IMG/VR virus record: IMGVR_UViG_3300044210_000063
Length of the DNA stretch: 52,244 nucleotides
Reading direction: 5' to 3' (one strand)
Origin: a virus
Part shown: positions 1 to 52,244 of the stretch, piece by piece
Layout: each line of letters begins with the position of its first letter
How positions within the stretch are numbered: the stretch's first letter is position 1
Made by a program: the position numbers and the translations under genes
The notes under the pieces: model-generated
Database searches by the model: none
Told to the model about the DNA's origin: nothing
What the model saw: the letters and a program-made list of their open reading frames with translations, nothing else

Positions 1-2
1 GT

Positions 3-254
3 ACCAATGTGATTGATTTGACGACTACATTTCTTGAGTCAGAGGCTGTTGGCCCTATTACAGAGATGGGGATTCTCGGTGGAGATATTGACATAAATAT
101 GGCGGTGCGCAATCCTGTGCTACCTCCAAATGGGCCGTATGATCCAACAGTTGATGTATCAGGCAAAGACACGTTGCTTAATTATGTGACTTTCCCTGTT
201 ATCAACAAACCCTCTGATGGCCGCCTGAATTGGACCTGGCGTCTTACTTTTTAG
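3..254 (+). CDS. C-terminal fragment of an upstream gene; the reading frame stays open to the window edge
   Basis: Frame 3 has no stop from position 3 to the stop at 252-254. The ORF-track M at 9 is internal. Confidence 0.4.
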   Translation, partial: TNVIDLTTTFLESEAVGPITEMGILGGDIDINMAVRNPVLPPNGPYDPTVDVSGKDTLLNYVTFPVINKPSDGRLNWTWRLTF

Positions 255-347
255 TCCATCTGAATGTTGGTTTGTGTCTACTCGGGGTGTAGAGAAAAGC
301 ACGCAGCTCGCCAGGTCCTCGAGACTCATGCCCATTAGCCTTGAGAA

Positions 348-572
348 ATGAAAGAGCTTGAGCTGAAGGTCGAGAATCATAAAGATACTATCGATTTTCG
401 ACCCGTATTCAATCAAGTAGTATATGAATCCTCATATGGTAGCACTGGCGTTGAATTCAAGATTGGCAGTCGACCTCATGCTCATGAAATGTTCTCACTT
501 TTGTCGAGCAGTGGAAGTATTGAGTCGAATCGTGAATTTACAATTATGGACCTTGACACCTTTGTTAGGTAG
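348..572 (+). CDS. small hypothetical protein (74 aa)
   Basis: ORF in the 450-nt gap upstream of the large gene; weak RBS only. No recognisable domain. Confidence 0.3.
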   Translation: MKELELKVENHKDTIDFRPVFNQVVYESSYGSTGVEFKIGSRPHAHEMFSLLSSSGSIESNREFTIMDLDTFVR

Positions 573-707
573 ATTTGCTACGGCGGACCGGTGTGTTGGG
601 TCCAGATGGTTATTGAACGTTTGTTATGAATCCATAGTAGTATGGTTTAGAGCTAGGCCGCTTATGGTTTACTTGGGCTGGACCAACATGTATGGGTCGG
701 AGATCTA

Positions 708-3700
708 GTGATGACAGCTAATCCCCTGGGCCCCGGCGTGAGCCGCTACCTTCCTGCTGCTGATCGCCAGTTTGCCGCTAGTATTTTTGAGTTACGGCGC
801 CCTCCTCTTGATTCGGAACTGAATTTTATTTCATTCATTGGGCTTGAGGGACGTGCCGAGGAGGTTCGATCCAGAGTACCCTCCGGGTGGCTATTGAACG
901 AGTTGGACCCGATGTCCGACTATGCAACAAGCCCTGGTCATTCGAATCAATTTTATTTTGGACGAAACCTTGCTGGTGAGCTTCGCAACCTGTGCTGGGC
1001 AGTAGTTAATGGGTGGCTCATACCTGTGACTGGTACGAAGACCGGTGCACCTCCATTGGCTGCGAATGATACTGACTCCTGGAACCGGATTACGCTCAGT
1101 CCGCCACCATCGTCGACTGGTGGTAACCGGGCTGAATTTGTCTTCCTCGAGGTGTGGCTCGCTCGAATTGATGTGGATCCATCAGTGGGCGTGGCTCCGG
1201 GGAAACCTGCACGTGGTTACATATATAAGTTTGGGAATGTCGGGGGTGGTTTTTCCTTCTTGCCTGACGATTTAATAGATCCGAATATAAATTTCGAGAC
1301 GAATCGTCGTGTGCAGTTACAATATCGGATTAGGACAGTCCTAGATGTTGGCCTGTCGGGTAACCCGGAGGGGTTCGATCCAACTATGGTATTTGCCCAA
1401 GGGCAGCTTACAATTCCGTCTGTTGTACCATTCACAAACATGCGTCAGGCGCTTGGTGATCCGGGTCTCTGGCGTGCGGGTACAGGTGACCCGGCTACGT
1501 TCGGGACTGCAGATGGATATGTATATGCTGTACCGCTGTGCGCGGTATTTCGGCGAAATACCGCAGCATTTTCTGATACCGGAAATCTTGCAGGTGCATT
1601 CAATCGCAATAGTACTGCTATTGTTCGTGATGACGCAACAACCTTCACCAGTGGTGTGGCACTTCCAACTGATATTACAGATGTTGCAGTATCATTCACA
1701 CTTACAAGTGTTTCTGGAACCGTGCTTGCCACGATTAACGACTATGGAGAGGCTTATTTCCGCGTTGATGATGAGATAATCCGAGTTACCAATGTACTTC
1801 AAACTTCGCCTGTGACATTCATGGTCTCGATTGACCGTGGGCAACTCGGAAGCACAGTTCGTTCTCATAAATCCGGCACACCACTTAACCTATACACGGT
1901 TCGTCCTGATGGGTTATACGCAGACCAGGTTTCTCAGTCTGACATTCTTGATATGCGCCACTCAGTGGCAGATAAATTTGATTATGAAGCAATCTTACGC
2001 ACTAATTTATCTGCTTTACTCCGCGGACGGTTGAGATCGACTTGGAAGCGCTATGGGAGTACACTATCCGGCGGATCTGTAATATTGTATGGGGATCGTA
2101 TTACTGACAGTTCAGTTTATGTTGGTGGGCTAACACGTCTCGATGCACCGGATGGTAATCGGTGTGGGTTTTCTGATGCCGCAGTTATGCAGCGGTTTAA
2201 TGTGCCTGTGACTGTACCCACGAATTCCGTCCCGTTATCCGCGCCTGTGCAGGTTACTGTGGCTCCATTCAATATTGAAGTGGACTGGACCGCCACACCT
2301 CCAGTGCACACGCCTGGAAACCGTCTATATGGTGGCACGGTTCCAATGTGGTGGAACGGCGATCAACTTACAATTTTGCTCAGTTCATTCATTGCTGGCA
2401 TTCCGGGTGCTGATGCCGATCAGGTGAGATTCGTACTGCCTTCAGAAGATTTGGATTCCGTGATCGTGCGGTTTGAAGGGATGACAACCGACCCAAATGG
2501 GGGTAATCCTTCAAGTACTCCTGCAACTTCGCCAACTGCGACGAATCCCTATCTTACACTGGCCCCGACCGGAGTGCGAATTATGAAGCACGGTCAGGGT
2601 ATTACGGTCAGTCTTGATGGTAGTAACAATCTGGTCGTGACATTAGCCAGTGGTACCACAGACACTGCTTTACAAGAATTCATTGATGCACTACAAGGTA
2701 ACACAGCCGCGGGCTATGTAGCAGCGCTAAAGATGCACATTGAGTTTACTGTATTGTATGGCGCTGGACGTGGATTATCGCATAGGCCTGAATTTGTGCA
2801 TACGGTGCAATACCGTGGGAGTCCTGTCAATGCGTCGAGGACGCTACTGCGCGATGGGCTTGTGAGCGGTAGTCGTATGGTGCCAACTTATCTTGGCGAT
2901 TCGCCACTGGTGCAAGTTGGTGTAAATCGCGCTTGGGCCCGGACGTCTGAGATCATGGTAGACCCGGGGTCAAAGACTGTATGGATCGCACCATACCGTG
3001 AAATGCTGATCCCGAATTTACTATGTCGAAGCGCTGCTCGTCTTAACTGGTATGGCGGTGGCCCTACATATCAGGGTACCATGCCGCTCAATGGTCTTGA
3101 CGGTATCACAGTGGTGCACCCAAATGGTGTAGATCCTCTGGACTTGTTCTACAATGGGACTTCGGGGCGGTATGTGGAAGTGCCACCAGATTATTTACCG
3201 AAGTTAGGACTGCATCACCAACCTATAGTACCGACTTCCAATACGATCTTCTCTTCTGGTCTGAATTTTTTGCTAATGGCCAAAGAAGGTGCAGTAGCAG
3301 CGCATTCAGATTTTAACCGCAATCTTGTAAGCTATCCGAATGCACCAGGGTATTGTATTGTAACGCCACTTCCTGGTGAAATATATGGGACAGCCAGTGG
3401 TGGAAGGTCGATCTTTGGACGAAAGTATATCAATAGTAATTTGACAGCAGTTGCTGGTGGCCCGTTCCGTGGTATTCAGTTCCCGCCCTTCCTTGCGCCA
3501 GCTCGTATTACTGGTATCTATCTGCGAGCAGGGACCGCGGTTGTACCGGCTTCTAGTCCTTTCGACAACAGCCGGACCTTTGTCGGTGGTGTAGGTACTA
3601 ATACGAACTTATTGCGTGACGGCTTCGATGGACCAACACTATTATTAGATGTTGTTAATGAGGCTGGTAATCCCGATGTGAACGGGGATGTCTGCTTCAT

Positions 3701-5363
3701 ATTGAATGCAGATATTATAGATCTGTCGAAGGCGCCAGCAGGCACCACCTTTGATGATCCGAATCAGTTCATCATAGAATGCGTGTTGTTTGGATTTGAT
3801 CGTGGGTTCCTTCAGACCAATGGGCGTATTCTGTGTGCAAAGAGTACCGGTGGTGGCACTGTAGAAATTGCCGTAGATACGTTCACGAGTTCATCTGATA
3901 GTAGTGTTGGTATTATTGCTCCTGCCCCGTTGACTTCTGGGGCAGCCAATAACGAAGTTACAATATATTATAGTCATGTGCCATATCAGGGCGATCCGTT
4001 TGGTACTCAGTCGGCTTATTCGGACGACCCAGACCGTAGAGGTCCACTCTCGCTCAGTGAACTGAATGCGATTCTCGGAAATCCACTTGGGCCAGTCTCA
4101 GCTCTCACGCTTCCGAATAAAGCTGGTTATGAGGTCCTTGCCACGCAACCGTTCGTGACTTCGCTTGGTACGGGCAGGCTTTCAGGTTCGGTGCCTATAC
4201 CATTGATGACAGTTGTAAATGCGCCGCGTAATCCACCGGATTACGCGGGGACGCGAATAGATTTACAGCGTCGGTTAGCTGCTAACCGAGTTGGTTATGA
4301 GGATTGGGTAACTCCGAAGCTTCCCGTTACGCCGCCACCGTATACATCAAGGCCTGTACTCAAGACAGGTGCATTGTCCGAAGCATACGATCACGATGTG
4401 CATCCCGAGCTTGCAGGATGCACCAGTCGCTTACCGCTCGGAGCACTTTTCCGTGATAAGGATTTTAGTGGCAAGACTCTTTACCAAGCAAAAAATGCAA
4501 CTGGAGTTGGTTCGATTGTGCTCGGTACACTCGCATTGCCGCCATTCGAGGCTTCAATGGCTAAGGCTGCAGAGGGAAGGTCTACCTGGGAGGGTGTCGA
4601 GTTCGTTTGTGGTAATGCATCTGGTTCTGCTGGTGCTGGTTCTGAGGCACTTGTGCGTGTAGACGGTACTTCTGTAAATCCAAGTGATGTACAGGTATTC
4701 AAAACAACGCGTGGCGGCGCTGCATATAATGCAGCAAATCCATGGCCAGGCGGCATTGTTTCAGCTAGGTTCCCGAAAGCGCGACCAAATATTGAGGTCG
4801 GGTCGGTAATGACTGGCATAGCATATCTCGTACGAACTGCACCCGAGGTTCCGGGCATGTCTGAAGTCCATCCTGGACATGAGCTCCAGATGATGATCGT
4901 AACCCAAGCAATTCCGACTTATTTCCGGGATACCGATCTTGTACATTCCGCAAGCGGAACCAATGAAGGGTATACAGCTGCGGATAGATTCCGTTTACTT
5001 GGTAAGCCGATTGAAAAGCGGCGGGGTGTGGTTGACGCATCGACAATCCCAGCTAGTAGGTCCTTGTTTGTAAACAAAATTTTTGACGATCCGCTCTACT
5101 ACGGATCCAGCGACATACCGCCGGTTTCTCAAAAACAAGAGACACTAGCAGTAACTTCAAACGGACAGACTATATTTACTCTGTCACAGAGGCCGCTTGA
5201 TCCGATGGCTGTGGTACTTTATTTGAATGGCGTGAAACTAAGATACGGGACCGAATACACCGTGGGCGGTCCATCTAATACCACTGTGACTTATGTTCCG
5301 TCTGGTTCTACGCCGCCAGTAGTGATCGGTGATGTTTTAGAAGCTTGGTTTCTACTATTTTAG
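708..5363 (+). CDS. very large Gly/Thr/Ser/Pro/Val/Asn-rich protein (1551 aa); putative virion structural protein (tail fiber/baseplate-like), family not recognised
   Basis: Uninterrupted 4.6-kb ORF. GTG 708 / ATG 711 start with GGAG 6-9 nt upstream. Beta-rich composition typical of phage fiber proteins. No catalytic motif seen. Confidence 0.8.
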   Translation: MMTANPLGPGVSRYLPAADRQFAASIFELRRPPLDSELNFISFIGLEGRAEEVRSRVPSGWLLNELDPMSDYATSPGHSNQFYFGRNLAGELRNLCWAVVNGWLIPVTGTKTGAPPLAANDTDSWNRITLSPPPSSTGGNRAEFVFLEVWLARIDVDPSVGVAPGKPARGYIYKFGNVGGGFSFLPDDLIDPNINFETNRRVQLQYRIRTVLDVGLSGNPEGFDPTMVFAQGQLTIPSVVPFTNMRQALGDPGLWRAGTGDPATFGTADGYVYAVPLCAVFRRNTAAFSDTGNLAGAFNRNSTAIVRDDATTFTSGVALPTDITDVAVSFTLTSVSGTVLATINDYGEAYFRVDDEIIRVTNVLQTSPVTFMVSIDRGQLGSTVRSHKSGTPLNLYTVRPDGLYADQVSQSDILDMRHSVADKFDYEAILRTNLSALLRGRLRSTWKRYGSTLSGGSVILYGDRITDSSVYVGGLTRLDAPDGNRCGFSDAAVMQRFNVPVTVPTNSVPLSAPVQVTVAPFNIEVDWTATPPVHTPGNRLYGGTVPMWWNGDQLTILLSSFIAGIPGADADQVRFVLPSEDLDSVIVRFEGMTTDPNGGNPSSTPATSPTATNPYLTLAPTGVRIMKHGQGITVSLDGSNNLVVTLASGTTDTALQEFIDALQGNTAAGYVAALKMHIEFTVLYGAGRGLSHRPEFVHTVQYRGSPVNASRTLLRDGLVSGSRMVPTYLGDSPLVQVGVNRAWARTSEIMVDPGSKTVWIAPYREMLIPNLLCRSAARLNWYGGGPTYQGTMPLNGLDGITVVHPNGVDPLDLFYNGTSGRYVEVPPDYLPKLGLHHQPIVPTSNTIFSSGLNFLLMAKEGAVAAHSDFNRNLVSYPNAPGYCIVTPLPGEIYGTASGGRSIFGRKYINSNLTAVAGGPFRGIQFPPFLAPARITGIYLRAGTAVVPASSPFDNSRTFVGGVGTNTNLLRDGFDGPTLLLDVVNEAGNPDVNGDVCFILNADIIDLSKAPAGTTFDDPNQFIIECVLFGFDRGFLQTNGRILCAKSTGGGTVEIAVDTFTSSSDSSVGIIAPAPLTSGAANNEVTIYYSHVPYQGDPFGTQSAYSDDPDRRGPLSLSELNAILGNPLGPVSALTLPNKAGYEVLATQPFVTSLGTGRLSGSVPIPLMTVVNAPRNPPDYAGTRIDLQRRLAANRVGYEDWVTPKLPVTPPPYTSRPVLKTGALSEAYDHDVHPELAGCTSRLPLGALFRDKDFSGKTLYQAKNATGVGSIVLGTLALPPFEASMAKAAEGRSTWEGVEFVCGNASGSAGAGSEALVRVDGTSVNPSDVQVFKTTRGGAAYNAANPWPGGIVSARFPKARPNIEVGSVMTGIAYLVRTAPEVPGMSEVHPGHELQMMIVTQAIPTYFRDTDLVHSASGTNEGYTAADRFRLLGKPIEKRRGVVDASTIPASRSLFVNKIFDDPLYYGSSDIPPVSQKQETLAVTSNGQTIFTLSQRPLDPMAVVLYLNGVKLRYGTEYTVGGPSNTTVTYVPSGSTPPVVIGDVLEAWFLLF

Positions 5364-5584
5364 AATAATTTTGAATGCTGGTTCTTTTGGTAGAGTTCCG
5401 GCGTTAATATATGTATTAAGTCCGGCTGTTGCGGAGGCCGTGGGTTTATGGAAGATACTTGGCGCTGTCAAGGCAGTAGGACCTTACAGGTCTGCCAATA
5501 TATGGTAAAACACCATGCCCGAAGGGTTTCTCAGTCGGTCCGGACTTTTATGGATGCGGAGTCATAAAGTCAGAAGGGTGCACT

Positions 5585-8500
5585 GTGACACAACCACGCA
5601 AGGAACAGGTTAAGAATCTTAAGACGAAATATAAGAAGTTCGTCCAAGCTGGGAGCCTTTACTTTGGCGGACAGGGGCAGCGCCAGGTAGTGTCTGGTGC
5701 GGATTATGCTGCACTTTTGGCAGCAACACGCACTGGGGTCGCTGGCGGCGCTGAAACTAGTGCACCTGCCGTTGTTTGGGGTGGATATGGGCCATATGCT
5801 GGACTTGCGTCTGGCATGGCTTTTACGATTGCAATGCCAGGCGTCAATGGTGGGCATCCAGTCACAATATCTATCACCCCGAGTGAAATCGTCATACTTG
5901 GAGGTTTGCCAACTGGCACAACCTCTCGTGTCGTACTTAGGATAAACACGGTCCTTTCTGGATATGGTGTGCCTGTTTCAGTTGGTTTGGGTGTGCAAGG
6001 CCAACTCGTACTTAGGTCTGCAAACACTTCTGGTACGACCTATGGGGACTCGGCTCAAATTACGTTAGCAGATTCGGTTCCCGGGACCCTCACGGCGCTC
6101 GGTTTCACGGCAGGTACATATAATGGTACTACCGCCCCGAAGCGGGGACTTATTACTACGAGCGAAGATCTTCTTGGTGGATATCTCCAGATAAAGACCC
6201 TTGATGGTGTGCCAGCTGAGGCCTATTCGAATCAGTTGGTGCATATGTATGCCTACCAGATGGATCCGCTGTATAGGCCTGGACAACCTGCATATGTACG
6301 GGTTAGACAGGCTTCTGCTTCGTCTGCGATCGCTGAATACTGGCGTACGGGACCAACTCCTCCGTCAATCGTGACAGGGCAGGCTGGTCAGATGTCAAAC
6401 TTCTCTTCAATCACCCCAGGGGAGAATATTACAATCTCCATCACGTGGGAGACAGGAGGACCCACTACCAGTTTTAGTGTGGTTTTTGGTACTGTCACTA
6501 GTCTGCAGGATGTTATTAATACGATTAATAACTCTTATTCGTTCACGACTATGGGAGATTATAACGTTAGGTCAACTAACGCGGTCGTGATGTGGAAAGT
6601 GCCTCCGCCATATACCTTCTCCAGTGATGATTCATTTTACATATCGTTTAATGATAACCCAACCAGGGTGCATGTGAATCCTCCGGGTGGAGTATACTCA
6701 GCATTGGCTTTGGATAATTCGGTTGCTCCGGTTGGGTATATTTGGGACCTCATCAATAATGTGTACGGTCTCGGTGCGGAAGGTGGTGTCATCCATTTCG
6801 ATGGTGTTAGTACTAACATCGGTCTTAGCGGATTGTGGATGGCATTCGAGAGTTATAGAAGTGATGGTACTGGCTCTATCACCATTTATCCTGGCGATCA
6901 TAGTGGTGTGCCAAATGGCACTTGGATGGGAACTCTGGAGCGCATAGGACTGACGCCTGGCAGATATGTAGGAAGTATGATTGCTGCCAAGTGGGGTGAT
7001 GGTACTGGCGACGAGATTATATTTTCGCTGCCTACTGCTAGGCCAGGTGCAACGCTGTCAATTACTGGACTCACAGGTACTCTTAATAAACTTGGTCTCG
7101 CTGGGCCAGTTACGGTTTCGTCGAACGCACGAGGTCTGCAACGAGTTCCGGTTCCTACAGGTCAGGTGCTGCTGCCTGAAATGGTTGAATTCTCCGAAGA
7201 ACCGGATAACTATGATGTAGAGGTACAGAGCTTTGACACTCCTGCTACTCCGCCACCCATACTGCCTACTGACGGTGTGCTGAACGCACTTAAGAGTATA
7301 CTTGGAACGGATGGTAAGCTTAATTCAGCGCTGCTACCCTTGATTGGGGAATTTCTGAGCCTTAAAGAACTGAAGCTTGGCGATGGTCTTGTAGGTTCAG
7401 GAGGTCAGCTCAGGCCGCGTGTGCAGACGACACACGATCCAGTCACCGGTCCTGTGCTGTTGCATTCTGCAATGACGAGTATCACTTCTAACGGGAGTGG
7501 TGGCTCTTCTGGTGAGATCGTGCGGGTCTATGCACATAATGGGTGTGCTTGGATCACATCAAATGCTGTTTGCACCGGAATGGTTGGCAGCGTCCCGCAG
7601 TGGCAGGCTGATTATGTAGCGGCCTCCACGATCCTAGAATGGGATCGTGGTAAGATTGCTATTGGATATATTGCGTCTGCGGCTTTGCCACATACATGGG
7701 CGCATACGGGATGGAGTCGCAACCTTAAGATGAATCCATATGGGGCGGCTGAGACGCTATCAAATGGTGCTGTATTTGGAGCGGAAATTCTGAAGCTCGG
7801 TGAAGGTCTTGTTGGTACCGATGCACATGTGCTAATACCACGTATTGAAGCTGCAGCGCCACCTCAGGATTCTAACCGTGAAATGTTGTTGCTTGAGGTG
7901 GCAAGCTCAGATCCAGCAGCACCGGTTCAGGGTATTCGGATTTATGCATATGTATATTCTCCCGCTTATCCAGCAGAGAACCGGTCATATCTCCGTTTTA
8001 CTTTCAATGCAAGGCAGGGCCCTGCCATAGTCTGGCAGAAGGATGTAAATGATAAAATCGCTACATCCGTCAAAATCGGGTTCGATGTTCTACAGGCGGA
8101 AACACGTGCTGCCGCCAATAATGGGACTTGGACTGTATGGGATGAAACCCCTGTAATTCTGGATTGGCGGGGTCATAACTACTATTTCATGTGGGACGCC
8201 CGGATCACCAGGACTCTTATGCTTGGTGAAGAGCTTGCATCAGCAGGTACATACGATGTAGAGCGTTTGGCAACATCGAGAGTTGATCCAGACCTCGGTA
8301 CTACCCGTACTTTAATGTGGCAGTCTCCTACGGTCTGGTCTGGTAGTATAAGTGGCCCAGATACAGTTTGTTCACCGCCGTTGCGCATTTATTTCTGCTG
8401 CAATGCATATGTGAATAACATCCCGGCAAATGGATTTGTGCTCACAAGCAATGCAAGATGGAATGCACATACAGATCGTTGGGAGGCTGACAATGCGCCA

Positions 8501-9145
8501 TATCCGGCATTCGCATGGATGTTTGGACAAACCATTGATCAAATGGGTAGTGGTTCTATAGCACTACTTACCAAAAAGAATACGCCACTGTCTAGTTGGT
8601 CTGATCAGCTTGATTTTGGTGTAACAGGATGGTCTACCGCCGATTGGATGCATCATCCTACATACCCATCTTCCACAATGAGTGGGTTTGTTAGCCAAGA
8701 CGGTGGCTTTACAGTGAAAGCTCCTCAGGCTGGTAATTATTCTTCAAACCCACCTGCAGACTGGCCTGTTGTTTTGAATGCTGTACTTGCCAAGACTATG
8801 GTAAAATCTTGGGGAGCTACCAATCTACCTATACCAGGCATGGGCAGCTCATGTGTCATCAGGGACGGGTATAATTATTACACCGCGTCGGAAATTGGGG
8901 TCGGGTTTTTTCATCTTGGCTATCGCCGTACGCTTGATACTACACCTGAGACTCCTACAGTTCTCCTTACTGTTGGCAACCGCACAGGAGCAGGTGTATA
9001 TGGATCAAGTGCTTCCCCATTTGTGGCCCAAAGTCTAGGTACTGAGTTTACTGCATGTATACTGGATACTGGTGGTGGAGGTGGATTGTTCCTTGATGCT
9101 GTACGGTTAAATCACGTGACCTATAATCAGCAATCCAATAACTGA
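5585..9145 (+). CDS. second very large Gly/Thr/Ser-rich protein (1186 aa); putative virion structural/fiber protein
   Basis: GTG start with AAGGGTG upstream. Internal duplicated motif LKLGDGLVGSGGQL / LKLGEGLVGTDAHVL. Composition similar to the preceding ORF. Confidence 0.8.
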   Translation: MTQPRKEQVKNLKTKYKKFVQAGSLYFGGQGQRQVVSGADYAALLAATRTGVAGGAETSAPAVVWGGYGPYAGLASGMAFTIAMPGVNGGHPVTISITPSEIVILGGLPTGTTSRVVLRINTVLSGYGVPVSVGLGVQGQLVLRSANTSGTTYGDSAQITLADSVPGTLTALGFTAGTYNGTTAPKRGLITTSEDLLGGYLQIKTLDGVPAEAYSNQLVHMYAYQMDPLYRPGQPAYVRVRQASASSAIAEYWRTGPTPPSIVTGQAGQMSNFSSITPGENITISITWETGGPTTSFSVVFGTVTSLQDVINTINNSYSFTTMGDYNVRSTNAVVMWKVPPPYTFSSDDSFYISFNDNPTRVHVNPPGGVYSALALDNSVAPVGYIWDLINNVYGLGAEGGVIHFDGVSTNIGLSGLWMAFESYRSDGTGSITIYPGDHSGVPNGTWMGTLERIGLTPGRYVGSMIAAKWGDGTGDEIIFSLPTARPGATLSITGLTGTLNKLGLAGPVTVSSNARGLQRVPVPTGQVLLPEMVEFSEEPDNYDVEVQSFDTPATPPPILPTDGVLNALKSILGTDGKLNSALLPLIGEFLSLKELKLGDGLVGSGGQLRPRVQTTHDPVTGPVLLHSAMTSITSNGSGGSSGEIVRVYAHNGCAWITSNAVCTGMVGSVPQWQADYVAASTILEWDRGKIAIGYIASAALPHTWAHTGWSRNLKMNPYGAAETLSNGAVFGAEILKLGEGLVGTDAHVLIPRIEAAAPPQDSNREMLLLEVASSDPAAPVQGIRIYAYVYSPAYPAENRSYLRFTFNARQGPAIVWQKDVNDKIATSVKIGFDVLQAETRAAANNGTWTVWDETPVILDWRGHNYYFMWDARITRTLMLGEELASAGTYDVERLATSRVDPDLGTTRTLMWQSPTVWSGSISGPDTVCSPPLRIYFCCNAYVNNIPANGFVLTSNARWNAHTDRWEADNAPYPAFAWMFGQTIDQMGSGSIALLTKKNTPLSSWSDQLDFGVTGWSTADWMHHPTYPSSTMSGFVSQDGGFTVKAPQAGNYSSNPPADWPVVLNAVLAKTMVKSWGATNLPIPGMGSSCVIRDGYNYYTASEIGVGFFHLGYRRTLDTTPETPTVLLTVGNRTGAGVYGSSASPFVAQSLGTEFTACILDTGGGGGLFLDAVRLNHVTYNQQSNN

Positions 9146-9157
9146 GGCATCTTACTC

Positions 9158-9490
9158 ATGAGCAACAAGCCGCCAAAGGCATCAGGACTGACATTGGTTT
9201 TTGAAAGCTTCAAACTACCTGCGCAGGGAACGCAACCTGAAATCGAGGTTGAAGCTGCAGAAATTCAATTTCAGCCAGAACACGCTGGACACTGGTTCAT
9301 GGTACATCTAGCTCTGCAGGGTAATATTCCTGAGTATCGAGTGACTATTGGCCCTCAGGGTGCACCATCACTTGTACCTGATGCCGATGGCCTGTTGGGG
9401 ATGGTGGCTAATGGGATCATATCTTTAGATGGTACGAGCATCGAACGTCTGCAGGGTGTGTCCCTACCGAGTGTATCCCTACCAATGTGA
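9158..9490 (+). CDS. hypothetical protein (110 aa)
   Basis: ATG with TGAGG 8 nt upstream; first gene of a tightly packed plus-strand run. Confidence 0.5.
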   Translation: MSNKPPKASGLTLVFESFKLPAQGTQPEIEVEAAEIQFQPEHAGHWFMVHLALQGNIPEYRVTIGPQGAPSLVPDADGLLGMVANGIISLDGTSIERLQGVSLPSVSLPM

Positions 9491-9502
9491 GGGAGAAGTA
9501 GC

Positions 9503-9664
9503 GTGGCAGCACAAGTAAAATGGCATCAAGTAAAACCCAACCAGACTGTGGACCTGGCATCCTTGCGTGATAAGACATGGCAGCAACTTAAGCCAGCGGA
9601 GCGCGAGGCTGTGCTCAAGATACTCGCTGAGGAGGCAGGACTCGTAAAGTCAGAAAAACGATGA
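9503..9664 (+). CDS. small hypothetical protein (53 aa), absent from the ORF track (<60 aa)
   Basis: GTG at 9503 preceded by GAGGGAGAAG (strong SD) at 9489-9498. Its stop TGA overlaps the ATG of the next gene (ATGA at 9661-9664). Confidence 0.45.
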   Translation: MAAQVKWHQVKPNQTVDLASLRDKTWQQLKPAEREAVLKILAEEAGLVKSEKR

Positions 9665-10176
9665 CATCTGAAGCTCCTGCTTCTGAGAAAAAATGGTATA
9701 AGGTTCTGTGGGCCTTTACGCTGAAATACCCACTAGCGATTGTGGGAACTATATTCCTAGTTGCGCTTGCCATTTTCTTGATTATCTTTGGACAGAAGTT
9801 TCAAATCAGAGGGTTGCTTGGACGGCTATGGGGCAGGAAGCCCGTAGTTGATCCAAATGTTCGAGTTATTCCTCCACCAGGACGAGTTGACACTGGTGGC
9901 GTACTAATTCCTGCAGGCAAATCCGACGATCTTGGGTATGTCCAATCGCCGGTGCAGGTTGTCATCAAGGATCCGGGTGTTTTCGACGATCCAAATATTA
10001 TAATCGTCAATCATCCAGAAAAAGGTGACATTGTCATTCCGTTGCCGACTGGTGTGAAGAATGAGGACGTAAAGCAGGTAGTTGAAATTGAGCCTAATGT
10101 TTATCAGTTGTCAAATAATGACAAACCGTTGGTGAACGCAGGCTCTTTGCTTGATGAGCTCGAGAAGAAACCATGA
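9661..10176 (+). CDS. membrane protein with a single N-terminal transmembrane helix
   Basis: Hydrophobic segment LKYPLAIVGTIFLVALAIFLIIFG after a short charged N-terminus. ATGA overlap with the upstream gene. Confidence 0.6.
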   Translation: MTSEAPASEKKWYKVLWAFTLKYPLAIVGTIFLVALAIFLIIFGQKFQIRGLLGRLWGRKPVVDPNVRVIPPPGRVDTGGVLIPAGKSDDLGYVQSPVQVVIKDPGVFDDPNIIIVNHPEKGDIVIPLPTGVKNEDVKQVVEIEPNVYQLSNNDKPLVNAGSLLDELEKKP

Positions 10177-10796
10177 GGTCCTGGGCTATATTAGTGATTC
10201 TCTGCTTGATGACATCGGCGCAGGCGCCAGTACAGGCACAACCTGCTGAATGCATACCACCACCTGGTGGTAAATGTCTCACTGCAGAACAATACGATGG
10301 GGTTAAGAAAGCCCTTAGAGAACTTGACGGAATACATAAGGCACCAGCAGAAATTAAATTTCTGAATCCGATTATCATCATCCAAGATTGGGATGGTCGT
10401 GTATACGTTAATGGCGGTGATAAAAAACCAGTTCAGTTGAAGTTCCGGCTTGGTAATACTATTGATCGTGACATGGCCGTGGAGCTTCCGACTGCGGTTT
10501 TCTATCGTCCAAAGCCGCCTGATCCATTTTTTCGCCTTCGTATTCGTGCTCAGGCAGGTCTTCTTTTACCAGAGCTGATTCGTAGTAATTCGCTGCGATT
10601 TTGGGACGCTCAAATCAGCTTTGATTTTATTCATGTCGGGATCATCAACCTGAATGCAGCAGCTGGTGTGACATCTGTTGGTGCTGGTCCCGGCATTGAT
10701 CTCACTAAAAATTTTGGGCTTGTGGTGCAATATGCATTCGTGTATGACGGATTGAGGTCGAGCGCATTCTTAGGCTGTTACATGTCCTTCAATTAG
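10173..10796 (+). CDS. secreted protein with cleavable signal peptide (SAQA|PVQ)
   Basis: N-terminus MRSWAILVILCLMTSAQAPVQAQ; no lipobox. ATGA overlap with the preceding gene. Confidence 0.6.
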   Translation: MRSWAILVILCLMTSAQAPVQAQPAECIPPPGGKCLTAEQYDGVKKALRELDGIHKAPAEIKFLNPIIIIQDWDGRVYVNGGDKKPVQLKFRLGNTIDRDMAVELPTAVFYRPKPPDPFFRLRIRAQAGLLLPELIRSNSLRFWDAQISFDFIHVGIINLNAAAGVTSVGAGPGIDLTKNFGLVVQYAFVYDGLRSSAFLGCYMSFN

Positions 10797-20261: not shown

Positions 20262-20891
20262 TTGGTTGAGATTCGTACTGAAATGCAGGAATGGATCCGA
20301 CGGCGCGTTGATGAAGTACGTAGTCGGTACACAGCGTATGACTGTTTGGTAGAACACGGGCATAGCGAACAACTAGCGGATCCAGATACAGCAGTTCAGA
20401 TGTTCTGCCCAGTTCATTCCAACGTCAATACGATGGCGGCTCGGTATTATCCCTCAACCGGAAATAGGCCCGCGCACGTGCATTGTTGGAGTTGCCGGGA
20501 GAGCTGGGATGGGATCGCTCTCTACATGAAGTTCACGAATCAGCGGTTCATGGATGCACTTGTGGCACTTGAACGACGGCTGGGCGTGAAGGTTCCTAAG
20601 CGTCCTGATCCACCACCAATAGCAGATCCAGTCCAGCGTACATCCGGATATATATCCGAGCGATGGAGTGACATTGCGGCAGTGCTTTCCATCATGGAAG
20701 GTAAACTCAGTAGAGTCAGAGACAAATGTGCTATGAGTGATTATGTGAAGTTCTGTAGAGTCATAGATGCTGTGACTTTTGACTTCGACAAAACACACAT
20801 AGCAACCGAGGAAATGGCTCGGGCCCTGGCTAGAACAATGGTTCTCATGGATGAGGCTATGATTTATCCTGATTTCGGACTTGAGATATAA
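20262..20891 (+). CDS. hypothetical protein (209 aa)
   Basis: TTG start in the ORF track; Cys/His cluster HVHCWSCRESW; no family recognised. Confidence 0.5.
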   Translation: MVEIRTEMQEWIRRRVDEVRSRYTAYDCLVEHGHSEQLADPDTAVQMFCPVHSNVNTMAARYYPSTGNRPAHVHCWSCRESWDGIALYMKFTNQRFMDALVALERRLGVKVPKRPDPPPIADPVQRTSGYISERWSDIAAVLSIMEGKLSRVRDKCAMSDYVKFCRVIDAVTFDFDKTHIATEEMARALARTMVLMDEAMIYPDFGLEI

Positions 20892-20915
20892 CATGCAACT
20901 GGAGGAATACTTTTA

Positions 20916-21419
20916 GTGAGGCCGAAGCGTCGAAAGACAGAAGTTTCGGCTGTGCCGCTGTTTGAACCTATAGTTCCAGTGGAATATGAGCTCACGCTGT
21001 CCGACGGACAGCGTATGGCAATATCCGAGCTTGACACTGAATTAATACCAGCGGTGCATCTAGTTAGGGGGGCGCTGGAATCTTTTATTTCCAGATGTGC
21101 TTCTCTTACTCGGTTTGAGGTCGAAGAGGCAAAGCGTGGATATGACAAGATGCTGCGACAGGCACTGCGCTCTCCGATGGCTGGACTTGCCCGGGCTGAA
21201 CCACCGGTATGTAGGCTACGTGAAGAGTGCATCATGTTTAGTGCGCAGAAATGCACACTTCGGAATAGCTCGATCAAAGGTGGTTCATTTCCGTTCTGCT
21301 GGGAATATGATGCTTCCAGGGCGTTAGGGCCGTTACAGGGGGCTGCGATAGCTTTAGGAACCGCACTTGGACAGGCCTGGCGGATAGGTAGGTATGTAGT
21401 TCTAATCAAGGCTAAGTGA
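20916..21419 (+). CDS. hypothetical protein (167 aa)
   Basis: ORF with GGAGGAATA upstream; no family recognised. Confidence 0.5.
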   Translation: MRPKRRKTEVSAVPLFEPIVPVEYELTLSDGQRMAISELDTELIPAVHLVRGALESFISRCASLTRFEVEEAKRGYDKMLRQALRSPMAGLARAEPPVCRLREECIMFSAQKCTLRNSSIKGGSFPFCWEYDASRALGPLQGAAIALGTALGQAWRIGRYVVLIKAK

Positions 21420-21616
21420 TGTTTGGAGAGAAGATAATTGATAAGCAGCTGTTGAGCAATCGGATTTCCATGTCTTCTTCTGGGAGCGCCGTAAGGGCAG
21501 TAGATTTTAATCTAGCCTATTGGTGCTCTCGGTGCGGACAGGCGATCTTTTATAGTATCGAGCATGATCAAAAAGACTGCGACCTTGGTGTGATAGTATT
21601 TGTGACAGAAGCATAG
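21416..21616 (+). CDS. small hypothetical protein (66 aa, CxxC pair)
   Basis: Fills the gap before the convergent dnaJ gene; weak support. Confidence 0.3.
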   Translation: MMFGEKIIDKQLLSNRISMSSSGSAVRAVDFNLAYWCSRCGQAIFYSIEHDQKDCDLGVIVFVTEA

Positions 21617-21617
21617 C

Positions 21618-22658
21618 TTATTGTGTTCGGGTCTCGAGCTCTTCCACGAGTTCGTCCAGCAGCTTCTTCGCACGGGAAGTCATCGTTTTTGGTAATGCCA
21701 CTGTGATCACAATGCGTACATCTCCGCACTGACCGCCCGTGGTGGGGCGTACTCCCTGGCCTGAGATGCACATTTCGTCGCCTGGTTGTGTACCAGGTGG
21801 GATCTCGATGGTAAGACCTCGTCCATTAGGTAGCGATACTTCGAGCGGGCCTCCGATAATCGCGTGTTGTAGACTAACACATCTGGTTGTAATAAGGTCT
21901 TGGCCAAGTCGTGACCATGCAGAGTGGTTCGATGCTTCACGAATTTTCACTGTAATATAAAGATTTCCAGGTGGCTGTCCTGGAACGCCCATTCCTGCAA
22001 GACGTAATCTGGTACCATCGACGATGCCAACCGGCACTGTGACTATGACTTCGCGTTCGAACTTACACATTCCGGTACCATTGCATGACTGGCATGACTT
22101 TGTTCTTTGTTTGAAGCTATCACATAATGCGCATATCTTAGCATTATGACCATAACCTCCACAGGTATTACACGTTGTTGCTTGGCCACCAAACATACGG
22201 CCAGTTCCAGCACATTGTAAACAACGAATTTTCTTGTTCGATTGTACCTGCATTTGTTTTTTACAACCGGTGACCGATTCCTCAACAGTAATGTTGAGCT
22301 GGGCTTCTATATCATCGTCAGTCTGTGTCACTGGGCGGGCGGAATAGTTATTACGCCTGCGAAACATATCAGCAATCGGATCTCTATGTCGAAACACAGT
22401 GTCGAACAGATCGTCTTGAAGTCCCCAAAATTTTCGGGATTCATGTATGGCATTCGTTCTATCGAATATATGCCGTTTACCTGGATCAGTTAGAAGAAGA
22501 TAGGCTTCTTGCGCTTCTTTGAATCGTTTTTCTGCATCAGGATCATCCGGATTTCTGTCTGGGTGATGCTTTATTGCAGCCTGCCGCCAGGCACGTTTGA
22601 CTTCCTCGTTAGAAGCACCTCGGCTGATACCGAGCACTTCATATGGGTCCTTAGTCAT
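21618..22658 (-). CDS. dnaJ: DnaJ (Hsp40) type I co-chaperone: J-domain, CxxCxGxG zinc finger, C-terminal domains
   Basis: N-terminus DPYEVLGISRGAS...HPDRNP...KRFKEAQEAYLLLTD. Zinc-finger repeats CLQCAGTG, CNTCGGYG, CQSCNGTG. C-terminal beta domains. Confidence 0.9.
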   Translation of the reverse strand: MTKDPYEVLGISRGASNEEVKRAWRQAAIKHHPDRNPDDPDAEKRFKEAQEAYLLLTDPGKRHIFDRTNAIHESRKFWGLQDDLFDTVFRHRDPIADMFRRRNNYSARPVTQTDDDIEAQLNITVEESVTGCKKQMQVQSNKKIRCLQCAGTGRMFGGQATTCNTCGGYGHNAKICALCDSFKQRTKSCQSCNGTGMCKFEREVIVTVPVGIVDGTRLRLAGMGVPGQPPGNLYITVKIREASNHSAWSRLGQDLITTRCVSLQHAIIGGPLEVSLPNGRGLTIEIPPGTQPGDEMCISGQGVRPTTGGQCGDVRIVITVALPKTMTSRAKKLLDELVEELETRTQ

Positions 22659-22695
22659 AAGGTGATGGTACAGCCTATCGGTAGAAACTTCCGAC

Positions 22696-24150
22696 TTGGG
22701 TTTGGTGTATTATCAAAATACAATAGTGAGATTTGAGACTGGTTCACCGTATCATGGTTTCGTATACCAGGGGCCTCCGATAGACATAGGTCCGAGGGCT
22801 ATGCGGAAACTGCTATTCAGATGCCAGTGTGGCAAGGATAAGGAACTATATATCGGGGCAATTACCAAGGGAATGCAAAAAACATGCGGGGACTGCCGGA
22901 AGGTATGGGTGCGTCCGGGTGATCAATATCACCGGTTCATTTATGCAGGAGAAGCCTCATATCTGGCTCCCAACAGCTCTAAAAAGGCATTGTTCAAATG
23001 CCAATGCGGCAAGGTCAAATCAATCAGAATAAACAGTGTTACTAAAGAGCAAACTACCAGATGCGGCGCGTGCAACTTAGTGAAGCTTGATCCGGAGGAT
23101 CAATATTATTCTTTTGTCTATATAGGAGAACCAATACGAGTTCACGCGCATGGTACTTCTCGGCTGATGTTTCGGTGTCGATGCGGTAAGACTGTCACAT
23201 TGCGTATGAACGAGGTGACTTCTGGCCATCGAGTTTCGTGCGGGCACTGCAATGATTTTGTGCTGGACTATGGTGATAAATATTGTGGGTTCGTGTATGC
23301 GGGCAAACGAATTATAGTTTCGCCACGTAGCCACCAGCAACTCGATTTCAGGTGTAAATGCGGCACTATCAAGAAGATCAAGCTATGGGAGATATCTGAC
23401 GGAATAACTCGCACTTGCGGTCGTTGTAGCTATATTCAGTTGGATCCAGGCCAGTCATACTGTGGGTTCGTATATATCGGAAAACCAATCTGGCTCAGTA
23501 AATGGAGCCACCAACGGCTTTTGTTCCGGTGTAAATGTGGACAGCCCAAAAGCATCATGTTGTCGAGTTTGACGTCCGGCAATACAAAGACATGCGGTGC
23601 ATGTCGTGGAACAGTATATGAATGGTATGTTAAGAATCGTGAAATGTTGGAAGCTATGCGTGCTCCAATTACTTTGGATAGTCTGCCTCAAGGTGGAGTA
23701 ATATTCACTTCACCTATTACGAACATCGCTAAATCTACGCCTGCAATCTGTCCGGCATGCGGTGCATCTTACAAGCCAAGATTTAGCGATGTTCGTCGTG
23801 GACGATCACTGACTTGTGGGTGTGTATATAATAGAATATCATCCTATAACTATGAGATTGCTAGTCTTGTAGCTTCAGTCGGGTTCAGAGTCATGATGGA
23901 GTTTAAGCTTGGCAAGTATTCATATGATATACATGTGGAAGAGACCCCCATCCTTATTGAATATGATGGAAAGAAATGGCATGATACGCAATATGCTGCC
24001 GATCTTGATCTGCGCAAGTCAAAATTGGCAGCTGAGCATGGATATGAATTGATTCGGATTACAGAGGCTGATTGGCGGGACCATCCCGCAGAAACACAGA
24101 CTCATATTTTAAAGGTACTGTCACAGTATGCTGCTCCAACAACTGGATGA
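22696..24150 (+). CDS. paralog A of a mobile-looking family: 5 tandem Cys4 zinc-ribbon modules + Zn-ribbon + Vsr/DUF559-like PD-(D/E)xK endonuclease domain
   Basis: Five ~60-aa repeats F(R/K)CxCG-x12-VT(S/K)G-x3-(T/S)CGxC-...-FVY(A/I)G. Then CPACG...LTCGC and YDIHVEETPILIEYDGKKWHD...DLRKSKL...GYELIRI. Its 3' end overlaps the polA start by 23 nt. Confidence 0.8.
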   Translation: MGLVYYQNTIVRFETGSPYHGFVYQGPPIDIGPRAMRKLLFRCQCGKDKELYIGAITKGMQKTCGDCRKVWVRPGDQYHRFIYAGEASYLAPNSSKKALFKCQCGKVKSIRINSVTKEQTTRCGACNLVKLDPEDQYYSFVYIGEPIRVHAHGTSRLMFRCRCGKTVTLRMNEVTSGHRVSCGHCNDFVLDYGDKYCGFVYAGKRIIVSPRSHQQLDFRCKCGTIKKIKLWEISDGITRTCGRCSYIQLDPGQSYCGFVYIGKPIWLSKWSHQRLLFRCKCGQPKSIMLSSLTSGNTKTCGACRGTVYEWYVKNREMLEAMRAPITLDSLPQGGVIFTSPITNIAKSTPAICPACGASYKPRFSDVRRGRSLTCGCVYNRISSYNYEIASLVASVGFRVMMEFKLGKYSYDIHVEETPILIEYDGKKWHDTQYAADLDLRKSKLAAEHGYELIRITEADWRDHPAETQTHILKVLSQYAAPTTG

Positions 24151-26989
24151 CCGTAAGGACATCATCCGAGATTGGATGGTGGATTATAAATTCCACCTAG
24201 TTCAGACCGTTCTTCAGCTGAAGAAGCTGGTGGATTATTGCATACAACGAGGACTTTATGCCCTCGATCTCGAGACTACTGGAGTTGACAATCGAGTCTA
24301 CCAAGACGAATATTTTGAAGACGGTATCATAACTCGTCATGGTATAAGGACCATTGATAGAGTGGTTGGGGTCTGTCTATCATTCGACGGGACAAATGGA
24401 TATTATGTCCCGCTTTCTCATGAACCGGACGATTCTGGAAATTTGCCATGGGATGAATCTTGGGATGAGATCCAGAGGTTGGTGTGGAGCCAAGCACGTG
24501 CAATCTTCCATAATGCTAAGTTTGACTGCGAGTTCCTTTACCCTCTGACAAATAAGGACTTCTGGAAGAAGAATGAATATGAGGATACCTATCTTATGTC
24601 TAAGGTATCCTCACCGCTTAAAAGCCAGCCCAACGGTCTTAAGCCTCTATCCAAATTGCACTTCGGCATTGATATGATTGAGTTAGACGATCTTTTCTGT
24701 CCGGAGATGAAGATCCAACTCAAGCGTGAGAAGCAAGGATATAACTTTGGAGTACTTCATCCGCGAGAAGGTCTTGAATATGGGTGCTCAGACGGTATTT
24801 TTACTTATAAGTTATATTCAGTCCTGCGTGAAAAATTATCAGACACTGATCTACCTATTTACGATTTAGAAAAATCTTTCTGCAACATATTGCGTAAGTT
24901 AGAACGTAACCAGGTGCATGTTGATGTGGAGCGCCTAAATCAACTTGAGGTTGAGTGTCGCGCGGAATTGCAGCGTGTCGGTGATGTCATTCGTGGGATG
25001 ATTGAGAAGCGTAGTCATAACACTGGTAAATGGCTGACGCTCAATGTTGGATCTGTTCAGCAGTTATCATCAGCACTTATTACAGATCCTGAGGGTCTGA
25101 AGCTCAAGCCGACAGCAGAGATGATCGCAGAGGCAGGAGGAACTGGCGAATGGGATAGCGGCGGCGGTGGTGGTGGTGGTGGTGACGATGACGATGAAGA
25201 TGGGGATGAGGAGGAGAAAAAGAAATACTCGTTGAAAGATGAAGCTCTGAAATCTTTGCATCGAGCATATGCTGATCGTCTATCGGTGCAACGCCCTGGT
25301 GTTGTAGACAAAGATGGAAAACCAAAGCTAGATAGTCTTTTTGAACTCGTACTTGAATACCGACATTACGAGAAGATGCTCGGGTCGTTTTTAACAAAGT
25401 TATCGCGAGCTGTAGATCGGTATGGGAATGTACGACCAAATTTCAACCAAATGGGGACAGATACCGCGAGACTCTCGTCAAGGGCTGGCAAGATTGAGGA
25501 TGGATATTCTGGTATCAATTTTCAAGGAATCCCACGGGATTCCGATGAGGATAAACCAGAATTATTCAAGCAAATCAGGACGGTAATAATTCCGCGCGAT
25601 GGTTGGATACTGGTAAAGCTTGACTTCGCTGGCGAGGAACTTCGTGTTGTTACTAATCTTTCGGGTGATCCGATCTGGACAGATTCATTCTTGAACAAAG
25701 ATGGTGACGTGCATTCAATTACAGCACGTACACTGTTCGGCAAGGATGAAGTTAATAAAGACGAGCGTAATCGCGGTAAACGCTGCAATTTCGCGTTTAT
25801 TTATGGTGGGGGTGCAGGCGCGATTCAGCGCAACGTTGGTTGTTCCATTGAAGACGCCGGTAGGCACATGGAGAATCTGCGACAGGCTGTACCCGTGCTA
25901 ATGGGGTATGTTGATCATCAGAAGAGATTCGCGCATAAACATAAGTGCATTTTTACAGCTTATGGTCGGCGTGTTCCCATTCCAATGATAGATTCGCCAA
26001 TACGCGCCTTGCGTTCTAAGGCGGAGCGGTGCGCTATTAATTACACAATCCAGTCAACCTCTGCAGACGTCTTGAAATACGCAATGTGTTTTGTTGATAA
26101 GAACATCCGGGCTCTAGGCTGGGAGGACCGGGTTCGATATGTGCTAACCGTACATGATGAGGTTGTATATGAGGTTCGACCGGAATACCTCATGGAGATT
26201 GTACGTAAGCTTGATGAATGGATGACCTTTCCATGGAAGCTTCCGAAGCCACATGGCCGCGACTGGGTGGTGCCGCTTCTCACCGAGCCCGGGATTGATT
26301 GTAACTGGAAGGCTCGCTATGACTATTTCGAGATGGTGGACGGCACGCCAGTGAAGCCATCGGAGATTGGCCCAGATGGGGAGTACAAGGGTAAGCTCAA
26401 GAAGGGCCGCTACTTTGCCGATGGGCGCATCTACCAGGAGCCTCCGGACTTCCTGAAGCCGTGGATCCACCGCCTTCGGCCCCTTTCGGCCGGTCCTGAG
26501 CCTGCTCTTCCGTCCCATGAATCGCTTCCGGCTGAGCCCGGAGCCGCTGTCTTGCCTGATTTGCCGCCTTCCAAACCCGCAGAACACGGCTCATCTGGTC
26601 CGATCGATGAAGCCCCGCTCAGTAAACTCTTGCCAGCGGAGCCTATCCTTGGCTCCCTGAGCACTCTGTCGCTCTCCACGGATCCGCCCCCGCCGCTCCC
26701 CCCGCCGCTCCCCCCGCCGCTCCCCCCGCCGGCCTCTCCGCAGCCAAAAAAGGTGCAGGACAATGCCGTTACGAATACTTCGGGTGAGACCGTCTTACGC
26801 TGGACCATCCGGTCCGTGCTGAACGACATGGCGATTCGCAAGCTCAAGGCCGCGTGCCTGTTAGCACCGGGCAACATGTCGTTGCGCGTGGTACTGCCCG
26901 ATGGTAGCGTCCTCATTCAGGAGAAGAGCATGCCGTTGGTCGACAAGGATTGCTTTCTCTCGTATGCACGCTTATTGGGTATCGGGTGA
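24128..26989 (+). CDS. polA: family-A DNA polymerase with N-terminal 3'-5' proofreading exonuclease, acidic/poly-Gly insertion and Pro-rich C-terminal extension
   Basis: Exo I YALDLETTG. Motif B RGKRCNFAFIYGGGAGAI. Motif C LTVHDEVVYEV. Insertion DSGGGGGGGGDDDDEDGDEEEKKK. About 270 aa follow motif C, including (PPLP)x3. Confidence 0.9.
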   Translation: MLLQQLDDRKDIIRDWMVDYKFHLVQTVLQLKKLVDYCIQRGLYALDLETTGVDNRVYQDEYFEDGIITRHGIRTIDRVVGVCLSFDGTNGYYVPLSHEPDDSGNLPWDESWDEIQRLVWSQARAIFHNAKFDCEFLYPLTNKDFWKKNEYEDTYLMSKVSSPLKSQPNGLKPLSKLHFGIDMIELDDLFCPEMKIQLKREKQGYNFGVLHPREGLEYGCSDGIFTYKLYSVLREKLSDTDLPIYDLEKSFCNILRKLERNQVHVDVERLNQLEVECRAELQRVGDVIRGMIEKRSHNTGKWLTLNVGSVQQLSSALITDPEGLKLKPTAEMIAEAGGTGEWDSGGGGGGGGDDDDEDGDEEEKKKYSLKDEALKSLHRAYADRLSVQRPGVVDKDGKPKLDSLFELVLEYRHYEKMLGSFLTKLSRAVDRYGNVRPNFNQMGTDTARLSSRAGKIEDGYSGINFQGIPRDSDEDKPELFKQIRTVIIPRDGWILVKLDFAGEELRVVTNLSGDPIWTDSFLNKDGDVHSITARTLFGKDEVNKDERNRGKRCNFAFIYGGGAGAIQRNVGCSIEDAGRHMENLRQAVPVLMGYVDHQKRFAHKHKCIFTAYGRRVPIPMIDSPIRALRSKAERCAINYTIQSTSADVLKYAMCFVDKNIRALGWEDRVRYVLTVHDEVVYEVRPEYLMEIVRKLDEWMTFPWKLPKPHGRDWVVPLLTEPGIDCNWKARYDYFEMVDGTPVKPSEIGPDGEYKGKLKKGRYFADGRIYQEPPDFLKPWIHRLRPLSAGPEPALPSHESLPAEPGAAVLPDLPPSKPAEHGSSGPIDEAPLSKLLPAEPILGSLSTLSLSTDPPPPLPPPLPPPLPPPASPQPKKVQDNAVTNTSGETVLRWTIRSVLNDMAIRKLKAACLLAPGNMSLRVVLPDGSVLIQEKSMPLVDKDCFLSYARLLGIG
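26690..26725 (+). repeat. 12-bp x3 repeat CCGCCGCTCCCC encoding (PPLP)3 in the polA C-terminal extension
   Basis: Seen directly, in frame. Confidence 0.8.
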
Positions 26990-28767
26990 AGCTGTTCGTT
27001 GTTAAAGGGGATAGGGCAGGGAGCCTGACATATGCGGGTGACAGGTCGGAGCTTAGCACGTGCAGCCTTAAGAAAGACCTGTTCCGGTGCGCATGCGGCA
27101 CGGTGAAACTTTTCCGTACTGCATATGCATACTCTGGCAGGAGCAAGACTTGCGGCGAGTGCCATGCACGGCCCGCCGAATGGTGGGATCGCAAGTTCGG
27201 CAGTCTCAGGCTGGCTGTTCCAGTCAAACTTCACGAGTTTTCAAACAAAAGAAAAGATTTTCGGTGCGACTGCGGCAGAGTATTGGCGCTCAGAGTAAGC
27301 CATGTTACGTCCGGACTGCAGCGGACGTGCGGCTGCTGCCAGCTCATGGGAGCGTCTTGGTGGGAAGCCAGCGTCTTCGGCCAGCTCCGGTTGGCTGTTC
27401 CTGAGGATTTGCACGTTGGGTCCAATCAAAAGAAACAATTCCTCTGCAGTTGCGGGCGAGTCAAACGGCTGCCGGTATATGCAGTGGTCGCGGGCCGCGT
27501 GAAGACCTGCGGCGAGTGTAATGTGAAACCCGCCGAATGGTGGAAAGGCAGAGTATTCGGTCGCCTATCAATAAACCAGCCCGAGCCACTGACTTTTGGA
27601 TCCCATGAACGCCGCATGTTCCAGTGCGGCTGCGGGAATCAGTGCATAGCACGGGTGAACTTGGTTACAAGCGGCAAAAAGCTGTCCTGCGGGAGGTGTC
27701 GGGACCAGGTGCATGGTTGGTACCAAGACAACCTTTCCAAGTTGGCTGCTATGCGGTTCCCCATAGCTCCGCAGGACATGCCGATCGGCGGTCCGAGGCC
27801 GCTGGAAACGATTTTAAACAGAAGGAGCCCGTTCCGGGCTGTGTGCCCCATATGTCAGTCCGAGTATGCGCCTCGGTGGGAGTTTATCAAGAGAGGAATA
27901 TCACTTACATGTGGATGTGCTGGCGGGGTCTCGTCGACCCAGAATCGGGAGGTGGCCGGGTTCATCCGTCAGCTTGGGGTTGATCTAGTTACGGAATATC
28001 CGGTCGGGAACAAGCGGTTCGACATATTCGTGCCGTCCTGCAATCTATTGATTGAGTTGCAAGGGTTGCACTGGCATTCCCAGATCGGAGCGCGGCAGCG
28101 AGACCGAGAGAAGTATGGGGTGGCTGTACAGGCTGGGTATCAGTTCATGGCCTTCTTTGAAGATGAGTGGAGACATGCGCCGGAGAAGGTGAAGGCTTTG
28201 ATTCACAACCGGCTGGGTTTAGTTCACAGCATCAAGCTGCGTCCCCCTCAGTGCGGGATCCACCCGGTCCCCTCACCGGAGGCCGATCCCTTTTACGACA
28301 GGTTCCACTACATAGGGCCCTGCAGGCCCAAGGTCTCCTATGGGGCTTTTCTCCGGGATCGCCTGGTGGCTTGTATCTCCTTCTCCCACCCGACCAGGCA
28401 GTCCAGGCACCCATGGGAATTGGTAAGGATGGCTTCAGATCCGGAGTATAGGGTCCATGGGATCTGGAGCAAGCTTCTGAAGATTTTCTGCACTGAGTAC
28501 AGACCGGAATCCATAGTCTCGTTCTCGGATAACCGCCTTTTTTCAGGTGGAGTCTATGAAAGAATAGGCTTCTCCTACGATGGGGACGTTCCTCCGGATT
28601 ACTACTGGGTGAAGGGACAACGCAGGTTCCACAAGTCCGGCCTCAGGAAGAAGGGAGAGGAGAGGGTTTCCGGGCTCACCGAGGCCCAGCTCAGAGAAGC
28701 TCAGGGGTACCGGAAGATATGGGACCTTGGGAAGAAGAGATGGGTTTTTCGTTGGGCTGACGATTAG
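26950..28767 (+). CDS. paralog B: 4 zinc-ribbon modules + Vsr-like nuclease + C-terminal GNAT-like domain
   Basis: Repeats FRCACG...TCGEC etc. RFDIFVPSCNLLIELQGLHWHS. C-terminus LVRMASDPEYRVHGIWSKLL...FSDNRLFSGGVYERIGF resembles GNAT motifs A/B. The whole gene is GC-rich relative to the background. Start uncertain; the ORF-track TTG overlaps polA by 40 nt. Confidence 0.8.
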   Translation: MLSLVCTLIGYRVKLFVVKGDRAGSLTYAGDRSELSTCSLKKDLFRCACGTVKLFRTAYAYSGRSKTCGECHARPAEWWDRKFGSLRLAVPVKLHEFSNKRKDFRCDCGRVLALRVSHVTSGLQRTCGCCQLMGASWWEASVFGQLRLAVPEDLHVGSNQKKQFLCSCGRVKRLPVYAVVAGRVKTCGECNVKPAEWWKGRVFGRLSINQPEPLTFGSHERRMFQCGCGNQCIARVNLVTSGKKLSCGRCRDQVHGWYQDNLSKLAAMRFPIAPQDMPIGGPRPLETILNRRSPFRAVCPICQSEYAPRWEFIKRGISLTCGCAGGVSSTQNREVAGFIRQLGVDLVTEYPVGNKRFDIFVPSCNLLIELQGLHWHSQIGARQRDREKYGVAVQAGYQFMAFFEDEWRHAPEKVKALIHNRLGLVHSIKLRPPQCGIHPVPSPEADPFYDRFHYIGPCRPKVSYGAFLRDRLVACISFSHPTRQSRHPWELVRMASDPEYRVHGIWSKLLKIFCTEYRPESIVSFSDNRLFSGGVYERIGFSYDGDVPPDYYWVKGQRRFHKSGLRKKGEERVSGLTEAQLREAQGYRKIWDLGKKRWVFRWADD

Positions 28768-29048
28768 CCGTGGCTCTGCCCGGTGCCTGGGCGGACAGTC
28801 GTGGCTGCCTCCAGCTGGCGCTCGAAGTCATTAGCCGCTTGTTCATATCCAGCCGCTGCTGCTACTAGTACGGCCAGACCGTGCTGCACTATAGCTTGTT
28901 GTTCCTCATCCAAACTTTTGCTCAGTAGCAGATGTCGCTCACGAACAATAAGGTCGTGTATCCCCTCGCAAATTTGCCGGGCTCCAAGCCCCTTTGCCAC
29001 AAGCAGAATGTCGCATTTCAGTTCTTCAGGCAGTTCGAACTCATTCAT
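28764..29048 (-). CDS. small hypothetical protein (94 aa)
   Basis: Occupies the gap between paralog B and the dCTP deaminase. The alternative + strand reading here is low-complexity and not credible. Confidence 0.4.
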   Translation of the reverse strand: MNEFELPEELKCDILLVAKGLGARQICEGIHDLIVRERHLLLSKSLDEEQQAIVQHGLAVLVAAAAGYEQAANDFERQLEAATTVRPGTGQSHG

Positions 29049-29093
29049 TAATTATAAGACACAGTACTTTTCGAGAGTGGGTGTAAAGTTGGA

Positions 29094-29763
29094 AATGCAA
29101 TACGGCGTACTCTCTGGCAGTGAAATTCTTCGGACCATCAAGACTGGCGAAATAGTAATTGATCCGTTTGAAGTAGACAACATCAAGTACGAAGATCGTA
29201 TCAACTCTGCATCATACGACCTGACCCTTGGTCCACATGTGGCGGTGTATTCATCCGTAGTAACTGCTGACTGGGGATGTCGTATAGGCGGTGTGCCTGG
29301 TGAGCGTGTACGCGTGGACTGTCAGCATTTGAAGCTTCCACCGGTGCCCTGTCTTGATGCAGCACAGGAAAATCCTGTGGAGCGTTATGAAATGGATAGT
29401 CGTGGGTTCATGCTTATGCCAGGCATAGGTTACTTAATGCACACAGTTGAACGTATTGCTACAAACAAATATATTCCGATTATCGATGGTAAATCATCAA
29501 TTGGTAGGCTTTTTTGCTTTGTACATGTAACGGCGGGTCTTGGTGATCCTGGGTTTGACGGCCAGTATACGTTGGAGGTATTGGTTACGCATCCACTAAT
29601 CGTATACCCAGGCATGCGATTCTGCCAGATTCGGTTTTTTACTATTGTTGGGGAGGCACAAAATTACCAAAAGGCTGGACATTATACAGGCAAACTTGCT
29701 ATAGGCCCAGTCCCATCGCGCTCATGGACACAATTTTCAGTGCATGAAAATAATCACAAATGA
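29094..29763 (+). CDS. dcd: dCTP deaminase (dUTPase-fold)
   Basis: GKSSIGRLFCFVHVTAGLGDPGFDGQYTLEVL matches E. coli Dcd [31 protein letters not shown]. The ORF-track start 28783 adds about 100 aa of Ala/Ser/Cys-rich sequence, judged spurious; ATG 29094 gives 223 aa. Confidence 0.8.
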
Positions 29764-30110
29764 TTCAATGTGATTTCCCAGAATGTGAAGCTGAGGCTGA
29801 CTGTATGTTGATTTTACATACTCCAGCTGGAATATACCCAACTGGAGTATACCCAGCTGGAGTATGCCCAGCTGGGTATTCAGCATCTTCAAATAGACAA
29901 ATAACGCGGGCAATAGCTCGACATACGGAATCTTGGCTTCCACACGAGATCATATTTGTTCGCTGTGTTGCTCATGAAAACCCAATACTTCCGGGAACAC
30001 CGCTAACTAAAGCTCTGACATCAATACCCTTCCACCTTAGTAAATTGACTCTTGCTATGGGAATGAAAATTTACGGGACCCAATTGGCTAAGGAGGTTCA
30101 TGACACCTGA
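29760..30110 (+). CDS. hypothetical protein with PAG(I/V)YP tandem repeat
   Basis: ATGA overlap with dcd; 15-bp x4 in-frame repeat at 29823-29882. Confidence 0.5.
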   Translation: MIQCDFPECEAEADCMLILHTPAGIYPTGVYPAGVCPAGYSASSNRQITRAIARHTESWLPHEIIFVRCVAHENPILPGTPLTKALTSIPFHLSKLTLAMGMKIYGTQLAKEVHDT

Positions 30111-30642
30111 TCCAGAACCGATGGACGTTGCACGGTTCTTTGAATACGGCGAAGTCTCGTTTACGGATCGAGACTTTCCAAGCCGGCAGGCATCCATTCA
30201 TATTTGCATACCATGTTGTCTATTTCAGGCTGTTACTCCAGCTTTACTTGGTGCCGGTATTATTGATGAATTCTATATACGGGATCCTCTAGCCGTTTGG
30301 ATGCCAAAGCTAGCACCTGAACGTGTCCGCGGAGTAGACTCCGGAATGGTTAATACAACGATTCATCATCATGCTGAGACTTCTCTTGAAATTTTTCGAT
30401 TGTTATCTCACCATGTTAATAACGTGGCGGATTTGGTCCCACTATTGCCGCTTGGTATATACATAGCTCTGAGGTTTCGTTGTCGTATTGACGACATACC
30501 GAAAGTATTATTCGCAATCCAGGGTATACCGGTAGATGGAGTCCATGAGTTCCAATGGGCTTTGGCCTCTGTACTGGCCTGTGTGCTTCAGGATTTTCAG
30601 ATGTGGGAGAGTTTCATGCCTCAGCTGCCATCGAGACTATGA
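30100..30642 (+). CDS. hypothetical protein (180 aa)
   Basis: ORF overlapping the previous by 11 nt; hydrophobic segment near the N-terminus. Confidence 0.5.
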   Translation: MTPDPEPMDVARFFEYGEVSFTDRDFPSRQASIHICIPCCLFQAVTPALLGAGIIDEFYIRDPLAVWMPKLAPERVRGVDSGMVNTTIHHHAETSLEIFRLLSHHVNNVADLVPLLPLGIYIALRFRCRIDDIPKVLFAIQGIPVDGVHEFQWALASVLACVLQDFQMWESFMPQLPSRL

Positions 30643-31447
30643 CATCAATGGTATACCAGCGTTGCTTTGAATCTTGGCACAACTTTGGGGTCCTGATCTC
30701 GCATCTGTGCACCCCGATAGCCGCGATTTTACGTGCCAGCAATGCTCCAAAGAGTGCATGTCTGTGGCATGCTAGATTTGGGGATTGAAATACGCCATCA
30801 ACTTGCTCACGCCCAACTTCGATCGCTATAGTTTGGCCTTCTGAACACGGCTCTACAGTAATACCGTGTGCTGCCAGGCATTCTGTGGCAATTGTCACGA
30901 TTGAGGATGGATCACGTATGTGCTCATATGCTGGTCCTCCTCGAATTAGGGCAATCCTGGTCCGTTCTTTCTCCTGATTAAGAAGCGCCAAGGCGGAACT
31001 AATTCCAGGATGCAAAATGGGTTGGGATTTATGTATCTGACCGTCTTCTCCTATGAAATCAGTAGGGCGGAATACGGACTGATCAGTAAGAGGAAGTACA
31101 GCAAGGCCTGTGCTTTGGTCTACAATGTATACTTTAGAGCCGGTTGATACTAATTTATCATGCTCTTCCAGGATAACATCTACTGCTGTTTCATACACAT
31201 CTTCTGTTCCTGGATAGACAATATCAATACAAGCCTCGATTAACTGTTGGCGACGTTGATCACCTTTAGTCAATGCTGCCTGAGCAGCATCATTCTCTGT
31301 CAACATACGACGAATGGCAAGAAGATAATCTCGTTGCACTCGTTTTTCAGCTTCATAGGCAGTGTCAGAATCTCCGACCACACGTGCTCCAACGAGGATA
31401 GACTGAGGAGTATCCTCGTTGGAGCACGTGAGAATTTTAGTATTCAT
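30614..31447 (-). CDS. hypothetical protein (277 aa); vague resemblance to two-Cys racemase/isomerase-like folds, not assignable
   Basis: Long clean ORF; ATGA overlap with the upstream minus-strand gene. A 20-bp perfect inverted repeat lies in codons 2-18. Confidence 0.6.
   Translation of the reverse strand: MNTKILTCSNEDTPQSILVGARVVGDSDTAYEAEKRVQRDYLLAIRRMLTENDAAQAALTKGDQRRQQLIEACIDIVYPGTEDVYETAVDVILEEHDKLVSTGSKVYIVDQSTGLAVLPLTDQSVFRPTDFIGEDGQIHKSQPILHPGISSALALLNQEKERTRIALIRGGPAYEHIRDPSSIVTIATECLAAHGITVEPCSEGQTIAIEVGREQVDGVFQSPNLACHRHALFGALLARKIAAIGVHRCEIRTPKLCQDSKQRWYTIDVIVSMAAEA
31381..31430. repeat. perfect 20-bp inverted repeat with 10-nt spacer (CACGTGCTCCAACGAGGATA-GACTGAGGAG-TATCCTCGTTGGAGCACGTG)
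   Basis: Seen directly. Both strands therefore encode a TCSNED..SILVGAR peptide. Lies 15 nt inside the 5' end of gene 30614..31447(-). Confidence 0.85.
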
Positions 31448-31953
31448 TTGCTATCTCCGAATGTATAGCTGCTGCCTGGTTCGAGTACGACCTCTCCCTG
31501 AGGGAGCACCATGCCTTGTGTGAATGGAGTGTTTGCGAGGCTAGGTGTAGGCCGAGGATCTTGGGTTTGTATGACTGATCCGAGTTCTTGCTGTGGAGTC
31601 GGAGTGATCAAAGTCGGAGTGATCAAAGTCGGAGTGATCAAAGTCGACTTTGATGGAGATTGCATTTCAGCTGGTCTTTGTGCACTAGATAGAAACCGTT
31701 TGGCCCGGATAGCATCGTATGCAGGGTCTGTTTCTGCAGCTCGAGGCGGAGCATCAAAAAGATCTTTCCGCCATGTGGCCAATCTTTGCTGCAATGCACT
31801 ATTTTGTCCAGCAGCTCGTGAGCAATCCGCTCGTAGACATCTTAAACAATATGCTTTGGAGAACTCATCTAATGGGACCGTTTTGTGCTGCCCAATTAGA
31901 GCAGGATCCGATATGCAATCTTTCAGATAATCAACGCTAGCCATTGTTTGCAC
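31444..31953 (-). CDS. hypothetical protein with (TLITP)x3 repeat
   Basis: 15-bp x3 tandem repeat at 31594-31648, in frame. Confidence 0.5.
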   Translation of the reverse strand: MQTMASVDYLKDCISDPALIGQHKTVPLDEFSKAYCLRCLRADCSRAAGQNSALQQRLATWRKDLFDAPPRAAETDPAYDAIRAKRFLSSAQRPAEMQSPSKSTLITPTLITPTLITPTPQQELGSVIQTQDPRPTPSLANTPFTQGMVLPQGEVVLEPGSSYTFGDSK

Positions 31954-32030
31954 GATACCATCGTAGGGGATTGTGTAAATGAAAGATTTATGCTAAAATC
32001 ATAAAATCGGTCCGAGTTAGCATCTTCTGT

Positions 32031-32708
32031 GTGCGGAGGTGGTGTGCTATGGCGATCCGCGGGTCAGAGCGCGCGGCGAAAACCATTCGGCTTCCGAAAC
32101 GGCTGAAGAACCAGCCAGATCGGCTCCCGTGGCCACGTTCATCGGAGGATGAACCTCATGTCCCACTTGGAGTTGATGTGAGGGAAAAAAAGCCCGATAT
32201 CATAAAACTTGTTCACAAGTTCTTCTGGGTCTCGGACGTGCCCATGGAAGAACTTCTCCAAGAAGTTTACCTTGCTATTCTGCACAAGAACTTAACGAGA
32301 TCTGCACATGATCCTCGCAAAAGCTCTTTCGGCCATTATGTTTATATGGTGGCGAATAACGTGTGTATAAATCTCGTACATCGTAAGACACGATATGATA
32401 AAGATCGAAACTCATTGGATGCGCCTACCGCGACTGGTAGTCGGGTGTTACTTGACACACTAGAAGATACAAATCAGCGTCCGGATGTCGAGGAAACACG
32501 TATATACTCCCGGCAAATTGAACACATGCTGAGGAGCCATGGGATGTGGGATCATGCGCGCTATTGCAGAGCAGTTATGAGTGGTGCTAGTCCCGATGTG
32601 GTGCGAGAAGCACTTTCGTTTGGAGGGCGTAAAATGTCGAATCGTATGATTCGTGATATACGTGCCCAAATTCAATGTAAAGTGCAGGAACTTAGGCTCC
32701 AGATTTAA
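32031..32708 (+). CDS. sigma-70 family (ECF-like) RNA polymerase sigma factor
   Basis: Region 2-like LLQEVYLAILHKNLTR...FGHYVYMVANNVCINLVHRKTRY (compare FxxWLyxIARNxxIDxxRKR). C-terminal region-4-like helix. Start ambiguous (32031 or MAIRG at ~32049). Confidence 0.6.
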   Translation: MRRWCAMAIRGSERAAKTIRLPKRLKNQPDRLPWPRSSEDEPHVPLGVDVREKKPDIIKLVHKFFWVSDVPMEELLQEVYLAILHKNLTRSAHDPRKSSFGHYVYMVANNVCINLVHRKTRYDKDRNSLDAPTATGSRVLLDTLEDTNQRPDVEETRIYSRQIEHMLRSHGMWDHARYCRAVMSGASPDVVREALSFGGRKMSNRMIRDIRAQIQCKVQELRLQI

Positions 32709-32949
32709 CTGGCTGCCATTCTGCTAGGAATCGCAGACCTTTGTCGATAAGCGTCTGAAGCTCTGTTTCAGACGCAGTGCCGCGGAGTTTCATACAAAGG
32801 TGCCCGCGTAGTAGACGTAGTGCATCCTCAGGGTTCCGGAGTAAGGATTGGCATCGTCTACAAACCGTCATATTTTGTGCATACGGCTCAGCACCAGGCA
32901 TTAGACAGTATTCGCAGATGCATTGATCATGTATATCTTCCGCATTCAT
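32692..32949 (-). CDS. small Cys-rich protein (HxxCxCxxC...CxxC), possible zinc-binding regulator
   Basis: HDQCICEYC...CRRCQS. 3' end converges on and overlaps the sigma gene by 17 nt. Confidence 0.4.
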   Translation of the reverse strand: MNAEDIHDQCICEYCLMPGAEPYAQNMTVCRRCQSLLRNPEDALRLLRGHLCMKLRGTASETELQTLIDKGLRFLAEWQPVKSGA

Positions 32950-33538
32950 TGTGGATGAATCTCATTATTTCTTGGGCTGACAGTCCTCGTTGAACACGGA
33001 TGCGTTCGGCGAACAGTAGACCTATTGGCATCGGCAGTATCATACCAAAGATCCCGTGTCCGTCTACAGCTTTGGCTAGAGTTTCACTGAAATTTTGAAA
33101 CAGGTCATCCATCATGACGCGTTCATATGACTCTGGCTTGAGTGACCATGGATCACAAGCTGTTGGTGAAGATGATACCCAATGTATGGAACACGCTGGT
33201 GGTCTGATTGCGTAAGACATGCAAGTCTGACTTTTTGGATCTAGTACCGGGCATTTAAGATTCATCTTGAACCAAGCTAGTGGTGCTGCAATTCGACAAA
33301 GTCGTATAAGATTCTGTGATCGTTGGCGTACCGCTGACCAGGTACCATCTTTAGTAAGCTCTTCTTGAATAAGAAGAAATTCGGCTACACTGGCATATAC
33401 TAACCTGGAACAGCAAGCAGAACAACCTGAATGACACGGGCAGGCTGTAAGCGCTAGTCGTCTATGCGTAGCTTTATTTGCAGTTTCAATTACTGCAGCT
33501 TTAACAGCCCATAAAGCCTGTGTCAGTTCAAGATTCAT
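32927..33538 (-). CDS. YkgJ/UPF0153-family putative Zn/Fe-chelating protein (CxxCxxCC)
   Basis: CPCHSGCSACC signature plus additional Cys (CPVLD...TC...AC). Confidence 0.5.
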   Translation of the reverse strand: MNLELTQALWAVKAAVIETANKATHRRLALTACPCHSGCSACCSRLVYASVAEFLLIQEELTKDGTWSAVRQRSQNLIRLCRIAAPLAWFKMNLKCPVLDPKSQTCMSYAIRPPACSIHWVSSSPTACDPWSLKPESYERVMMDDLFQNFSETLAKAVDGHGIFGMILPMPIGLLFAERIRVQRGLSAQEIMRFIHNECGRYT

Positions 33539-33870
33539 TTGGAATATTGTTCATATGGAAGCTGAAGCATGAAATCTGGCGATTTCATCATAGCTAGTTG
33601 CATGATCAAATCTTGTCTTATATTATCATCTTCTACAAGATAATAGAGATAATCCACAGCCAAGACCTTAATTGTTTCAGTCACGACTTCAAGGTCTTGG
33701 CTGTCAACTATTATTCTTTCTCTTAGAGGAGAGAGTGACATTTCTAAGAGCTCCTGTTCCGATAATAGGACAGGATGATCTGGTGGGCACAGTTTGCTGA
33801 GATACAGCTTCCTAGCAAAACGCTGGGCGTATGTTAGTATCCGTGCATTGAGTTCACGCAACGGGCACAC
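33535..33870 (-). CDS. hypothetical protein (111 aa)
   Basis: ATGA-coupled to the neighbouring minus-strand genes. Confidence 0.5.
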   Translation of the reverse strand: MCPLRELNARILTYAQRFARKLYLSKLCPPDHPVLLSEQELLEMSLSPLRERIIVDSQDLEVVTETIKVLAVDYLYYLVEDDNIRQDLIMQLAMMKSPDFMLQLPYEQYSK

Positions 33871-33878
33871 GGCTGTAA

Positions 33879-34598
33879 TTATACGGCCTGTGCAGTGTTT
33901 GTGTCATTCTCCACTCTTTGAAGAAGACGCTCAGCTTCCTCATCTGCAGTGTCATTAGACTGCAGCAATCTGGAATATATAGCTCCAGCACCATCGCCAG
34001 TCTTAGAAATTTCGCCTTTACCAACTGCCTTATCAAGAAGGTTATATAGAGATTGCCTGGACCATACGGAGAAGCCATCTTTGGTGGCAATTTCCGTTGC
34101 AACATGATAAATAGCAGCTGCGGTCTTATCGCCAGTTTCCAGCGCTTGGTTAATCACTTGACGCAACTCGGGACGGTTGCTTGTCTTTTTGGTTTCTGGC
34201 TTTACCTTTATAGTCTTCTTTTCTGGCTTTTCTGATTCCGGTTTTTCTTTTGGGGCTACGGATTTAGCTGGCTTTGTAGCCGGTTTTGTAGCTGGTTTCA
34301 ATACTGCTCTTGAAACTGCGGGTTTTACCTCAGGCTGTAGAGCCGCATTCGAAATCCCCATCAGTAGTGTTTGGGTTCGGGCTGCTGATCTTTGAATATC
34401 AGTAACCTTAGCATTTATTTGATCTCGAAGTCGCAAGAAACTTGCGACATTATTGTCGATGCCTCGTAGCAACTTACCAGCTTGCGCAGTAGCATTGCGA
34501 ATCTCGGTTTTTGTTTTGGTTTCGATTTTTTCGATTTTTTTGGGCGCCAACGTCGCTGGCGGTTTTGATGTTTTGATTTGTGCTTTAGGAGTTGACAT
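33879..34598 (-). CDS. basic K/P/A-rich protein with C-terminal linker-histone H1/H5-like winged-helix (H15-like) domain
   Basis: Tail PATKPATKPAKSVAPKEKPESEKPEKK. Domain ...AAAIYHVATEIATKDGFSVWSRQSLYNLLDKAVGKGEISKTGDGAGAIYSRL parallels H1 globular ...[24 protein letters not shown]. Confidence 0.5.
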   Translation of the reverse strand: MSTPKAQIKTSKPPATLAPKKIEKIETKTKTEIRNATAQAGKLLRGIDNNVASFLRLRDQINAKVTDIQRSAARTQTLLMGISNAALQPEVKPAVSRAVLKPATKPATKPAKSVAPKEKPESEKPEKKTIKVKPETKKTSNRPELRQVINQALETGDKTAAAIYHVATEIATKDGFSVWSRQSLYNLLDKAVGKGEISKTGDGAGAIYSRLLQSNDTADEEAERLLQRVENDTNTAQAV

Positions 34599-34631
34599 CT
34601 ATTGCAGTCCTTTTGTGACTAAACTTTACAA

Positions 34632-34913
34632 CTAAGTGTGGCGACGCTTGGTGCGAAGACTATTGCGAATTCTCTGTAGATCAGCTTCACACACTATTCC
34701 TAGTGCCCTACAGATTCGCTCTTGTTGGTATGAATGATTTTGGAGAAGAGAGCGAAGCTTCTCGTCGTTCATGTCAGTGGCGACTTGGACAGCCCGGGTC
34801 CATAAAGCTTGGAAATTGGGCTGTTTGCATGGCATGAGAAACATTACAATTGATTTGTACAGTTTTACTACCGTGACATTTGATGAGTTTGCCGACAAGC
34901 TAAGAAAAATCAT
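34632..34913 (-). CDS. hypothetical protein (93 aa)
   Basis: Overlaps the + ORF 34771..35043; cannot tell which is real. Confidence 0.3.
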   Translation of the reverse strand: MIFLSLSANSSNVTVVKLYKSIVMFLMPCKQPNFQALWTRAVQVATDMNDEKLRSLLQNHSYQQERICRALGIVCEADLQRIRNSLRTKRRHT

Positions 34914-35043
34914 GGTGGATTATAATAAGACTCACGGACATGATATGACGACGATAGCTGAATTGAAACTCTATCTTGATCGCCAGCTTGCCAGACGCCC
35001 CAAGAAGACTGCACTAAGAAGTTTGAGGGGTATTATTCCATGA
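34771..35043 (+). CDS. hypothetical protein, first gene of a J-domain / CN-hydrolase operon (start may be later)
   Basis: ATGA overlap with the downstream J-domain gene; internal Met alternatives. Confidence 0.4.
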   Translation: MSVATWTARVHKAWKLGCLHGMRNITIDLYSFTTVTFDEFADKLRKIMVDYNKTHGHDMTTIAELKLYLDRQLARRPKKTALRSLRGIIP

Positions 35044-35372
35044 CTCCGGACGATGCCTGGCGTATTTTAGGCGTAGTTCCAGCTAGTGTATACGCCCGGA
35101 TCATTGACCGGCCGCGACATGAACGAGCAGTTGCAGCTGAGGAAGAACTCATTGAAGCTAGACGACTTGCTAGACAGCTTCAAGGCAGATGCCATCCTGA
35201 TAGAAGTAAAGATGGAGATGAGAAACGATTCAGGGAAATTAGTGAAGCACTTGAGACGCTTGTTCACGCAACAGAGAACTTCAAGATAAGATTAGCGGAA
35301 GTCATTTCTGAAGAAGAGAGTGCAATCGCACGCAAGAGCCGAACCGCGGTTTTTATTAGGATGGAAAAATGA
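35040..35372 (+). CDS. small J-domain protein (DnaJ-like co-chaperone, J-domain only)
   Basis: DAWRILGVVPAS...HPDRSKDGDEKRFREISEALETL has the J-domain HPD and helix pattern. Confidence 0.7.
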   Translation: MTPDDAWRILGVVPASVYARIIDRPRHERAVAAEEELIEARRLARQLQGRCHPDRSKDGDEKRFREISEALETLVHATENFKIRLAEVISEEESAIARKSRTAVFIRMEK

Positions 35373-36151
35373 TGCGTCTCATCTCTTGCATTCAGTATCG
35401 TCCGCGCTTGGCTCGCTGCCGAGCGGATGTTGGAGACAATCTGCGCCGAGCGACCCCGCTCTTAGATCAGGCAGCACGAATTGGATCTCATTTGATTGTG
35501 CTACCAGAATTATGCTTTACGGGGTATTCTTTTCTTGAACGCAATGAGGTGGCTCAGATTGCGGAACGATTTGATGGTCCTACCTTTCTGGCTATGCGCT
35601 CGATTGCCATACAAGCCATGGCTTATGTGAGTTGGGGTTATCCCGAAGTAGACGAGAACGGTAGTCTATACAACTCTGGTAGTGTGGTGGCTCCGAATGG
35701 CGACCTTGTGACTCGATATCGCAAGATCAATTTATGGGGAAATGATTTCTTTTGGGCCATATCTGGAACAGAGGCTGCACCAATTGTACAAACCGACATA
35801 GGTTTACTATCCTTGATCATTTGCAGAGATCTACGTGACAAGATTCCAGCAAATATCCCACGATTTGGATCCGAGGCTGGTAAGAGACACTATGAAGGTC
35901 GTCGTGTGGACGTGGTAGCAGCAAGTACGGACTGGGGTAAGGGAGGTTTTCCAGCAAATGCTTGGATGGACTTTGCTGCCGACAACCGATGCATCCTAGC
36001 TGTTGCAAATAGATGGGGAGAGGAGAAGAATGCTTCTTTCATCCAGGATTTCGGACAGGGCGGAAGTATTATTATCGAACCTAATTGGAAGGTTCATATT
36101 GGTGGATTGGAATTTGGTGCTAATTGCGTAGTATCTGCTCATATAGTATAA
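35369..36151 (+). CDS. carbon-nitrogen hydrolase (nitrilase superfamily)
   Basis: E-K-C triad context: VLPELCFTGY, RYRKINLW, ICRDL. Confidence 0.75.
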   Translation: MMRLISCIQYRPRLARCRADVGDNLRRATPLLDQAARIGSHLIVLPELCFTGYSFLERNEVAQIAERFDGPTFLAMRSIAIQAMAYVSWGYPEVDENGSLYNSGSVVAPNGDLVTRYRKINLWGNDFFWAISGTEAAPIVQTDIGLLSLIICRDLRDKIPANIPRFGSEAGKRHYEGRRVDVVAASTDWGKGGFPANAWMDFAADNRCILAVANRWGEEKNASFIQDFGQGGSIIIEPNWKVHIGGLEFGANCVVSAHIV

Positions 36152-36160
36152 TCGTAGTGC

Positions 36161-36203
36161 TGTGTATCATTGTTTTCAATATAATTAAAAACAATGATAC
36201 ACA
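36161..36203 (+). terminator. terminator-like hairpin after the CN hydrolase gene
   Basis: TGTGTATCATTGTTTT-CAATATAATTAA-AAACAATGATACACA. Perfect ~15-bp arms, AT-rich loop, no clear U-tract. Confidence 0.35.
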
Positions 36204-36294
36204 GCAAGTACTGATTCTACAGAACAAAATTGCGCCAATTCAATTTTGGCCAATATCACACCAATTTGTTAGGCGTCTATTTGTTTATTCATGT

Positions 36295-36714
36295 ATGGTC
36301 CAAGGTCCCGGTCTACCTCCAAAGCCAATTGACACAGATCCTGCGTGTTATTGCATCAGCATGACTGAGTTAAATGATCCAGTCAATCCATGGAAGACTG
36401 TGTGCACAGTATGCACAGGGGACTATCAGAACAATATCTGGTATCAAGCACGAGCTGATGGTTTTGCAGGGCGCTGCATTTTGGATGAGCTAACATACGC
36501 AGATGTATATGATGTGCTTCTCCGGGTTCCCGGTGCTGCCGAAGATTTGGCACGTATCACAAGTGATCCAAGATTACTCATGCTTGCCCGCGAGGTCAAA
36601 GTGATGGTGCCTGAAATTACCGAAAGTGAGCGGGTTGCGAAGAGAATCAACGGATCTGCTCCGCCATTCTATACGGTTCTACGTGGTAATACCGACGGCA
36701 GTGTGTTGCGCTAA
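36295..36714 (+). CDS. hypothetical Cys-containing protein (start placed after the hairpin)
   Basis: The ORF-track start 36124 would run through the hairpin and overlap the hydrolase; ATG 36295 (MVQGPGLPP) is more plausible. Confidence 0.4.
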   Translation: MVQGPGLPPKPIDTDPACYCISMTELNDPVNPWKTVCTVCTGDYQNNIWYQARADGFAGRCILDELTYADVYDVLLRVPGAAEDLARITSDPRLLMLAREVKVMVPEITESERVAKRINGSAPPFYTVLRGNTDGSVLR

Positions 36715-36722
36715 TTCTTGAA

Positions 36723-36968
36723 CTATTTTCTGTGAACGGTCTTGACTACTTCTTCACGAATACGCTCAAGACCAAGTATTTCCGGGAAAGATAGTGAATT
36801 GCTTTGGATGCCATTAGCATGTTGGATCACTAACTTGTCGCCGGGTGACAGTCCTAGGCGAGTAAGAAGCCGCGCAATCAGAACCTCTTCGTCGATATAA
36901 GGACTATCCCACGGAGTGAACTTCAACGATTCGTTGTGTTGATTGGCTTCTTGACTTGAAATTTTCAC
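36723..36968 (-). CDS. hypothetical protein (81 aa)
   Basis: ATGA-coupled downstream of paralog C. Confidence 0.45.
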   Translation of the reverse strand: MKISSQEANQHNESLKFTPWDSPYIDEEVLIARLLTRLGLSPGDKLVIQHANGIQSNSLSFPEILGLERIREEVVKTVHRK

Positions 36969-38563
36969 AGCTTTGAGTTTCTTTTTTGAAGGAGCCTTGT
37001 TACTAATGGGCCGCCATAATACCCAGCAAGGGCACGGGTTTCGACGATTTTAGCTTTTTCGCTAACTACCCTTATTAAATCAATATCAGTGGTGTAGGCC
37101 AGAATAACAGCGTAAATCAAGCTATCGGCGATTTCGGACTCAATGGCGGCTTTCTTCGCTTCAACCGTGTCACCGTTCCGAATGGCTCGCAGTAGTGCAC
37201 CAGCAAGTTCGCCCGATTCACCGACGAGGCCTAAGGCATAATAAATGAATGGGTCGTTACCATATGCCGCGTCAGGATCCATATTTTTGACTCGACATAT
37301 AACATGGTGCGCATTGATAGCTGCAGTAACAATATCTTCGTAGGAGTGTCTTAGTTCGTGGATTAAGGCATCTCGCCGCTTTATTAATGCTGCCTCGGTT
37401 TCTTCTGGCAGGCTGATTTGCATGATTTCGCTGATTTCATCCAGTTTTGCCCTGAGTTCTGCCTTAGTTCGATAGCTTCGGCCGATTCGTTTTCGTGTGT
37501 CTAGCTCCAACAGGAGGCTCTGCATAACGCTTTTTTTATTATGTATCCAGTCGTTTTCCTCTATGGTGAGGAATTTCAGCCCACTCACTTCGGCCAAGAA
37601 CCGCTTCTTAGTGTTCCGCCTTCGCGCGTCGTTGGACCGGTTGAACTCGATAAGCGTTTGAGACTCGTTGACGAACATGTCATATTTATGTCCGTAGAGC
37701 TTGTGCTCAAATACCACTGAGTAGCCATGCGCAATAAGCTGGTCAGCGATGCGATAGCATGGTATGGGTATTTGGTAATCCGCACAGCCGCACGTCAGCC
37801 CATGGCCTCCTTTGAGCCTGCTGATGGACGGTGTGTAAATACTACCACAAATAGGACATTTTGCCTTGAATCCCTTTGAATTTGTTAATATGCGTCCGAG
37901 CGGAATTGGTCCACCGGGAGGGAAGTTTTTGGGCTCAACTGGTGCCCGTAACGCCTGCAGCGCTTGCCGATTCTTATTATACCAATTTCGCACTGTTCGA
38001 GAGCAATGTCCACAATTGCGGGTACGTCCGGAGGTCACTGACTGAATCGATATTTCTTTCTTGCTGCCGCAGTCACACAGAAACATCGTCTTTTGTTTAG
38101 CGTGGCGATTGAGAGCACGGGGTGTTTCCAGCCGAAGGCATCCAAACCGCTGACTAGTCCACCATTCTGGATCCATCTCGTTGCATCTGCCGCATGTCAC
38201 AATTTTGTTGTGTACTACGTCGTAGATGGCTATTAGTTGCTCTTTACCACAATCACAAACAAACAGTTCTCTATCTTTACTGCCAGTACTTAACTGTTTC
38301 GGATGCCTGAGTCGCAGTTGACCGAACTTCTGTGTGATCCACCACTCCTTTGGCATTATACTGCATTGTCCACATGACTTGGTTTGGCCACGGGTGACAG
38401 ACGACACTTGCACGGTTTTATGCTTGCCACATTCGCAGACAAACACATGCTTTGCATGCGAATGTGGATTTAAATCCACTGGATGCAAAATGCGCAGCTT
38501 GCCAAACTTCTGTAGCGCCCACCACTCCTTGGAGTGAACTGTAGCACGCTCTCTAATAGTCAT
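36965..38563 (-). CDS. paralog C: 3 zinc-ribbon modules + Vsr-like nuclease + C-terminal MazG-like NTP pyrophosphohydrolase domain
   Basis: Repeats FVCECGKHKT...SCGQC etc. YDMFVNESQTLIEFNRSNDARRR. C-terminus ALGLVGESGELAGAL...ESEIADSLIYAVILAY is MazG-like and replaces the GNAT-like domain of paralogs B, D and E. Confidence 0.8.
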   Translation of the reverse strand: MTIRERATVHSKEWWALQKFGKLRILHPVDLNPHSHAKHVFVCECGKHKTVQVSSVTRGQTKSCGQCSIMPKEWWITQKFGQLRLRHPKQLSTGSKDRELFVCDCGKEQLIAIYDVVHNKIVTCGRCNEMDPEWWTSQRFGCLRLETPRALNRHAKQKTMFLCDCGSKKEISIQSVTSGRTRNCGHCSRTVRNWYNKNRQALQALRAPVEPKNFPPGGPIPLGRILTNSKGFKAKCPICGSIYTPSISRLKGGHGLTCGCADYQIPIPCYRIADQLIAHGYSVVFEHKLYGHKYDMFVNESQTLIEFNRSNDARRRNTKKRFLAEVSGLKFLTIEENDWIHNKKSVMQSLLLELDTRKRIGRSYRTKAELRAKLDEISEIMQISLPEETEAALIKRRDALIHELRHSYEDIVTAAINAHHVICRVKNMDPDAAYGNDPFIYYALGLVGESGELAGALLRAIRNGDTVEAKKAAIESEIADSLIYAVILAYTTDIDLIRVVSEKAKIVETRALAGYYGGPLVTRLLQKRNSKL

Positions 38564-39225
38564 GAAGCTGTCAGCTCCTGTCGGAAATTAGCCATGCACA
38601 TCTCATGATAAAGTTGGCTGAGCATTTGCATATACTTCCTGAACCGCGGAGGAGGCTTCTTGACAGGCATATCCAACATGTTTGAAGACATCGTATTCAT
38701 GTCGGCACGCATGCGTTCAAAGAACGGTTGGATTTCTTTATTGCCCCGACATTTCTCGCGCCATACATATTCATATACTGACAAAAAATCCGCTGCTTTC
38801 ACAACCGCCTTTATATACCATCCATAGCCATTGTTTTGCTCTACAGGCTCTTGGCTGAGATCAAGTATCCTTCGATCCATTTTAGCCAACACAGCTTGTT
38901 CAGCCTTACGGATGGTAGCTGGAAGCTCAGGAATGGCATATTTGAAGACACGTACTAATTCAGCTCCTAGGCAGTCGGCCATGTCATGCGTGAGCGCATG
39001 CAACATCAACGGAGCATCTAGGTTGCGTGGTCCTTCCATCTCCCGATGGATCATCATGGCATAGAGAACTGTCCAGAACAGGTGCTCAGCAGTGTTTTCG
39101 AAAACAGATACGGGAATGGACTGGTAGCGGGTAACGTAGCTTAGTCGTCGTACATCACTGGATGCAACGACTAATAATTTTGGCCAGCAGGGGCGGAGTG
39201 ACGTTGGCATGTTCCAAAAGTACAC
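38560..39225 (-). CDS. HD-domain 5'-deoxynucleotidase (YfbR-like)
   Basis: ENTAEHLFWTVLYAMMI...HALTHDMADCLGAELV has the H...HD...D pattern of the YfbR family. Confidence 0.6.
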   Translation of the reverse strand: MYFWNMPTSLRPCWPKLLVVASSDVRRLSYVTRYQSIPVSVFENTAEHLFWTVLYAMMIHREMEGPRNLDAPLMLHALTHDMADCLGAELVRVFKYAIPELPATIRKAEQAVLAKMDRRILDLSQEPVEQNNGYGWYIKAVVKAADFLSVYEYVWREKCRGNKEIQPFFERMRADMNTMSSNMLDMPVKKPPPRFRKYMQMLSQLYHEMCMANFRQELTAS

Positions 39226-39391
39226 CAGGTCCCTCAGGAGGAATGTGGGGGATTATAGATCCGCTCAGTCCATGGGCTGCAAGATCTGCAGCCATTTGCT
39301 CTTGTTCTTCGCGTGTAAGTACGGCATGCGTCACCACATTTTCATTCGACGCATCCACATACTCCACTGTACAAAAATCAAGTCTAGACAC
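39155..39391 (-). CDS. small hypothetical protein (78 aa)
   Basis: Fills the gap between the HD and pcp genes but overlaps the HD N-terminus. Confidence 0.3.
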   Translation of the reverse strand: MSRLDFCTVEYVDASNENVVTHAVLTREEQEQMAADLAAHGLSGSIIPHIPPEGPGVLLEHANVTPPLLAKIISRCIQ

Positions 39392-40043
39392 TTGGATCCT
39401 TTTGAATGGTGGTATACCACTCAGCTAACTTTTCTACGAGTTTCAGTGAAGCCATGCAGATTCCCTGGAAACTGGCTGTGGACCACAGGGCATCCTCAAT
39501 CACTCCGAATTCATTAGGAAAGGGTATATGCACAAATCCGGCTACAACTGGATGCGGCATCTCGTTTGTGGCTAGCCAATGAAGTATATGGTACAAAATA
39601 CTGTTGCAGGTATGTGTACCTGCATGGTATGAAGCTTTACTATCAACACCACATGCGTTGAGGTTTTCTATCAGCCACTTCACTGGAAGTGTTGATTCAT
39701 ATCCAGCAGGACCATTGCGTACAACCGGCCTATCTTCAATTGGGATACGCGTATTATCACCCATCGGAGTTTTCTCGGCATTGATAGCGAAGCGCTCAAG
39801 CCTGAGTGGATCATTCTTTTGGGTTGCTCCAAACATCAAAACTGCGTTAGGTTGGAAGGCTTGTATTTCTGTGATGACTAATTGGGCGCTCTCACCATAG
39901 ATCTGCGGTAGATACATAGCTCGTACGTCCACACCGTTTACTCTGAGGGAGCCGTTTTGCCAAAGCTTGGCAAGCTCGCCGCTCGGAGAACGCTTGATAC
40001 CCCATGTTGGTTCAAATCCAGTTAGTATGACACGCATCATCAC
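39384..40043 (-). CDS. pcp: pyrrolidone-carboxylate (pyroglutamyl) peptidase I
   Basis: [12 protein letters not shown]...NPS N-terminus and catalytic Cys context [13 protein letters not shown]...GFVHIP align with archaeal/bacterial PCP (VLVTGFEPFGG... SAGTFVCN ... GFIHVP). Confidence 0.85.
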
Positions 40044-40060
40044 ACCGTCAATATAGGAGT

Positions 40061-40786
40061 TTGATAGACCGTACCCGTGTGACCATCACCCTTACGTTCC
40101 AGATTCCGTCCACAAACGTGCATCCGGTTGCCGCAGTGATGGACCTTACTGATGACCGGCCTTTGATTGGTTTGAGTCCTCCGCAGGTCGATGGTCTTGA
40201 CCTGCGGGAAGACGATCTAGTACTTAGGATCGTGCCTGATCAGATTGAGACGGGACCGTGGGTAGCTCATGCGGGTTTATGGACTCGTCCTGACTGGTTT
40301 AATGCCAGCGCTTATGCGGAAGGAACGATTCTCACCTGTAATCGTGGCACCAAATACCGCGGATCGGCATGGGCTATGCGGGGGACTATTCCCGGTCTTG
40401 ATATTGTGGGCACTGATTTCTTATGTGCCGATCCATTCTCAGGTCCTACAGGTCCAACAGGACCTCAGGGGTATCCGGGGACTACTGGAGGTGTAACTGG
40501 ATCAACGGGGCCACAGGGTGCCACTGGATTACAAGGAGATCCAGGTGTTACAGGTGCCACTGGACCACAAGGTGCCACTGGACCACAAGGTGCCACTGGA
40601 CCACAAGGTGCCACTGGACCACAAGGTGCCACTGGACCACAAGGTGCCACGAGCATATTACCGAGTGGAAGCGCTGGCGCTATTCTTTACAATGATGGTT
40701 CACAGTGGATTATACTGCCCTCTGGGGCTTCTGGAGCTGTACTCACCGCTCAGGGGGCCACGGGGCCAATTTGGGCGTTCTTGTAG
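40061..40786 (+). CDS. collagen-like triple-helix repeat protein (putative fiber)
   Basis: [29 protein letters not shown]...(GATGPQ)x5, Gly-X-Y over about 80 aa. 18-bp x5.5 DNA repeat at 40553-40651. Confidence 0.8.
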
Positions 40787-40896
40787 CGCTTGCTGCGAAA
40801 GTGGATCTATCTGGTGGTACCAACTCACCACCATCTGCCACAGGAATTACCGCACTCTTGTGGCACAAGGATGGACTATTATATTAAATCCGTGAA

Positions 40897-41337
40897 TCAG
40901 GGTGTTGGTAGTTCGTCTGGAACGATGTCTACTTCTTTGCCCCCAGTGCGGAGGTATGTGTCGGCGAGAGACTCCCCCTGATGTTTTAGTCTTTGGAGCT
41001 GGATTATCAAGGTTGGTAGGTCTAACCCTATCATATCCGCAGCGGCTCGCAATACACGGACTGTTTTCTCAGGGTCTTCTATCGTAGCAGCAAATGACAC
41101 CGCGTCCATTGCTGCTTTGGTTTTCCAAACACCTTCTTTGTCTAGTTCGAAGAGATCTATACCACCGTCCGGACATACCCCGAGCCACTGATCGTTTCGG
41201 AGTTCCACTGGATTTGTCATTTGAAATGAGCAGCTAGTGTCTGCTGGACCTTCGCGTGTGAAAACGCCGGTCGGAGTTATGATGAACCTCGGTACATATG
41301 GCGGCGTTTGAATGGGACCATAACCATTGACTATCAC
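40897..41337 (-). CDS. hypothetical protein (146 aa)
   Basis: ATGA-coupled minus-strand ORF. Confidence 0.5.
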   Translation of the reverse strand: MIVNGYGPIQTPPYVPRFIITPTGVFTREGPADTSCSFQMTNPVELRNDQWLGVCPDGGIDLFELDKEGVWKTKAAMDAVSFAATIEDPEKTVRVLRAAADMIGLDLPTLIIQLQRLKHQGESLADTYLRTGGKEVDIVPDELPTP

Positions 41338-41735
41338 GAATACACCGTGTTCCAGTCTTGGATAATTGTGATCAATGACAGCCCATCAAACATCTTATAA
41401 TGTCTGTCGCCGTCCATTCTCTTGTACGCCGTCCATATTAGGCAGCTGAAGAAAAACAGCACCAGGCCTACAATGACAAGACTACTCATACCAATTAGCC
41501 TAGCCCAAAGTGGCGGTTGCTGTGTTGTCGGAGCACAGATTGGTACCCCTGGGGCTTCATAAAGATTGCCGAAAACGTTCATGATCTGATTCTGCACGGC
41601 TCCGTTGCCACAGCTTGATACATGCCCTTGTCCATAACTGGCAGCCGTCTCAGGATCCATCGCCAGGATTTCATCGAATACAGAGCTGTCCGTAGCATAT
41701 CTGCGTATAGCTGTTTGTCGACTTCGGTTATTCAT
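41334..41735 (-). CDS. membrane protein (one TM helix)
   Basis: SSLVIVGLVLFFFSCLIWTAY hydrophobic segment. Confidence 0.5.
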   Translation of the reverse strand: MNNRSRQTAIRRYATDSSVFDEILAMDPETAASYGQGHVSSCGNGAVQNQIMNVFGNLYEAPGVPICAPTTQQPPLWARLIGMSSLVIVGLVLFFFSCLIWTAYKRMDGDRHYKMFDGLSLITIIQDWNTVYS

Positions 41736-41779
41736 GCCATGAGATACGTAATGTGGGTCAACATTTACACCGTGTGAGG

Positions 41780-42439
41780 TTAGCTTTCATGCACTACCTG
41801 TATACATACTTCATCCACAAGTTTGTACATAGTTTCGATCGGTAGCGCACGGTACGCCCATAGTGTGGCTCTTAGCTCTTTGCAGGCGTCTTCTATCCAA
41901 TATGATTGGCGTATAGCCTCAACATGTCCGTTCTCGTACATAATTTTGAGTTCGGCCTGTAATCTGGTTTCTGCCTGCTCTCTTTCTTGCTTGCATTCTT
42001 GGTCAATAAGATTTGCAAGCGCAGTTTTCCATTGAGACGGAGTCACGTTGGACTTGATCAGTGCTTCTTCTGCTTGTTTAAGTTCTGCCCCCAAGGTTGA
42101 TATTGCTATATTACGTAAATCAACAACTGGAGGATATGTCGAATTAGTGTTTTCATCGAACGTTACTGTATGCACGAAGACCTTGCCGTAGAGTGTTGGC
42201 ACTCGCAATAACACCACCGCCTGCAGCGCGACGTGTTTCGGTATTCTATTCGGGAGGAATGCCGGACGGACTGGGGTTTTCCTACGGAATCCTTCTATGC
42301 GAGATCCTTGCAAAAGGATCTTGGTGTGGGCTACGAGAATGCACCATTCGGGTGGATTCTTTTCAGACCAGTCCTTTACACGTCGCAACGCTTTACGTTG
42401 CGATCGCTCGTTTGGCATAGCACGTCCGTGTTCAATCAT
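41780..42439 (-). CDS. hypothetical protein (219 aa)
   Basis: Clean ORF, no recognised domain. Confidence 0.5.
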   Translation of the reverse strand: MIEHGRAMPNERSQRKALRRVKDWSEKNPPEWCILVAHTKILLQGSRIEGFRRKTPVRPAFLPNRIPKHVALQAVVLLRVPTLYGKVFVHTVTFDENTNSTYPPVVDLRNIAISTLGAELKQAEEALIKSNVTPSQWKTALANLIDQECKQEREQAETRLQAELKIMYENGHVEAIRQSYWIEDACKELRATLWAYRALPIETMYKLVDEVCIQVVHES

Positions 42440-42484
42440 CGGTACTACCTACATAACAATATGCGCGCTGATGGAACTTTTGCT

Positions 42485-43066
42485 CTATGAGCTTAATACT
42501 CGGACACCACATTGTATAAGCTCTTCCAACGGTGTTTTTACTACATTGGGATCAAGTGACTTGATGTAGCGACGTACAGCCTGCTTATTGAAGCCAAGAT
42601 TTGATAAAGCTGTATGCAGCTTCGTCGTATTATCTACACCAGCTGCCCATGCCTTCTCGTCATTCTCAACGTTTCCTAGCATCGAGGAAGAACTATCAGA
42701 TTGCTCTTCAGATATGACCTTAGATAAGATAGTGCGATCATCCTCATTCAGAGAGGCTGCAATACACTGTTTGAGGCCCGGAATGGTAGCAATACGCTTT
42801 CGGTCAGCGACCATAGTGAGAAAATTCGCATACTCTAATTCTACAATATTGTCGCTCCGGATCCCGACTGTTCCGCAGTCACGGAAAACTGCCACGAGTT
42901 GGCATCCTGGTGTTGGTTGTTGATCCGGGCCGGCGATGAGTTCAATGGCCTGTACGACATATTGATTTGTTGCCTCGACAAGAAACAAACAACCATCTGC
43001 CTGAAACAGAAACTGTGCAGTTTCAGTATTAGCTGACGGATGATCAGAAGGGAGAAAGTTCGTCAT
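42485..43066 (-). CDS. hypothetical protein (193 aa)
   Basis: Clean ORF; possible helix-hairpin-helix-like C-terminus, not assignable. Confidence 0.5.
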   Translation of the reverse strand: MTNFLPSDHPSANTETAQFLFQADGCLFLVEATNQYVVQAIELIAGPDQQPTPGCQLVAVFRDCGTVGIRSDNIVELEYANFLTMVADRKRIATIPGLKQCIAASLNEDDRTILSKVISEEQSDSSSSMLGNVENDEKAWAAGVDNTTKLHTALSNLGFNKQAVRRYIKSLDPNVVKTPLEELIQCGVRVLSS

Positions 43067-43095
43067 GCCTTAGGATACCGCACGGGCGTCGTGAT

Positions 43096-43398
43096 TTACG
43101 TACGCGATACTAGAACTGGAAATTGAGTTATTACAGCTCCAGCTTCATGCTCTTCACTAAATTCGAAAGGTGATTCTATTCCGGGAGGGCATCCAAACAT
43201 TATTACAAATAATTTCTTTTGCATGTCTGTGTTCAATGAATGATAGACCTGCAGAGCTATCGCAGGTTCTTTACGACACCTGGCTGCAAGCTCAGCCCAA
43301 CGTGGTCCTCGACGTGGATCCGTGAGACATTTCTGGCATATCCCATCTATAAGCACCGCGCTTCTATCGCACCCTTTACACCGACCTATAACTGTCAT
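43096..43398 (-). CDS. small Cys-rich zinc-binding protein
   Basis: CKGCDRS...CQKCL motif pair. Confidence 0.45.
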   Translation of the reverse strand: MTVIGRCKGCDRSAVLIDGICQKCLTDPRRGPRWAELAARCRKEPAIALQVYHSLNTDMQKKLFVIMFGCPPGIESPFEFSEEHEAGAVITQFPVLVSRT

Positions 43399-43493
43399 AG
43401 TTAGCTGTACATGCTAGAGTACACGATTTACGCCTAATCATCCGATAGATCATTTTCTAGTGTCATATGTAGTTGTATGTAGCATGTTATCAT

Positions 43494-43799
43494 TCATTTA
43501 ATGATTTCAAGGGACAAATCTTCTGTTGCAGGCTGTATATCCTCCCATCCTTGCTCAGCTTGCATGTCCTCTGTTACTAACCACACCCCATTTTGCATTG
43601 AAGCTGGCGACTTACCAAAGCGCAGTCCTCGTGTTGGCGACATTCCAAGATAGTTTCCTGTCTTTGTGAACACTAATGCTTGTACGTCTCGGAAATCAGC
43701 TACAGCCATTGTAGCATCTTTGACGATTGTTTCTACCGTCATGAGTACAAGCTTCCCTTCCGGTAGCGATTCCCAGTCAACTTGATCAAATGAACGCAT
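43494..43799 (-). CDS. hypothetical protein (101 aa)
   Basis: ORF only. Confidence 0.4.
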   Translation of the reverse strand: MRSFDQVDWESLPEGKLVLMTVETIVKDATMAVADFRDVQALVFTKTGNYLGMSPTRGLRFGKSPASMQNGVWLVTEDMQAEQGWEDIQPATEDLSLEIIK

Positions 43800-43867
43800 T
43801 TCTACGTGAATTTACACAGTCCTCATTCAGACTTACTACGATCAAACCTTTTATTCTTAATCCAAGT

Positions 43868-44449
43868 ATGAAACTGCTGAAAGCTCTTTGGCTACCACTG
43901 TTTGCTTCGACCTTATTGTTGGCGCTTCCTGCGGTCGCTGAAAAGAAGTGTGATGGGCCGCCAGATCTTTGTGCGCAGGTCGTTGAGCTTCAGAGACAAC
44001 TTGCTGTTCAAAAAGCTACCAGCCTTCAAGGTGAAGCTGAAGCAGTCAAGGCGGAGGTTCAAGCCGCCGACCAACGACTCGCAGAAAAGGCAGCAAAGTT
44101 TGCTGCAGTTGCTGCAGTAATTGCTGTCGCACTAAAAATATTTTTGTCTGCTCTTGGTGGATGGAAGGACTATTTCACTACAACGAAGGGTAAGGCATGG
44201 TTAAGGCTCATCACCCTCATTGTAGGCTTCCTCGCATTTGTTGCTACAAATCTAGGACTCGGGATCGTATGGTGGCAAGCACTTATTGTGGCCGCTGGTG
44301 GTCCGGGTGCCATTCTGGTACATGAGGTCCTAAAGATCATTCCAGCACTTAGAGGTAAAGGTCCACTTCCTCCGTCCGTGGTTACAAATTCACCTGCTGT
44401 AGCATCTACAGACGTGATTCAATCACAACAGGATGAATCATCTACTTGA
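43868..44449 (+). CDS. secreted/membrane protein: signal peptide, coiled-coil, two TM helices
   Basis: MKLLKALWLPLFASTLLLALPAVA signal, heptad-like QLAVQKATSLQGEAEAVKAEVQAADQRLAEKAAK, then two hydrophobic helices. The ORF-track start 43790 has an implausible leader. Lone + strand gene in a minus-strand block. Confidence 0.5.
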   Translation: MKLLKALWLPLFASTLLLALPAVAEKKCDGPPDLCAQVVELQRQLAVQKATSLQGEAEAVKAEVQAADQRLAEKAAKFAAVAAVIAVALKIFLSALGGWKDYFTTTKGKAWLRLITLIVGFLAFVATNLGLGIVWWQALIVAAGGPGAILVHEVLKIIPALRGKGPLPPSVVTNSPAVASTDVIQSQQDESST

Positions 44450-45753
44450 GCAATAGGACGTTTACAGAACGGACAGATAGGTATTGCGGCAAGTTCTCGT
44501 TCCACAGTTTCTAGTTCGTTTGCAGCTTGGTCTAGTTCTTTTTTAACAGCCGCTTCCTCGTTTCTAATAGTTCCAATGGTGGTTATGTGTGCCTGAATTT
44601 CGGCCAAAGGCAACGAACCCATTTTTGGTACTGCAATTTCATGAATATGTGCAAACAATGTACATAATTTTGTTGCAGCCGCAAGCGAATCTTGTATAGC
44701 TTGCATTTTGCGCAAATCTTGTAAATTGCATTCAGGCAGCAATAATTCATTCATGTTTTCAATTTGACTAAGCACATCTACAGTTTTCTGTGACTTTTTT
44801 ACTTTAGCAAAACCTTGTAACCTCTTGAGGTTTTGGTACTCAGCTTCTGGTGGTTCAATGACTATTACGTCTTTGACTTTGCGTAATGGTAAAACCTGTT
44901 CCGCAGCAGATTGTAGAACATCTTGCCGTGCTCGCATTTCCCGCATTTTAGTCAAATTCTGATTCACAATTTCAAAATCGGGAATGCGTATTGAACGCAT
45001 TGGGTGAAACAGTGCTATAATAATATTGAGGCTTTGTATATTTTGCAGCATATAGGACATGCTTGCAATTCTGGCCTCGTAGTCATCAATAGATGCGCGC
45101 TGTTGTTCAAGCTCCGTTTGTACTCGATTCAGTATTTCAAGCGGTTTGAGTTTGTTAGCTCGGGTCTGATTTGCCGCCAAAGCGGTTTCTTTTGCTTTGG
45201 CTTCGTCCTGGTAACGTCTCTTTCCTCTAGCTGCAAGCACAATGGCATTTTGTACCACTTCGAGATGGGAGACCTCTGATATGAATCCTGTGACCTGAGG
45301 TCCAGGCCTGTTCAGCAAGAAGATAGGGTTATATTGGTCTGCTGTCCACGGTGACAACCTGTCATCTCCGACATTGATCGAGCCAAACCCCATAGCTTCA
45401 ATCTGAGATAGTTGTGTCTGTCCGGTTTTGTCGTATACTGTTTCATTAATCACATACCGATTTATATCCCGTTCACCTTTCTCCCATTTAAAACCCCACC
45501 CATCCGAGTTTATTTCAACTGTGCAGTATTTACTGCCTTTTCGAACCATGCCTACGACTGGGTTGTTGAGTATCGCTCTTGTCACAGCCCGAAGCACTGC
45601 GCTTTTACCCACATTTGTGGGTCCAGTAATAACAGTAAAGCCATGTACCACGAAATCAACATCTTTGATGCTCTGGAACGATTGTATTCTCACATGAACG
45701 GGATGAGGTTTTTTAGTCAAACTTTGTGTGGGAGTTTTATCACATGATTCCAC
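44419..45753 (-). CDS. SMC/Rad50-N-like P-loop ATPase with long coiled-coil ending at a CPFC zinc hook-like motif; no C-terminal ABC half
   Basis: Walker A GPTNVGKS near the N-terminus, about 250 aa of coiled-coil, C-terminal AIPICPFCKRPIAQ. Confidence 0.65.
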   Translation of the reverse strand: MESCDKTPTQSLTKKPHPVHVRIQSFQSIKDVDFVVHGFTVITGPTNVGKSAVLRAVTRAILNNPVVGMVRKGSKYCTVEINSDGWGFKWEKGERDINRYVINETVYDKTGQTQLSQIEAMGFGSINVGDDRLSPWTADQYNPIFLLNRPGPQVTGFISEVSHLEVVQNAIVLAARGKRRYQDEAKAKETALAANQTRANKLKPLEILNRVQTELEQQRASIDDYEARIASMSYMLQNIQSLNIIIALFHPMRSIRIPDFEIVNQNLTKMREMRARQDVLQSAAEQVLPLRKVKDVIVIEPPEAEYQNLKRLQGFAKVKKSQKTVDVLSQIENMNELLLPECNLQDLRKMQAIQDSLAAATKLCTLFAHIHEIAVPKMGSLPLAEIQAHITTIGTIRNEEAAVKKELDQAANELETVERELAAIPICPFCKRPIAQVDDSSCCD

Positions 45754-45827
45754 GTTACACCTTCTTTGATGGTGGTATCACTAACCCCAAAGATTTTTCG
45801 AGCTTGGCTTCGTTATTAAAGCAAGTT

Positions 45828-47177
45828 TTATTCAATTAGTTCCAAATTGGAACTAAGGGATGATTCGTCTATCCCCATGGTTTCTGCTGGAACTACTTCG
45901 GGCGGTTCTGAAGAACCATAATCCTGATCCATAGCATCGTCTGTGTTTCCACCTGCGACGGACATGGCATCTTCAGCCAGCTCGGCTAACTCTTCATCGC
46001 TTATATAGCGCAGCCCCTTAAGAATGTGTTCGACGCATAGATTACTGAGCTCTGCATATACTTTCGGCTGTGCTACCATGGCAGCTCGGAACTTCTCAAT
46101 GCCGATGGTTTCGATTTCTCCGGCACTGGAATGGAACCGAAATATATCTTGTTTCTTAGCATTCTTACTTTTCTTCACAATGTCGTATGCGATGGCTACG
46201 TTTAGCATTGTACGTAGCTCATCAATACCCACCCCATAGCGAATTGTGATAAGCCCAGAATGCCCGGTGCGTGCATCAATTTTATTTTTAATATTTTTGA
46301 TTTCCACATCCGTAGCAATCGGCACTTCTTCGTAATCTCTAGTGAGCGGGTTCCACCGTTTGGCTTTAACAGTCTGTTTTGGCTTCAACAAGACACGGTT
46401 CGATGACCAGAACTTCAGCGCGTTGCCGCCAGTAGTCGTCTTAAGGGCCTCTTCACTGAACCCAATAGCCCCAATTTTATCACGTGTTTGATTAAGAAAC
46501 ATCACGTGAGTACCGGTGTTCGATATGATGGATTGGAGCTTCGGCATCCAATTGGACATGAACCGTGGAACCTCAGCAATGCCTTGTTTTTCCTTCTCAT
46601 TCAAGACATTGCGTTCCCCTTCCCTCTTTGGTTGCAGACCTGCGACTGAATCGATTACTATAAAATTTATGCCTTGGATCGCCGCAGCATTCACGATTGC
46701 CTCGACTTCTTCGGCAAATCTAGGTGCTACACGGATAGCTCGTCCAGTTCCACCAAGTTCTGGTGGACGAAAGTCCGCTCCGAGTCGCATCGCATAAGCA
46801 TCAACAACTGCATGCTCGAGGTCAACGTATAATCCGGTTCCAGTTTCATTATTTGCTTGGAGTGCATGTCCAAGACCCATAAGCGCGATAGTAGATTTGC
46901 CTGAAGACTCACGGCCATAAATCTCGCTGATACGCCCGCACGGCCATCCGGGGCAGACGAATGATCCATCATCAAGCCTTGTTCCGCCGATGAGGAGATT
47001 TAGTACAGTCGAGCCAGTATTAATATACCCCAGGTTGCGATTCCATTCGACAACCGTATCCCGTAGGTTCAGGCGTTTCTCCAGGGTTGTTAGGAACCCT
47101 GCCATCTTCGGATGCCACTTGATTGGAGTGCTTTTTGACATGATTGATACTACACCAGACCCATCTCGTCTTTCCAA
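45828..47177 (-). CDS. recA: RecA/UvsX-like recombinase (divergent)
   Basis: GRISEIYGRESSGKSTIALM (compare GRIVEIYGPESSGKTTL), FIVIDSVAGL, TTGGNALKFWSS, NKIDARTG. The annotated 5' end overlaps paralog D by ~157 nt; the true start is probably an internal Met (47141 or 47105). Confidence 0.85.
   Translation of the reverse strand: MERRDGSGVVSIMSKSTPIKWHPKMAGFLTTLEKRLNLRDTVVEWNRNLGYINTGSTVLNLLIGGTRLDDGSFVCPGWPCGRISEIYGRESSGKSTIALMGLGHALQANNETGTGLYVDLEHAVVDAYAMRLGADFRPPELGGTGRAIRVAPRFAEEVEAIVNAAAIQGINFIVIDSVAGLQPKREGERNVLNEKEKQGIAEVPRFMSNWMPKLQSIISNTGTHVMFLNQTRDKIGAIGFSEEALKTTTGGNALKFWSSNRVLLKPKQTVKAKRWNPLTRDYEEVPIATDVEIKNIKNKIDARTGHSGLITIRYGVGIDELRTMLNVAIAYDIVKKSKNAKKQDIFRFHSSAGEIETIGIEKFRAAMVAQPKVYAELSNLCVEHILKGLRYISDEELAELAEDAMSVAGGNTDDAMDQDYGSSEPPEVVPAETMGIDESSLSSNLELIE
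45836..45856. promoter_or_regulatory. perfect palindrome TTAGTTCCAA-A-TTGGAACTAA (10-bp arms, 1-nt centre) at the recA 3' end, upstream of the ATPase gene
   Basis: Seen directly. The 1-nt spacer rules out a stable hairpin, so a dimeric protein-binding site is more likely. Confidence 0.35.
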
Positions 47178-48723
47178 AGTCCCATATTTTCCGATATCCC
47201 TGAGCTTCCCGCAACTCCCTCTCCGTCATACCTGATGCTTTTTCAGTATTCTTCTTCCGCAGAGACGACTTATGAAATCGCTTTCCTTGCTTCACCCAGT
47301 AATAATCGGGTAGAACTTGTCCATCACGTTGGAATCCCATCAAGCCGTAAACGGACCCTGTATATAATCTATTATCAGAGAAACTGACGATTGAGTACGG
47401 GGAGTGCTCTTGGATGAATATGTGAAGAAGCTTCGACCAGATACCATGTACTCGGTATGCTGGATTAGAGGTCATGCGCACTAATTCCCACTGATGCCTT
47501 GACTGTCTTGTAGGATGCGATAGGGACAGACAGGCGATCATAGATCCATTGAACAACACAGAATAGGATATTGTGGGTCGGCATGGTCCAATGTAATGGA
47601 ATTCCGCATGGAACCGGTCAGCTGTTGCAAAATCGACTGATTTAATGGAACACATGGTAGGACGCAGCTTGATGTGTTTGCTGCGACCGAGCCGATTACA
47701 TAATAGCGCCTCCACCTTTGTTCTACTGTGACGCCATTCATCCTCAAAGAGAGCGATGAACTCATATCCACTAGCAACAGCAGCTTTATACTTCCTGAGG
47801 TCTCTATCCCGTGAGTCTCTCGATGAGTGCCACCGTAGCCCGTTGAATTCTATGACTATGCATAAGCTCGGTATACCTATATCATATTTCCATTCTCCTA
47901 TGCTGTGTTCAAACACAGCTTGGATTCCAAGTGATGTGATAAACTCAATTAGTTGGTGCACCGGAGCTGACGTTTTATGACTAGTGCATCCGCAGGTGAG
48001 TGAGACTCCTCGTCTAATATTTTTCAGCAAAGGCTTGTATTCGAGCCCGCATAGTAGGCAACGTGCGCGAAATGGAACTGACAAACCAATAATGGGTTCC
48101 AGCGGCAGCATTGCGCCTGGCACGAAGTCGGTCGGGACAATCGGACATTTAAGCGCCATTAGTTCGTTGCGATGGCGCTCATACCACTGATATATATGAT
48201 CCCAGCATTTGCCACAAGAAGCAGTATTTCCCGTTGATACGGAATAGACGGCGGCATCTGTTTCATTACCACAGGTGCACACCCAGGTCAGTTTTTGGTG
48301 TGACTGCGGGAGTATCTTTTGCGGTCGTTTTATGTGCAGGTGCCCAAAGACCTTGTCTGTTGGATCAAATTCGCTGCATTTGCCACATGATGTCGTACGA
48401 CCTTGCACCACGGATTCGATCCTGGCCGTGGTTGTGTGTCCACATTCGCATACCCACCTGACGCGTTTACTCGACCCAGGCAGCGTATCAATAGGCATGC
48501 ACTGGCGGAGTTTTCCGAACCTACGAGTCGCCATTTCTGCTGCCGAAATCGTGCTACATTTACCGCACGATTTCGTATGGCCGGACAACACCTTGCGCAC
48601 CTCTGCCTGGCAAGTGCGTCCACATTCGCATGCCCAGATGACTTTGCGCCCTGATCCCTGGGTAACCTCCAGTATTTCTGTGCTGTGCAGACTACCAAAT
48701 CGGTCTTCTGGCACGACGATCAT
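47020..48723 (-). CDS. paralog D: 3 zinc-ribbon modules + Vsr-like nuclease + GNAT-like domain
   Basis: WACECGRTCQ...SCGKC repeats. KYDIGIPSLCIVIEFNGLRWHS. C-terminus LVRMTSNPAYRVHGIWSKLL...YGLMGF. Confidence 0.8.
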   Translation of the reverse strand: MIVVPEDRFGSLHSTEILEVTQGSGRKVIWACECGRTCQAEVRKVLSGHTKSCGKCSTISAAEMATRRFGKLRQCMPIDTLPGSSKRVRWVCECGHTTTARIESVVQGRTTSCGKCSEFDPTDKVFGHLHIKRPQKILPQSHQKLTWVCTCGNETDAAVYSVSTGNTASCGKCWDHIYQWYERHRNELMALKCPIVPTDFVPGAMLPLEPIIGLSVPFRARCLLCGLEYKPLLKNIRRGVSLTCGCTSHKTSAPVHQLIEFITSLGIQAVFEHSIGEWKYDIGIPSLCIVIEFNGLRWHSSRDSRDRDLRKYKAAVASGYEFIALFEDEWRHSRTKVEALLCNRLGRSKHIKLRPTMCSIKSVDFATADRFHAEFHYIGPCRPTISYSVLFNGSMIACLSLSHPTRQSRHQWELVRMTSNPAYRVHGIWSKLLHIFIQEHSPYSIVSFSDNRLYTGSVYGLMGFQRDGQVLPDYYWVKQGKRFHKSSLRKKNTEKASGMTERELREAQGYRKIWDFGKTRWVWCSINHVKKHSNQVASEDGRVPNNPGETPEPTGYGCRMESQPGVY

Positions 48724-49445
48724 GGCTGGCTCTCAAGGTCCTCCAGAAATTTCAGTAGTTCAGCCCGTATCGCTGATTTTTTTGGTAGGCTAACTGAGCC
48801 TTTAGGTACACGGCTTAGTTCAAAAAACCGGCTGTTTTCACGGAAAACATGCCCGATCCGTCGTGTTTTAACTCCAGTCAGCGTCTTAGCCTTTCTGGTC
48901 TTTAACAAAAACACGCGTTGCTCTGCTGGTGTAAGAACCGTTGGCGTTATGGAACCGTGGACAAGTTCAATGAGTCGGGCCGCAAAGAGAGCCGCCAAAT
49001 AAGCATCTGCCTCATTATTATCAATTACAGTAGGATCCATGGTATCGCGTTGCACGACCCGCTGCATGTCGAGCTTTGACATGTCACCTTTTTTCTTCAG
49101 GGGATCCCCTTTTGCGAGTGATTTCAGCGTTGATGGATCAAATAGCGCACAGTCTAGACGAGCTTCGAATGCTGGTACAAGCGAAAACATCATGAGACCA
49201 AAGTGAATTGTTTGAAACGGTCCTGCATGATAAGCCGGGCTTTCTATTCCAATAGCCTCCGGACGATATTCCTCGATCAGACTGGCTACGAGTGACTGGA
49301 AATGTAAAAACCGAGCCACCGGAACTGTCGAAGGCAAAGTACCTTCATGACCACTTGCGACTCTGCGGGCTAAACCGGAGGCTGTGGATTCGTGTACAGC
49401 CCAACCATAGGCCAGCAAGCTAGGATCGAGTCCTAGAGTTCGCAT
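48720..49445 (-). CDS. ruvC: RuvC-like Holliday junction resolvase
   Basis: LGLDPSLLAYGWAV (Asp-7 motif), IGIESPAYHAG (Glu), VIDNNEADAYLAALFAA (compare RuvC DADAADALAIAL). Confidence 0.7.
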   Translation of the reverse strand: MRTLGLDPSLLAYGWAVHESTASGLARRVASGHEGTLPSTVPVARFLHFQSLVASLIEEYRPEAIGIESPAYHAGPFQTIHFGLMMFSLVPAFEARLDCALFDPSTLKSLAKGDPLKKKGDMSKLDMQRVVQRDTMDPTVIDNNEADAYLAALFAARLIELVHGSITPTVLTPAEQRVFLLKTRKAKTLTGVKTRRIGHVFRENSRFFELSRVPKGSVSLPKKSAIRAELLKFLEDLESQP

Positions 49446-49565
49446 ACTGCTTCAAATACTGTGTCCGACCAAGCTTTGTTGCCATAATGAAAGGCCTTGG
49501 TCAGCATAAAGCAGCCAGAAATGATGGTATCACTACAACCCGAGGATACTACACTAAAAAGCATA

Positions 49566-50048
49566 CTACCTCTTCGGAATTCCGGCAAGCACAACTTGAA
49601 CTGCTGTGCGCTTAGGCGGCCATTCAAGTTCCACATTGGCGGCTGCCATGGTAGCTGTGACATTTACGCCGGTTGCTTCGGGCGTATCGACCACAAGGAG
49701 ATTCGGATTAGCTTTAAGACACTGTCGAATTTCCTTGCGTAATGCTGCACGTGCTGTACCTTGCCAATATAGACAATTGCGTAGTTGTCTATCAGTCCAA
49801 CACGGATGCCCAGTTTCTATGCGTTTTGCTTGCCTAGCATCCATATATGACCCGAGGTCAAACACATTATAAATGGCAAGTACGGGTTGAGATAAATTGA
49901 GTATTTCTTCAATGAACGGTGCCCGTGGAGGGCACCGTTCTTTTCGTTTCTGAAGGTTAGGGCACCCTTTAGGATGCCCCGGGTATGCAAGCCCGCAGAG
50001 TCCGCGCACGGAACGGTCCACTACAGGCTGTACATTAACCCAGGGCAC
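49566..50048 (-). CDS. hypothetical Cys-containing protein (160 aa)
   Basis: ORF only. Confidence 0.45.
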   Translation of the reverse strand: MPWVNVQPVVDRSVRGLCGLAYPGHPKGCPNLQKRKERCPPRAPFIEEILNLSQPVLAIYNVFDLGSYMDARQAKRIETGHPCWTDRQLRNCLYWQGTARAALRKEIRQCLKANPNLLVVDTPEATGVNVTATMAAANVELEWPPKRTAVQVVLAGIPKR

Positions 50049-50068
50049 TACGATTCTCGTAAAGGGTA

Positions 50069-50965
50069 CTAATCGAGCAGTGTTTCGTATCCGGCCGTGA
50101 GCTTTGGCCTGTCCTGAGCATCCTGACTATTATTTACACCAATTTGCGGTGCTCCAAGACGCTCAATAAGCTTGTCCATCGGCATGTCGAAGCCGAGACT
50201 GTTTTGCACGTACTTCCAGTTACGTGCACCAAGTTCGAGAATCCAGTTACGTACTTCTGGACTAGATCCCTCGAGTGCCCAATGTGAAGCGGATGCCAGC
50301 TGGATTTCTTGTTTTTGATACTTCGGATCGCCATCCAAAGTAACACGCAAGTCGATTGTAGACCGACCGTCATTGCGTGCGTCGAGATAAACCGCCTCAA
50401 GCTTACGAAACTTTTGGGAACCAAGCTTCCAGATATATGGTGCCGTATACTTCTGCATTTTTAGCAATTCCATGTCGACCTGTCCATCCGGCGTGACTGG
50501 GTATTGCAAGATGACGGTTGCCACGGTCTGCATTGCGTCACCCATTTCTTTGCAACAAATACTCGGTTTTACTAATACACCGTTTTCCCAAGTGCCCTTG
50601 CATCGAATGGTGCCGATGCCTTCCTTATAATGAGTATAGCCGAAGGCAAACTTCGGCTGCTTAATATCTAGCCGATCCACATCTGTGAGCTGATCCAGAG
50701 GTTTTTTGAGTCTCTCGGATAGTTTAGCTTCGACCTGATCTGACCAATCGGCTTTTTCTTGATCAGTGAGCGGCCGTCCAGCCTTTTTAGTCTGAGCCGC
50801 CAAAACAATATCAATATATTTCTTGAAAGCAATCAGACATACTCTGTCTGATTGCTTATGGTGGCTCTGTTTATATACTTCACATCCAGCCGCTTTAATA
50901 ACCTTGGCGTCGTCAAATCCAAACTCAGTAATCTCACTCATTTGTGACCTCGTTGTGCTTCGCAC
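50069..50965 (-). CDS. hypothetical protein (298 aa)
   Basis: Clean ORF, no recognised domain. Confidence 0.5.
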   Translation of the reverse strand: MRSTTRSQMSEITEFGFDDAKVIKAAGCEVYKQSHHKQSDRVCLIAFKKYIDIVLAAQTKKAGRPLTDQEKADWSDQVEAKLSERLKKPLDQLTDVDRLDIKQPKFAFGYTHYKEGIGTIRCKGTWENGVLVKPSICCKEMGDAMQTVATVILQYPVTPDGQVDMELLKMQKYTAPYIWKLGSQKFRKLEAVYLDARNDGRSTIDLRVTLDGDPKYQKQEIQLASASHWALEGSSPEVRNWILELGARNWKYVQNSLGFDMPMDKLIERLGAPQIGVNNSQDAQDRPKLTAGYETLLD

Positions 50966-51031
50966 GAATATTTGAACAGATGGGCTTAGCCCTTACCATA
51001 ATATACAACGAAGGTCTAGTGTTTTTACAAT

Positions 51032-51847
51032 CTAGTCATCCAGTAATGATTCGTAAAAGCTAGATGTTGATGATTTTGGAACAGCCTGCTCTTCAGGTCT
51101 GACATTCGTGCTGGATGATAGCTCTTCAGGTCTGACATTCGTGCTGGATGATAGCTCTTCAGGTAGCATCTCGTCTGGGCGGGGATGAGCGTTCAAGAAG
51201 GCCGCCATCTGTTGTGCATGGCCTGTATTGATCGGCGGCGGCATATCTTCTGGTCGTTTTTTCGGGTCTATAAGATCTGCAGCATCTACTGTTGGATTCA
51301 CAGGTGATTTTGTTCTGTGAACCGATTTATTATCTTTAGATGGAGTGCTGTATCCTCCATTACCGCTTGCTCTCTCATCAAGATCATCACGTACTAATGA
51401 GCGTTGTAGGCGTATATCATTGCTTGTCTGGCGCAGTAAGTCATACTTCATTTTCAGAAGTCTGTAGGTCTCTTCTGCTTCAACCAATGCGACTTTCCGT
51501 TCAGCAAGCTCGCTGTGTTCCGTAGCAAGTTCTGCCACTGCAATGGATCGGCGGTCAAGTGCTGCTGACCCCTGCTTCACGACTGGACTATCCGCGATCT
51601 TTTCACTCATTTTGAGGTCAAGGTCAAGCTCGCGATATCTGATCTCGCGTTTAAGAGCAGAGCAGTATTGGCCAACCTTATGCAAATAATGTTGCACTTG
51701 GTTCTGCAGTTGTCGGCATTTGGCCGTAACTTGCATTAAATATGCTTGTTTGAGGTGCGGTAGAGTCGGGTCCTCTTCAAGGTTGACCTGGTATGGACCA
51801 ACTTCTTCAAGTATCCTATCAAAGTCCTCTTTTGAGAATTTTTCCAT
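51032..51847 (-). CDS. coiled-coil protein with 33-bp tandem repeat (PEELSSSTNVR)
   Basis: Heptad-rich N-terminal half; 33-bp x2.4 repeat at 51089-51166 near the C-terminus. Confidence 0.5.
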   Translation of the reverse strand: MEKFSKEDFDRILEEVGPYQVNLEEDPTLPHLKQAYLMQVTAKCRQLQNQVQHYLHKVGQYCSALKREIRYRELDLDLKMSEKIADSPVVKQGSAALDRRSIAVAELATEHSELAERKVALVEAEETYRLLKMKYDLLRQTSNDIRLQRSLVRDDLDERASGNGGYSTPSKDNKSVHRTKSPVNPTVDAADLIDPKKRPEDMPPPINTGHAQQMAAFLNAHPRPDEMLPEELSSSTNVRPEELSSSTNVRPEEQAVPKSSTSSFYESLLDD

Positions 51848-51848
51848 A

Positions 51849-52244
51849 CTATGCCCTCTGGTAAACCCATCTCTTCTTCCCTAGATCCCAGATCCTACGG
51901 TATCCCTGGGCCTCTCTTAGCTCTCTTTCAGTCTTCCCTGAAGTTCTTTCCTCTCCCCTCTTCCTCAGGGAGGACTTATGAAACCTACGACCTCCCTTCA
52001 CCCAGTAATAATCAGGAGGAACTTCTCCATCATACTTGAAACCCATTTTCTCATAGACTCCTCCTGAGAAGAGTCGATTATCACTGAATGAAACTATGGA
52101 GGTAGGAGAATATTCTTGGCAAAATACCTTCAGGAGTTTACTCCAGATCCCATGAATTCTGTACTCCGGATCAGAGGCCATTCGAACCAATTCCCAGTCA
52201 TGTGTAGATTGTCTAGTTGGCCGAGAAAAACTGATACAAGCTAC
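51849..52244 (-). CDS. paralog E, partial: GNAT-like C-terminal domain of the zinc-ribbon/Vsr family; N-terminus lies beyond the window
   Basis: The frame stays open to the window edge (...VACISFSRPTRQSTHDWELVRMASDPEYRIHGIWSKLLKVF...), about 80% identical to the paralog B C-terminus. GC-rich. Confidence 0.7.
   Translation of the reverse strand, partial: VACISFSRPTRQSTHDWELVRMASDPEYRIHGIWSKLLKVFCQEYSPTSIVSFSDNRLFSGGVYEKMGFKYDGEVPPDYYWVKGGRRFHKSSLRKRGEERTSGKTERELREAQGYRRIWDLGKKRWVYQRA

Follow-up and report, generated by a model that had tools for sequence, protein, structure and literature searches.

Probable homing endonuclease genes of the Hef-like EDxHD family, with and without a Mom-like domain, beside conserved genes of an uncultured jumbo phage

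Genes for homing endonucleases of the Hef type stand free beside conserved phage genes, and the prototype, Hef of the T4-related phage U5, cleaves nrdB and homes, as a review records (PMC2988022). Hef-like genes include U5 Hef, those of Acj9, F-LimIII, F-LimVII, F-LimVIII and F-LimX of LIMEstone1, and those of Campylobacter phages of the CP220/CP81 type and of AR9/PBS1, and they often occur in several copies, with about 8–11 per Campylobacter phage genome. F-LimX of the Dickeya phage LIMEstone1 was classed as Hef-like (PMC3296691), and Hef-type proteins were included in the EDxHD family by Taylor et al., 2011 (PMC3239194). The gene of the EDxHD nuclease I-Bth0305I (3R3P) lies in a group I intron of recA, and the protein carries NUMOD/HTH DNA-binding modules and no GNAT domain.

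Proteins in which a CapR/DUF4379/DUF723-like array precedes an EDxHD/Vsr nuclease have been described from phage group II and group I introns (PMC12350094, 2025). In these, three to five modules of ~60 aa precede an EDxHD-like nuclease of ~100 aa, and the description mentions no Mom domain. Fusions of a restriction endonuclease (REase) to Mom were reported from jumbo phages, five of them in PA5oct (Iyer, Anantharaman, Krishnan, Burroughs & Aravind, 2021; PMC7824862); that paper reads them as restriction-modification-like conflict systems and does not discuss homing, insertion polymorphism or decay. Mu Mom itself (8BV8; PMC13219725, PMC7261163) is a stand-alone dimer with short-motif specificity. 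Hef-like/EDxHD endonucleases, their zinc-module arrays and Mom fusions are already known from the literature, PHROGs and Pfam, and each pairing is published: REase with Mom by Iyer et al., array with EDxHD in PMC12350094, and experimental homing of Hef in 2005 (cited in PMC2988022). What is new here is the insertion polymorphism of all five copies in one phage, a compositional tract joining one of them to polA, a fusion of another to mazG, the loss of the Mom domain from a third, and purifying selection on Mom.

The window analysed is the whole 52,244-nucleotide stretch of IMG/VR record IMGVR_UViG_3300044210_000063, and at least five copies of one gene family lie inside 30 kb of it. The ORF list and translations bear out an ORF at each position originally given for copies A to E (Table 1); E runs past the window edge and is visible as its last 131 aa, and tblastn within the window found no additional copies or fragments. 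We put at roughly 80% the probability that the five are free-standing Hef-like EDxHD homing endonuclease genes, seated in intergenic junctions of an uncultured jumbo phage, beside its conserved genes for replication, recombination and nucleotide metabolism. They can be called free-standing, not intron-encoded, because an Rfam scan of the window matched no group I or group II intron (nor any other RNA family). Start/stop overlaps of the ATGA/GTGA type show the copies to be tightly packed into operons.

Table 1. Coordinates of the gene copies, their parts and neighbouring features in the window
Feature	Position	Strand	Remarks
Copy A	22696..24150	+	Five zinc modules, zinc knuckle, EDxHD/Vsr-like nuclease; no Mom domain
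polA (family-A DNA polymerase)	24128..26989	+	Pfam; flanked by A and B
GC3-rich tract	26221..28860	+	Last ~256 polA codons, all of B and ~90 nt downstream; 2.6 kb
Copy B	26950..28767	+	Complete: four zinc modules, zinc knuckle, EDxHD nuclease, Mom-like GNAT domain
B zinc modules	~27007-27705		
B zinc knuckle	27832-27924		
B EDxHD nuclease	27925-28224	+	Within copy B
B Mom-like GNAT domain	28237-28752	+	Within copy B
mazG-like gene	36965..37524	-	C-terminal third of ORF C; possible own start ATG 37525
Copy C, endonuclease part	37525..38563	-	Three zinc modules, zinc knuckle, degenerate nuclease; no Mom domain
recA	45828..47141	-	Pfam RecA; true start ATG 47141 (ORF to 47177)
Copy D	47020..48723	-	Three zinc modules, zinc knuckle, nuclease, Mom-like domain
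Copy E	51849..52244	-	Mom-like domain; C-terminal 131 aa within window

The preliminary description of this DNA could not place the domain combination in any homing endonuclease family, and on this point it has to be corrected. PHROG 559 aligns with B over residues 43–600 (profile positions 90–599 of 607, E 1.3e-62) and with D from end to end (E 1.3e-64), and PHROG 3339, ‘homing endonuclease’, matches B (1.4e-59), D (8e-59) and E (9e-35); for A and C the PHROG match is confined to the array-plus-nuclease part. In tblastn searches 413 phage records matched, many of them annotated ‘Hef-like homing endonuclease’ and LIMEstone F-LimX among them. Together with PMC7824862 and PMC12350094, the profile matches identify the five genes as members of a large, already described Hef-like/EDxHD family (PHROG 559/3339). 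That family counts 12,945 representatives (~13,000) at E<=1e-10 and is almost confined to phages; a scan of 185,579 species genomes returned two matches, both on short MAG contigs, and so gives no evidence of a cellular home for the subfamily. Hef-like genes of isolate phages share the same PHROGs, and their nuclease and C-terminal domain align to B residues ~274–601, but their identity to B is only 24–33%; the arrays of the window copies are also longer, most isolate-phage matches aligning only from B residue ~240–320. The PA5oct-like phages Deifobo and Cassandra each gave five matches to B. A megablast search with 24 kb of the window matched none of 50,697 phage records, and therefore the phage has no close cultured relative. 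Exact look-up of D retrieved only a 4.8-kb Logan contig from the same phage, and that of the closest Mom-domain homologue (P0074) returned no record.

The N-terminal part of each protein is an array of Cys4 modules of ~60 aa. Counted with the regular expression CxC(x16-20)CxxC at a period of ~59–60 aa, there are five in A, four in B and three each in C and D, in keeping with the three to five first suggested per copy (E showing only its C-terminal end). The spacing C-x-C-x(19)-C-x2-C holds in 395 of 461 modules, and across 62 homologues the Cys are invariant in three of the B modules and nearly so in the first. The repeated ~60-aa unit with four invariant Cys (CxCG ... CGxC) is the feature of DUF4379/CapR-like treble clefs. 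Pfam DUF4379 scores 49.7 bits on D, above the cut-off of 24.5, and 15 bits on A, below it, and matches 49 of the 62 homologues. On this conserved scaffold, positions +7, +9, +11, +12 and +17 of the module have high entropy. The additional zinc ribbon proposed earlier is present in A–D as a zinc knuckle (CPxC...LTCGC), whose four Cys are nearly invariant in the 62 homologues. The architecture described in PMC12350094 is exactly that of A and also that of the N-terminal two thirds of B, C and D, the difference being that the published proteins are intron-encoded and the window copies free-standing.

The assignment of the central domain to the Vsr-like PD-(D/E)xK nucleases is upheld by both structure and profile. 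Pfam MTES_1575/DUF559 matches A (5.5e-11), B (2.9e-9), D (5.9e-7) and C (7.4e-5). In an AF2 model of B (pLDDT 91.4), Foldseek superposes the nuclease on I-Bth0305I 3R3P with a TM of 0.82–0.83 and an rmsd of 2.5–2.8 A over 96–97 residues, and a profile built from the 62 homologues has 3R3P as its single significant match in the PDB (E 1.1e-5). The catalytic residues of B are E349, D358, H376 and D385, plus E369 in the IE(Y/L) strand; the composite E-D-x-H-D residues are invariant or nearly so in the 62 homologues and are kept in A, B and D. The nuclease motif originally ascribed to every copy thus holds for these three and fails in C, which lacks the G..WH segment through deletion and has Asn in place of the next Asp, so that the nuclease of C is predicted to be dead. 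Unlike I-Bth0305I, with which they share the nuclease fold, the window copies are free-standing, use zinc-module arrays and mostly carry Mom.

The C-termini of B, D and E match GNAT/Mom models in Pfam, and A has no such domain. The GNAT fold reported for these three copies at the outset stands, and can be made more specific: Foldseek ranks Mu Mom 8BV8 first for the B domain and generic GNATs behind it, with E 6e-6 over 195 aligned columns for 8BV8, and helices 562–584, between strands 551–560 and 588–601 of the B model, occupy the site of the HTH-like insertion of Mom. At the sequence level the likeness is thinner, identity to Mu Mom being only ~16–25% and the window copies lying below the Pfam gathering cut-off: Pfam Mom (PF25680) reaches 22.1 bits on E (1.4e-4) against a cut-off of 27.1, and B and D match generic GNAT only. 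The same model matches 33 of the 62 homologues at E<=1e-3 (best 1.5e-8). Of the seven putative active-site residues in the numbering of PMC13219725 (H58, Y59, R111, S124, D149, R151, Y159), six can be mapped: Mu Mom H58/Y59, R111, D149/R151 and Y159 correspond to B H453/Y454, R493, D527/R529 and Y536 by an hhalign match that is weak (E 0.11), and the equivalent of S124 falls in an indel; the mapped B residues are invariant in the 62 homologues except D527, which is >=90% conserved. The domain is most likely an active DNA-adenine modifying enzyme, which by analogy would depend on Gly-tRNA and act on adenine N6 in double-stranded DNA. Mu Mom acts on its own; in the window copies a single chain joins the domain to a nuclease and to a long array that would read DNA.

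Conservation within the protein is graded, with a median identity to B of 68% for Mom, 43.5% for the nuclease and 33.6% for the zinc array. Such strong purifying selection on Mom is unusual for a purely selfish element, and fits the restriction-modification-like reading of PMC7824862 at least as well. In that reading the copies would be single-chain conflict modules, in which Mom modifies the phage's own adenines, the nuclease attacks unmodified DNA of the host or of superinfecting phages, and the paralogues widen the range of sites. We hold this possible, at well below even odds. The same REase-Mom fusion in a jumbo-phage setting, with the same interpretation and likewise five copies in PA5oct, is found in Iyer et al., 2021; no other part of the protein is as conserved as Mom, which keeps six of the seven putative active-site residues; and the family is very large and almost restricted to phages. 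The Mom-like domain could shield the carrier's DNA against host nucleases or against the nuclease of the element itself. It is not necessary for tolerating the nuclease, since A has an intact nuclease and no Mom. A combined scheme, in which one zinc-ribbon array directs to the same long site both self-immunisation of the carrier, by a Mom-type aminoacyl transfer to adenine, and EDxHD cutting of unmodified competitor alleles, is speculative and we think it unlikely.

The distribution of the copies among relatives bears on these readings. The preliminary description took the family for a selfish, homing-endonuclease-like one and proposed a presence/absence comparison, which we carried out: wherever a relative's locus spans the orthologous junction, the copy is missing from it, and this holds for all five (for C, the endonuclease part). 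Set against all the relatives sampled, each of the five is an insertion. Copy A is missing between DnaJ and polA in 18 of 18 covering loci, and B downstream of polA in 19 of 19. In 13 relatives' loci the homologue of 48720–49445 directly adjoins recA, with no D, and no Hef-like ORF occurs in relatives' loci upstream of the homologue of 51032–51847, the site of E. The endonuclease part of C is missing from L008–L014 and from L029. Viral contigs scanned with single sequences, recA and the protein of 44419–45753, yielded nothing; the relatives' recA loci were recovered with an alignment-based recA query. Relatives carry Hef-like copies at other junctions (L003/L006, L004, L023 with two copies, L026, L027/28 and L031). 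In L003/L006 (L040 being the L006 contig again) a different Hef-like gene lies between DnaJ and polA on the opposite strand.

Four hallmarks of mobile homing genes tell against the conflict modules of Iyer et al.: in tight intergenic junctions that adjoin conserved genes, copies are present in one phage and missing in another; in relatives, different family members fill these junctions or ones nearby; decayed copies (A and C) exist; and a compositionally foreign tract reaches into polA. The prototype Hef, too, has been shown to home (cited in PMC2988022). The two readings are compatible and do not exclude one another. Exclusion of competitors' markers is part of the biology of free-standing endonucleases.

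The GNAT domains had initially been put at about 80% identical and taken as a sign of ongoing duplication or gene conversion. The figure suits B and E (83%) but not D and E (72%) or B and D (71%), and the mechanism does not survive. A resident paralogous family growing by recent duplication, its GNAT domains kept alike by gene conversion, would account for Mom domains 71–83% identical between copies and for at least five copies within 30 kb; against it, the third codon positions of the window Mom domains are only 40–46% identical (B–E 46%), and the codons of conserved residues are identical in only 39–47% of cases. Homologous Mom domains encoded on unrelated metagenomic contigs reach 84% identity to B, with a median of 68%. 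The paralogues are 32–47% identical overall and each scores higher against foreign homologues than against its fellows in the window, and GC3 differs sharply between copies (B 0.65 vs E 0.44). Because synonymous sites are saturated between the copies, recent duplication is refuted for this window and we give it scarcely any probability. Judged by their sequences, the copies are old, separate lineages, not recent duplicates, and the ~80% identity of their Mom domains reflects purifying selection instead.

Two of the copies appear to be in decay. The overlap of A with polA reported earlier is real and amounts to 23 nt at the polA start. The nuclease of A retains its catalytic residues, and the absence of a GNAT domain, correctly reported at first, has an origin: A's closest homologues (P0076, P0103, P0110 and P0085) all run ~190 aa longer, into a Mom domain, and for that reason we read A as having lost Mom secondarily, the protein being truncated at the polA junction.

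Copy C was originally described as a family member ending in a MazG-like domain. Its C-terminus does give MazG matches, all of them weak (Pfam MazG 16.8 bits, under the cut-off of 22; MazG-like and PHROG 229/3301 likewise weak), yet the domain is not a variant of the family, because relatives keep a stand-alone orthologue, a gene for a MazG-like nucleotide pyrophosphohydrolase, at the same locus. These orthologues, of 153–188 aa, lie beside the HD gene in L008–L014 (seven loci on five distinct contigs) and align with C residues ~350–532 at 35–42% identity over the aligned C-terminal stretch, with invariant E/D motifs. C begins with an ATG that forms ATGA with the stop codon of the HD-domain gene upstream. 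Upstream sequences, inspected with a view to a separate start of mazG within ORF C, revealed no consistent Shine–Dalgarno signal in this phage. We conclude that C is in all appearance a decayed endonuclease copy fused in frame to the phage's own mazG.

Copy D, too, begins with an ATG that forms ATGA with the stop codon of the gene upstream. Its conserved part ends at 47155, and it has no stop of its own; its last ~44 codons read 122 nt into the recA 5′ end, which gives a measure to the overlap noted before. The recA start in Table 1 was chosen because the RecA of relatives aligns only from residue 12–13. Tight operon packing of this sort, with ATGA/GTGA overlaps, and the fusion of C, its nuclease apparently dead, to mazG might suggest that the proteins have been domesticated as DNA-binding or regulatory proteins, whose arrays would serve the adjacent genes as transcription or replication factors and whose nuclease and GNAT domains would be vestigial. 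That is very improbable, for catalytic residues are kept in the nucleases of A, B and D and putative ones in the Mom domains of B, D and E, and no relative retains a copy at the same site, so that no conserved local function is needed.

Copy B was said to abut the polA 3′ end, and indeed its likely start, GTG 26986, overlaps the polA stop as GTGA. B stands out in composition, with a GC3 of 0.65 against a background of 0.425, and is part of a GC3-rich tract (Table 1) whose left edge was placed by change-point analysis at a step in GC3 from 0.43 on its left side to 0.67 on its right. Blocks of the polA tail reach 0.75–0.80 and exceed all 193 background blocks (maximum 0.683). The Pro-rich polA tail was considered as the cause of the tract and rejected: non-Pro codons have a GC3 of 0.71 over aa 721–953 vs 0.43 over aa 1–660, and none of nine relatives' polA genes shows a comparable jump. 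The length of polA, including its Pro-rich C-terminal extension, is conserved in relatives. The tract looks like a trace of co-conversion or transfer. Its evidence is compositional, and any lateral transfer would yield the same signal. No donor of B was found; even against the closest relatives (L042 and L043, polA 86% identical in amino acids) third-position identity is 0.25–0.47, and because synonymous sites are saturated against them the junctions are not comparable at the nucleotide level.

On the homing reading, which we prefer, the variable zinc-module array would recognise a long stretch of DNA in a co-infecting, element-free relative, within the conserved gene that neighbours the element or next to that gene. 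The nuclease would cut the element-free site, and recombinational repair would copy the endonuclease gene with flanking DNA into the cut genome. The GC3-rich tract joining B to the polA 3′ end would then record one such transfer, out of a donor richer in GC. The copies appear to represent stages of a life cycle, with B newly arrived and intact, D and E older, likewise intact and ameliorated in composition, A having lost Mom, and C having lost Mom and two catalytic residues and become fused in frame to mazG.

The window illustrates cleanly, in a single natural genome, the life cycle that such elements run through, with B as a compositionally foreign and apparently just-arrived copy whose co-conversion-like tract extends into a DNA polymerase gene. 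Were the combined scheme of self-immunisation and cutting true, it would amount to a homing endonuclease with built-in epigenetic self-immunity, whose specificity would lie in a repeat array, each module having a few hypervariable positions, and might be reprogrammable. The question that is sharpened here is why Mom is the best-conserved part of a supposedly selfish gene, and whether it confers self-immunity, serves as anti-restriction cargo or has some other role. Since the mechanism of Mu Mom, with Gly-tRNA as the donor, was reportedly solved in 2026, this question can now be put directly to experiment.

The five reading frames, copies A to E, claimed in the preliminary description are all present at their coordinates on translation, and no additional copies or fragments were found in the window by tblastn with the five proteins as queries. 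Zinc modules (regular expression CxC(x16-20)CxxC, ~60-aa period) number five in A, four in B and three each in C and D. The proposed range of three to five per gene therefore stands for A-D; E shows only its last 131 aa, as it is cut off by the window end, and any array of its own would lie outside. Beyond the modules, each of the four complete proteins A-D has a single additional zinc knuckle (CPxC...LTCGC) and the nuclease block. A overlaps the family-A DNA polymerase gene (polA) by 23 nt, and the likeliest start of B is GTG 26986, which shares GTGA with the polA stop. The conserved part of D ends at 47155 with no stop of its own after it, so that D extends ~44 codons into recA. The recA start is ATG 47141, as shown by the RecA proteins of relatives, in which the alignment begins only at residue 12-13. 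The polymerase itself carries a Gly8/Asp-Glu-rich insert (residues ~345-365) and, past the end of the Pfam polymerase domain (aa 728), a Pro-rich linker and small C-terminal domain (residues ~760-953); its total length is kept in all relatives (902-957 aa), which makes this extension a property of the clade's polymerase.

Coordinates of the Hef-like genes, their neighbours and other features (L numbers are loci of related uncultured jumbo phages)
Feature	Coordinates	Strand	Remarks
Copy A	22696-24150	+	ORF call, translated
Copy B	26950-28767	+	ORF call, translated
Copy C	36965-38563	-	ORF call, translated
Copy D	47020-48723	-	ORF call, translated
Copy E	51849->52244	-	ORF call, translated; runs past window end
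polA	24128-26989	+	Neighbour of A and B
RecA ORF	45828-47177		Neighbour of D
DnaB-like helicase	13854-16727	+	957 aa
Vault-like protein	16879-19476	+	865 aa
94-aa ORF	28764-29048	-	Between B and dcd
Spurious dcd 5' extension	28783-29094	+	Real start ATG 29095
dcd	29095-29763
HD-domain gene	38560-39225	-	YfbR-like 5'-deoxynucleotidase
GC-rich ORF	40061-40786	+
Hef-like gene, L003	4480-5994	-
Hef-like gene, L023	5488-7233	-
Hef-like gene, L023	14618-16132	+
Hef-like gene, L026	10457-12232	+
Hef-like gene, L027	5924-7777	+

The domain combination was left unplaced in the preliminary description, but the copies belong to a known and very large family. PHROG 559 (a 607-position profile) covers B (E 1e-62) and D (E 1e-64) end to end, the 'homing endonuclease' profile PHROG 3339 spans the nuclease and Mom part, and a tblastn search of 50,697 phage genomes with B as query matched 413 records, many labelled 'Hef-like homing endonuclease'. 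Among them are Campylobacter CP30A/CP81-type phages (8-11 places each), PA5oct-like Pseudomonas phages (five places each), AR9/PBS1, Klebsiella 1611E-K2-1-like phages and Dickeya LIMEstone F-LimX. The name Hef comes from a phage U5 gene encoding a protein that cleaves nrdB (Sandegren 2005, cited via PMC2988022), and Hef-type proteins have been assigned to the Vsr-like 'EDxHD' homing endonuclease family (Taylor et al. 2011, PMC3239194). A 2025 paper describes proteins in which an EDxHD/Vsr-like nuclease comes after three to five CapR/DUF4379/DUF723-like domains of ~60 aa, and regards them as a 'large unrecognized outgroup' among homing endonucleases (PMC12350094). Run exhaustively over 1.84 billion cluster representatives, phmmer matched 18,009 proteins (E<=1e-3), of which 12,945 reach E<=1e-10 and 929 reach E<=1e-30; the full three-part architecture occurs in at least 154 clusters (mostly 38-49% identity, >=92% coverage), several of them on 130-380 kb contigs. 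Only two matches, both on short MAG contigs, came from 185,579 species genomes, and the subfamily is essentially phage-borne.

The Vsr-like nuclease and GNAT fold proposed earlier were borne out by Pfam, a PDB profile match and Foldseek. Pfam matches comprise DUF4379 (treble-clef zinc finger), MTES_1575/DUF559 (Vsr-like REase), GNAT models and Mom (PF25680), with weak MazG matches in C. A 62-sequence profile (B and D plus 60 homologues from databases) had a single significant PDB sequence match, the I-Bth0305I catalytic domain (3R3P, E 1.1e-5), with whose catalytic positions the profile's YDI, IE(Y/L)xG and WH line up. The AlphaFold2 model of B, for which this alignment was the input, has high confidence (mean pLDDT 91.4), and its nuclease superposes on 3R3P with TM 0.82-0.83 and rmsd 2.5-2.8 A (Foldseek). 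The model's first Foldseek PDB match is the phage Mu Mom crystal structure (8BV8, E 6e-6, 195 columns), with generic GNATs next, and the C-terminal domain is Mom-like, a more specific call than GNAT. A 2026 paper (PMC13219725) assigns H58, Y59, R111, S124, D149, R151 and Y159 to the active site of Mu Mom; six map to B H453, Y454, R493, D527, R529 and Y536 by a weak profile-to-sequence match (E 0.11), and the S124 position is an indel. These positions of B are invariant across the 62 sequences save D527 (>=90%). In the module alignment the zinc scaffold is conserved (KFG.L...P...S.KK..W.C.CG......V..G...SCG.C) and positions +7, +9, +11, +12 and +17 have high entropy, a pattern that is compatible with base reading but is no proof of it.

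No close cultured relative of the window was found; using its polymerase, sigma-like protein and RecA as queries yields uncultured jumbo-phage contigs of one clade (up to 427 kb, 46-86% protein identity), in which conserved gene order makes a site-by-site insertion test possible. A is absent from the DnaJ-polA gap in 18 of 18 loci covering the site. DnaJ there directly adjoins polA except in L003 and L006 (L040 being the L006 contig again), where the gap holds a different Hef-like gene on the opposite strand (504 aa, 26% identity to B). B is absent from 19 of 19 covering loci, including the closest relatives L042 and L043 (polA identity 86%), polA being followed directly by dcd or the 30100 homologue. 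The C endonuclease is missing from seven loci (L008-L014, five distinct contigs), where a stand-alone mazG-like gene of 153-188 aa adjoins the HD-domain gene; D is missing from 13 loci, in which the 48720 homologue adjoins recA; and, as for E, the relatives' loci have no Hef-like ORF upstream of the 51032 homologue. The relatives' own Hef-like copies lie downstream of recA (L027/28), after the 44419 homologue (L026), in L031, between the 50069 and 48720 homologues (L023, with a second copy further on) and beside the helicase (L004). The surroundings of recA and polA resemble hotspots: from relative to relative the Hef-like genes differ, as do the junctions that they occupy, and in some cases a junction is shared but the gene lies on the opposite strand. 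The pattern is as would be expected for free-standing homing endonuclease genes, and the variation at these sites, the opposite of the syntenic conservation that was to refute the idea, favours mobility, in keeping with the selfish, homing reading offered at the outset. The HD-domain and mazG-like genes are a kept pair in most site-covering relatives, and dcd occurs only in some (L010-L013, L042, L043).

The similarity of the Mom domains had been attributed to ongoing duplication or gene conversion. Those of B and E share 83% protein identity, but their third codon positions are only 46% alike and the same codon is used at 47% of shared residues; Mom domains of unrelated contigs reach 84% identity to B (median 68%; the nuclease and zinc array have medians of 43.5% and 33.6%), and foreign homologues outscore window paralogues for each copy. 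The likeness is thus the product of purifying selection acting on separate old lineages, and neither duplication nor gene conversion is ongoing. The two apparent variants are likewise better explained by decay. What looked like a MazG-like domain in C is the resident mazG of this phage, whose orthologues begin at about C residue 347-368 and stand alone in relatives; the endonuclease part has lost its G..WH segment, last catalytic Asp and Mom, and C is thus a decayed copy with its frame fused to the resident gene, which could be translated separately from a candidate start at ATG 37525 or as a fusion. A, described as lacking the GNAT domain, is a secondarily truncated copy, since its closest homologues all run on ~190 aa into Mom.

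B also differs in composition, with a GC3 (GC at third codon positions) of 0.65 against a background mean of 0.425 (s.d. 0.08, maximum 0.683, 193 sixty-codon blocks). Change-point analysis places the left edge of the anomaly within polA, at 26221 (0.43 left vs 0.67 right), and it fades ~90 nt past the B stop. The Pro-rich linker was considered as a cause and rejected, as non-Pro codons have a GC3 of 0.71 in aa 721-953 vs 0.43 in aa 1-660; polA of nine relatives has no comparable jump (differences -0.06 to +0.03). We read the 2.6-kb tract, on composition only, as B plus co-converted flanking DNA that would have arrived recently. No donor was found for the B tract; a GC-richer one is plausible because clade GC3 spans 0.27 to 0.9. 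Orthologous polymerases range from ~0.27 to ~0.9 (L044, Ga0315277_10282799; L005/L008/L009), very wide for 55-86% identical proteins. The B-to-dcd stretch, with its 94-aa ORF and spurious dcd extension, sits at the fading edge of the tract. Another stretch is also locally GC-rich (0.53-0.55 over 40200-41000), but the ORF listed there, at 40061, has a GC3 of only 0.41 (GC 0.551), unlike B, and may be a wrong gene call.

Elsewhere in the window, the DnaB-like helicase is apparently split by an intein with a LAGLIDADG endonuclease domain (LAGLIDADG_3 8.6e-16; Intein_splicing 4e-5), which seems confined to this phage because relatives' orthologues have only ~495-505 aa; it would be a sixth selfish element. 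The vault-like protein, unusual for a phage, matches two Pfam models, PF11978 (shoulder domain of the Major Vault Protein, 6.9e-28) and PF17795 (vault repeat, 4.7e-9).

The analysis establishes the architecture, the family to which the nuclease belongs, the insertion polymorphism, the independence of the lineages and the decay of A and C. In the inferred course of homing, the variable array would recognise a long target within or next to the conserved neighbouring gene in a relative lacking the element, the EDxHD nuclease would cleave it, and repair would bring in the element along with its flanks. Iyer et al. 2021 (PMC7824862), who describe the REase-Mom fusion in jumbo phages, with five copies in PA5oct, take the Mom domain for the protecting partner in a pair resembling restriction-modification. 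The strong conservation of the Mom domain fits an active enzyme. A retains an intact nuclease without Mom, so the nuclease can be tolerated in its absence; homing and a restriction-modification-like role are mutually compatible. The five copies are additional members of a known, very large family and, in outline, selfish homing endonuclease genes. Their interest lies in the clear life-cycle series of homing genes inside one genome, in the co-conversion-like tract extending into polA, and in the role that the Mom-like domain may have.

Follow-up and report, generated by a model that had tools for sequence, protein, structure and literature searches.

The window (the whole stretch of viral DNA that was analysed, 52,244 nt) carries at 24128..26989, on the plus strand, a family A DNA polymerase gene, polA, whose product has 953 residues (Pfam DNA_pol_A, 1.5e-64). 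It is followed on the same strand by paralog B (26950..28767), which PHROGs, Pfam, tblastn and PDB searches assigned as the gene of a free-standing, Hef-like homing endonuclease of 605 residues. Convergent with polA is orf94 (28764..29048, minus strand), a small resident gene recognised with a profile of its relatives and by tblastn. The right flank is formed by a dCTP deaminase gene of native composition (29095..29763, plus strand; GC3 0.39; Pfam DCD, 6.1e-34), which is syntenic in relatives. A second Hef-like endonuclease gene, paralog A, which lacks the GNAT domain, lies on the other side of polA (22696..24150, plus strand; Pfam MTES_1575, 5.5e-11).

The genome in the window is that of a large phage from an uncultured clade, in which related contigs reach 436 kb and span 30-67% GC. 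The gene order of the clade is dnaJ (minus strand), polA, the small antisense gene and dcd, and GC-rich members with the same synteny exist (e.g., L084, at 57.8% GC with a polA GC3 of 0.74). Identity of the polA protein among clade members is only ~70%. A nucleotide search of 24128-29763 against isolate phages gave no match, and the best protein-level relative of polA in the isolate-phage collection was from an uncultured 485-kb phage, with 34% identity. Exact-sequence look-ups with paralog B, polA and P0074, a homolog of paralog B, retrieved no source contig.

Analyses of base composition indicated that the end of polA and the genes after it form a GC-rich island. Positions 26230-29050 had 57.3% GC, versus 47.3% in the remainder of the window. 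Of all possible 2821-nt segments of the 52-kb sequence (mean 47.8%, SD 2.4%), the richest, at 57.4%, started at 26220, and the island was ~4 SD above the mean. In addition, the six GC-richest non-overlapping 500-nt bins were all inside 26001-29000. A preliminary description of this DNA had placed a GC shift near 26230 and a return near 29050; sliding-window GC confirmed both and identified the segment as the extreme of the window. The 60-65% GC given there for the island was too high, as the measured average was ~57% and only 26400-26900, which encodes the linker and terminal domain of the polymerase, attained 62-67%. The base-level edges estimated by maximum likelihood were 26243 and 28888, and to the right the drop to 39% GC came only at 29000-29099. 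The gene content described for the island was borne out: it holds the last ~253-257 codons of polA (~253 for the extent first described), the whole of paralog B and, from the ORF at 28764-29048(-), the 3' end of orf94.

A repeat search found no flanking direct or inverted repeats around the island beyond chance-size matches, and the ORF survey identified no integrase, transposase or further credible ORF within it. There was no Rfam match in the window, group I and II introns included, and promoter-like and terminator-like sites were no commoner than in shuffled sequence. An integrase-borne or transposase-borne genomic island was rejected based on the lack of flanking repeats, of a recombinase and of any RNA family in the window. 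An intron-embedded or intein-embedded endonuclease was also rejected, as paralog B is intergenic, with polA and orf94 complete on either side and no intron match.

Paralog B and the other endonuclease genes

The stop codons of polA and orf94 mark the exact limits of paralog B. Its 605 residues are counted from a TTG at 26950; the more likely start is a GTG at 26986 that, within the sequence GTGA, overlaps the polA stop. The protein has about five zinc-finger repeats of the DUF4379/CapR type (aa ~40-325), a Vsr/EDxHD-type nuclease (aa 331-425, nt ~27940-28224) and a GNAT/Mom-like domain (aa 440-600, nt ~28267-28749). The CxC/CxxC repeats of paralog B itself gave no DUF4379 match at E <= 0.01; DUF4379 zinc fingers were detected in paralog D and in homologs of the family.

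PHROGs searches matched paralog B to phrog_559 over its full length (1.3e-62) and to phrog_3339, annotated "homing endonuclease" (1.4e-59). Pfam identified MTES_1575 (2.9e-9; at 37.3 bits just under the gathering cut-off of 38.2) and Acetyltransf_1 (8.4e-5). The nuclease and C-terminal region (aa 290-600) matched in tblastn, with E values down to 2e-35, annotated Hef-like homing endonucleases from Campylobacter, Bacillus AR9/PBS1 and Klebsiella phages. The sole PDB match, to the catalytic domain of I-Bth0305I (3r3p), was weak (E = 0.15); its alignment spans the whole nuclease domain, and D358, H376 and the aspartate of RD(R)EK in paralog B align with D196A and H213A (both mutations of the construct) and D222, respectively. 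Residues E349, D358, E369, H376 and the E404-D405-E406 triplet, which were at least 95% conserved in 107 homologs, are all present in paralog B. Judged by these catalytic residues, paralog B is a member of the Vsr-like/EDxHD (Hef, I-Bth0305I) family, to which the Hef-type enzymes belong (PMC3239194). With the nuclease domain of that family and DNA-binding modules, it is a free-standing homing endonuclease gene of putative activity.

The composition of paralog B set it apart from its surroundings, with a GC3 of 0.65 (0.53-0.75 along the whole length) versus 0.41 across 12 resident genes. No Hef-like gene was found after polA in the ~35 relatives with sequence downstream of polA, and on this comparison paralog B appears as a presence/absence polymorphism at a fixed site whose neighbours are undisrupted. 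The foreign GC3 and the absence from these relatives support paralog B being a horizontally acquired mobile gene, and for this gene the earlier proposal of horizontal acquisition was upheld. Its best homolog was 48% identical over the full length, and no donor was found; the closest homologs were in unrelated genomic contexts, none of them adjoining polA.

The other paralogs (A, C, D and E) were not GC-rich, with GC3 values of 0.42-0.49 versus the resident 0.41. Paralog A, which at 0.42 is of native composition, is 32% identical to paralog B and has an ortholog (48% identical) at the same site between dnaJ and polA in L006. Paralog E had been described as GC-rich, which its visible part contradicted (45.7% GC, GC3 0.44); the same claim held, in moderation, for the intein (54.5% GC), and a GC3-high segment bracketing the intein (codons 411-915) had 0.58 versus 0.36 in the remainder of the gene. 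Of the five endonuclease paralogs, one alone looks recently acquired.

The possibility that paralog B is a recent copy of paralog E was rejected. Their 82% identity falls in a domain that is strongly conserved in unrelated homologs as well, and about half of the synonymous sites differ, with a directional bias: at synonymous third positions there were 40 cases of G/C in paralog B and A/T in paralog E versus 9 of the reverse (p = 9e-6). The counts for paralog B versus paralog D were 80 and 33.

The 3' end of polA and its neighbour

The Pfam polymerase domain of polA stops at aa 728. The extension of the protein comprises a conserved block (aa ~697-790), a Pro-rich disordered linker (~791-884) and a terminal domain (~885-953), and AlphaFold2 modelled it as two confident small domains with the disordered linker between them. 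A Foldseek search of the model against the PDB gave nothing below E = 0.06 (top matches, rmsd ~9.5 A), and the extension had no PHROGs or Pfam match. The (PPLP)3 motif noted earlier is real: a 12-nt tandem repeat at 26687..26731 on the plus strand (TRF; 3.8 copies, 100% matches) codes for (PPLP)n of the linker. The same repeat was picked up as repeat family D2.

The extension, with its conserved block, disordered linker and ~70-aa terminal domain, was found in all relatives whose polA is complete. The relatives that share it are ~40 phage contigs of 30-67% GC, none of which has paralog B after polA, and the overall length of the gene was comparable across those with a complete polA. From this distribution, the ~250-aa extension is ancestral to the clade, and such a conserved, ancestral extension is probably functional. 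The cassette of paralog B did not add the extension, because relatives without paralog B at this site carry the same one; the suggestion that the cassette had "extended" polA was therefore abandoned. A scenario in which polA gained a new C-terminal domain from the cassette, which also carried the antisense ORF, would fit the GC richness that paralog B shares with the extension and with part of orf94. We consider it refuted, both by the extension in all relatives with a complete polA, none of which has paralog B there, and by the homologs of orf94 that follow polA in 29 relatives.

The composition of the 3' end of polA is another matter. A change-point search found that GC3 rises at codon 697 (support interval ~26183-26260), being 0.43 before it and 0.71 after it. 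The LLR was 29.9, whereas the highest value among 2000 permutations was 10.75; codons 1-700 had a GC3 of 0.43 and codons 701-953 of 0.70. In 32 relatives of 30-67% GC, GC3 was even along polA. The delta GC3 was +0.30 in the window versus -0.02 +/- 0.046 in these relatives (z = 6.9), making the window the sole outlier of 33 clade polA genes. The 3' ~770 nt of polA (26219..26989, plus strand), with their foreign synonymous-site composition, are a putative co-conversion tract.

A jump of this kind might have had local causes that involve no transfer, namely the composition of the Pro-rich linker or GC-biased repair at an endonuclease recombination hot spot. The linker is indeed Pro/Ala-rich, with GC of 0.61-0.69 at codon positions 1+2, and the GC3 of the other endonuclease paralogs is slightly over the resident value. 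However, the conserved segments of the polA 3' end had a GC3 of 0.70-0.80 while GC at positions 1+2 was only 0.47-0.49, and because GC3 is high in segments of ordinary amino-acid composition, proline content does not explain the jump. Furthermore, GC3 is high throughout paralog B, the other four paralogs are not GC-rich, and there was no local GC3 shift in L004 and L006, both of which have endonuclease genes beside polA. We regard local causes as highly improbable.

At the change point is a conserved DNA block (26202..26225, plus strand) that codes for VRKLDEWMT and is the fourth most conserved polA 24-mer among the relatives. We infer that this block is a candidate recombination junction, and possibly the target region of the endonuclease. 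In a neighbour test, GC-rich relatives tended to be closer to the 3' part of polA than to its 5' part, with a bootstrap interval that includes 0; the nearest-relative trend was similar in control genomes, and so not significant. A donor search with the polA 3' part gave nine matches, none above 45%. Most likely, the 3' end of polA was exchanged by homologous replacement (co-conversion) from a GC-richer relative. The suggestion in the preliminary description that this end had been "replaced" stands in that sense alone, on the strength of the GC3 jump.

A profile built from the small antisense ORFs of the relatives ranked orf94 best of the 642 ORFs in the window (E = 6e-6), and tblastn matched it to L089 (E = 4e-16); it had no PHROGs or Pfam match. 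Homologs of orf94 abut or overlap the polA stop in 29 relatives. Because they directly follow polA there, orf94 is a conserved resident gene and not cargo of the cassette, in which the small antisense gene had originally been included. The last 40 codons of orf94 had a GC3 of 0.60 versus a baseline of 0.41 (p = 0.012), which is partly due to an Ala/Gly-rich composition. These last ~40 codons (28767-28888) may be a short right-hand co-conversion tract of at most ~120 nt.

Origin of the island

Based on these data, we consider the island to be most likely, with a probability of about 70%, the ~2.7-kb footprint of a homing endonuclease gene, in which the homing of the free-standing gene both made the island and converted the 3' end of polA. 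Free-standing endonucleases cut some distance away from the gene that encodes them, and the intervening DNA is co-converted (PMC2988022). The donor would have been a co-infecting, GC-richer member of the clade, of ~52-58% GC as estimated from the GC3 of the island, that already had paralog B inserted exactly between the convergent polA and orf94 stop codons. The donor endonuclease would have cut the gene-less allele, probably in the conserved 3' part of polA, and the break would have been resected and then repaired off the donor copy. Along with paralog B, such repair would have imported flanking donor sequence, namely ~770 nt of polA to the left and no more than ~120 nt of orf94 to the right, resulting in an in-frame polA chimera with the first ~697 codons native and the last ~257 donor-derived. 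We infer from the sequence comparisons that paralog B is active as an endonuclease, where it cuts, which way the DNA moved and what kind of phage the donor was.

In L004 the same polA-orf94 junction is occupied by an endonuclease gene of another type (GIY-YIG with NUMOD3), and the junction therefore appears to be a recurrent landing site. This finding bears on whether paralog B was only a passenger in ordinary mosaic recombination, that is, a 2.7-kb swap with crossovers in polA and orf94. General exchange of this type suits the compositional data equally well, the left junction is in a highly conserved DNA block that favours any homologous crossover, and homing rests on predicted cleavage. We nevertheless think mosaic recombination unlikely, as the centre of the block is an intact homing endonuclease gene that has kept all family-invariant residues, and the tract reaches little beyond paralog B on each side, as in break repair (PMC2988022). 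The occupied junction in L004 also speaks against it, as does the intein, which also codes for a homing endonuclease and shares the foreign GC3 that ordinary genes do not have.

An assembly chimera, in which two related phages of differing GC were joined in conserved polA and switched back ~2.7 kb on, would have needed two switches, both keeping synteny and the frames of polA and orf94. Genomes with GC3 values of 0.43 and 0.71 rarely share k-mers long enough to mislead, and a donor phage with paralog B at the same site would still be required. These points make a chimera very unlikely, despite the uncultured, metagenome-type source, which no isolate phage matches, and the co-occurrence of many clade members in one sample series (e.g., several Ga0315284 contigs).

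If the island arose by homing, it illustrates clearly how, in nature, a homing endonuclease can rewrite a stretch of a gene that is essential for replication. The ~10 GC-point gap between donor and recipient allows the tract to be read at synonymous positions and the left end of the tract to be located within ~80 nt, which gives a concrete prediction of where the enzyme cuts. It would also mean that DNA is still exchanged within a single uncultured clade of giant phages whose members cover 30-67% GC, implying shared hosts or co-infection. The annotation is corrected in three respects: the polA extension goes back to the ancestor of the clade, the small antisense gene belongs to the core genes and only one endonuclease paralog looks recent.

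Comparison with known endonuclease systems

The homing process itself is well known, and is here unusually easy to see. The T4-like free-standing endonucleases SegF, SegG, SegB and MobE, for which co-conversion and marker exclusion are described (PMC2988022, PMC2330249, PMC2790892), resemble paralog B in being intergenic between conserved essential genes, sporadic and without terminal repeats. A neighbour gene with a donor tract, which is putative here, and distant cleavage in a conserved neighbour, which is expected here, would be further likenesses. The T4-like enzymes are GIY-YIG or HNH endonucleases, whereas paralog B is Vsr/EDxHD-like with a predicted activity, and its tract, unlike theirs, is seen solely as a shift in composition between a donor and recipient ~10 GC points apart.

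As with the window paralogs, members of the Hef/I-Bth0305I family have multiple copies per genome, with 10-11 places per record in Campylobacter phages. I-Bth0305I is intron-encoded with NUMOD/helix-turn-helix modules, whereas paralog B is free-standing and has its zinc-finger repeats and a large GNAT/Mom-like domain. The likeness of paralog B to the Hef of phage U5 is drawn from database annotations and PMC3239194.

Zinc-finger repeats with a Vsr-like nuclease are a described phage endonuclease architecture (PMC12350094, PMC10055350), and the CapR/DUF4379/DUF723 endonucleases of these reports have, like paralog B, "beads on a string" zinc fingers N-terminal to the nuclease. The "HEG islands" (PMC10055350, PMC12350094) are similar to the window in that an essential gene is bracketed, here polA by paralogs A and B, and in that a recombination boundary adjoins the nuclease gene. 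Unlike paralog B, the ICP1 examples use T5orf172 nucleases and the group II intron examples are intron-borne. In addition, the exchange in the window seems to have been limited to the 3' ~770 nt of the bracketed gene and not to have taken in a block of >10 kb.

The GNAT/Mom-like domain is the best-conserved region of this endonuclease family, with a mean identity to paralog B of 64%; the nuclease has 42% and the zinc fingers have 31%. The domain contains an invariant S524-D527-N528-R529 block. We speculate, with considerable doubt, that this domain could have a second catalytic activity, such as acyl modification of DNA or nucleotides, which would make paralog B a cut-and-modify weapon. Acyl modification, if true, might protect the carrier genome or mark its target; paralog B would then not be purely selfish, being a weapon between co-infecting giant phages, and the island would record competition in one host between phages of very different GC. 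The Acetyltransf_1 match of paralog B is generic (23.3 bits; cut-off 20.7), and it has no Mom (PF25680) match of its own. Its homologs P0018 and P0074 matched Mom at 24.7-25.3 bits, below the cut-off of 27.1, and many members of the paralog B family carry a precomputed PF25680 match.

Gene arrangement and base composition of the island

Analyses of the genes around the GC-rich island (26230-29050) identified a dnaJ-like gene (21618-22658, minus strand), paralog A (22696-24150, plus; 484 aa), polA (24128-26989, plus; 953 aa, with the Pfam polymerase domain ending at aa 728), paralog B (26950-28767, plus; 605 aa), the small antisense gene orf94 (28764-29048, minus) and the dCTP deaminase gene dcd (29095-29763, plus). 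The frame of paralog B, a free-standing, Hef-like putative homing endonuclease gene, overlaps the polA stop, where GTG at 26986 and the polA TGA form GTGA, and its own stop overlaps that of orf94 by 4 nt. Based on these overlaps with both stops, paralog B exactly occupies the gap between the convergent polA and orf94. Its further paralogs C (36965-38563), D (47020-48723) and E (51849-52244, truncated by the window end) are all on the minus strand. There are thus five Hef-like paralogs in 52 kb, and A and B bracket polA.

A 500-nt GC profile showed 54.6–61.4% GC at 26001-29000 versus a background of ~42–52%. The island had 57.3% GC and the remaining window 47.3%, and the highest value among all windows of island length (57.4%; mean 47.8%, SD 2.4%) was that starting at 26220. 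Likelihood analysis placed base-composition change points at 26243 and 28888. These data confirmed the island and the left edge proposed in the preliminary description, and its GC is indeed elevated, but the 60–65% GC proposed was too high for the island as a whole, as GC of 60–67% was confined to 26400-26900. The right edge, proposed at ~29050, is slightly earlier or more gradual.

Paralog E had been considered GC-rich as well, which its measured 45.7% GC contradicts; the same proposal for the intein was upheld (54.5% GC). The intein (~15120-16450) has a LAGLIDADG endonuclease domain and is inside a DnaB-like helicase gene (13854-16727), in which GC at the third codon position (GC3) was 0.58 in the segment around the intein (codons 411-915) and 0.36 outside that segment. 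The intein is a second homing element of foreign composition in the window. The third GC bump is a gene for a collagen-like repeat protein (40061-40786, plus). Its GC by codon position was 0.63, 0.61 and 0.41, and since the excess is in positions 1 and 2 rather than 3, this bump reflects amino-acid composition and not foreign origin.

The GC3 shift in polA and its neighbors

GC3 of the window polA was ~0.43 in codons 1-697 and 0.71 thereafter. The change point at codon 697 (nt 26219; support interval ~26183-26260) had a log-likelihood ratio of 29.9 (2000 permutations reached at most 10.75), and it falls at 26202-26225, among the most conserved DNA 24-mers of polA, which encodes VRKLDEWMT. The 3'-minus-5' difference in GC3 was +0.30 in the window and -0.02 ± 0.046 in 32 relatives (z = 6.9). 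Codons 721-760 and 881-920 had GC3 of 0.70 and 0.80, respectively, with GC of only 0.47–0.49 at positions 1 and 2; proline content therefore accounts for the linker of the C-terminal part but not for the GC3 shift.

Paralog B had GC3 of 0.53–0.75 over its full length (mean of resident genes, 0.413). Among synonymous third-position differences between paralogs B and E, 40 had G/C in B and A/T in E and nine were the reverse (p = 9e-6); between B and D these numbers were 80 and 33. The last 40 codons of orf94 had GC3 of 0.60 (p = 0.012), a weak hint of a short right-hand tract in its 3' end, and the composition of dcd was native (GC3 0.39). The GC3 pattern contradicts both amino-acid composition and GC-biased repair as sources of the island, as do paralogs A, C, D and E, which are native in composition; we consider either cause very improbable.

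The polA locus in related phages

With polA as the query, viral and metagenome contigs yielded ~43 members of one clade of uncultured large phages with syntenic loci (L001-L006, L083-L120 and L129). Their contigs are up to 436 kb, locus GC ranges from 30% (L112) to 67% (L090, L111), and polA GC3 from 0.17 to 0.95 with the protein still ~70% identical. The gene order conserved in the clade is orf209, orf167, dnaJ (minus), polA, a small antisense ORF, usually dcd, orf180 and orf277 (minus). Paralog A has a positional ortholog in L006 (48% identity). No Hef-like gene was found 3' of polA in any clade relative; paralog B at this site is unique to the window. As an explanation of the island, an assembly chimera would require two in-frame, synteny-keeping switches between genomes with few long exact words in common, and we regard it as quite unlikely.

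Homologs of orf94, which share the motif L..RE..LL ... AAA, are immediately 3' of polA in 29 loci, mostly overlapping its 3' end tail-to-tail by 10–80 nt. A profile from the small antisense ORFs of three relatives ranked orf94 first among 642 six-frame window ORFs (E = 6e-6), and tblastn matched it to L089, L099 and L084 (E down to 4e-16). Judged by this homology, orf94 is a resident gene. As its family usually overlaps the polA end, an endonuclease gene inserted there must rebuild one or both gene ends. In L004 a GIY-YIG and NUMOD3 endonuclease gene (~9030-9845, plus) is exactly at the junction of polA and the small ORF, and this junction is a recurrent landing site. Between dcd and orf180 of L088 is a Cys-rich ORF (8060-8731, plus) with an HNH-like motif by eye; Pfam gave only a weak double-zinc-ribbon match.

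The preliminary description had suggested that a cassette may have replaced or extended the 3' end of polA. The latter was ruled out, as the C-terminal extension (26219-26989 in the window, aa ~697-953) occurs in every relative with complete polA among L001-L006 and L083-L120 (genes of ~919–1030 aa), none of which has a Hef-like gene after polA. The extension is ancestral to the clade, and its conservation across genomes of 30–67% GC argues that it is functional. Its parts are a conserved block, a low-complexity linker that varies in both composition and length, and a terminal domain of ~70 aa that is again conserved. AlphaFold2, with a nine-sequence alignment, predicted a confident small domain at aa ~730-785 (pLDDT 86–90), a disordered linker and a beta-beta-alpha-beta-beta-alpha terminal domain at aa ~880-953 (pLDDT 71–90). 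Foldseek against the PDB found no significant structural match for the predicted extension, and no Pfam or PHROG family was found for it. The terminal domain of the window polA is the second most divergent among 33, which is compatible with an unsampled donor but is not proof of one. Upstream, 5' of the polymerase domain (Pfam start aa 403), polA has an acidic Gly-rich low-complexity insert, GGGGGGGGDDDDEDGDEEEKKK (aa ~344-365; 25150-25220), which all relatives have in varying form.

Paralog B and proposed homing with co-conversion

Pfam identified an MTES_1575/DUF559-type (Vsr-like, PD-(D/E)xK) nuclease at aa 333-422 of paralog B, followed by a GNAT domain (aa 450-541); its homologs also match DUF4379 (treble-clef zinc fingers) and Mom. 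In PHROGs the full-length protein matches phrog_559 (1.3e-62; profile positions 90-599/607) and also phrog_3339, 'homing endonuclease'. By tblastn against isolate phages, aa ~290-600 match genes annotated as Hef-like homing endonuclease (E down to 2e-35) in phages of Campylobacter (10–11 places per genome), Bacillus (AR9/PBS1) and Klebsiella. The sole PDB sequence match is 3r3p, the catalytic domain of I-Bth0305I; the publication on this enzyme assigns Hef-type enzymes to the Vsr-like/EDxHD family (PMC3239194). An architecture with repeated CapR/DUF4379/DUF723 zinc fingers ahead of such nucleases is known from phage endonucleases (PMC12350094, PMC10055350). Paralog B is a member of the Hef-like/EDxHD family with zinc-finger repeats. 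It does not look decayed, as it retains every residue that is at least 95% conserved across 107 homologs. Neither terminal repeats nor a recombinase gene was found.

Homing with co-conversion is the simplest account of the island, and we give it a probability of about 0.7. The donor would be a clade member of ~52–58% GC, estimated from the relation of genome GC to polA GC3 in relatives, already with paralog B at the polA/orf94 junction. In a co-infection its endonuclease would cut the allele lacking paralog B, and repair would copy in the gene with flanking donor DNA. Free-standing phage endonucleases typically cleave inside a conserved neighbor at a site hundreds of bases away from the endonuclease ORF, and the stretch between is co-converted (PMC2988022). 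The asymmetry of the tracts (~770 nt left, at most ~120 nt right) suggests a cut in the 3' part of polA. We infer both the cleavage and its location, which may be close to the conserved 26.2-kb block.

General recombination that carried the endonuclease gene along as a mere passenger fits the composition data, but we consider it unlikely, as it leaves unexplained both an exchanged block centred on an intact endonuclease gene and the same foreign GC3 in the intein, another homing-type element. Homing with co-conversion, as proposed here from sequence for paralog B, would resemble the action of T4 SegF, SegG and MobE, and ICP1-like phages have similar endonuclease-bounded exchange boundaries (PMC10055350). 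The island would reflect a known kind of process in a poorly known giant-phage clade.

Within the family, conservation is highest in the GNAT/Mom-like domain (aa 440-600; ~28267-28749). The 107 homologs had a mean identity to paralog B of 64% in this domain, 42% in the nuclease and 31% in the zinc fingers, and the GNAT/Mom-like domain has long invariant blocks, e.g., SFSDNRLF. It is the least understood element of the family, and the one reading of greater novelty rests on it. Paralogs B, D and E can be aligned through this region, paralog A lacks it, and in paralog C the C-terminal region is a different one, which gave a weak MazG-like match (E = 0.008).

Two 15-nt tandem repeats were also observed, one of 4.1 copies (29818-29879) directly 3' of dcd, inside a mechanically listed ORF (29760-30110), and one of 3.3 copies (31597-31646), coding for TLITP repeats in an ORF at 31444-31953 (minus).

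Follow-up and report, generated by a model that had tools for sequence, protein, structure and literature searches.

Why should a phage gene carry, a few codons past its start, an inverted repeat whose two 20-nt arms pair without a single exception? The locus that raises this question lies on a metagenomic phage contig of 52,244 bp, which was analyzed at full length and is referred to here as the window. The palindrome could be an old or a young control element of the mRNA, a site recognized in the DNA, an assembly error, or the trace of a mutation, and these readings are weighed below against the sequence itself, its predicted folding, and the relatives of the gene that contains it.

Genomic setting of the inverted repeat

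The window encodes a family-A DNA polymerase, a DnaB-like helicase and another helicase, a RecA/UvsX-like recombinase, a RuvC-like resolvase, a dCTP deaminase, a sigma-70-like factor, and four HNH homing-endonuclease-like ORFs (22696-24150, 26950-28767, 36965-38563, and 47020-48723). The region at 26-28 kb is rich in GC (57%), and there one of these HNH ORFs comes immediately after the DNA polymerase gene and overlaps its end; one is fused to a MazG-like domain. The window had no nucleotide similarity to known phages, and the best identity of its DNA polymerase, 34%, was to that of an uncultured 485-kb phage. Tandem repeats occur inside several ORFs: an 18-bp unit in 5.5 copies, nested in a 54-bp repeat, at 40511-40650 (ORF 40061..40786) encodes collagen-like Gly-X-Y repeats (Pfam Collagen, E = 4e-8), and perfect intra-ORF repeats were found at 26687-26731 and 51088-51164 (CCCCCGCCGCTC, 3.8 copies, and a 33-bp unit, 2.3 copies, respectively).

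The inverted repeat is located near the start of a gene of 277 aa on the minus strand (30614..31447). A Shine-Dalgarno-like GGAG, read from the sequence, lies 7 nt upstream of the ATG at 31447 (31455..31458, minus strand), and this ATG overlaps the TGA of the upstream 169-aa gene (31444..31953, minus strand) in an ATGA arrangement; the hairpin begins 13 nt past that stop codon. Within the upstream gene, a perfect 15-bp tandem repeat of 3.3 copies (31597-31646) encodes (LITPT)x3, and its unit also forms a 10-bp inverted repeat with 31645-31654. At its other end, the 277-aa gene overlaps the 3′ end of the convergent ORF 30100..30642 by 29 nt (30614-30642). The corresponding overlap in relatives is 59 nt (locus L001), 29 nt (L003 and the P0003 contig), or 20-165 nt (L013-L017).

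The repeat is perfect, sharply bounded, and far from chance

A repeat search of the window returned two arms, 31381-31400 and 31411-31430, of 20 nt each, 100% complementary and 10 nt apart, and thus the perfect 20-bp stem with a 10-nt loop reported in the initial annotation is real, with all 20 pairs in place. The arm sequence is CACGTGCTCCAACGAGGATA, and the outer end of each arm (outer 6 bp) reads CACGTG. Every pair of the stem is Watson-Crick, with no G-U pair and no mismatch, and the positions flanking it are noncomplementary, so that pairing ends sharply on both sides. In the mRNA, the 5′ arm (CACGUGCUCCAACGAGGAUA; 31411..31430, minus strand) runs from the third base of codon 6 to the first base of codon 13 (L-T-C-S-N-E-D-T), the 10-nt loop (CUCCUCAGUC; 31401..31410, minus strand) falls in codons 13-16 (T-P-Q-S), and the 3′ arm (UAUCCUCGUUGGAGCACGUG; 31381..31400, minus strand) runs from the third base of codon 16 to the first base of codon 23 (S-I-L-V-G-A-R-V). 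Counted from the A of the ATG, the stem begins 17 nt downstream, and it spans nt 18 to nt 67 of the coding sequence, that is, codons 6-23 and not codons 2-18 as first described. The coding sequence through the hairpin (CTC ACG TGC TCC AAC GAG GAT ACT CCT CAG TCT ATC CTC GTT GGA GCA CGT GTG) specifies the peptide L T C S N E D T P Q S I L V G A R V. Its 10-nt center is asymmetric, not palindromic.

Even with 3 mismatches allowed, the arm 20-mer occurred in the window at these two sites only, and shuffled sequences gave an expectation of 0. The longest perfect inverted repeat in 20 first-order Markov simulations of the window measured 13 bp, and the analytic chance expectation for a 20-bp repeat is ∼1e-6 (52244 x 21 / 4^20). 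The inverted repeat is therefore real and far from chance, an origin that the shuffles and simulations together rule out. The CACGTG palindromes noted early on are indeed present at the outer arm ends, but the motif was found 14 times in the window against 12.8 expected, and at this chance frequency we rejected it as a meaningful motif. Codon usage in the arms was in no way unusual. Both DNA strands had also been said to encode the same peptide motif, with the amino acid sequence constrained to keep the palindrome. The observation is correct (plus-strand ORF 31247..31468), but the argument built upon it fails, because a palindrome read in mirror-image frames returns the same peptide by geometry and provides no independent evidence of constraint.

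Folded by itself, the 50-nt element reached −36.9 kcal/mol as RNA and about −24.6 kcal/mol as DNA, and its 161-nt context yielded a fold z-score of −5.8 against dinucleotide shuffles, which bears out the very stable mRNA hairpin anticipated at the outset. Among the 60-nt windows of the entire 52 kb, the hairpin ranks second in stability. First, at −41.7 kcal/mol, comes 29818-29879, where an array that starts about 55 nt past the dCTP deaminase stop (29763) contains four tandem copies of the 15-bp unit ATACCCAGCTGGAGT, each nearly a 14-bp palindrome (ACTCCAGCTGGAGT), and resembles an iteron or operator array.

The hairpin is single copy and not a terminator, mobile element, or bypass element

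No exact match to the hairpin sequence was retrieved from three public collections (viral, genome, and metagenome), and no near-copy at ≤4 mismatches was present in the 20 fetched loci, those of relatives among them, the nearest matches to the 20-mer in these loci having 5-6 mismatches and lying in unrelated records. In the window, no sub-word of the hairpin of at least 11 nt recurs, and its 9- to 10-mers occur at chance level. The search for additional 20-mer copies suggested in the initial annotation thus returned none, either in the window or in the three collections. Rfam gave no family match for the hairpin, only mir-like matches at an E value of about 0.1, far below the gathering score; a known RNA family was accordingly rejected as its identity. 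A repeated palindromic mobile element (REP/MITE/RPE-like) was likewise discarded, as the sequence is single copy and aligns to the homologues P0002 and P0003 with no gap. Rickettsia palindromic elements and REP/MITE-like repeats are multicopy insertions. The palindrome studied here shares with such in-frame mobile elements that it is translated as part of a protein, and it differs from them in being single copy and no insertion relative to the homologues.

The stem-loop is similar to an intrinsic (Rho-independent) terminator in that it comes soon after a stop codon, but it has a 10-nt loop, is located inside the next gene of the same operon, and lacks a U-tract. With the tails GUGGUCGGAGAUUCUG (minus strand) and AGAAUUUUAGUAUU (plus strand), neither of which is a U-tract, and with the hairpin not listed by the terminator scan, an intrinsic terminator was rejected on either strand, in agreement with the original view that the missing U-tract argues against a simple terminator. 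In being structured over 50 nt near the start of a phage gene, the hairpin also recalls the bypass element of T4 gene 60 (a 50-nt gap with a stem-loop). Here, however, the frame is continuous, the residues are homologous to those of relatives, a stop codon and a take-off/landing pair are both missing, and the length of 50 nt is not divisible by 3. Frameshifting and bypassing were rejected on the continuity of the frame, the homology of the residues, and the lack of an X XXY YYZ heptamer upstream.

The ribosome binding site is predicted to remain accessible

A hairpin at this place had been expected to strongly affect translation initiation. The folding results do not sustain this expectation: the minimum-free-energy fold leaves the Shine-Dalgarno GGAG and the AUG unpaired, and the cost of opening the initiation region is unchanged by the hairpin. 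Opening energies were compared between the native sequence and a variant with a synonymous disruption of the 5′ arm (codons 7-12 as ACA TGT AGT AAT GAA GAC). For the interval −18 to +13, they amounted to 4.9 kcal/mol (native) and 5.6 kcal/mol (stem disrupted); for −18 to +16, to 5.8 and 5.7 kcal/mol; for −18 to +19, to 9.0 and 7.6 kcal/mol; and for −18 to +25, to 22.8 and 8.9 kcal/mol. A computed penalty from the hairpin thus arises only if the ribosome opens the mRNA beyond about +19. With the 30S toeprint at about +15 to +17, the hairpin would begin just past the initiating ribosome, which would have to melt it only as elongation starts. This model consequently does not predict a strong initiation block, whereas early elongation may be slowed, or a nuclease specific for double-stranded RNA may cut the stem.

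Homologues retain the protein and lack the palindrome

The 277-aa protein matched no Pfam or PHROG entry. A single-sequence search recovered five homologues, each ≤50% identical, and a profile search of the family recovered 30, all of them unannotated and metagenomic, some on contigs of 112-430 kb. A first scan of viral contigs with the single protein gave no match, but profile-based scans did reveal relatives. The gene is a member of a 30-member, metagenome-only jumbo-phage family and resides in a conserved replication-module block. The gene order conserved in jumbo-phage contigs comprises a CxxCxxCC protein, a small ORF, and a divergent sigma-like gene, followed by a gene of 170-214 aa and the ∼280-aa homologue of the host gene, and then by a convergent overlapping gene of 180-226 aa, dCTP deaminase, and DNA polymerase A; the pair formed by the 169-aa and 277-aa genes is conserved in relatives. 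AlphaFold2 modeled the 277-aa protein from the 30-sequence alignment with a pLDDT of 90.4. Residues 1-8 scored below 50, and the first secondary structure is a helix spanning residues 14-24. The confident model matched no known fold. A start codon downstream of the hairpin, which would render the latter intercistronic, was also considered. The sole candidate is codon 23, a GUG preceded at 3 nt by a GGAG, and it was rejected because the homology and the confident helix 14-24 both precede it.

DNA was examined for 14 homologous loci (L001-L004, L006, L007, L009-L013, and L015-L017), and none of the 14 has a comparable repeat near the start (−30 to +150). The best perfect repeats in this interval measured 6-11 bp and occupied positions other than that of the hairpin. 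In L001, the closest homologue with DNA (50% amino acid identity), 5 of the 20 equivalent positions pair by Watson-Crick rules and 2 as G-U, a chance-level result, and the protein aligns gap-free across the hairpin. Over the 14 loci, of which the nearest is only 50% identical, homologues therefore retain the protein but not the palindrome, a result that the initial annotation had named as counterevidence to its own proposal. The structure, which these loci lack and which matches nothing in Rfam above chance, is not a conserved cis-regulatory one. Its absence from homologues rules out an ancient family feature; judged by sequence comparison, a young functional feature would still be compatible with it, the nearest homologue being 50% identical.

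The alignment of P0001 with P0002 and P0003 has no gap over the whole hairpin, which argues that the hairpin is not an insertion. The 3′ arm encodes conserved residues: ILVGAR corresponds to ILIGAR in P0002 (5 of 6 identical) and to MLLQAR in P0003, and the helix encoded by this arm has the conserved motif SIL[VI]GAR. The outer four codons of the 5′ arm specify T7-N10 (TCSN), of which 0/4 residues match in either close homologue (KLDA and NMVH); these TCSN codons are the antisense of the V-G-A-R codons. The Pro of the loop segment is conserved in both P0002 and P0003, and on this account the present orientation of the loop is probably the ancestral one. In the inner 7 bp of the stem, the conserved E-D codons (GAGGAT) pair with the conserved I-L codons (ATCCTC). 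Nucleotide identity to L001 is the same for both arms, 9/20 in each, and with this equal divergence and the nearest relative only 50% identical, the ancestor is not reconstructable.

Perfect inverted repeats abound in this genome and in several relatives

Perfect inverted repeats with arms of at least 10 bp and loops of ≤20 nt number 16 in the window, compared with a random expectation of about 0.5, and 13 of them lie inside long ORFs. Expressed per 50 kb, perfect repeats with arms of at least 10 bp amount to 15.3 in this window, 8 in T4 (first 50 kb), 5.2 in lambda, 3 in LR745208 (50 kb), and 6.6-29 in relatives of this phage, which makes the window 2-5 times denser than T4, lambda, or LR745208. 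Perfect inverted repeats, most of them within ORFs, are thus generally overrepresented in this genome and in several relatives. Those of the relatives have arms of 13-20 bp and loops of 1-15 nt, and some are intragenic. One repeat with 15-bp arms is found in a different, conserved part of the 277-aa gene family (L011, 4246-4288), and another perfect 15-bp repeat starts 5 nt past an ATG (L010, 960-997). A further intra-ORF perfect inverted repeat of this 13-15-bp class is present in the window at 50827-50857. The only other very long repeat of the window is AT rich, with a 23-bp stem containing one mismatch and a 3-nt loop (36158-36206), and it starts 7 nt past the stop of the CN-hydrolase gene 35369..36151.

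Related jumbo phages also have syntenic intergenic hairpins, located past the gene upstream of the CxxCxxCC cluster (L004, 1483-1525; L016, 7051-7083; L017, 7233-7275; and L015, about 7103-7138, imperfect). They consist of GC-rich stems of 12-15 bp with loops of 9-15 nt and no U-tract, their stem sequence differs between relatives, and each precedes a TAATGT or TATTGT with a start codon 12-20 nt on. The corresponding stretch of the window (33878-33907) contains no hairpin but a near-consensus promoter, GGCCGTATAAT.

A template switch as the proposed origin

The reading that we put forward as the simplest, and to which we assign about an even chance, is that the palindrome is a lineage-specific product of template-switch mutation at the DNA level and not a conserved device. 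We infer each of its elements, namely, the template-switch origin, the direction of copying, and neutrality. Template switching generates perfect stems in one event (PMC8794818) and rewrites up to five adjacent codons or amino acids in genes (PMC8604942). It has also been proposed to account for noncoding inverted repeats of E. coli with arms of at least 13 bp, whose ∼150-fold excess grows with arm length in a survey that covered arms of <20 bp (PMC5941160).

Applied to this locus, the mechanism would begin from a short complementarity already present between the E-D codons (GAGGAT-A) and the S-I-L codons (T-ATCCTC); the inner E-D/I-L pairing is a plausible preexisting seed of 7 bp. In the course of replication or repair, the nascent strand may have folded back on this seed in an intrastrand template switch (quasi-palindrome extension) and been extended into a reverse complement of the codons for the conserved helix 1 (ATC CTC GTT GGA GCA CGT G). 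Such copying would have overwritten about four nonconserved codons of the disordered N-terminal tail (now T-C-S-N), keeping length and frame, and the protein would tolerate the rewritten codons since this tail is unconstrained. The 20-bp, −37 kcal/mol mRNA hairpin at +18 to +67, just 3′ of the footprint of the initiating ribosome, would then be a by-product. At most, it would likely slow the first elongation steps or confer sensitivity to a double-strand-specific RNase; selection on it is not indicated.

The arms are exact reverse complements with abrupt boundaries, as expected of a template switch. Copying from a template is supported by the sharp ends and by the Watson-Crick nature of all pairs, because selection at the RNA level within a coding sequence should tolerate G-U pairs. 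The asymmetry of the arms, with the conserved helix in the 3′ arm and the disordered tail, conserved at 0/4 residues, in the outer 5′ arm, also appears to favor the template switch, as do the single copy, the absence in homologues, the lack of an insertion, and the genome-wide excess of perfect repeats. The computed opening energy of the ribosome binding site, unaltered by the hairpin, would suit a by-product as well. Repeats attributed to template switching in E. coli and yeast coding DNA and in de novo RNA hairpins have the same perfect, sharp-ended arms (PMC5941160, PMC8604942, PMC8794818). As in those cases, there is no change in length, and the host genome shows a general excess of perfect inverted repeats; a cluster of codon changes in one arm, opposite an arm that keeps the conserved protein, may be a further parallel, suggested at the protein level. 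Unlike in them, the ancestral state is not observable here, and the 20-bp arms exceed most coding-region events.

Several observations weigh against a template switch. L001 is devoid of a quasi-palindrome seed, with 5 Watson-Crick pairs out of 20, and both arms are equally diverged from it. The ancestral allele and the mutation cluster are not directly visible, for there is no close relative, and an arm of 20 bp is long in comparison with reported events in coding DNA. The position of the hairpin, 13 nt past a stop codon at a translationally coupled junction and with the stem edge outside the ribosome footprint, suggests function, and the unbroken 40 nt of arm could reflect purifying selection. 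Finally, the syntenic U-less intergenic hairpins of relatives look functional, so the clade may use hairpins as signals.

Alternative explanations

These last points lead to the main rival explanation, which we regard as unlikely: that the palindrome is an mRNA hairpin that acts in cis and is under selection, placed where two translationally coupled genes meet. It could serve as an RNase III-type site, as a 3′-end stabilizer or attenuator of the upstream cistron, or as an elongation gate that results in less 277-aa protein relative to its upstream partner. The stability of the stem (−36.9 kcal/mol; z = −5.8) would fit such a role, and so would its placement 13 nt past the upstream stop and at +18 of the downstream gene, which leaves the Shine-Dalgarno sequence and the AUG free. 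The minimal substrate of bacterial RNase III is about 20 bp long, a length that the uninterrupted stem attains; cleavage by this enzyme would be conceivable. RNase III hairpins of phage polycistronic mRNAs include the T7 R sites and those of the lambda N-leader, sib, and cIII; they are usually intercistronic, imperfect with internal loops, and conserved among relatives. The hairpin resembles them in its stable stem, roughly two turns of helix long, and in its location close to or at the border between cistrons of a phage operon; unlike them, it is perfect, nonconserved, and placed inside the downstream coding sequence. Further backing for selection comes from the syntenic U-less hairpins of related phages (L004, L016, L017, and the imperfect one of L015), whose sequences differ between relatives, and from the 15-bp perfect repeat that starts 5 nt past an ATG in L010. 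Against it stand the absence of the hairpin from all 14 homologous loci even though the gene pair is conserved, the lack of any G-U pair or mismatch, which RNA-level selection in a coding sequence normally allows, the unaffected opening energy of the ribosome binding site, and an Rfam search in which the best match was mir-like (E about 0.1). A more specific version, which we consider improbable, holds that the hairpin may be a young functional punctuation mark in a jumbo-phage clade that uses long U-less hairpins with loops of 8-15 nt as RNA signals. The perfect 20-bp stem, sited directly past the footprint of a ribosome that initiates at the stop/start overlap, would act as a gate to early elongation or as the target of an RNase specific for double strands and would thereby set the stoichiometry of a conserved two-gene module beside the phage sigma-like factor.

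It is quite improbable that the palindrome acts as a DNA site, be it the binding site of a symmetric protein, the target of a recombinase or resolvase, or a cruciform that, for instance, starts recombination-dependent replication. Perfect Watson-Crick symmetry is what a DNA-level function needs, the DNA hairpin reaches about −24.6 kcal/mol, the window encodes a RecA/UvsX-like recombinase, a RuvC-like resolvase, and four HNH endonucleases, and the repeat lies near a switch from plus-strand to minus-strand genes. However, the 20-bp arms far exceed the half-sites of operators or recombinases, the 10-nt center is asymmetric, where the target of a recombinase or protelomerase would show a crossover of 6-8 bp between short arms or else complete palindromy of the center, the element is intragenic and not conserved in syntenic relatives, and no integrase or protelomerase was recognized in the part of the window's ORFs that was scanned. 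The operator or recombinase site offered in the initial annotation likewise finds no support, with no additional half-sites in the window and no copies elsewhere; no 11-mer or 12-mer of the hairpin recurs in the window, whereas the operator of a dimeric regulator would consist of short half-sites, located in promoters and usually found again at further genes under the same control, and the array at 29818-29879 is far more operator- or iteron-like. An assembly or sequencing artifact, in the form of a strand-switch chimera fixed in the consensus, is very improbable indeed. It could be invoked for a metagenome-assembly contig seen once, with a palindrome for which there is no second supporting sequence. 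Yet the reading frame crosses the palindrome with neither a stop nor a change in length, protein homology extends on both sides of it and inside it (MxNxKL ... ED-P-SIL-GAR), and fold-back artifacts usually duplicate long stretches or contig ends and not 20 nt in frame.

Implications

Under either reading of the hairpin, selected or by-product, the 277-aa family, with its 30 members and confident model, and its conserved neighborhood are uncharacterized. If the hairpin is functional, it would point to RNA-level control of a kind as yet unstudied in this uncultivated clade of jumbo phages. If a template switch is its origin, then one mutation, by a mechanism that is itself already known, would both have made a perfect 20-bp hairpin and have rewritten several codons in a viral gene, and this would caution against inferring function or positive selection from striking palindromes.

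Follow-up and report, generated by a model that had tools for sequence, protein, structure and literature searches.

An open reading frame (ORF) in the window, by which we mean the whole 52,244-nucleotide stretch of DNA analyzed (IMG/VR virus record IMGVR_UViG_3300044210_000063), is probably a fusion of a free-standing homing endonuclease gene (HEG) of a Zn-finger plus Vsr-like (EDxHD) family with a complete gene for a MazG-like dNTP pyrophosphatase, and would represent a mobile cassette that has since decayed (Table 1). In the MazG tree the fusion-bearing loci were monophyletic in 100% of bootstraps, the neighboring gene for an HD 5'-deoxynucleotidase (hereafter HD) did not follow (1%), and remnants of a displaced, standalone-type MazG gene adjoin the fusion in three relatives (L001, L003, and L018). 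Together, these observations point to a mobile endonuclease-plus-MazG cassette that would overwrite the resident gene.

Organization of the Fusion Gene and Its Paralogs

The peptides ...PFIYYALGLVGESGELAGAL... and ...EAKKAAIESEIADSLIYAVILAY, quoted in the earlier note as the signature of a MazG-like NTP pyrophosphatase behind a Vsr-like core, are present at aa ~438–490 of the 532-aa ORF, and this assignment was confirmed, with profiles, fold and metal motif making it solid at the family level. The Zn-finger repeats are presumed to be a DNA-recognition module. All their Cys residues are kept in the window copy (C43/45/64/67, C103/105/124/127, and C163/165/184/187 in the alignment), DUF4379 of Pfam matched the Zn-finger part in paralogs and homologs, and the AlphaFold (AF2) model of the window protein had a pLDDT of ~90 over the repeats. 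The only internal low-confidence break in the AF2 model of the fusion is at aa 359–363, and standalone MazG homologs start aligning at aa ~365 of the window protein.

The fusion gene is closely packed, with an ATGA overlap with HD and a GTGA overlap with the downstream 81-aa ORF, for which no match to known families was found in Pfam or PHROG. Synteny identified HD as a conserved neighbor of fused as well as standalone MazG. The HD protein is nearer to YfbR than to any other solved structure, and it also matches a PHROG named 'dATP triphosphohydrolase'. The idea of a Z-genome was dropped as unsupported, with no PurZ or other base-modification genes among the scanned window ORFs of ≥120 aa.

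The claim that the long paralogs carry a GNAT-like module instead was also borne out, and MazG occupies the same position as that module. Paralog B scored 23.3 bits against Acetyltransf_1 (cut-off 20.7), Pfam 'Mom' (PF25680) matched homologs of both long paralogs B and D, with homolog P0022 at 28.9 bits (above 27.1), and paralogs D and B align along the entire C-terminus. Further host-gene fusions suggested by JGI names of homologs ('SprT protease' and 'PP-loop ATPase') were spurious, as Pfam showed Zn fingers and nuclease alone.

Table 1. Features of the window and MazG remnants at related loci (remnant coordinates refer to those loci).
Feature	Coordinates	Strand	Residues	Description
Paralog A	22696–24150	+		Short: Zn fingers and intact nuclease core, ends there; directly upstream of polA
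Paralog B	26950–28767	+		GNAT/Mom-like C-terminus, intact nuclease motif; directly downstream of polA
Downstream ORF	36723–36968	−	81 aa	GTG start overlaps TGA of fusion
Whole fusion ORF	36965–38563	−	532 aa	One reading frame; probable relic homing endonuclease plus MazG-like pyrophosphatase
MazG-like part	36989–37471	−	365–525	Complete all-alpha NTP pyrophosphatase; metal ligands and C-terminal GYYGG motif
Fusion junction	37472–37498	−	356–364
Vsr-like/EDxHD nuclease core	37499–37777	−	263–355	Fold kept, active site broken
Nuclease lesions	37613–37654	−	308|309, N317	Five-residue gap and N317
Helical segment and Zn ribbon (CPxC...CGC)	37778–37993	−	191–262	From alignments and AF2 model
Three treble-clef Zn-finger repeats, ~60 aa each	37994–38527	−	13–190	Pattern EWW..FG.L....CxCG...CGxC
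YfbR-like HD 5'-deoxynucleotidase	38560–39225	−		Upstream partner; stop overlaps fusion start (tcATGAct)
Paralog D	47020–48723	−		Mom-like C-terminus, intact motif; between RecA-like and RuvC-like genes
L003 remnant	5747–5965			69-codon 5' half; HMM i-E 2e-11
L018 remnant	2841–2990			Internal codons ~45–90; HMM i-E 4e-18
L001 remnant	7644–7730			3' end; HMM i-E 6e-9

The Nuclease Half

A Vsr-like nuclease fold is present in the window protein according to both profile and Foldseek searches. Pfam MTES_1575 matched its nuclease core (E 7e-5), the profile of the Zn-finger nuclease family matched I-Bth0305I (3r3p; E 7e-8), and the full-length model matched 3r3p with TM scores of 0.71–0.75 as well as 3hrl and 1cw0. 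The motif IE.xG..(W/Y/F)H...RD is kept in 47 of 50 aligned family members, and the three clear exceptions, which are the window copy, P0015, and P0016, are all fused to MazG. The window copy reads 'LIEFN|R', the five residues G-x-x-(W/Y/F)-H having been removed by an in-frame deletion of 15 nt (no other frame contains the motif), and then 'RRRN317', with Asn at the position of the family's RD aspartate. In the profile alignment to 3r3p, H213 and D222 of I-Bth0305I stand opposite the missing His and the RD Asp, respectively, while D295 (the D196 equivalent) and E306 are retained. The set of catalytic residues (equivalents of D196, H213, and D222) is incomplete in the window copy and full in paralogs A, B, and D and in orthologs P0002–P0013.

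In I-Bth0305I the catalytic roles belong to the metal-binding Asp D196, the general-base His H213, and Asp D222; H213A and D222N are inactive variants, and D222N abolishes cleavage (PMC3239194). Given that the window copy has lost the general-base His and has Asn in place of the D222-equivalent Asp, its nuclease is very probably dead. For the same reason this copy very probably holds no active pair of DNA-targeting nuclease and NTPase, and the suggestion that this copy couples DNA targeting to control of the nucleotide pool was not supported.

The MazG-Like Half

The similarity to MazG is weak for the window sequence alone and solid at the family level. The profile search proposed in the earlier note did find similarity, the window protein scoring 16.8–19.6 bits against Pfam MazG (PF03819; E 0.0084 at 16.8 bits; cut-off 22) and 15.9–17.6 bits against MazG-like PF12643 (E 0.015; cut-off 27 bits), and matching PHROG 229 'MazG-like pyrophosphatase' at 2e-7. 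Ortholog P0011 is above the PF03819 cut-off with 26.3 bits, PF12643 was matched by 17 of 22 family members (E≤0.01), and the family profile matched the DCTPP1/RS21-C6 dCTP pyrophosphatases in the PDB (E 1e-6). An AF2 model (pLDDT 93.7) had its best Foldseek matches in DCTPP1, iMazG, AF1178, and YpjD (probability 1.0; TM 0.63–0.68 on target), and the matches including RS21-C6 and MazZ spanned probabilities of 0.84–1.0, which indicates an all-alpha helical-bundle fold of the MazG type. The metal motif E-x-x-E...E-x-x-D aligns to that of DCTPP1 and does not vary among 22 homologs, fused or standalone, and the metal ligands of the window protein (E449, E452, E477, and D480) are all intact. The C-terminal MazG-like part (MazG') is presumably the working part, hydrolyzing (d)NTP to (d)NMP and PPi.

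Like DCTPP1/RS21-C6, iMazG, YpjD, AF1178, phage MazG, and MazZ, MazG' has an all-alpha bundle, an E-x-x-E...E-x-x-D site and a core of ~100 aa. Its identity to DCTPP1-type single-domain enzymes is 25–28%, and, unlike them, it has an extra helical hairpin of ~60 aa at the N-terminus and, at the C-terminus, a GYYGG(P) motif that is invariant; the MazG profile matches MazZ of Z-genome phages weakly (E 0.29). The closest solved structures are dNTP (dCTP) pyrophosphatases, not E. coli MazG, which is linked to (p)ppGpp, and a role in alarmone or stress signaling, as the earlier note had envisaged, found no backing.

The HD-MazG Locus

The MazG part of the fusion (~160 aa) corresponds to an entire free-standing gene. 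Standalone homologs of 148–165 aa (P0054, P0059, P0064, P0066, P0078, and others) align from residues 2–6 to their ends, and the match runs from the first residues ('..TKSEIRARIDEL') to the 'GYYGGP' end. At eight of nine distinct IMG/VR huge-phage loci the standalone gene is directly downstream of HD on the same strand, and these loci share their PGP_C15, orf196, and CN_hydrolase flanks with the fusion loci, where the fusion is downstream of HD in nine of ten distinct cases. Besides the window, at least nine further distinct contigs have the endonuclease gene between HD and MazG, joined to MazG in frame. The notion that the family exchanges C-terminal effector domains was therefore not supported, as MazG is here a whole gene at its normal HD locus, with displaced remnants nearby. 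The fusion reads through without a break in the window copy as well as in at least 15 diverged homologs (41–60% identity), which answers in the affirmative whether homologs elsewhere also carry MazG.

At the family level, not for the window copy itself, the HEG is present or absent at the HD-MazG locus in the manner of a mobile insertion. In L010 and L016, members of the same endonuclease family also follow immediately downstream of standalone MazG, and L001 has such a member as a second copy, so the HD-MazG locus appears to be a repeated target of these endonucleases. The fusion sample comprised ~20 metagenomic contigs. A scan of IMG/VR found no fusion-type MazG and merely distant generic MazG genes, and a metagenome scan with the fused-type profile found two short contigs. 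Among GenBank phages, tblastn gave no match to the MazG part, and blastn with 8 kb around the gene gave as its sole match a collagen repeat of huge uncultured phages, with no annotated relative.

Phylogeny, Remnants, and Decay

The incongruence between MazG and its flanks extends to orf196 and PGP, for which the fusion-bearing loci were monophyletic in 2 and 10% of bootstraps, respectively; the CN_hydrolase tree gave 65% support for a fusion-bearing clade. These were neighbor-joining (NJ) trees on sequences of 35–60% identity, and mean identities agree with the incongruence. In the HD tree, the window, L001, and L004 cluster together, and HD of L003 groups with a standalone-bearing phage.

The remnants of L003 and L018 are 56–63% identical to standalone proteins, vs. 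38–49% to any fused MazG. The breakpoints of the three remnants vary by locus (codon ~69, ~90, and ~18–28 plus ~134), and no single precise insertion site, such as classical homing would predict, is visible among them. An HMM search found no resident MazG remnant in the window itself. A possible 5' remnant in L021 and an 18-codon remnant in L001 were not significant by HMM and were not counted, and a weak similarity of orf196, which lacks the metal motif, to the MazG core (E 0.02–0.11) was treated as chance.

Orthologs share on average 73% pairwise identity in MazG, ~50% in Zn fingers plus nuclease and 40% in the N-terminal hairpin, and the window copy is specifically low in the nuclease core (39 vs. 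50%). On this sequence evidence, selection is acting on the MazG part. The closest ortholog of the window protein is 60% identical, so that synonymous sites are saturated. Further analyses revealed an in-frame decay series in which MazG is intact throughout: P0013 (one repeat lost), P0016, P0015 (416 aa), P0048 (399 aa), P0049 (285 aa; nuclease core absent), and P0050 (244 aa; a single finger). The nuclease catalytic residues are gone in the window copy, P0015, P0016, P0048, P0049, and P0050, and no member of the fused-MazG clade has lost all of its Zn fingers.

Proposed Origin and Alternatives

We propose that the ancestral gene order of these huge phages was HD followed by a standalone MazG-like gene of ~160 aa, and that in one element lineage an HEG came to lie upstream of a copy of MazG that had diverged, without an intervening stop codon. 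The resulting HEG::MazG' unit would take the place of the resident MazG, and in some genomes the resident gene would have been overwritten, leaving 5', internal or 3' fragments. The cassette would thus carry its own working copy of the gene that it displaces. The nuclease would cut the standalone-type allele, and MazG' would be resistant to cutting. The window element would be past its mobile phase, given its nuclease lesions, the absence of a resident remnant and its close packing between neighbors. Without a start of its own, MazG' would depend on the start codon of the 360-aa N-terminal relic, which would thus be kept open and tolerate only in-frame changes. MazG' would yield dNMP, which the adjacent HD enzyme may convert to the nucleoside. 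More tentatively, with somewhat less than even confidence, the intact relatives could be natural 'cleave-and-rescue'-style homing cassettes of huge phages, whose EDxHD endonuclease would cut the standalone MazG of competitors and which would spread with an in-frame, cleavage-resistant, functional MazG in place of the destroyed gene.

That one ancient fusion has since descended purely vertically, an HEG having once inserted between HD and MazG in a phage subclade's ancestor and lost its stop without cassette mobility or any targeting of MazG, is an unlikely alternative, even though it fits the fixed position downstream of HD, the window without a remnant and the CN_hydrolase support, and would explain the grouping of the window, L001, and L004 in the HD tree without mobility. 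The functional flanking genes of the remnant-bearing fusions are merely 36–45% identical between genomes, and the non-coding remnants beside them are still recognizable at 56–63% identity to standalone proteins, which argues for recent, separate replacement events; the placement of HD of L003 and the repeated occurrence of the endonuclease family at the locus (L010, L016, and the second copy in L001) also speak against it. That endonuclease and MazG are separate genes translated independently, for example from M381, with the open junction being incidental, is highly improbable. The window copy does have an ATG at aa 381, but this Met falls within helix 1 of the standalone-type protein, and orthologs do not conserve it, P0002 and others lacking any Met close to the junction. 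The open frame also runs on unbroken in at least 15 contigs that are independent and diverged, and a scan around the gene found no convincing ribosome-binding site or promoter 5' of M381.

We consider it quite improbable, too, that modular exchange of C-terminal effectors produced a functional protein with two activities, in which the Zn-finger/nuclease module directs or couples the MazG NTPase to DNA or to stress signaling. The fusion does stay one ORF in at least 15 diverged proteins, and a rough NJ tree built on the endonuclease part places the MazG clade among members with Mom-like tails, so that replacement of the C-terminus did occur in evolution. The full retention of Zn-finger Cys in the window copy, with at least one finger throughout the fused-MazG clade, also means that the N-terminal part could have a selected (DNA-binding) role and be more than a relic. 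Against a two-activity protein, the MazG part amounts to the whole resident gene in its usual place, catalytic residues have been lost in six copies while MazG remains ~73% identical, the N-terminus would be retained in any case because MazG has no independent start, and the structures closest to it are those of dNTPases and not of alarmone hydrolases.

Comparison with Known Systems

The EDxHD (Vsr-like) homing endonuclease family was first described in PMC2677866, and I-Bth0305I (PDB 3R3P) is its structurally solved member used here (PMC3239194). Like I-Bth0305I, the Zn-finger family has a conserved D...E...H...D that aligns with D196, H213, and D222, and, as in the EDxHD family, the elements are phage-borne and near replication or recombination genes, with paralogs by polA and the recA-like gene. 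Unlike in I-Bth0305I, the DNA-binding part consists of three to five treble-clef Zn-finger repeats and a Zn ribbon, not NUMOD, and the elements are free-standing rather than intron- or intein-encoded. With no H213 equivalent and Asn at D222, the window copy falls outside the catalytic definition, and it carries the MazG fusion.

In T4-like phages, free-standing seg and mob endonuclease genes lie between conserved genes, practice intronless homing, are present in some related phages and absent from others, and degenerate into defunct copies; they are normally separate intergenic ORFs and are not known to carry an in-frame replacement copy of a neighboring gene. The element described here resembles those in being a nuclease gene inserted between conserved phage genes, polymorphic and decaying, and differs from them, as far as is known, in carrying such a replacement copy.

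Among known systems, mobile-ORF (mORF) gene hybrids of fungal mitochondria come closest as a precedent. Such hybrids are known in Allomyces atp6 and in Glomus atp6, atp9, cox2, and nad3, where an endonuclease ORF shares the reading frame of the host gene, a foreign copy replaces the native one and the displaced native fragment adjoins (PMC3630166). The mORF element carries no more than the host gene's 3' end and is located downstream of that gene (PMC3630166), whereas here the endonuclease is upstream and a complete copy is fused. In the window and at least 15 homologs the endonuclease ORF is likewise in phase with the coding sequence that it carries, and displaced fragments adjoin in L001, L003, and L018 but not in the window; the incongruence with HD suggests that MazG is foreign. 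Unlike in mORF hybrids, the elements here reside in a huge phage, their nuclease is of the EDxHD type, not LAGLIDADG or GIY-YIG, and mobility is deduced from sequence comparison.

Implications

A protein with a nuclease and a MazG resembles a new effector of defense or counter-defense; instead, it would be a housekeeping phage gene to which a selfish element has become joined, and a mobile gene in the course of decay, not a new two-function enzyme. HEGs carrying a replacement copy of the gene that they displace are known mainly from fungal mitochondria, and the present case would be a phage example with a full replacement copy. Related genomes appear to document the late part of the homing cycle, fixation followed by decay, in copies that look active, are point-inactivated or are progressively shortened. 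Decay would be confined to deletions that keep the frame, as the useful enzyme downstream needs the start codon of the relic. If the cleave-and-rescue reading is true, homing into a coding sequence would be possible without an intron or intein, and the window would hold the last stage of that cycle, a fixed copy with a dead nuclease. Labels such as 'very-short-patch-repair endonuclease / NTP pyrophosphatase' in huge-phage metagenomes should be taken to mean MazG joined to the relic of a mobile element, and the analysis brings to notice a conserved pair of HD-deoxynucleotidase and MazG genes in huge phages.

Architecture of the Fusion Protein

The fusion gene is a single uninterrupted 532-aa frame that contains the peptides quoted in the earlier note. 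An identical protein is recorded on a JGI metagenome contig of 52,244 bp, which makes the window that entire contig. A tblastn search of its protein against the window identified three paralogs with 32-37% identity. Common to all four copies are at least three treble-clef Zn-finger repeats of ~60 aa each (Pfam DUF4379), a CPxC...CGC Zn ribbon and a Vsr-like nuclease core (Pfam REase_MTES_1575/DUF559), and PHROGs labels the family "HNH/homing endonuclease" (phrog_559, phrog_3339). The nuclease-core profile had one convincing solved match, 3R3P (E 7e-8), which is the catalytic domain of I-Bth0305I, the prototype of the EDxHD family of homing endonucleases, and the full-length AlphaFold model of the fusion matched 3R3P with a TM of 0.71-0.75. 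The two long paralogs have a GNAT/Mom-like tail, with Acetyltransf_1 above threshold for 26950-28767 and Pfam "Mom" matched in homologs, and the third paralog is short; the family had thus been described correctly as a shared core with a GNAT-like tail on the other long copies.

The window protein alone scored 16.8 bits with Pfam MazG, below the cut-off of 22, and 2e-7 with PHROG 229 ("MazG-like pyrophosphatase"). Its ortholog P0011 exceeded the Pfam MazG cut-off, and 17 of 22 family members matched PF12643. The family profile found DCTPP1/RS21-C6 dCTP pyrophosphatases (1e-6), followed by iMazG, AF1178 and YpjD, which were also the top fold matches of the MazG-part model (pLDDT 93.7). The E-x-x-E...E-x-x-D metal ligands are invariant in the family (E449, E452, E477 and D480 in the window). 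Given that profile searches do reveal this similarity, the C-terminus is MazG-like, as first proposed. Within the MazG-like superfamily DCTPP1 is nearest to the enzyme part, which carries extra N- and C-terminal pieces particular to its family; to judge from structure entry titles, dCTP and 5-modified dCTP are the preferred substrates of the closest solved enzymes.

Features of the window and of related contig loci (L001-L018)
Feature	Location	Strand	Remarks
SNF2-family helicase	10827-12962	+	SNF2 domain ~400 aa vs 290-position profile
DnaB-like replicative helicase with LAGLIDADG-endonuclease intein	13854-16727	+	DnaB_C 5e-14, LAGLIDADG_3 9e-16, Intein_splicing 4e-5
865-aa protein	16879-19476	+	Major Vault Protein shoulder domain 7e-28, vault repeat 5e-9
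Paralog, short	22696-24150	+	tblastn
Family-A DNA polymerase (polA)	24128-26989	+	within 22696-28767
Paralog, long	26950-28767	+	GNAT/Mom-like C-terminus; tblastn
dCTP deaminase-like, 326 aa	28783-29763	+	N-terminal extension; accompanies MazG-like enzyme
Carbon-nitrogen hydrolase (CN_hydrolase)	35369-36151	+	
orf196	36124-36714	+	
Endonuclease-MazG fusion	36965-38563	-	
YfbR-like HD 5'-deoxynucleotidase	38560-39225	-	accompanies MazG-like enzyme
Pyroglutamyl peptidase (C15)	39384-40043	-	
Collagen-repeat protein	40061-40786	+	
Paralog D, long	47020-48723	-	GNAT/Mom-like C-terminus; tblastn
L003 MazG remnant	between HD and fusion		69-codon ORF 'MNGLNETKSEIRAHIDEL...RSHKAICEVK*'; i-E 2e-11
L018 MazG remnant	just upstream of fusion		codons ~45-90 '...HKKFCEIKKMGEKAAFGHDPAIFYGLALSGECG'; i-E 4e-18
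L001 MazG remnant	just past fusion stop		final ~26 codons 'KKAKIVVKRAIDGYYGGPLTK*'; i-E 6e-9
Short same-family endonucleases	L010 4775-5767; L016 4566-5540; L001 7733-9013		directly downstream of MazG or its 3' remnant

A Complete MazG Gene at Its Own Locus

Relatives recovered by an exhaustive HMMER search with aa 355-532 of the window protein fell into two groups. Those closest to it (54-61% identity) were all fused to Zn-finger sequences, and many others (39-46%) were free-standing proteins of 148-165 aa that aligned with the window protein from residues 2-6 ('M..ETKSEIRARIDEL') through the C-terminal 'GYYGGP'. Because of this end-to-end alignment, aa ~365-525 correspond to a standalone protein in its full length; the stretch that resembled a linker is its N-terminal helical hairpin. 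The sole internal low-confidence segment of the full-length model, aa 359-363, lies precisely at the fusion junction. Among the standalone-type relatives, P0051 has a short N-terminal extension with CxxC...CGC, possibly left over from another endonuclease fusion, P0055 a Cys-rich and P0062 a hydrophobic N-terminal segment.

Eleven standalone-form loci (9 distinct) were retrieved from IMG/VR, on phage contigs of 36-436 kb. In 8 of the 9, the MazG gene immediately follows, in the same orientation, a homolog of the window HD gene, and these loci share Peptidase_C15, orf196 and CN_hydrolase neighbors with the window. The full-length fusion orthologs (P0002-P0016, 41-60% identity), which confirm that homologs in other genomes also carry MazG, are found downstream of the same HD gene in 9/10 distinct contigs. 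The simplest reading is that an ancestral pair, HD followed by MazG, was split by an endonuclease gene that became joined to MazG. The pairing of HD with MazG is conserved across about 20 huge-phage loci. orf196 and its homologs in L001-L016 are conserved neighbors, always near the CN_hydrolase gene; their likeness to the MazG core (E 0.02-0.11) is weak and probably due to chance.

Probable Displacement of the Resident MazG

Directly beside the fusion, three relatives (L003, L018 and L001) carry pieces of a second, standalone-type MazG, whose i-E values were obtained with an HMM built from standalone proteins only. The L003 and L018 remnants are 56-63% identical to standalone proteins vs 38-49% to any fused MazG. 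Since these non-coding fragments are still recognizable despite divergence of the flanking functional genes to 36-45% identity, the replacements appear to be comparatively recent and separate. In neighbor-joining (NJ) trees, which are crude, MazG from the four loci that carry the fusion and have long flanks was monophyletic in 100% of bootstraps; the values for other genes of these loci were 1% for HD, 2% for orf196, 10% for PGP and 65% for CN_hydrolase, and the L003 HD grouped with a standalone-bearing phage. In L010 and L016, an endonuclease of the same family directly follows standalone MazG, and L001 has such a gene as a second copy. These endonucleases have thus landed repeatedly at the HD-MazG locus, on both flanks of MazG. 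The remnant breakpoints differ between loci and do not single out a target site. The same searches, including that with the standalone-protein HMM, found no resident MazG remnant in the window, where the fusion gene is packed between its neighbors by ATGA and GTGA start/stop overlaps. On balance, ongoing or recent mobility of the cassette seems likely; intact relatives would cleave MazG alleles of the standalone type and spread together with a resistant fused copy (MazG').

Decay of the Endonuclease Part

The motif IE(Y/F)xGxx(W/Y/F)H...RD is conserved in 47 of 50 aligned family sequences, and the three clear exceptions, the window copy, P0015 and P0016, are all MazG fusions. The window copy reads 'LIEFN-----RSNDARRRNTKK', with five residues including the His absent, no His between E306 and K319, and Asn317 in place of the RD aspartate; the missing motif was not found in its other frames. 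In the profile alignment to 3R3P, the YD-Asp, WH-His and RD-Asp align on D196, H213 and D222 of I-Bth0305I. For that enzyme, the general base is proposed to be H213, and the variants H213A and D222N served as catalytically inactive forms (PMC3239194). By homology, the window nuclease is predicted to be dead, and its model retains the nuclease fold. Mean identity among orthologs is 73% for MazG vs ~50% for fingers and nuclease, and the window copy is conserved like other orthologs except in the nuclease core (39% vs 50%), a pattern that agrees with a dead nuclease.

Relatives with fused-type MazG form a series in which the endonuclease part shrinks step by step while the frame is kept: one finger repeat is gone from P0013, and the Zn ribbon with some of the core from P0016; the cores of P0015 (416 aa) and P0048 (399 aa) are degenerate; in P0049 (285 aa) two fingers run straight into MazG; and a single finger is left in P0050 (244 aa). 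No conserved internal start ahead of the MazG part was found among the orthologs compared, and translation of MazG' may rely on the start of the relic, which would stay open and shrink only by in-frame deletions because MazG' needs that start. Alternatively, the Zn-finger module may keep a DNA-binding role; every representative of the fused-type clade keeps at least one finger, and the window copy retains all 16 Zn-ligand cysteines.

Other Genes of the Window

The gene setting, with family-A DNA polymerase, RecA-like protein, intein-bearing DnaB, sigma factor and DnaJ, is typical of an uncultured huge phage, and GenBank phage matches (DNA or protein) were only to uncultured phages of 485-735 kb. 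The DnaB intein with its endonuclease is a further selfish element on this contig. polA has an endonuclease paralog on each side, of which the one downstream overlaps its end by 40 nt; GC is 0.56-0.58 over 26-29 kb vs ~0.47 in most of the window, which hints that this DNA was recently imported. Paralog D lies between RecA-like and weak RuvC-like genes (45828-49445, -) and overlaps the RecA-like ORF by ~158 nt; I-Bth0305I, the nearest solved nuclease, targets a phage recA as well (PMC3239194). The vault-like protein belongs to a family unexpected on a phage contig. The length of the SNF2 domain suggests an insertion; this helicase, the collagen-repeat protein, the C15 peptidase and the carbon-nitrogen hydrolase are all conserved on related huge-phage contigs. 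A PurZ-like gene was looked for among the scanned ORFs of the window and not found.

Comparison with Known Systems and Implications

We consider it probable that a homing endonuclease gene was fused to a complete MazG-like gene, forming a cassette that displaced the resident MazG and whose nuclease decayed in the window. The nuclease belongs to the same family as the EDxHD/Vsr-like homing endonucleases (PMC2677866, PMC3239194), but has a different DNA-binding module, and the window copy lacks catalytic residues characteristic of that family. The arrangement matches that of the "mobile ORF" hybrids of fungal mitochondria (Allomyces atp6; Glomus atp6, atp9, cox2 and nad3), in which an endonuclease ORF shares the reading frame of a foreign host-gene copy and the displaced native fragment lies alongside, as in the phage relatives (PMC3630166). 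The phage fusion differs from these hybrids in its reversed polarity and in carrying the complete gene. The full-text literature searched yielded no description of a homing endonuclease fused to MazG, or of the same arrangement in phages.

The earlier note was right about the presence of MazG, but its swapped effector domain with coupled activities is not supported, given that MazG is a complete gene in its usual position and that the nuclease is predicted to be dead. The window protein may now work only as a dNTP pyrophosphatase, which with the adjacent HD 5'-deoxynucleotidase (Pfam 1.6e-11; PDB 2paq, 1.4e-5) would provide a route from dNTP to dNMP to nucleoside. The suggested action on alarmones is not favored, because cyanophage MazG reportedly does not hydrolyze (p)ppGpp. 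The fusion does not amount to a new biochemical system; it is instructive as a case of gene evolution, serves as a useful warning in annotation and leads to a testable "cleave-and-rescue-like" hypothesis.
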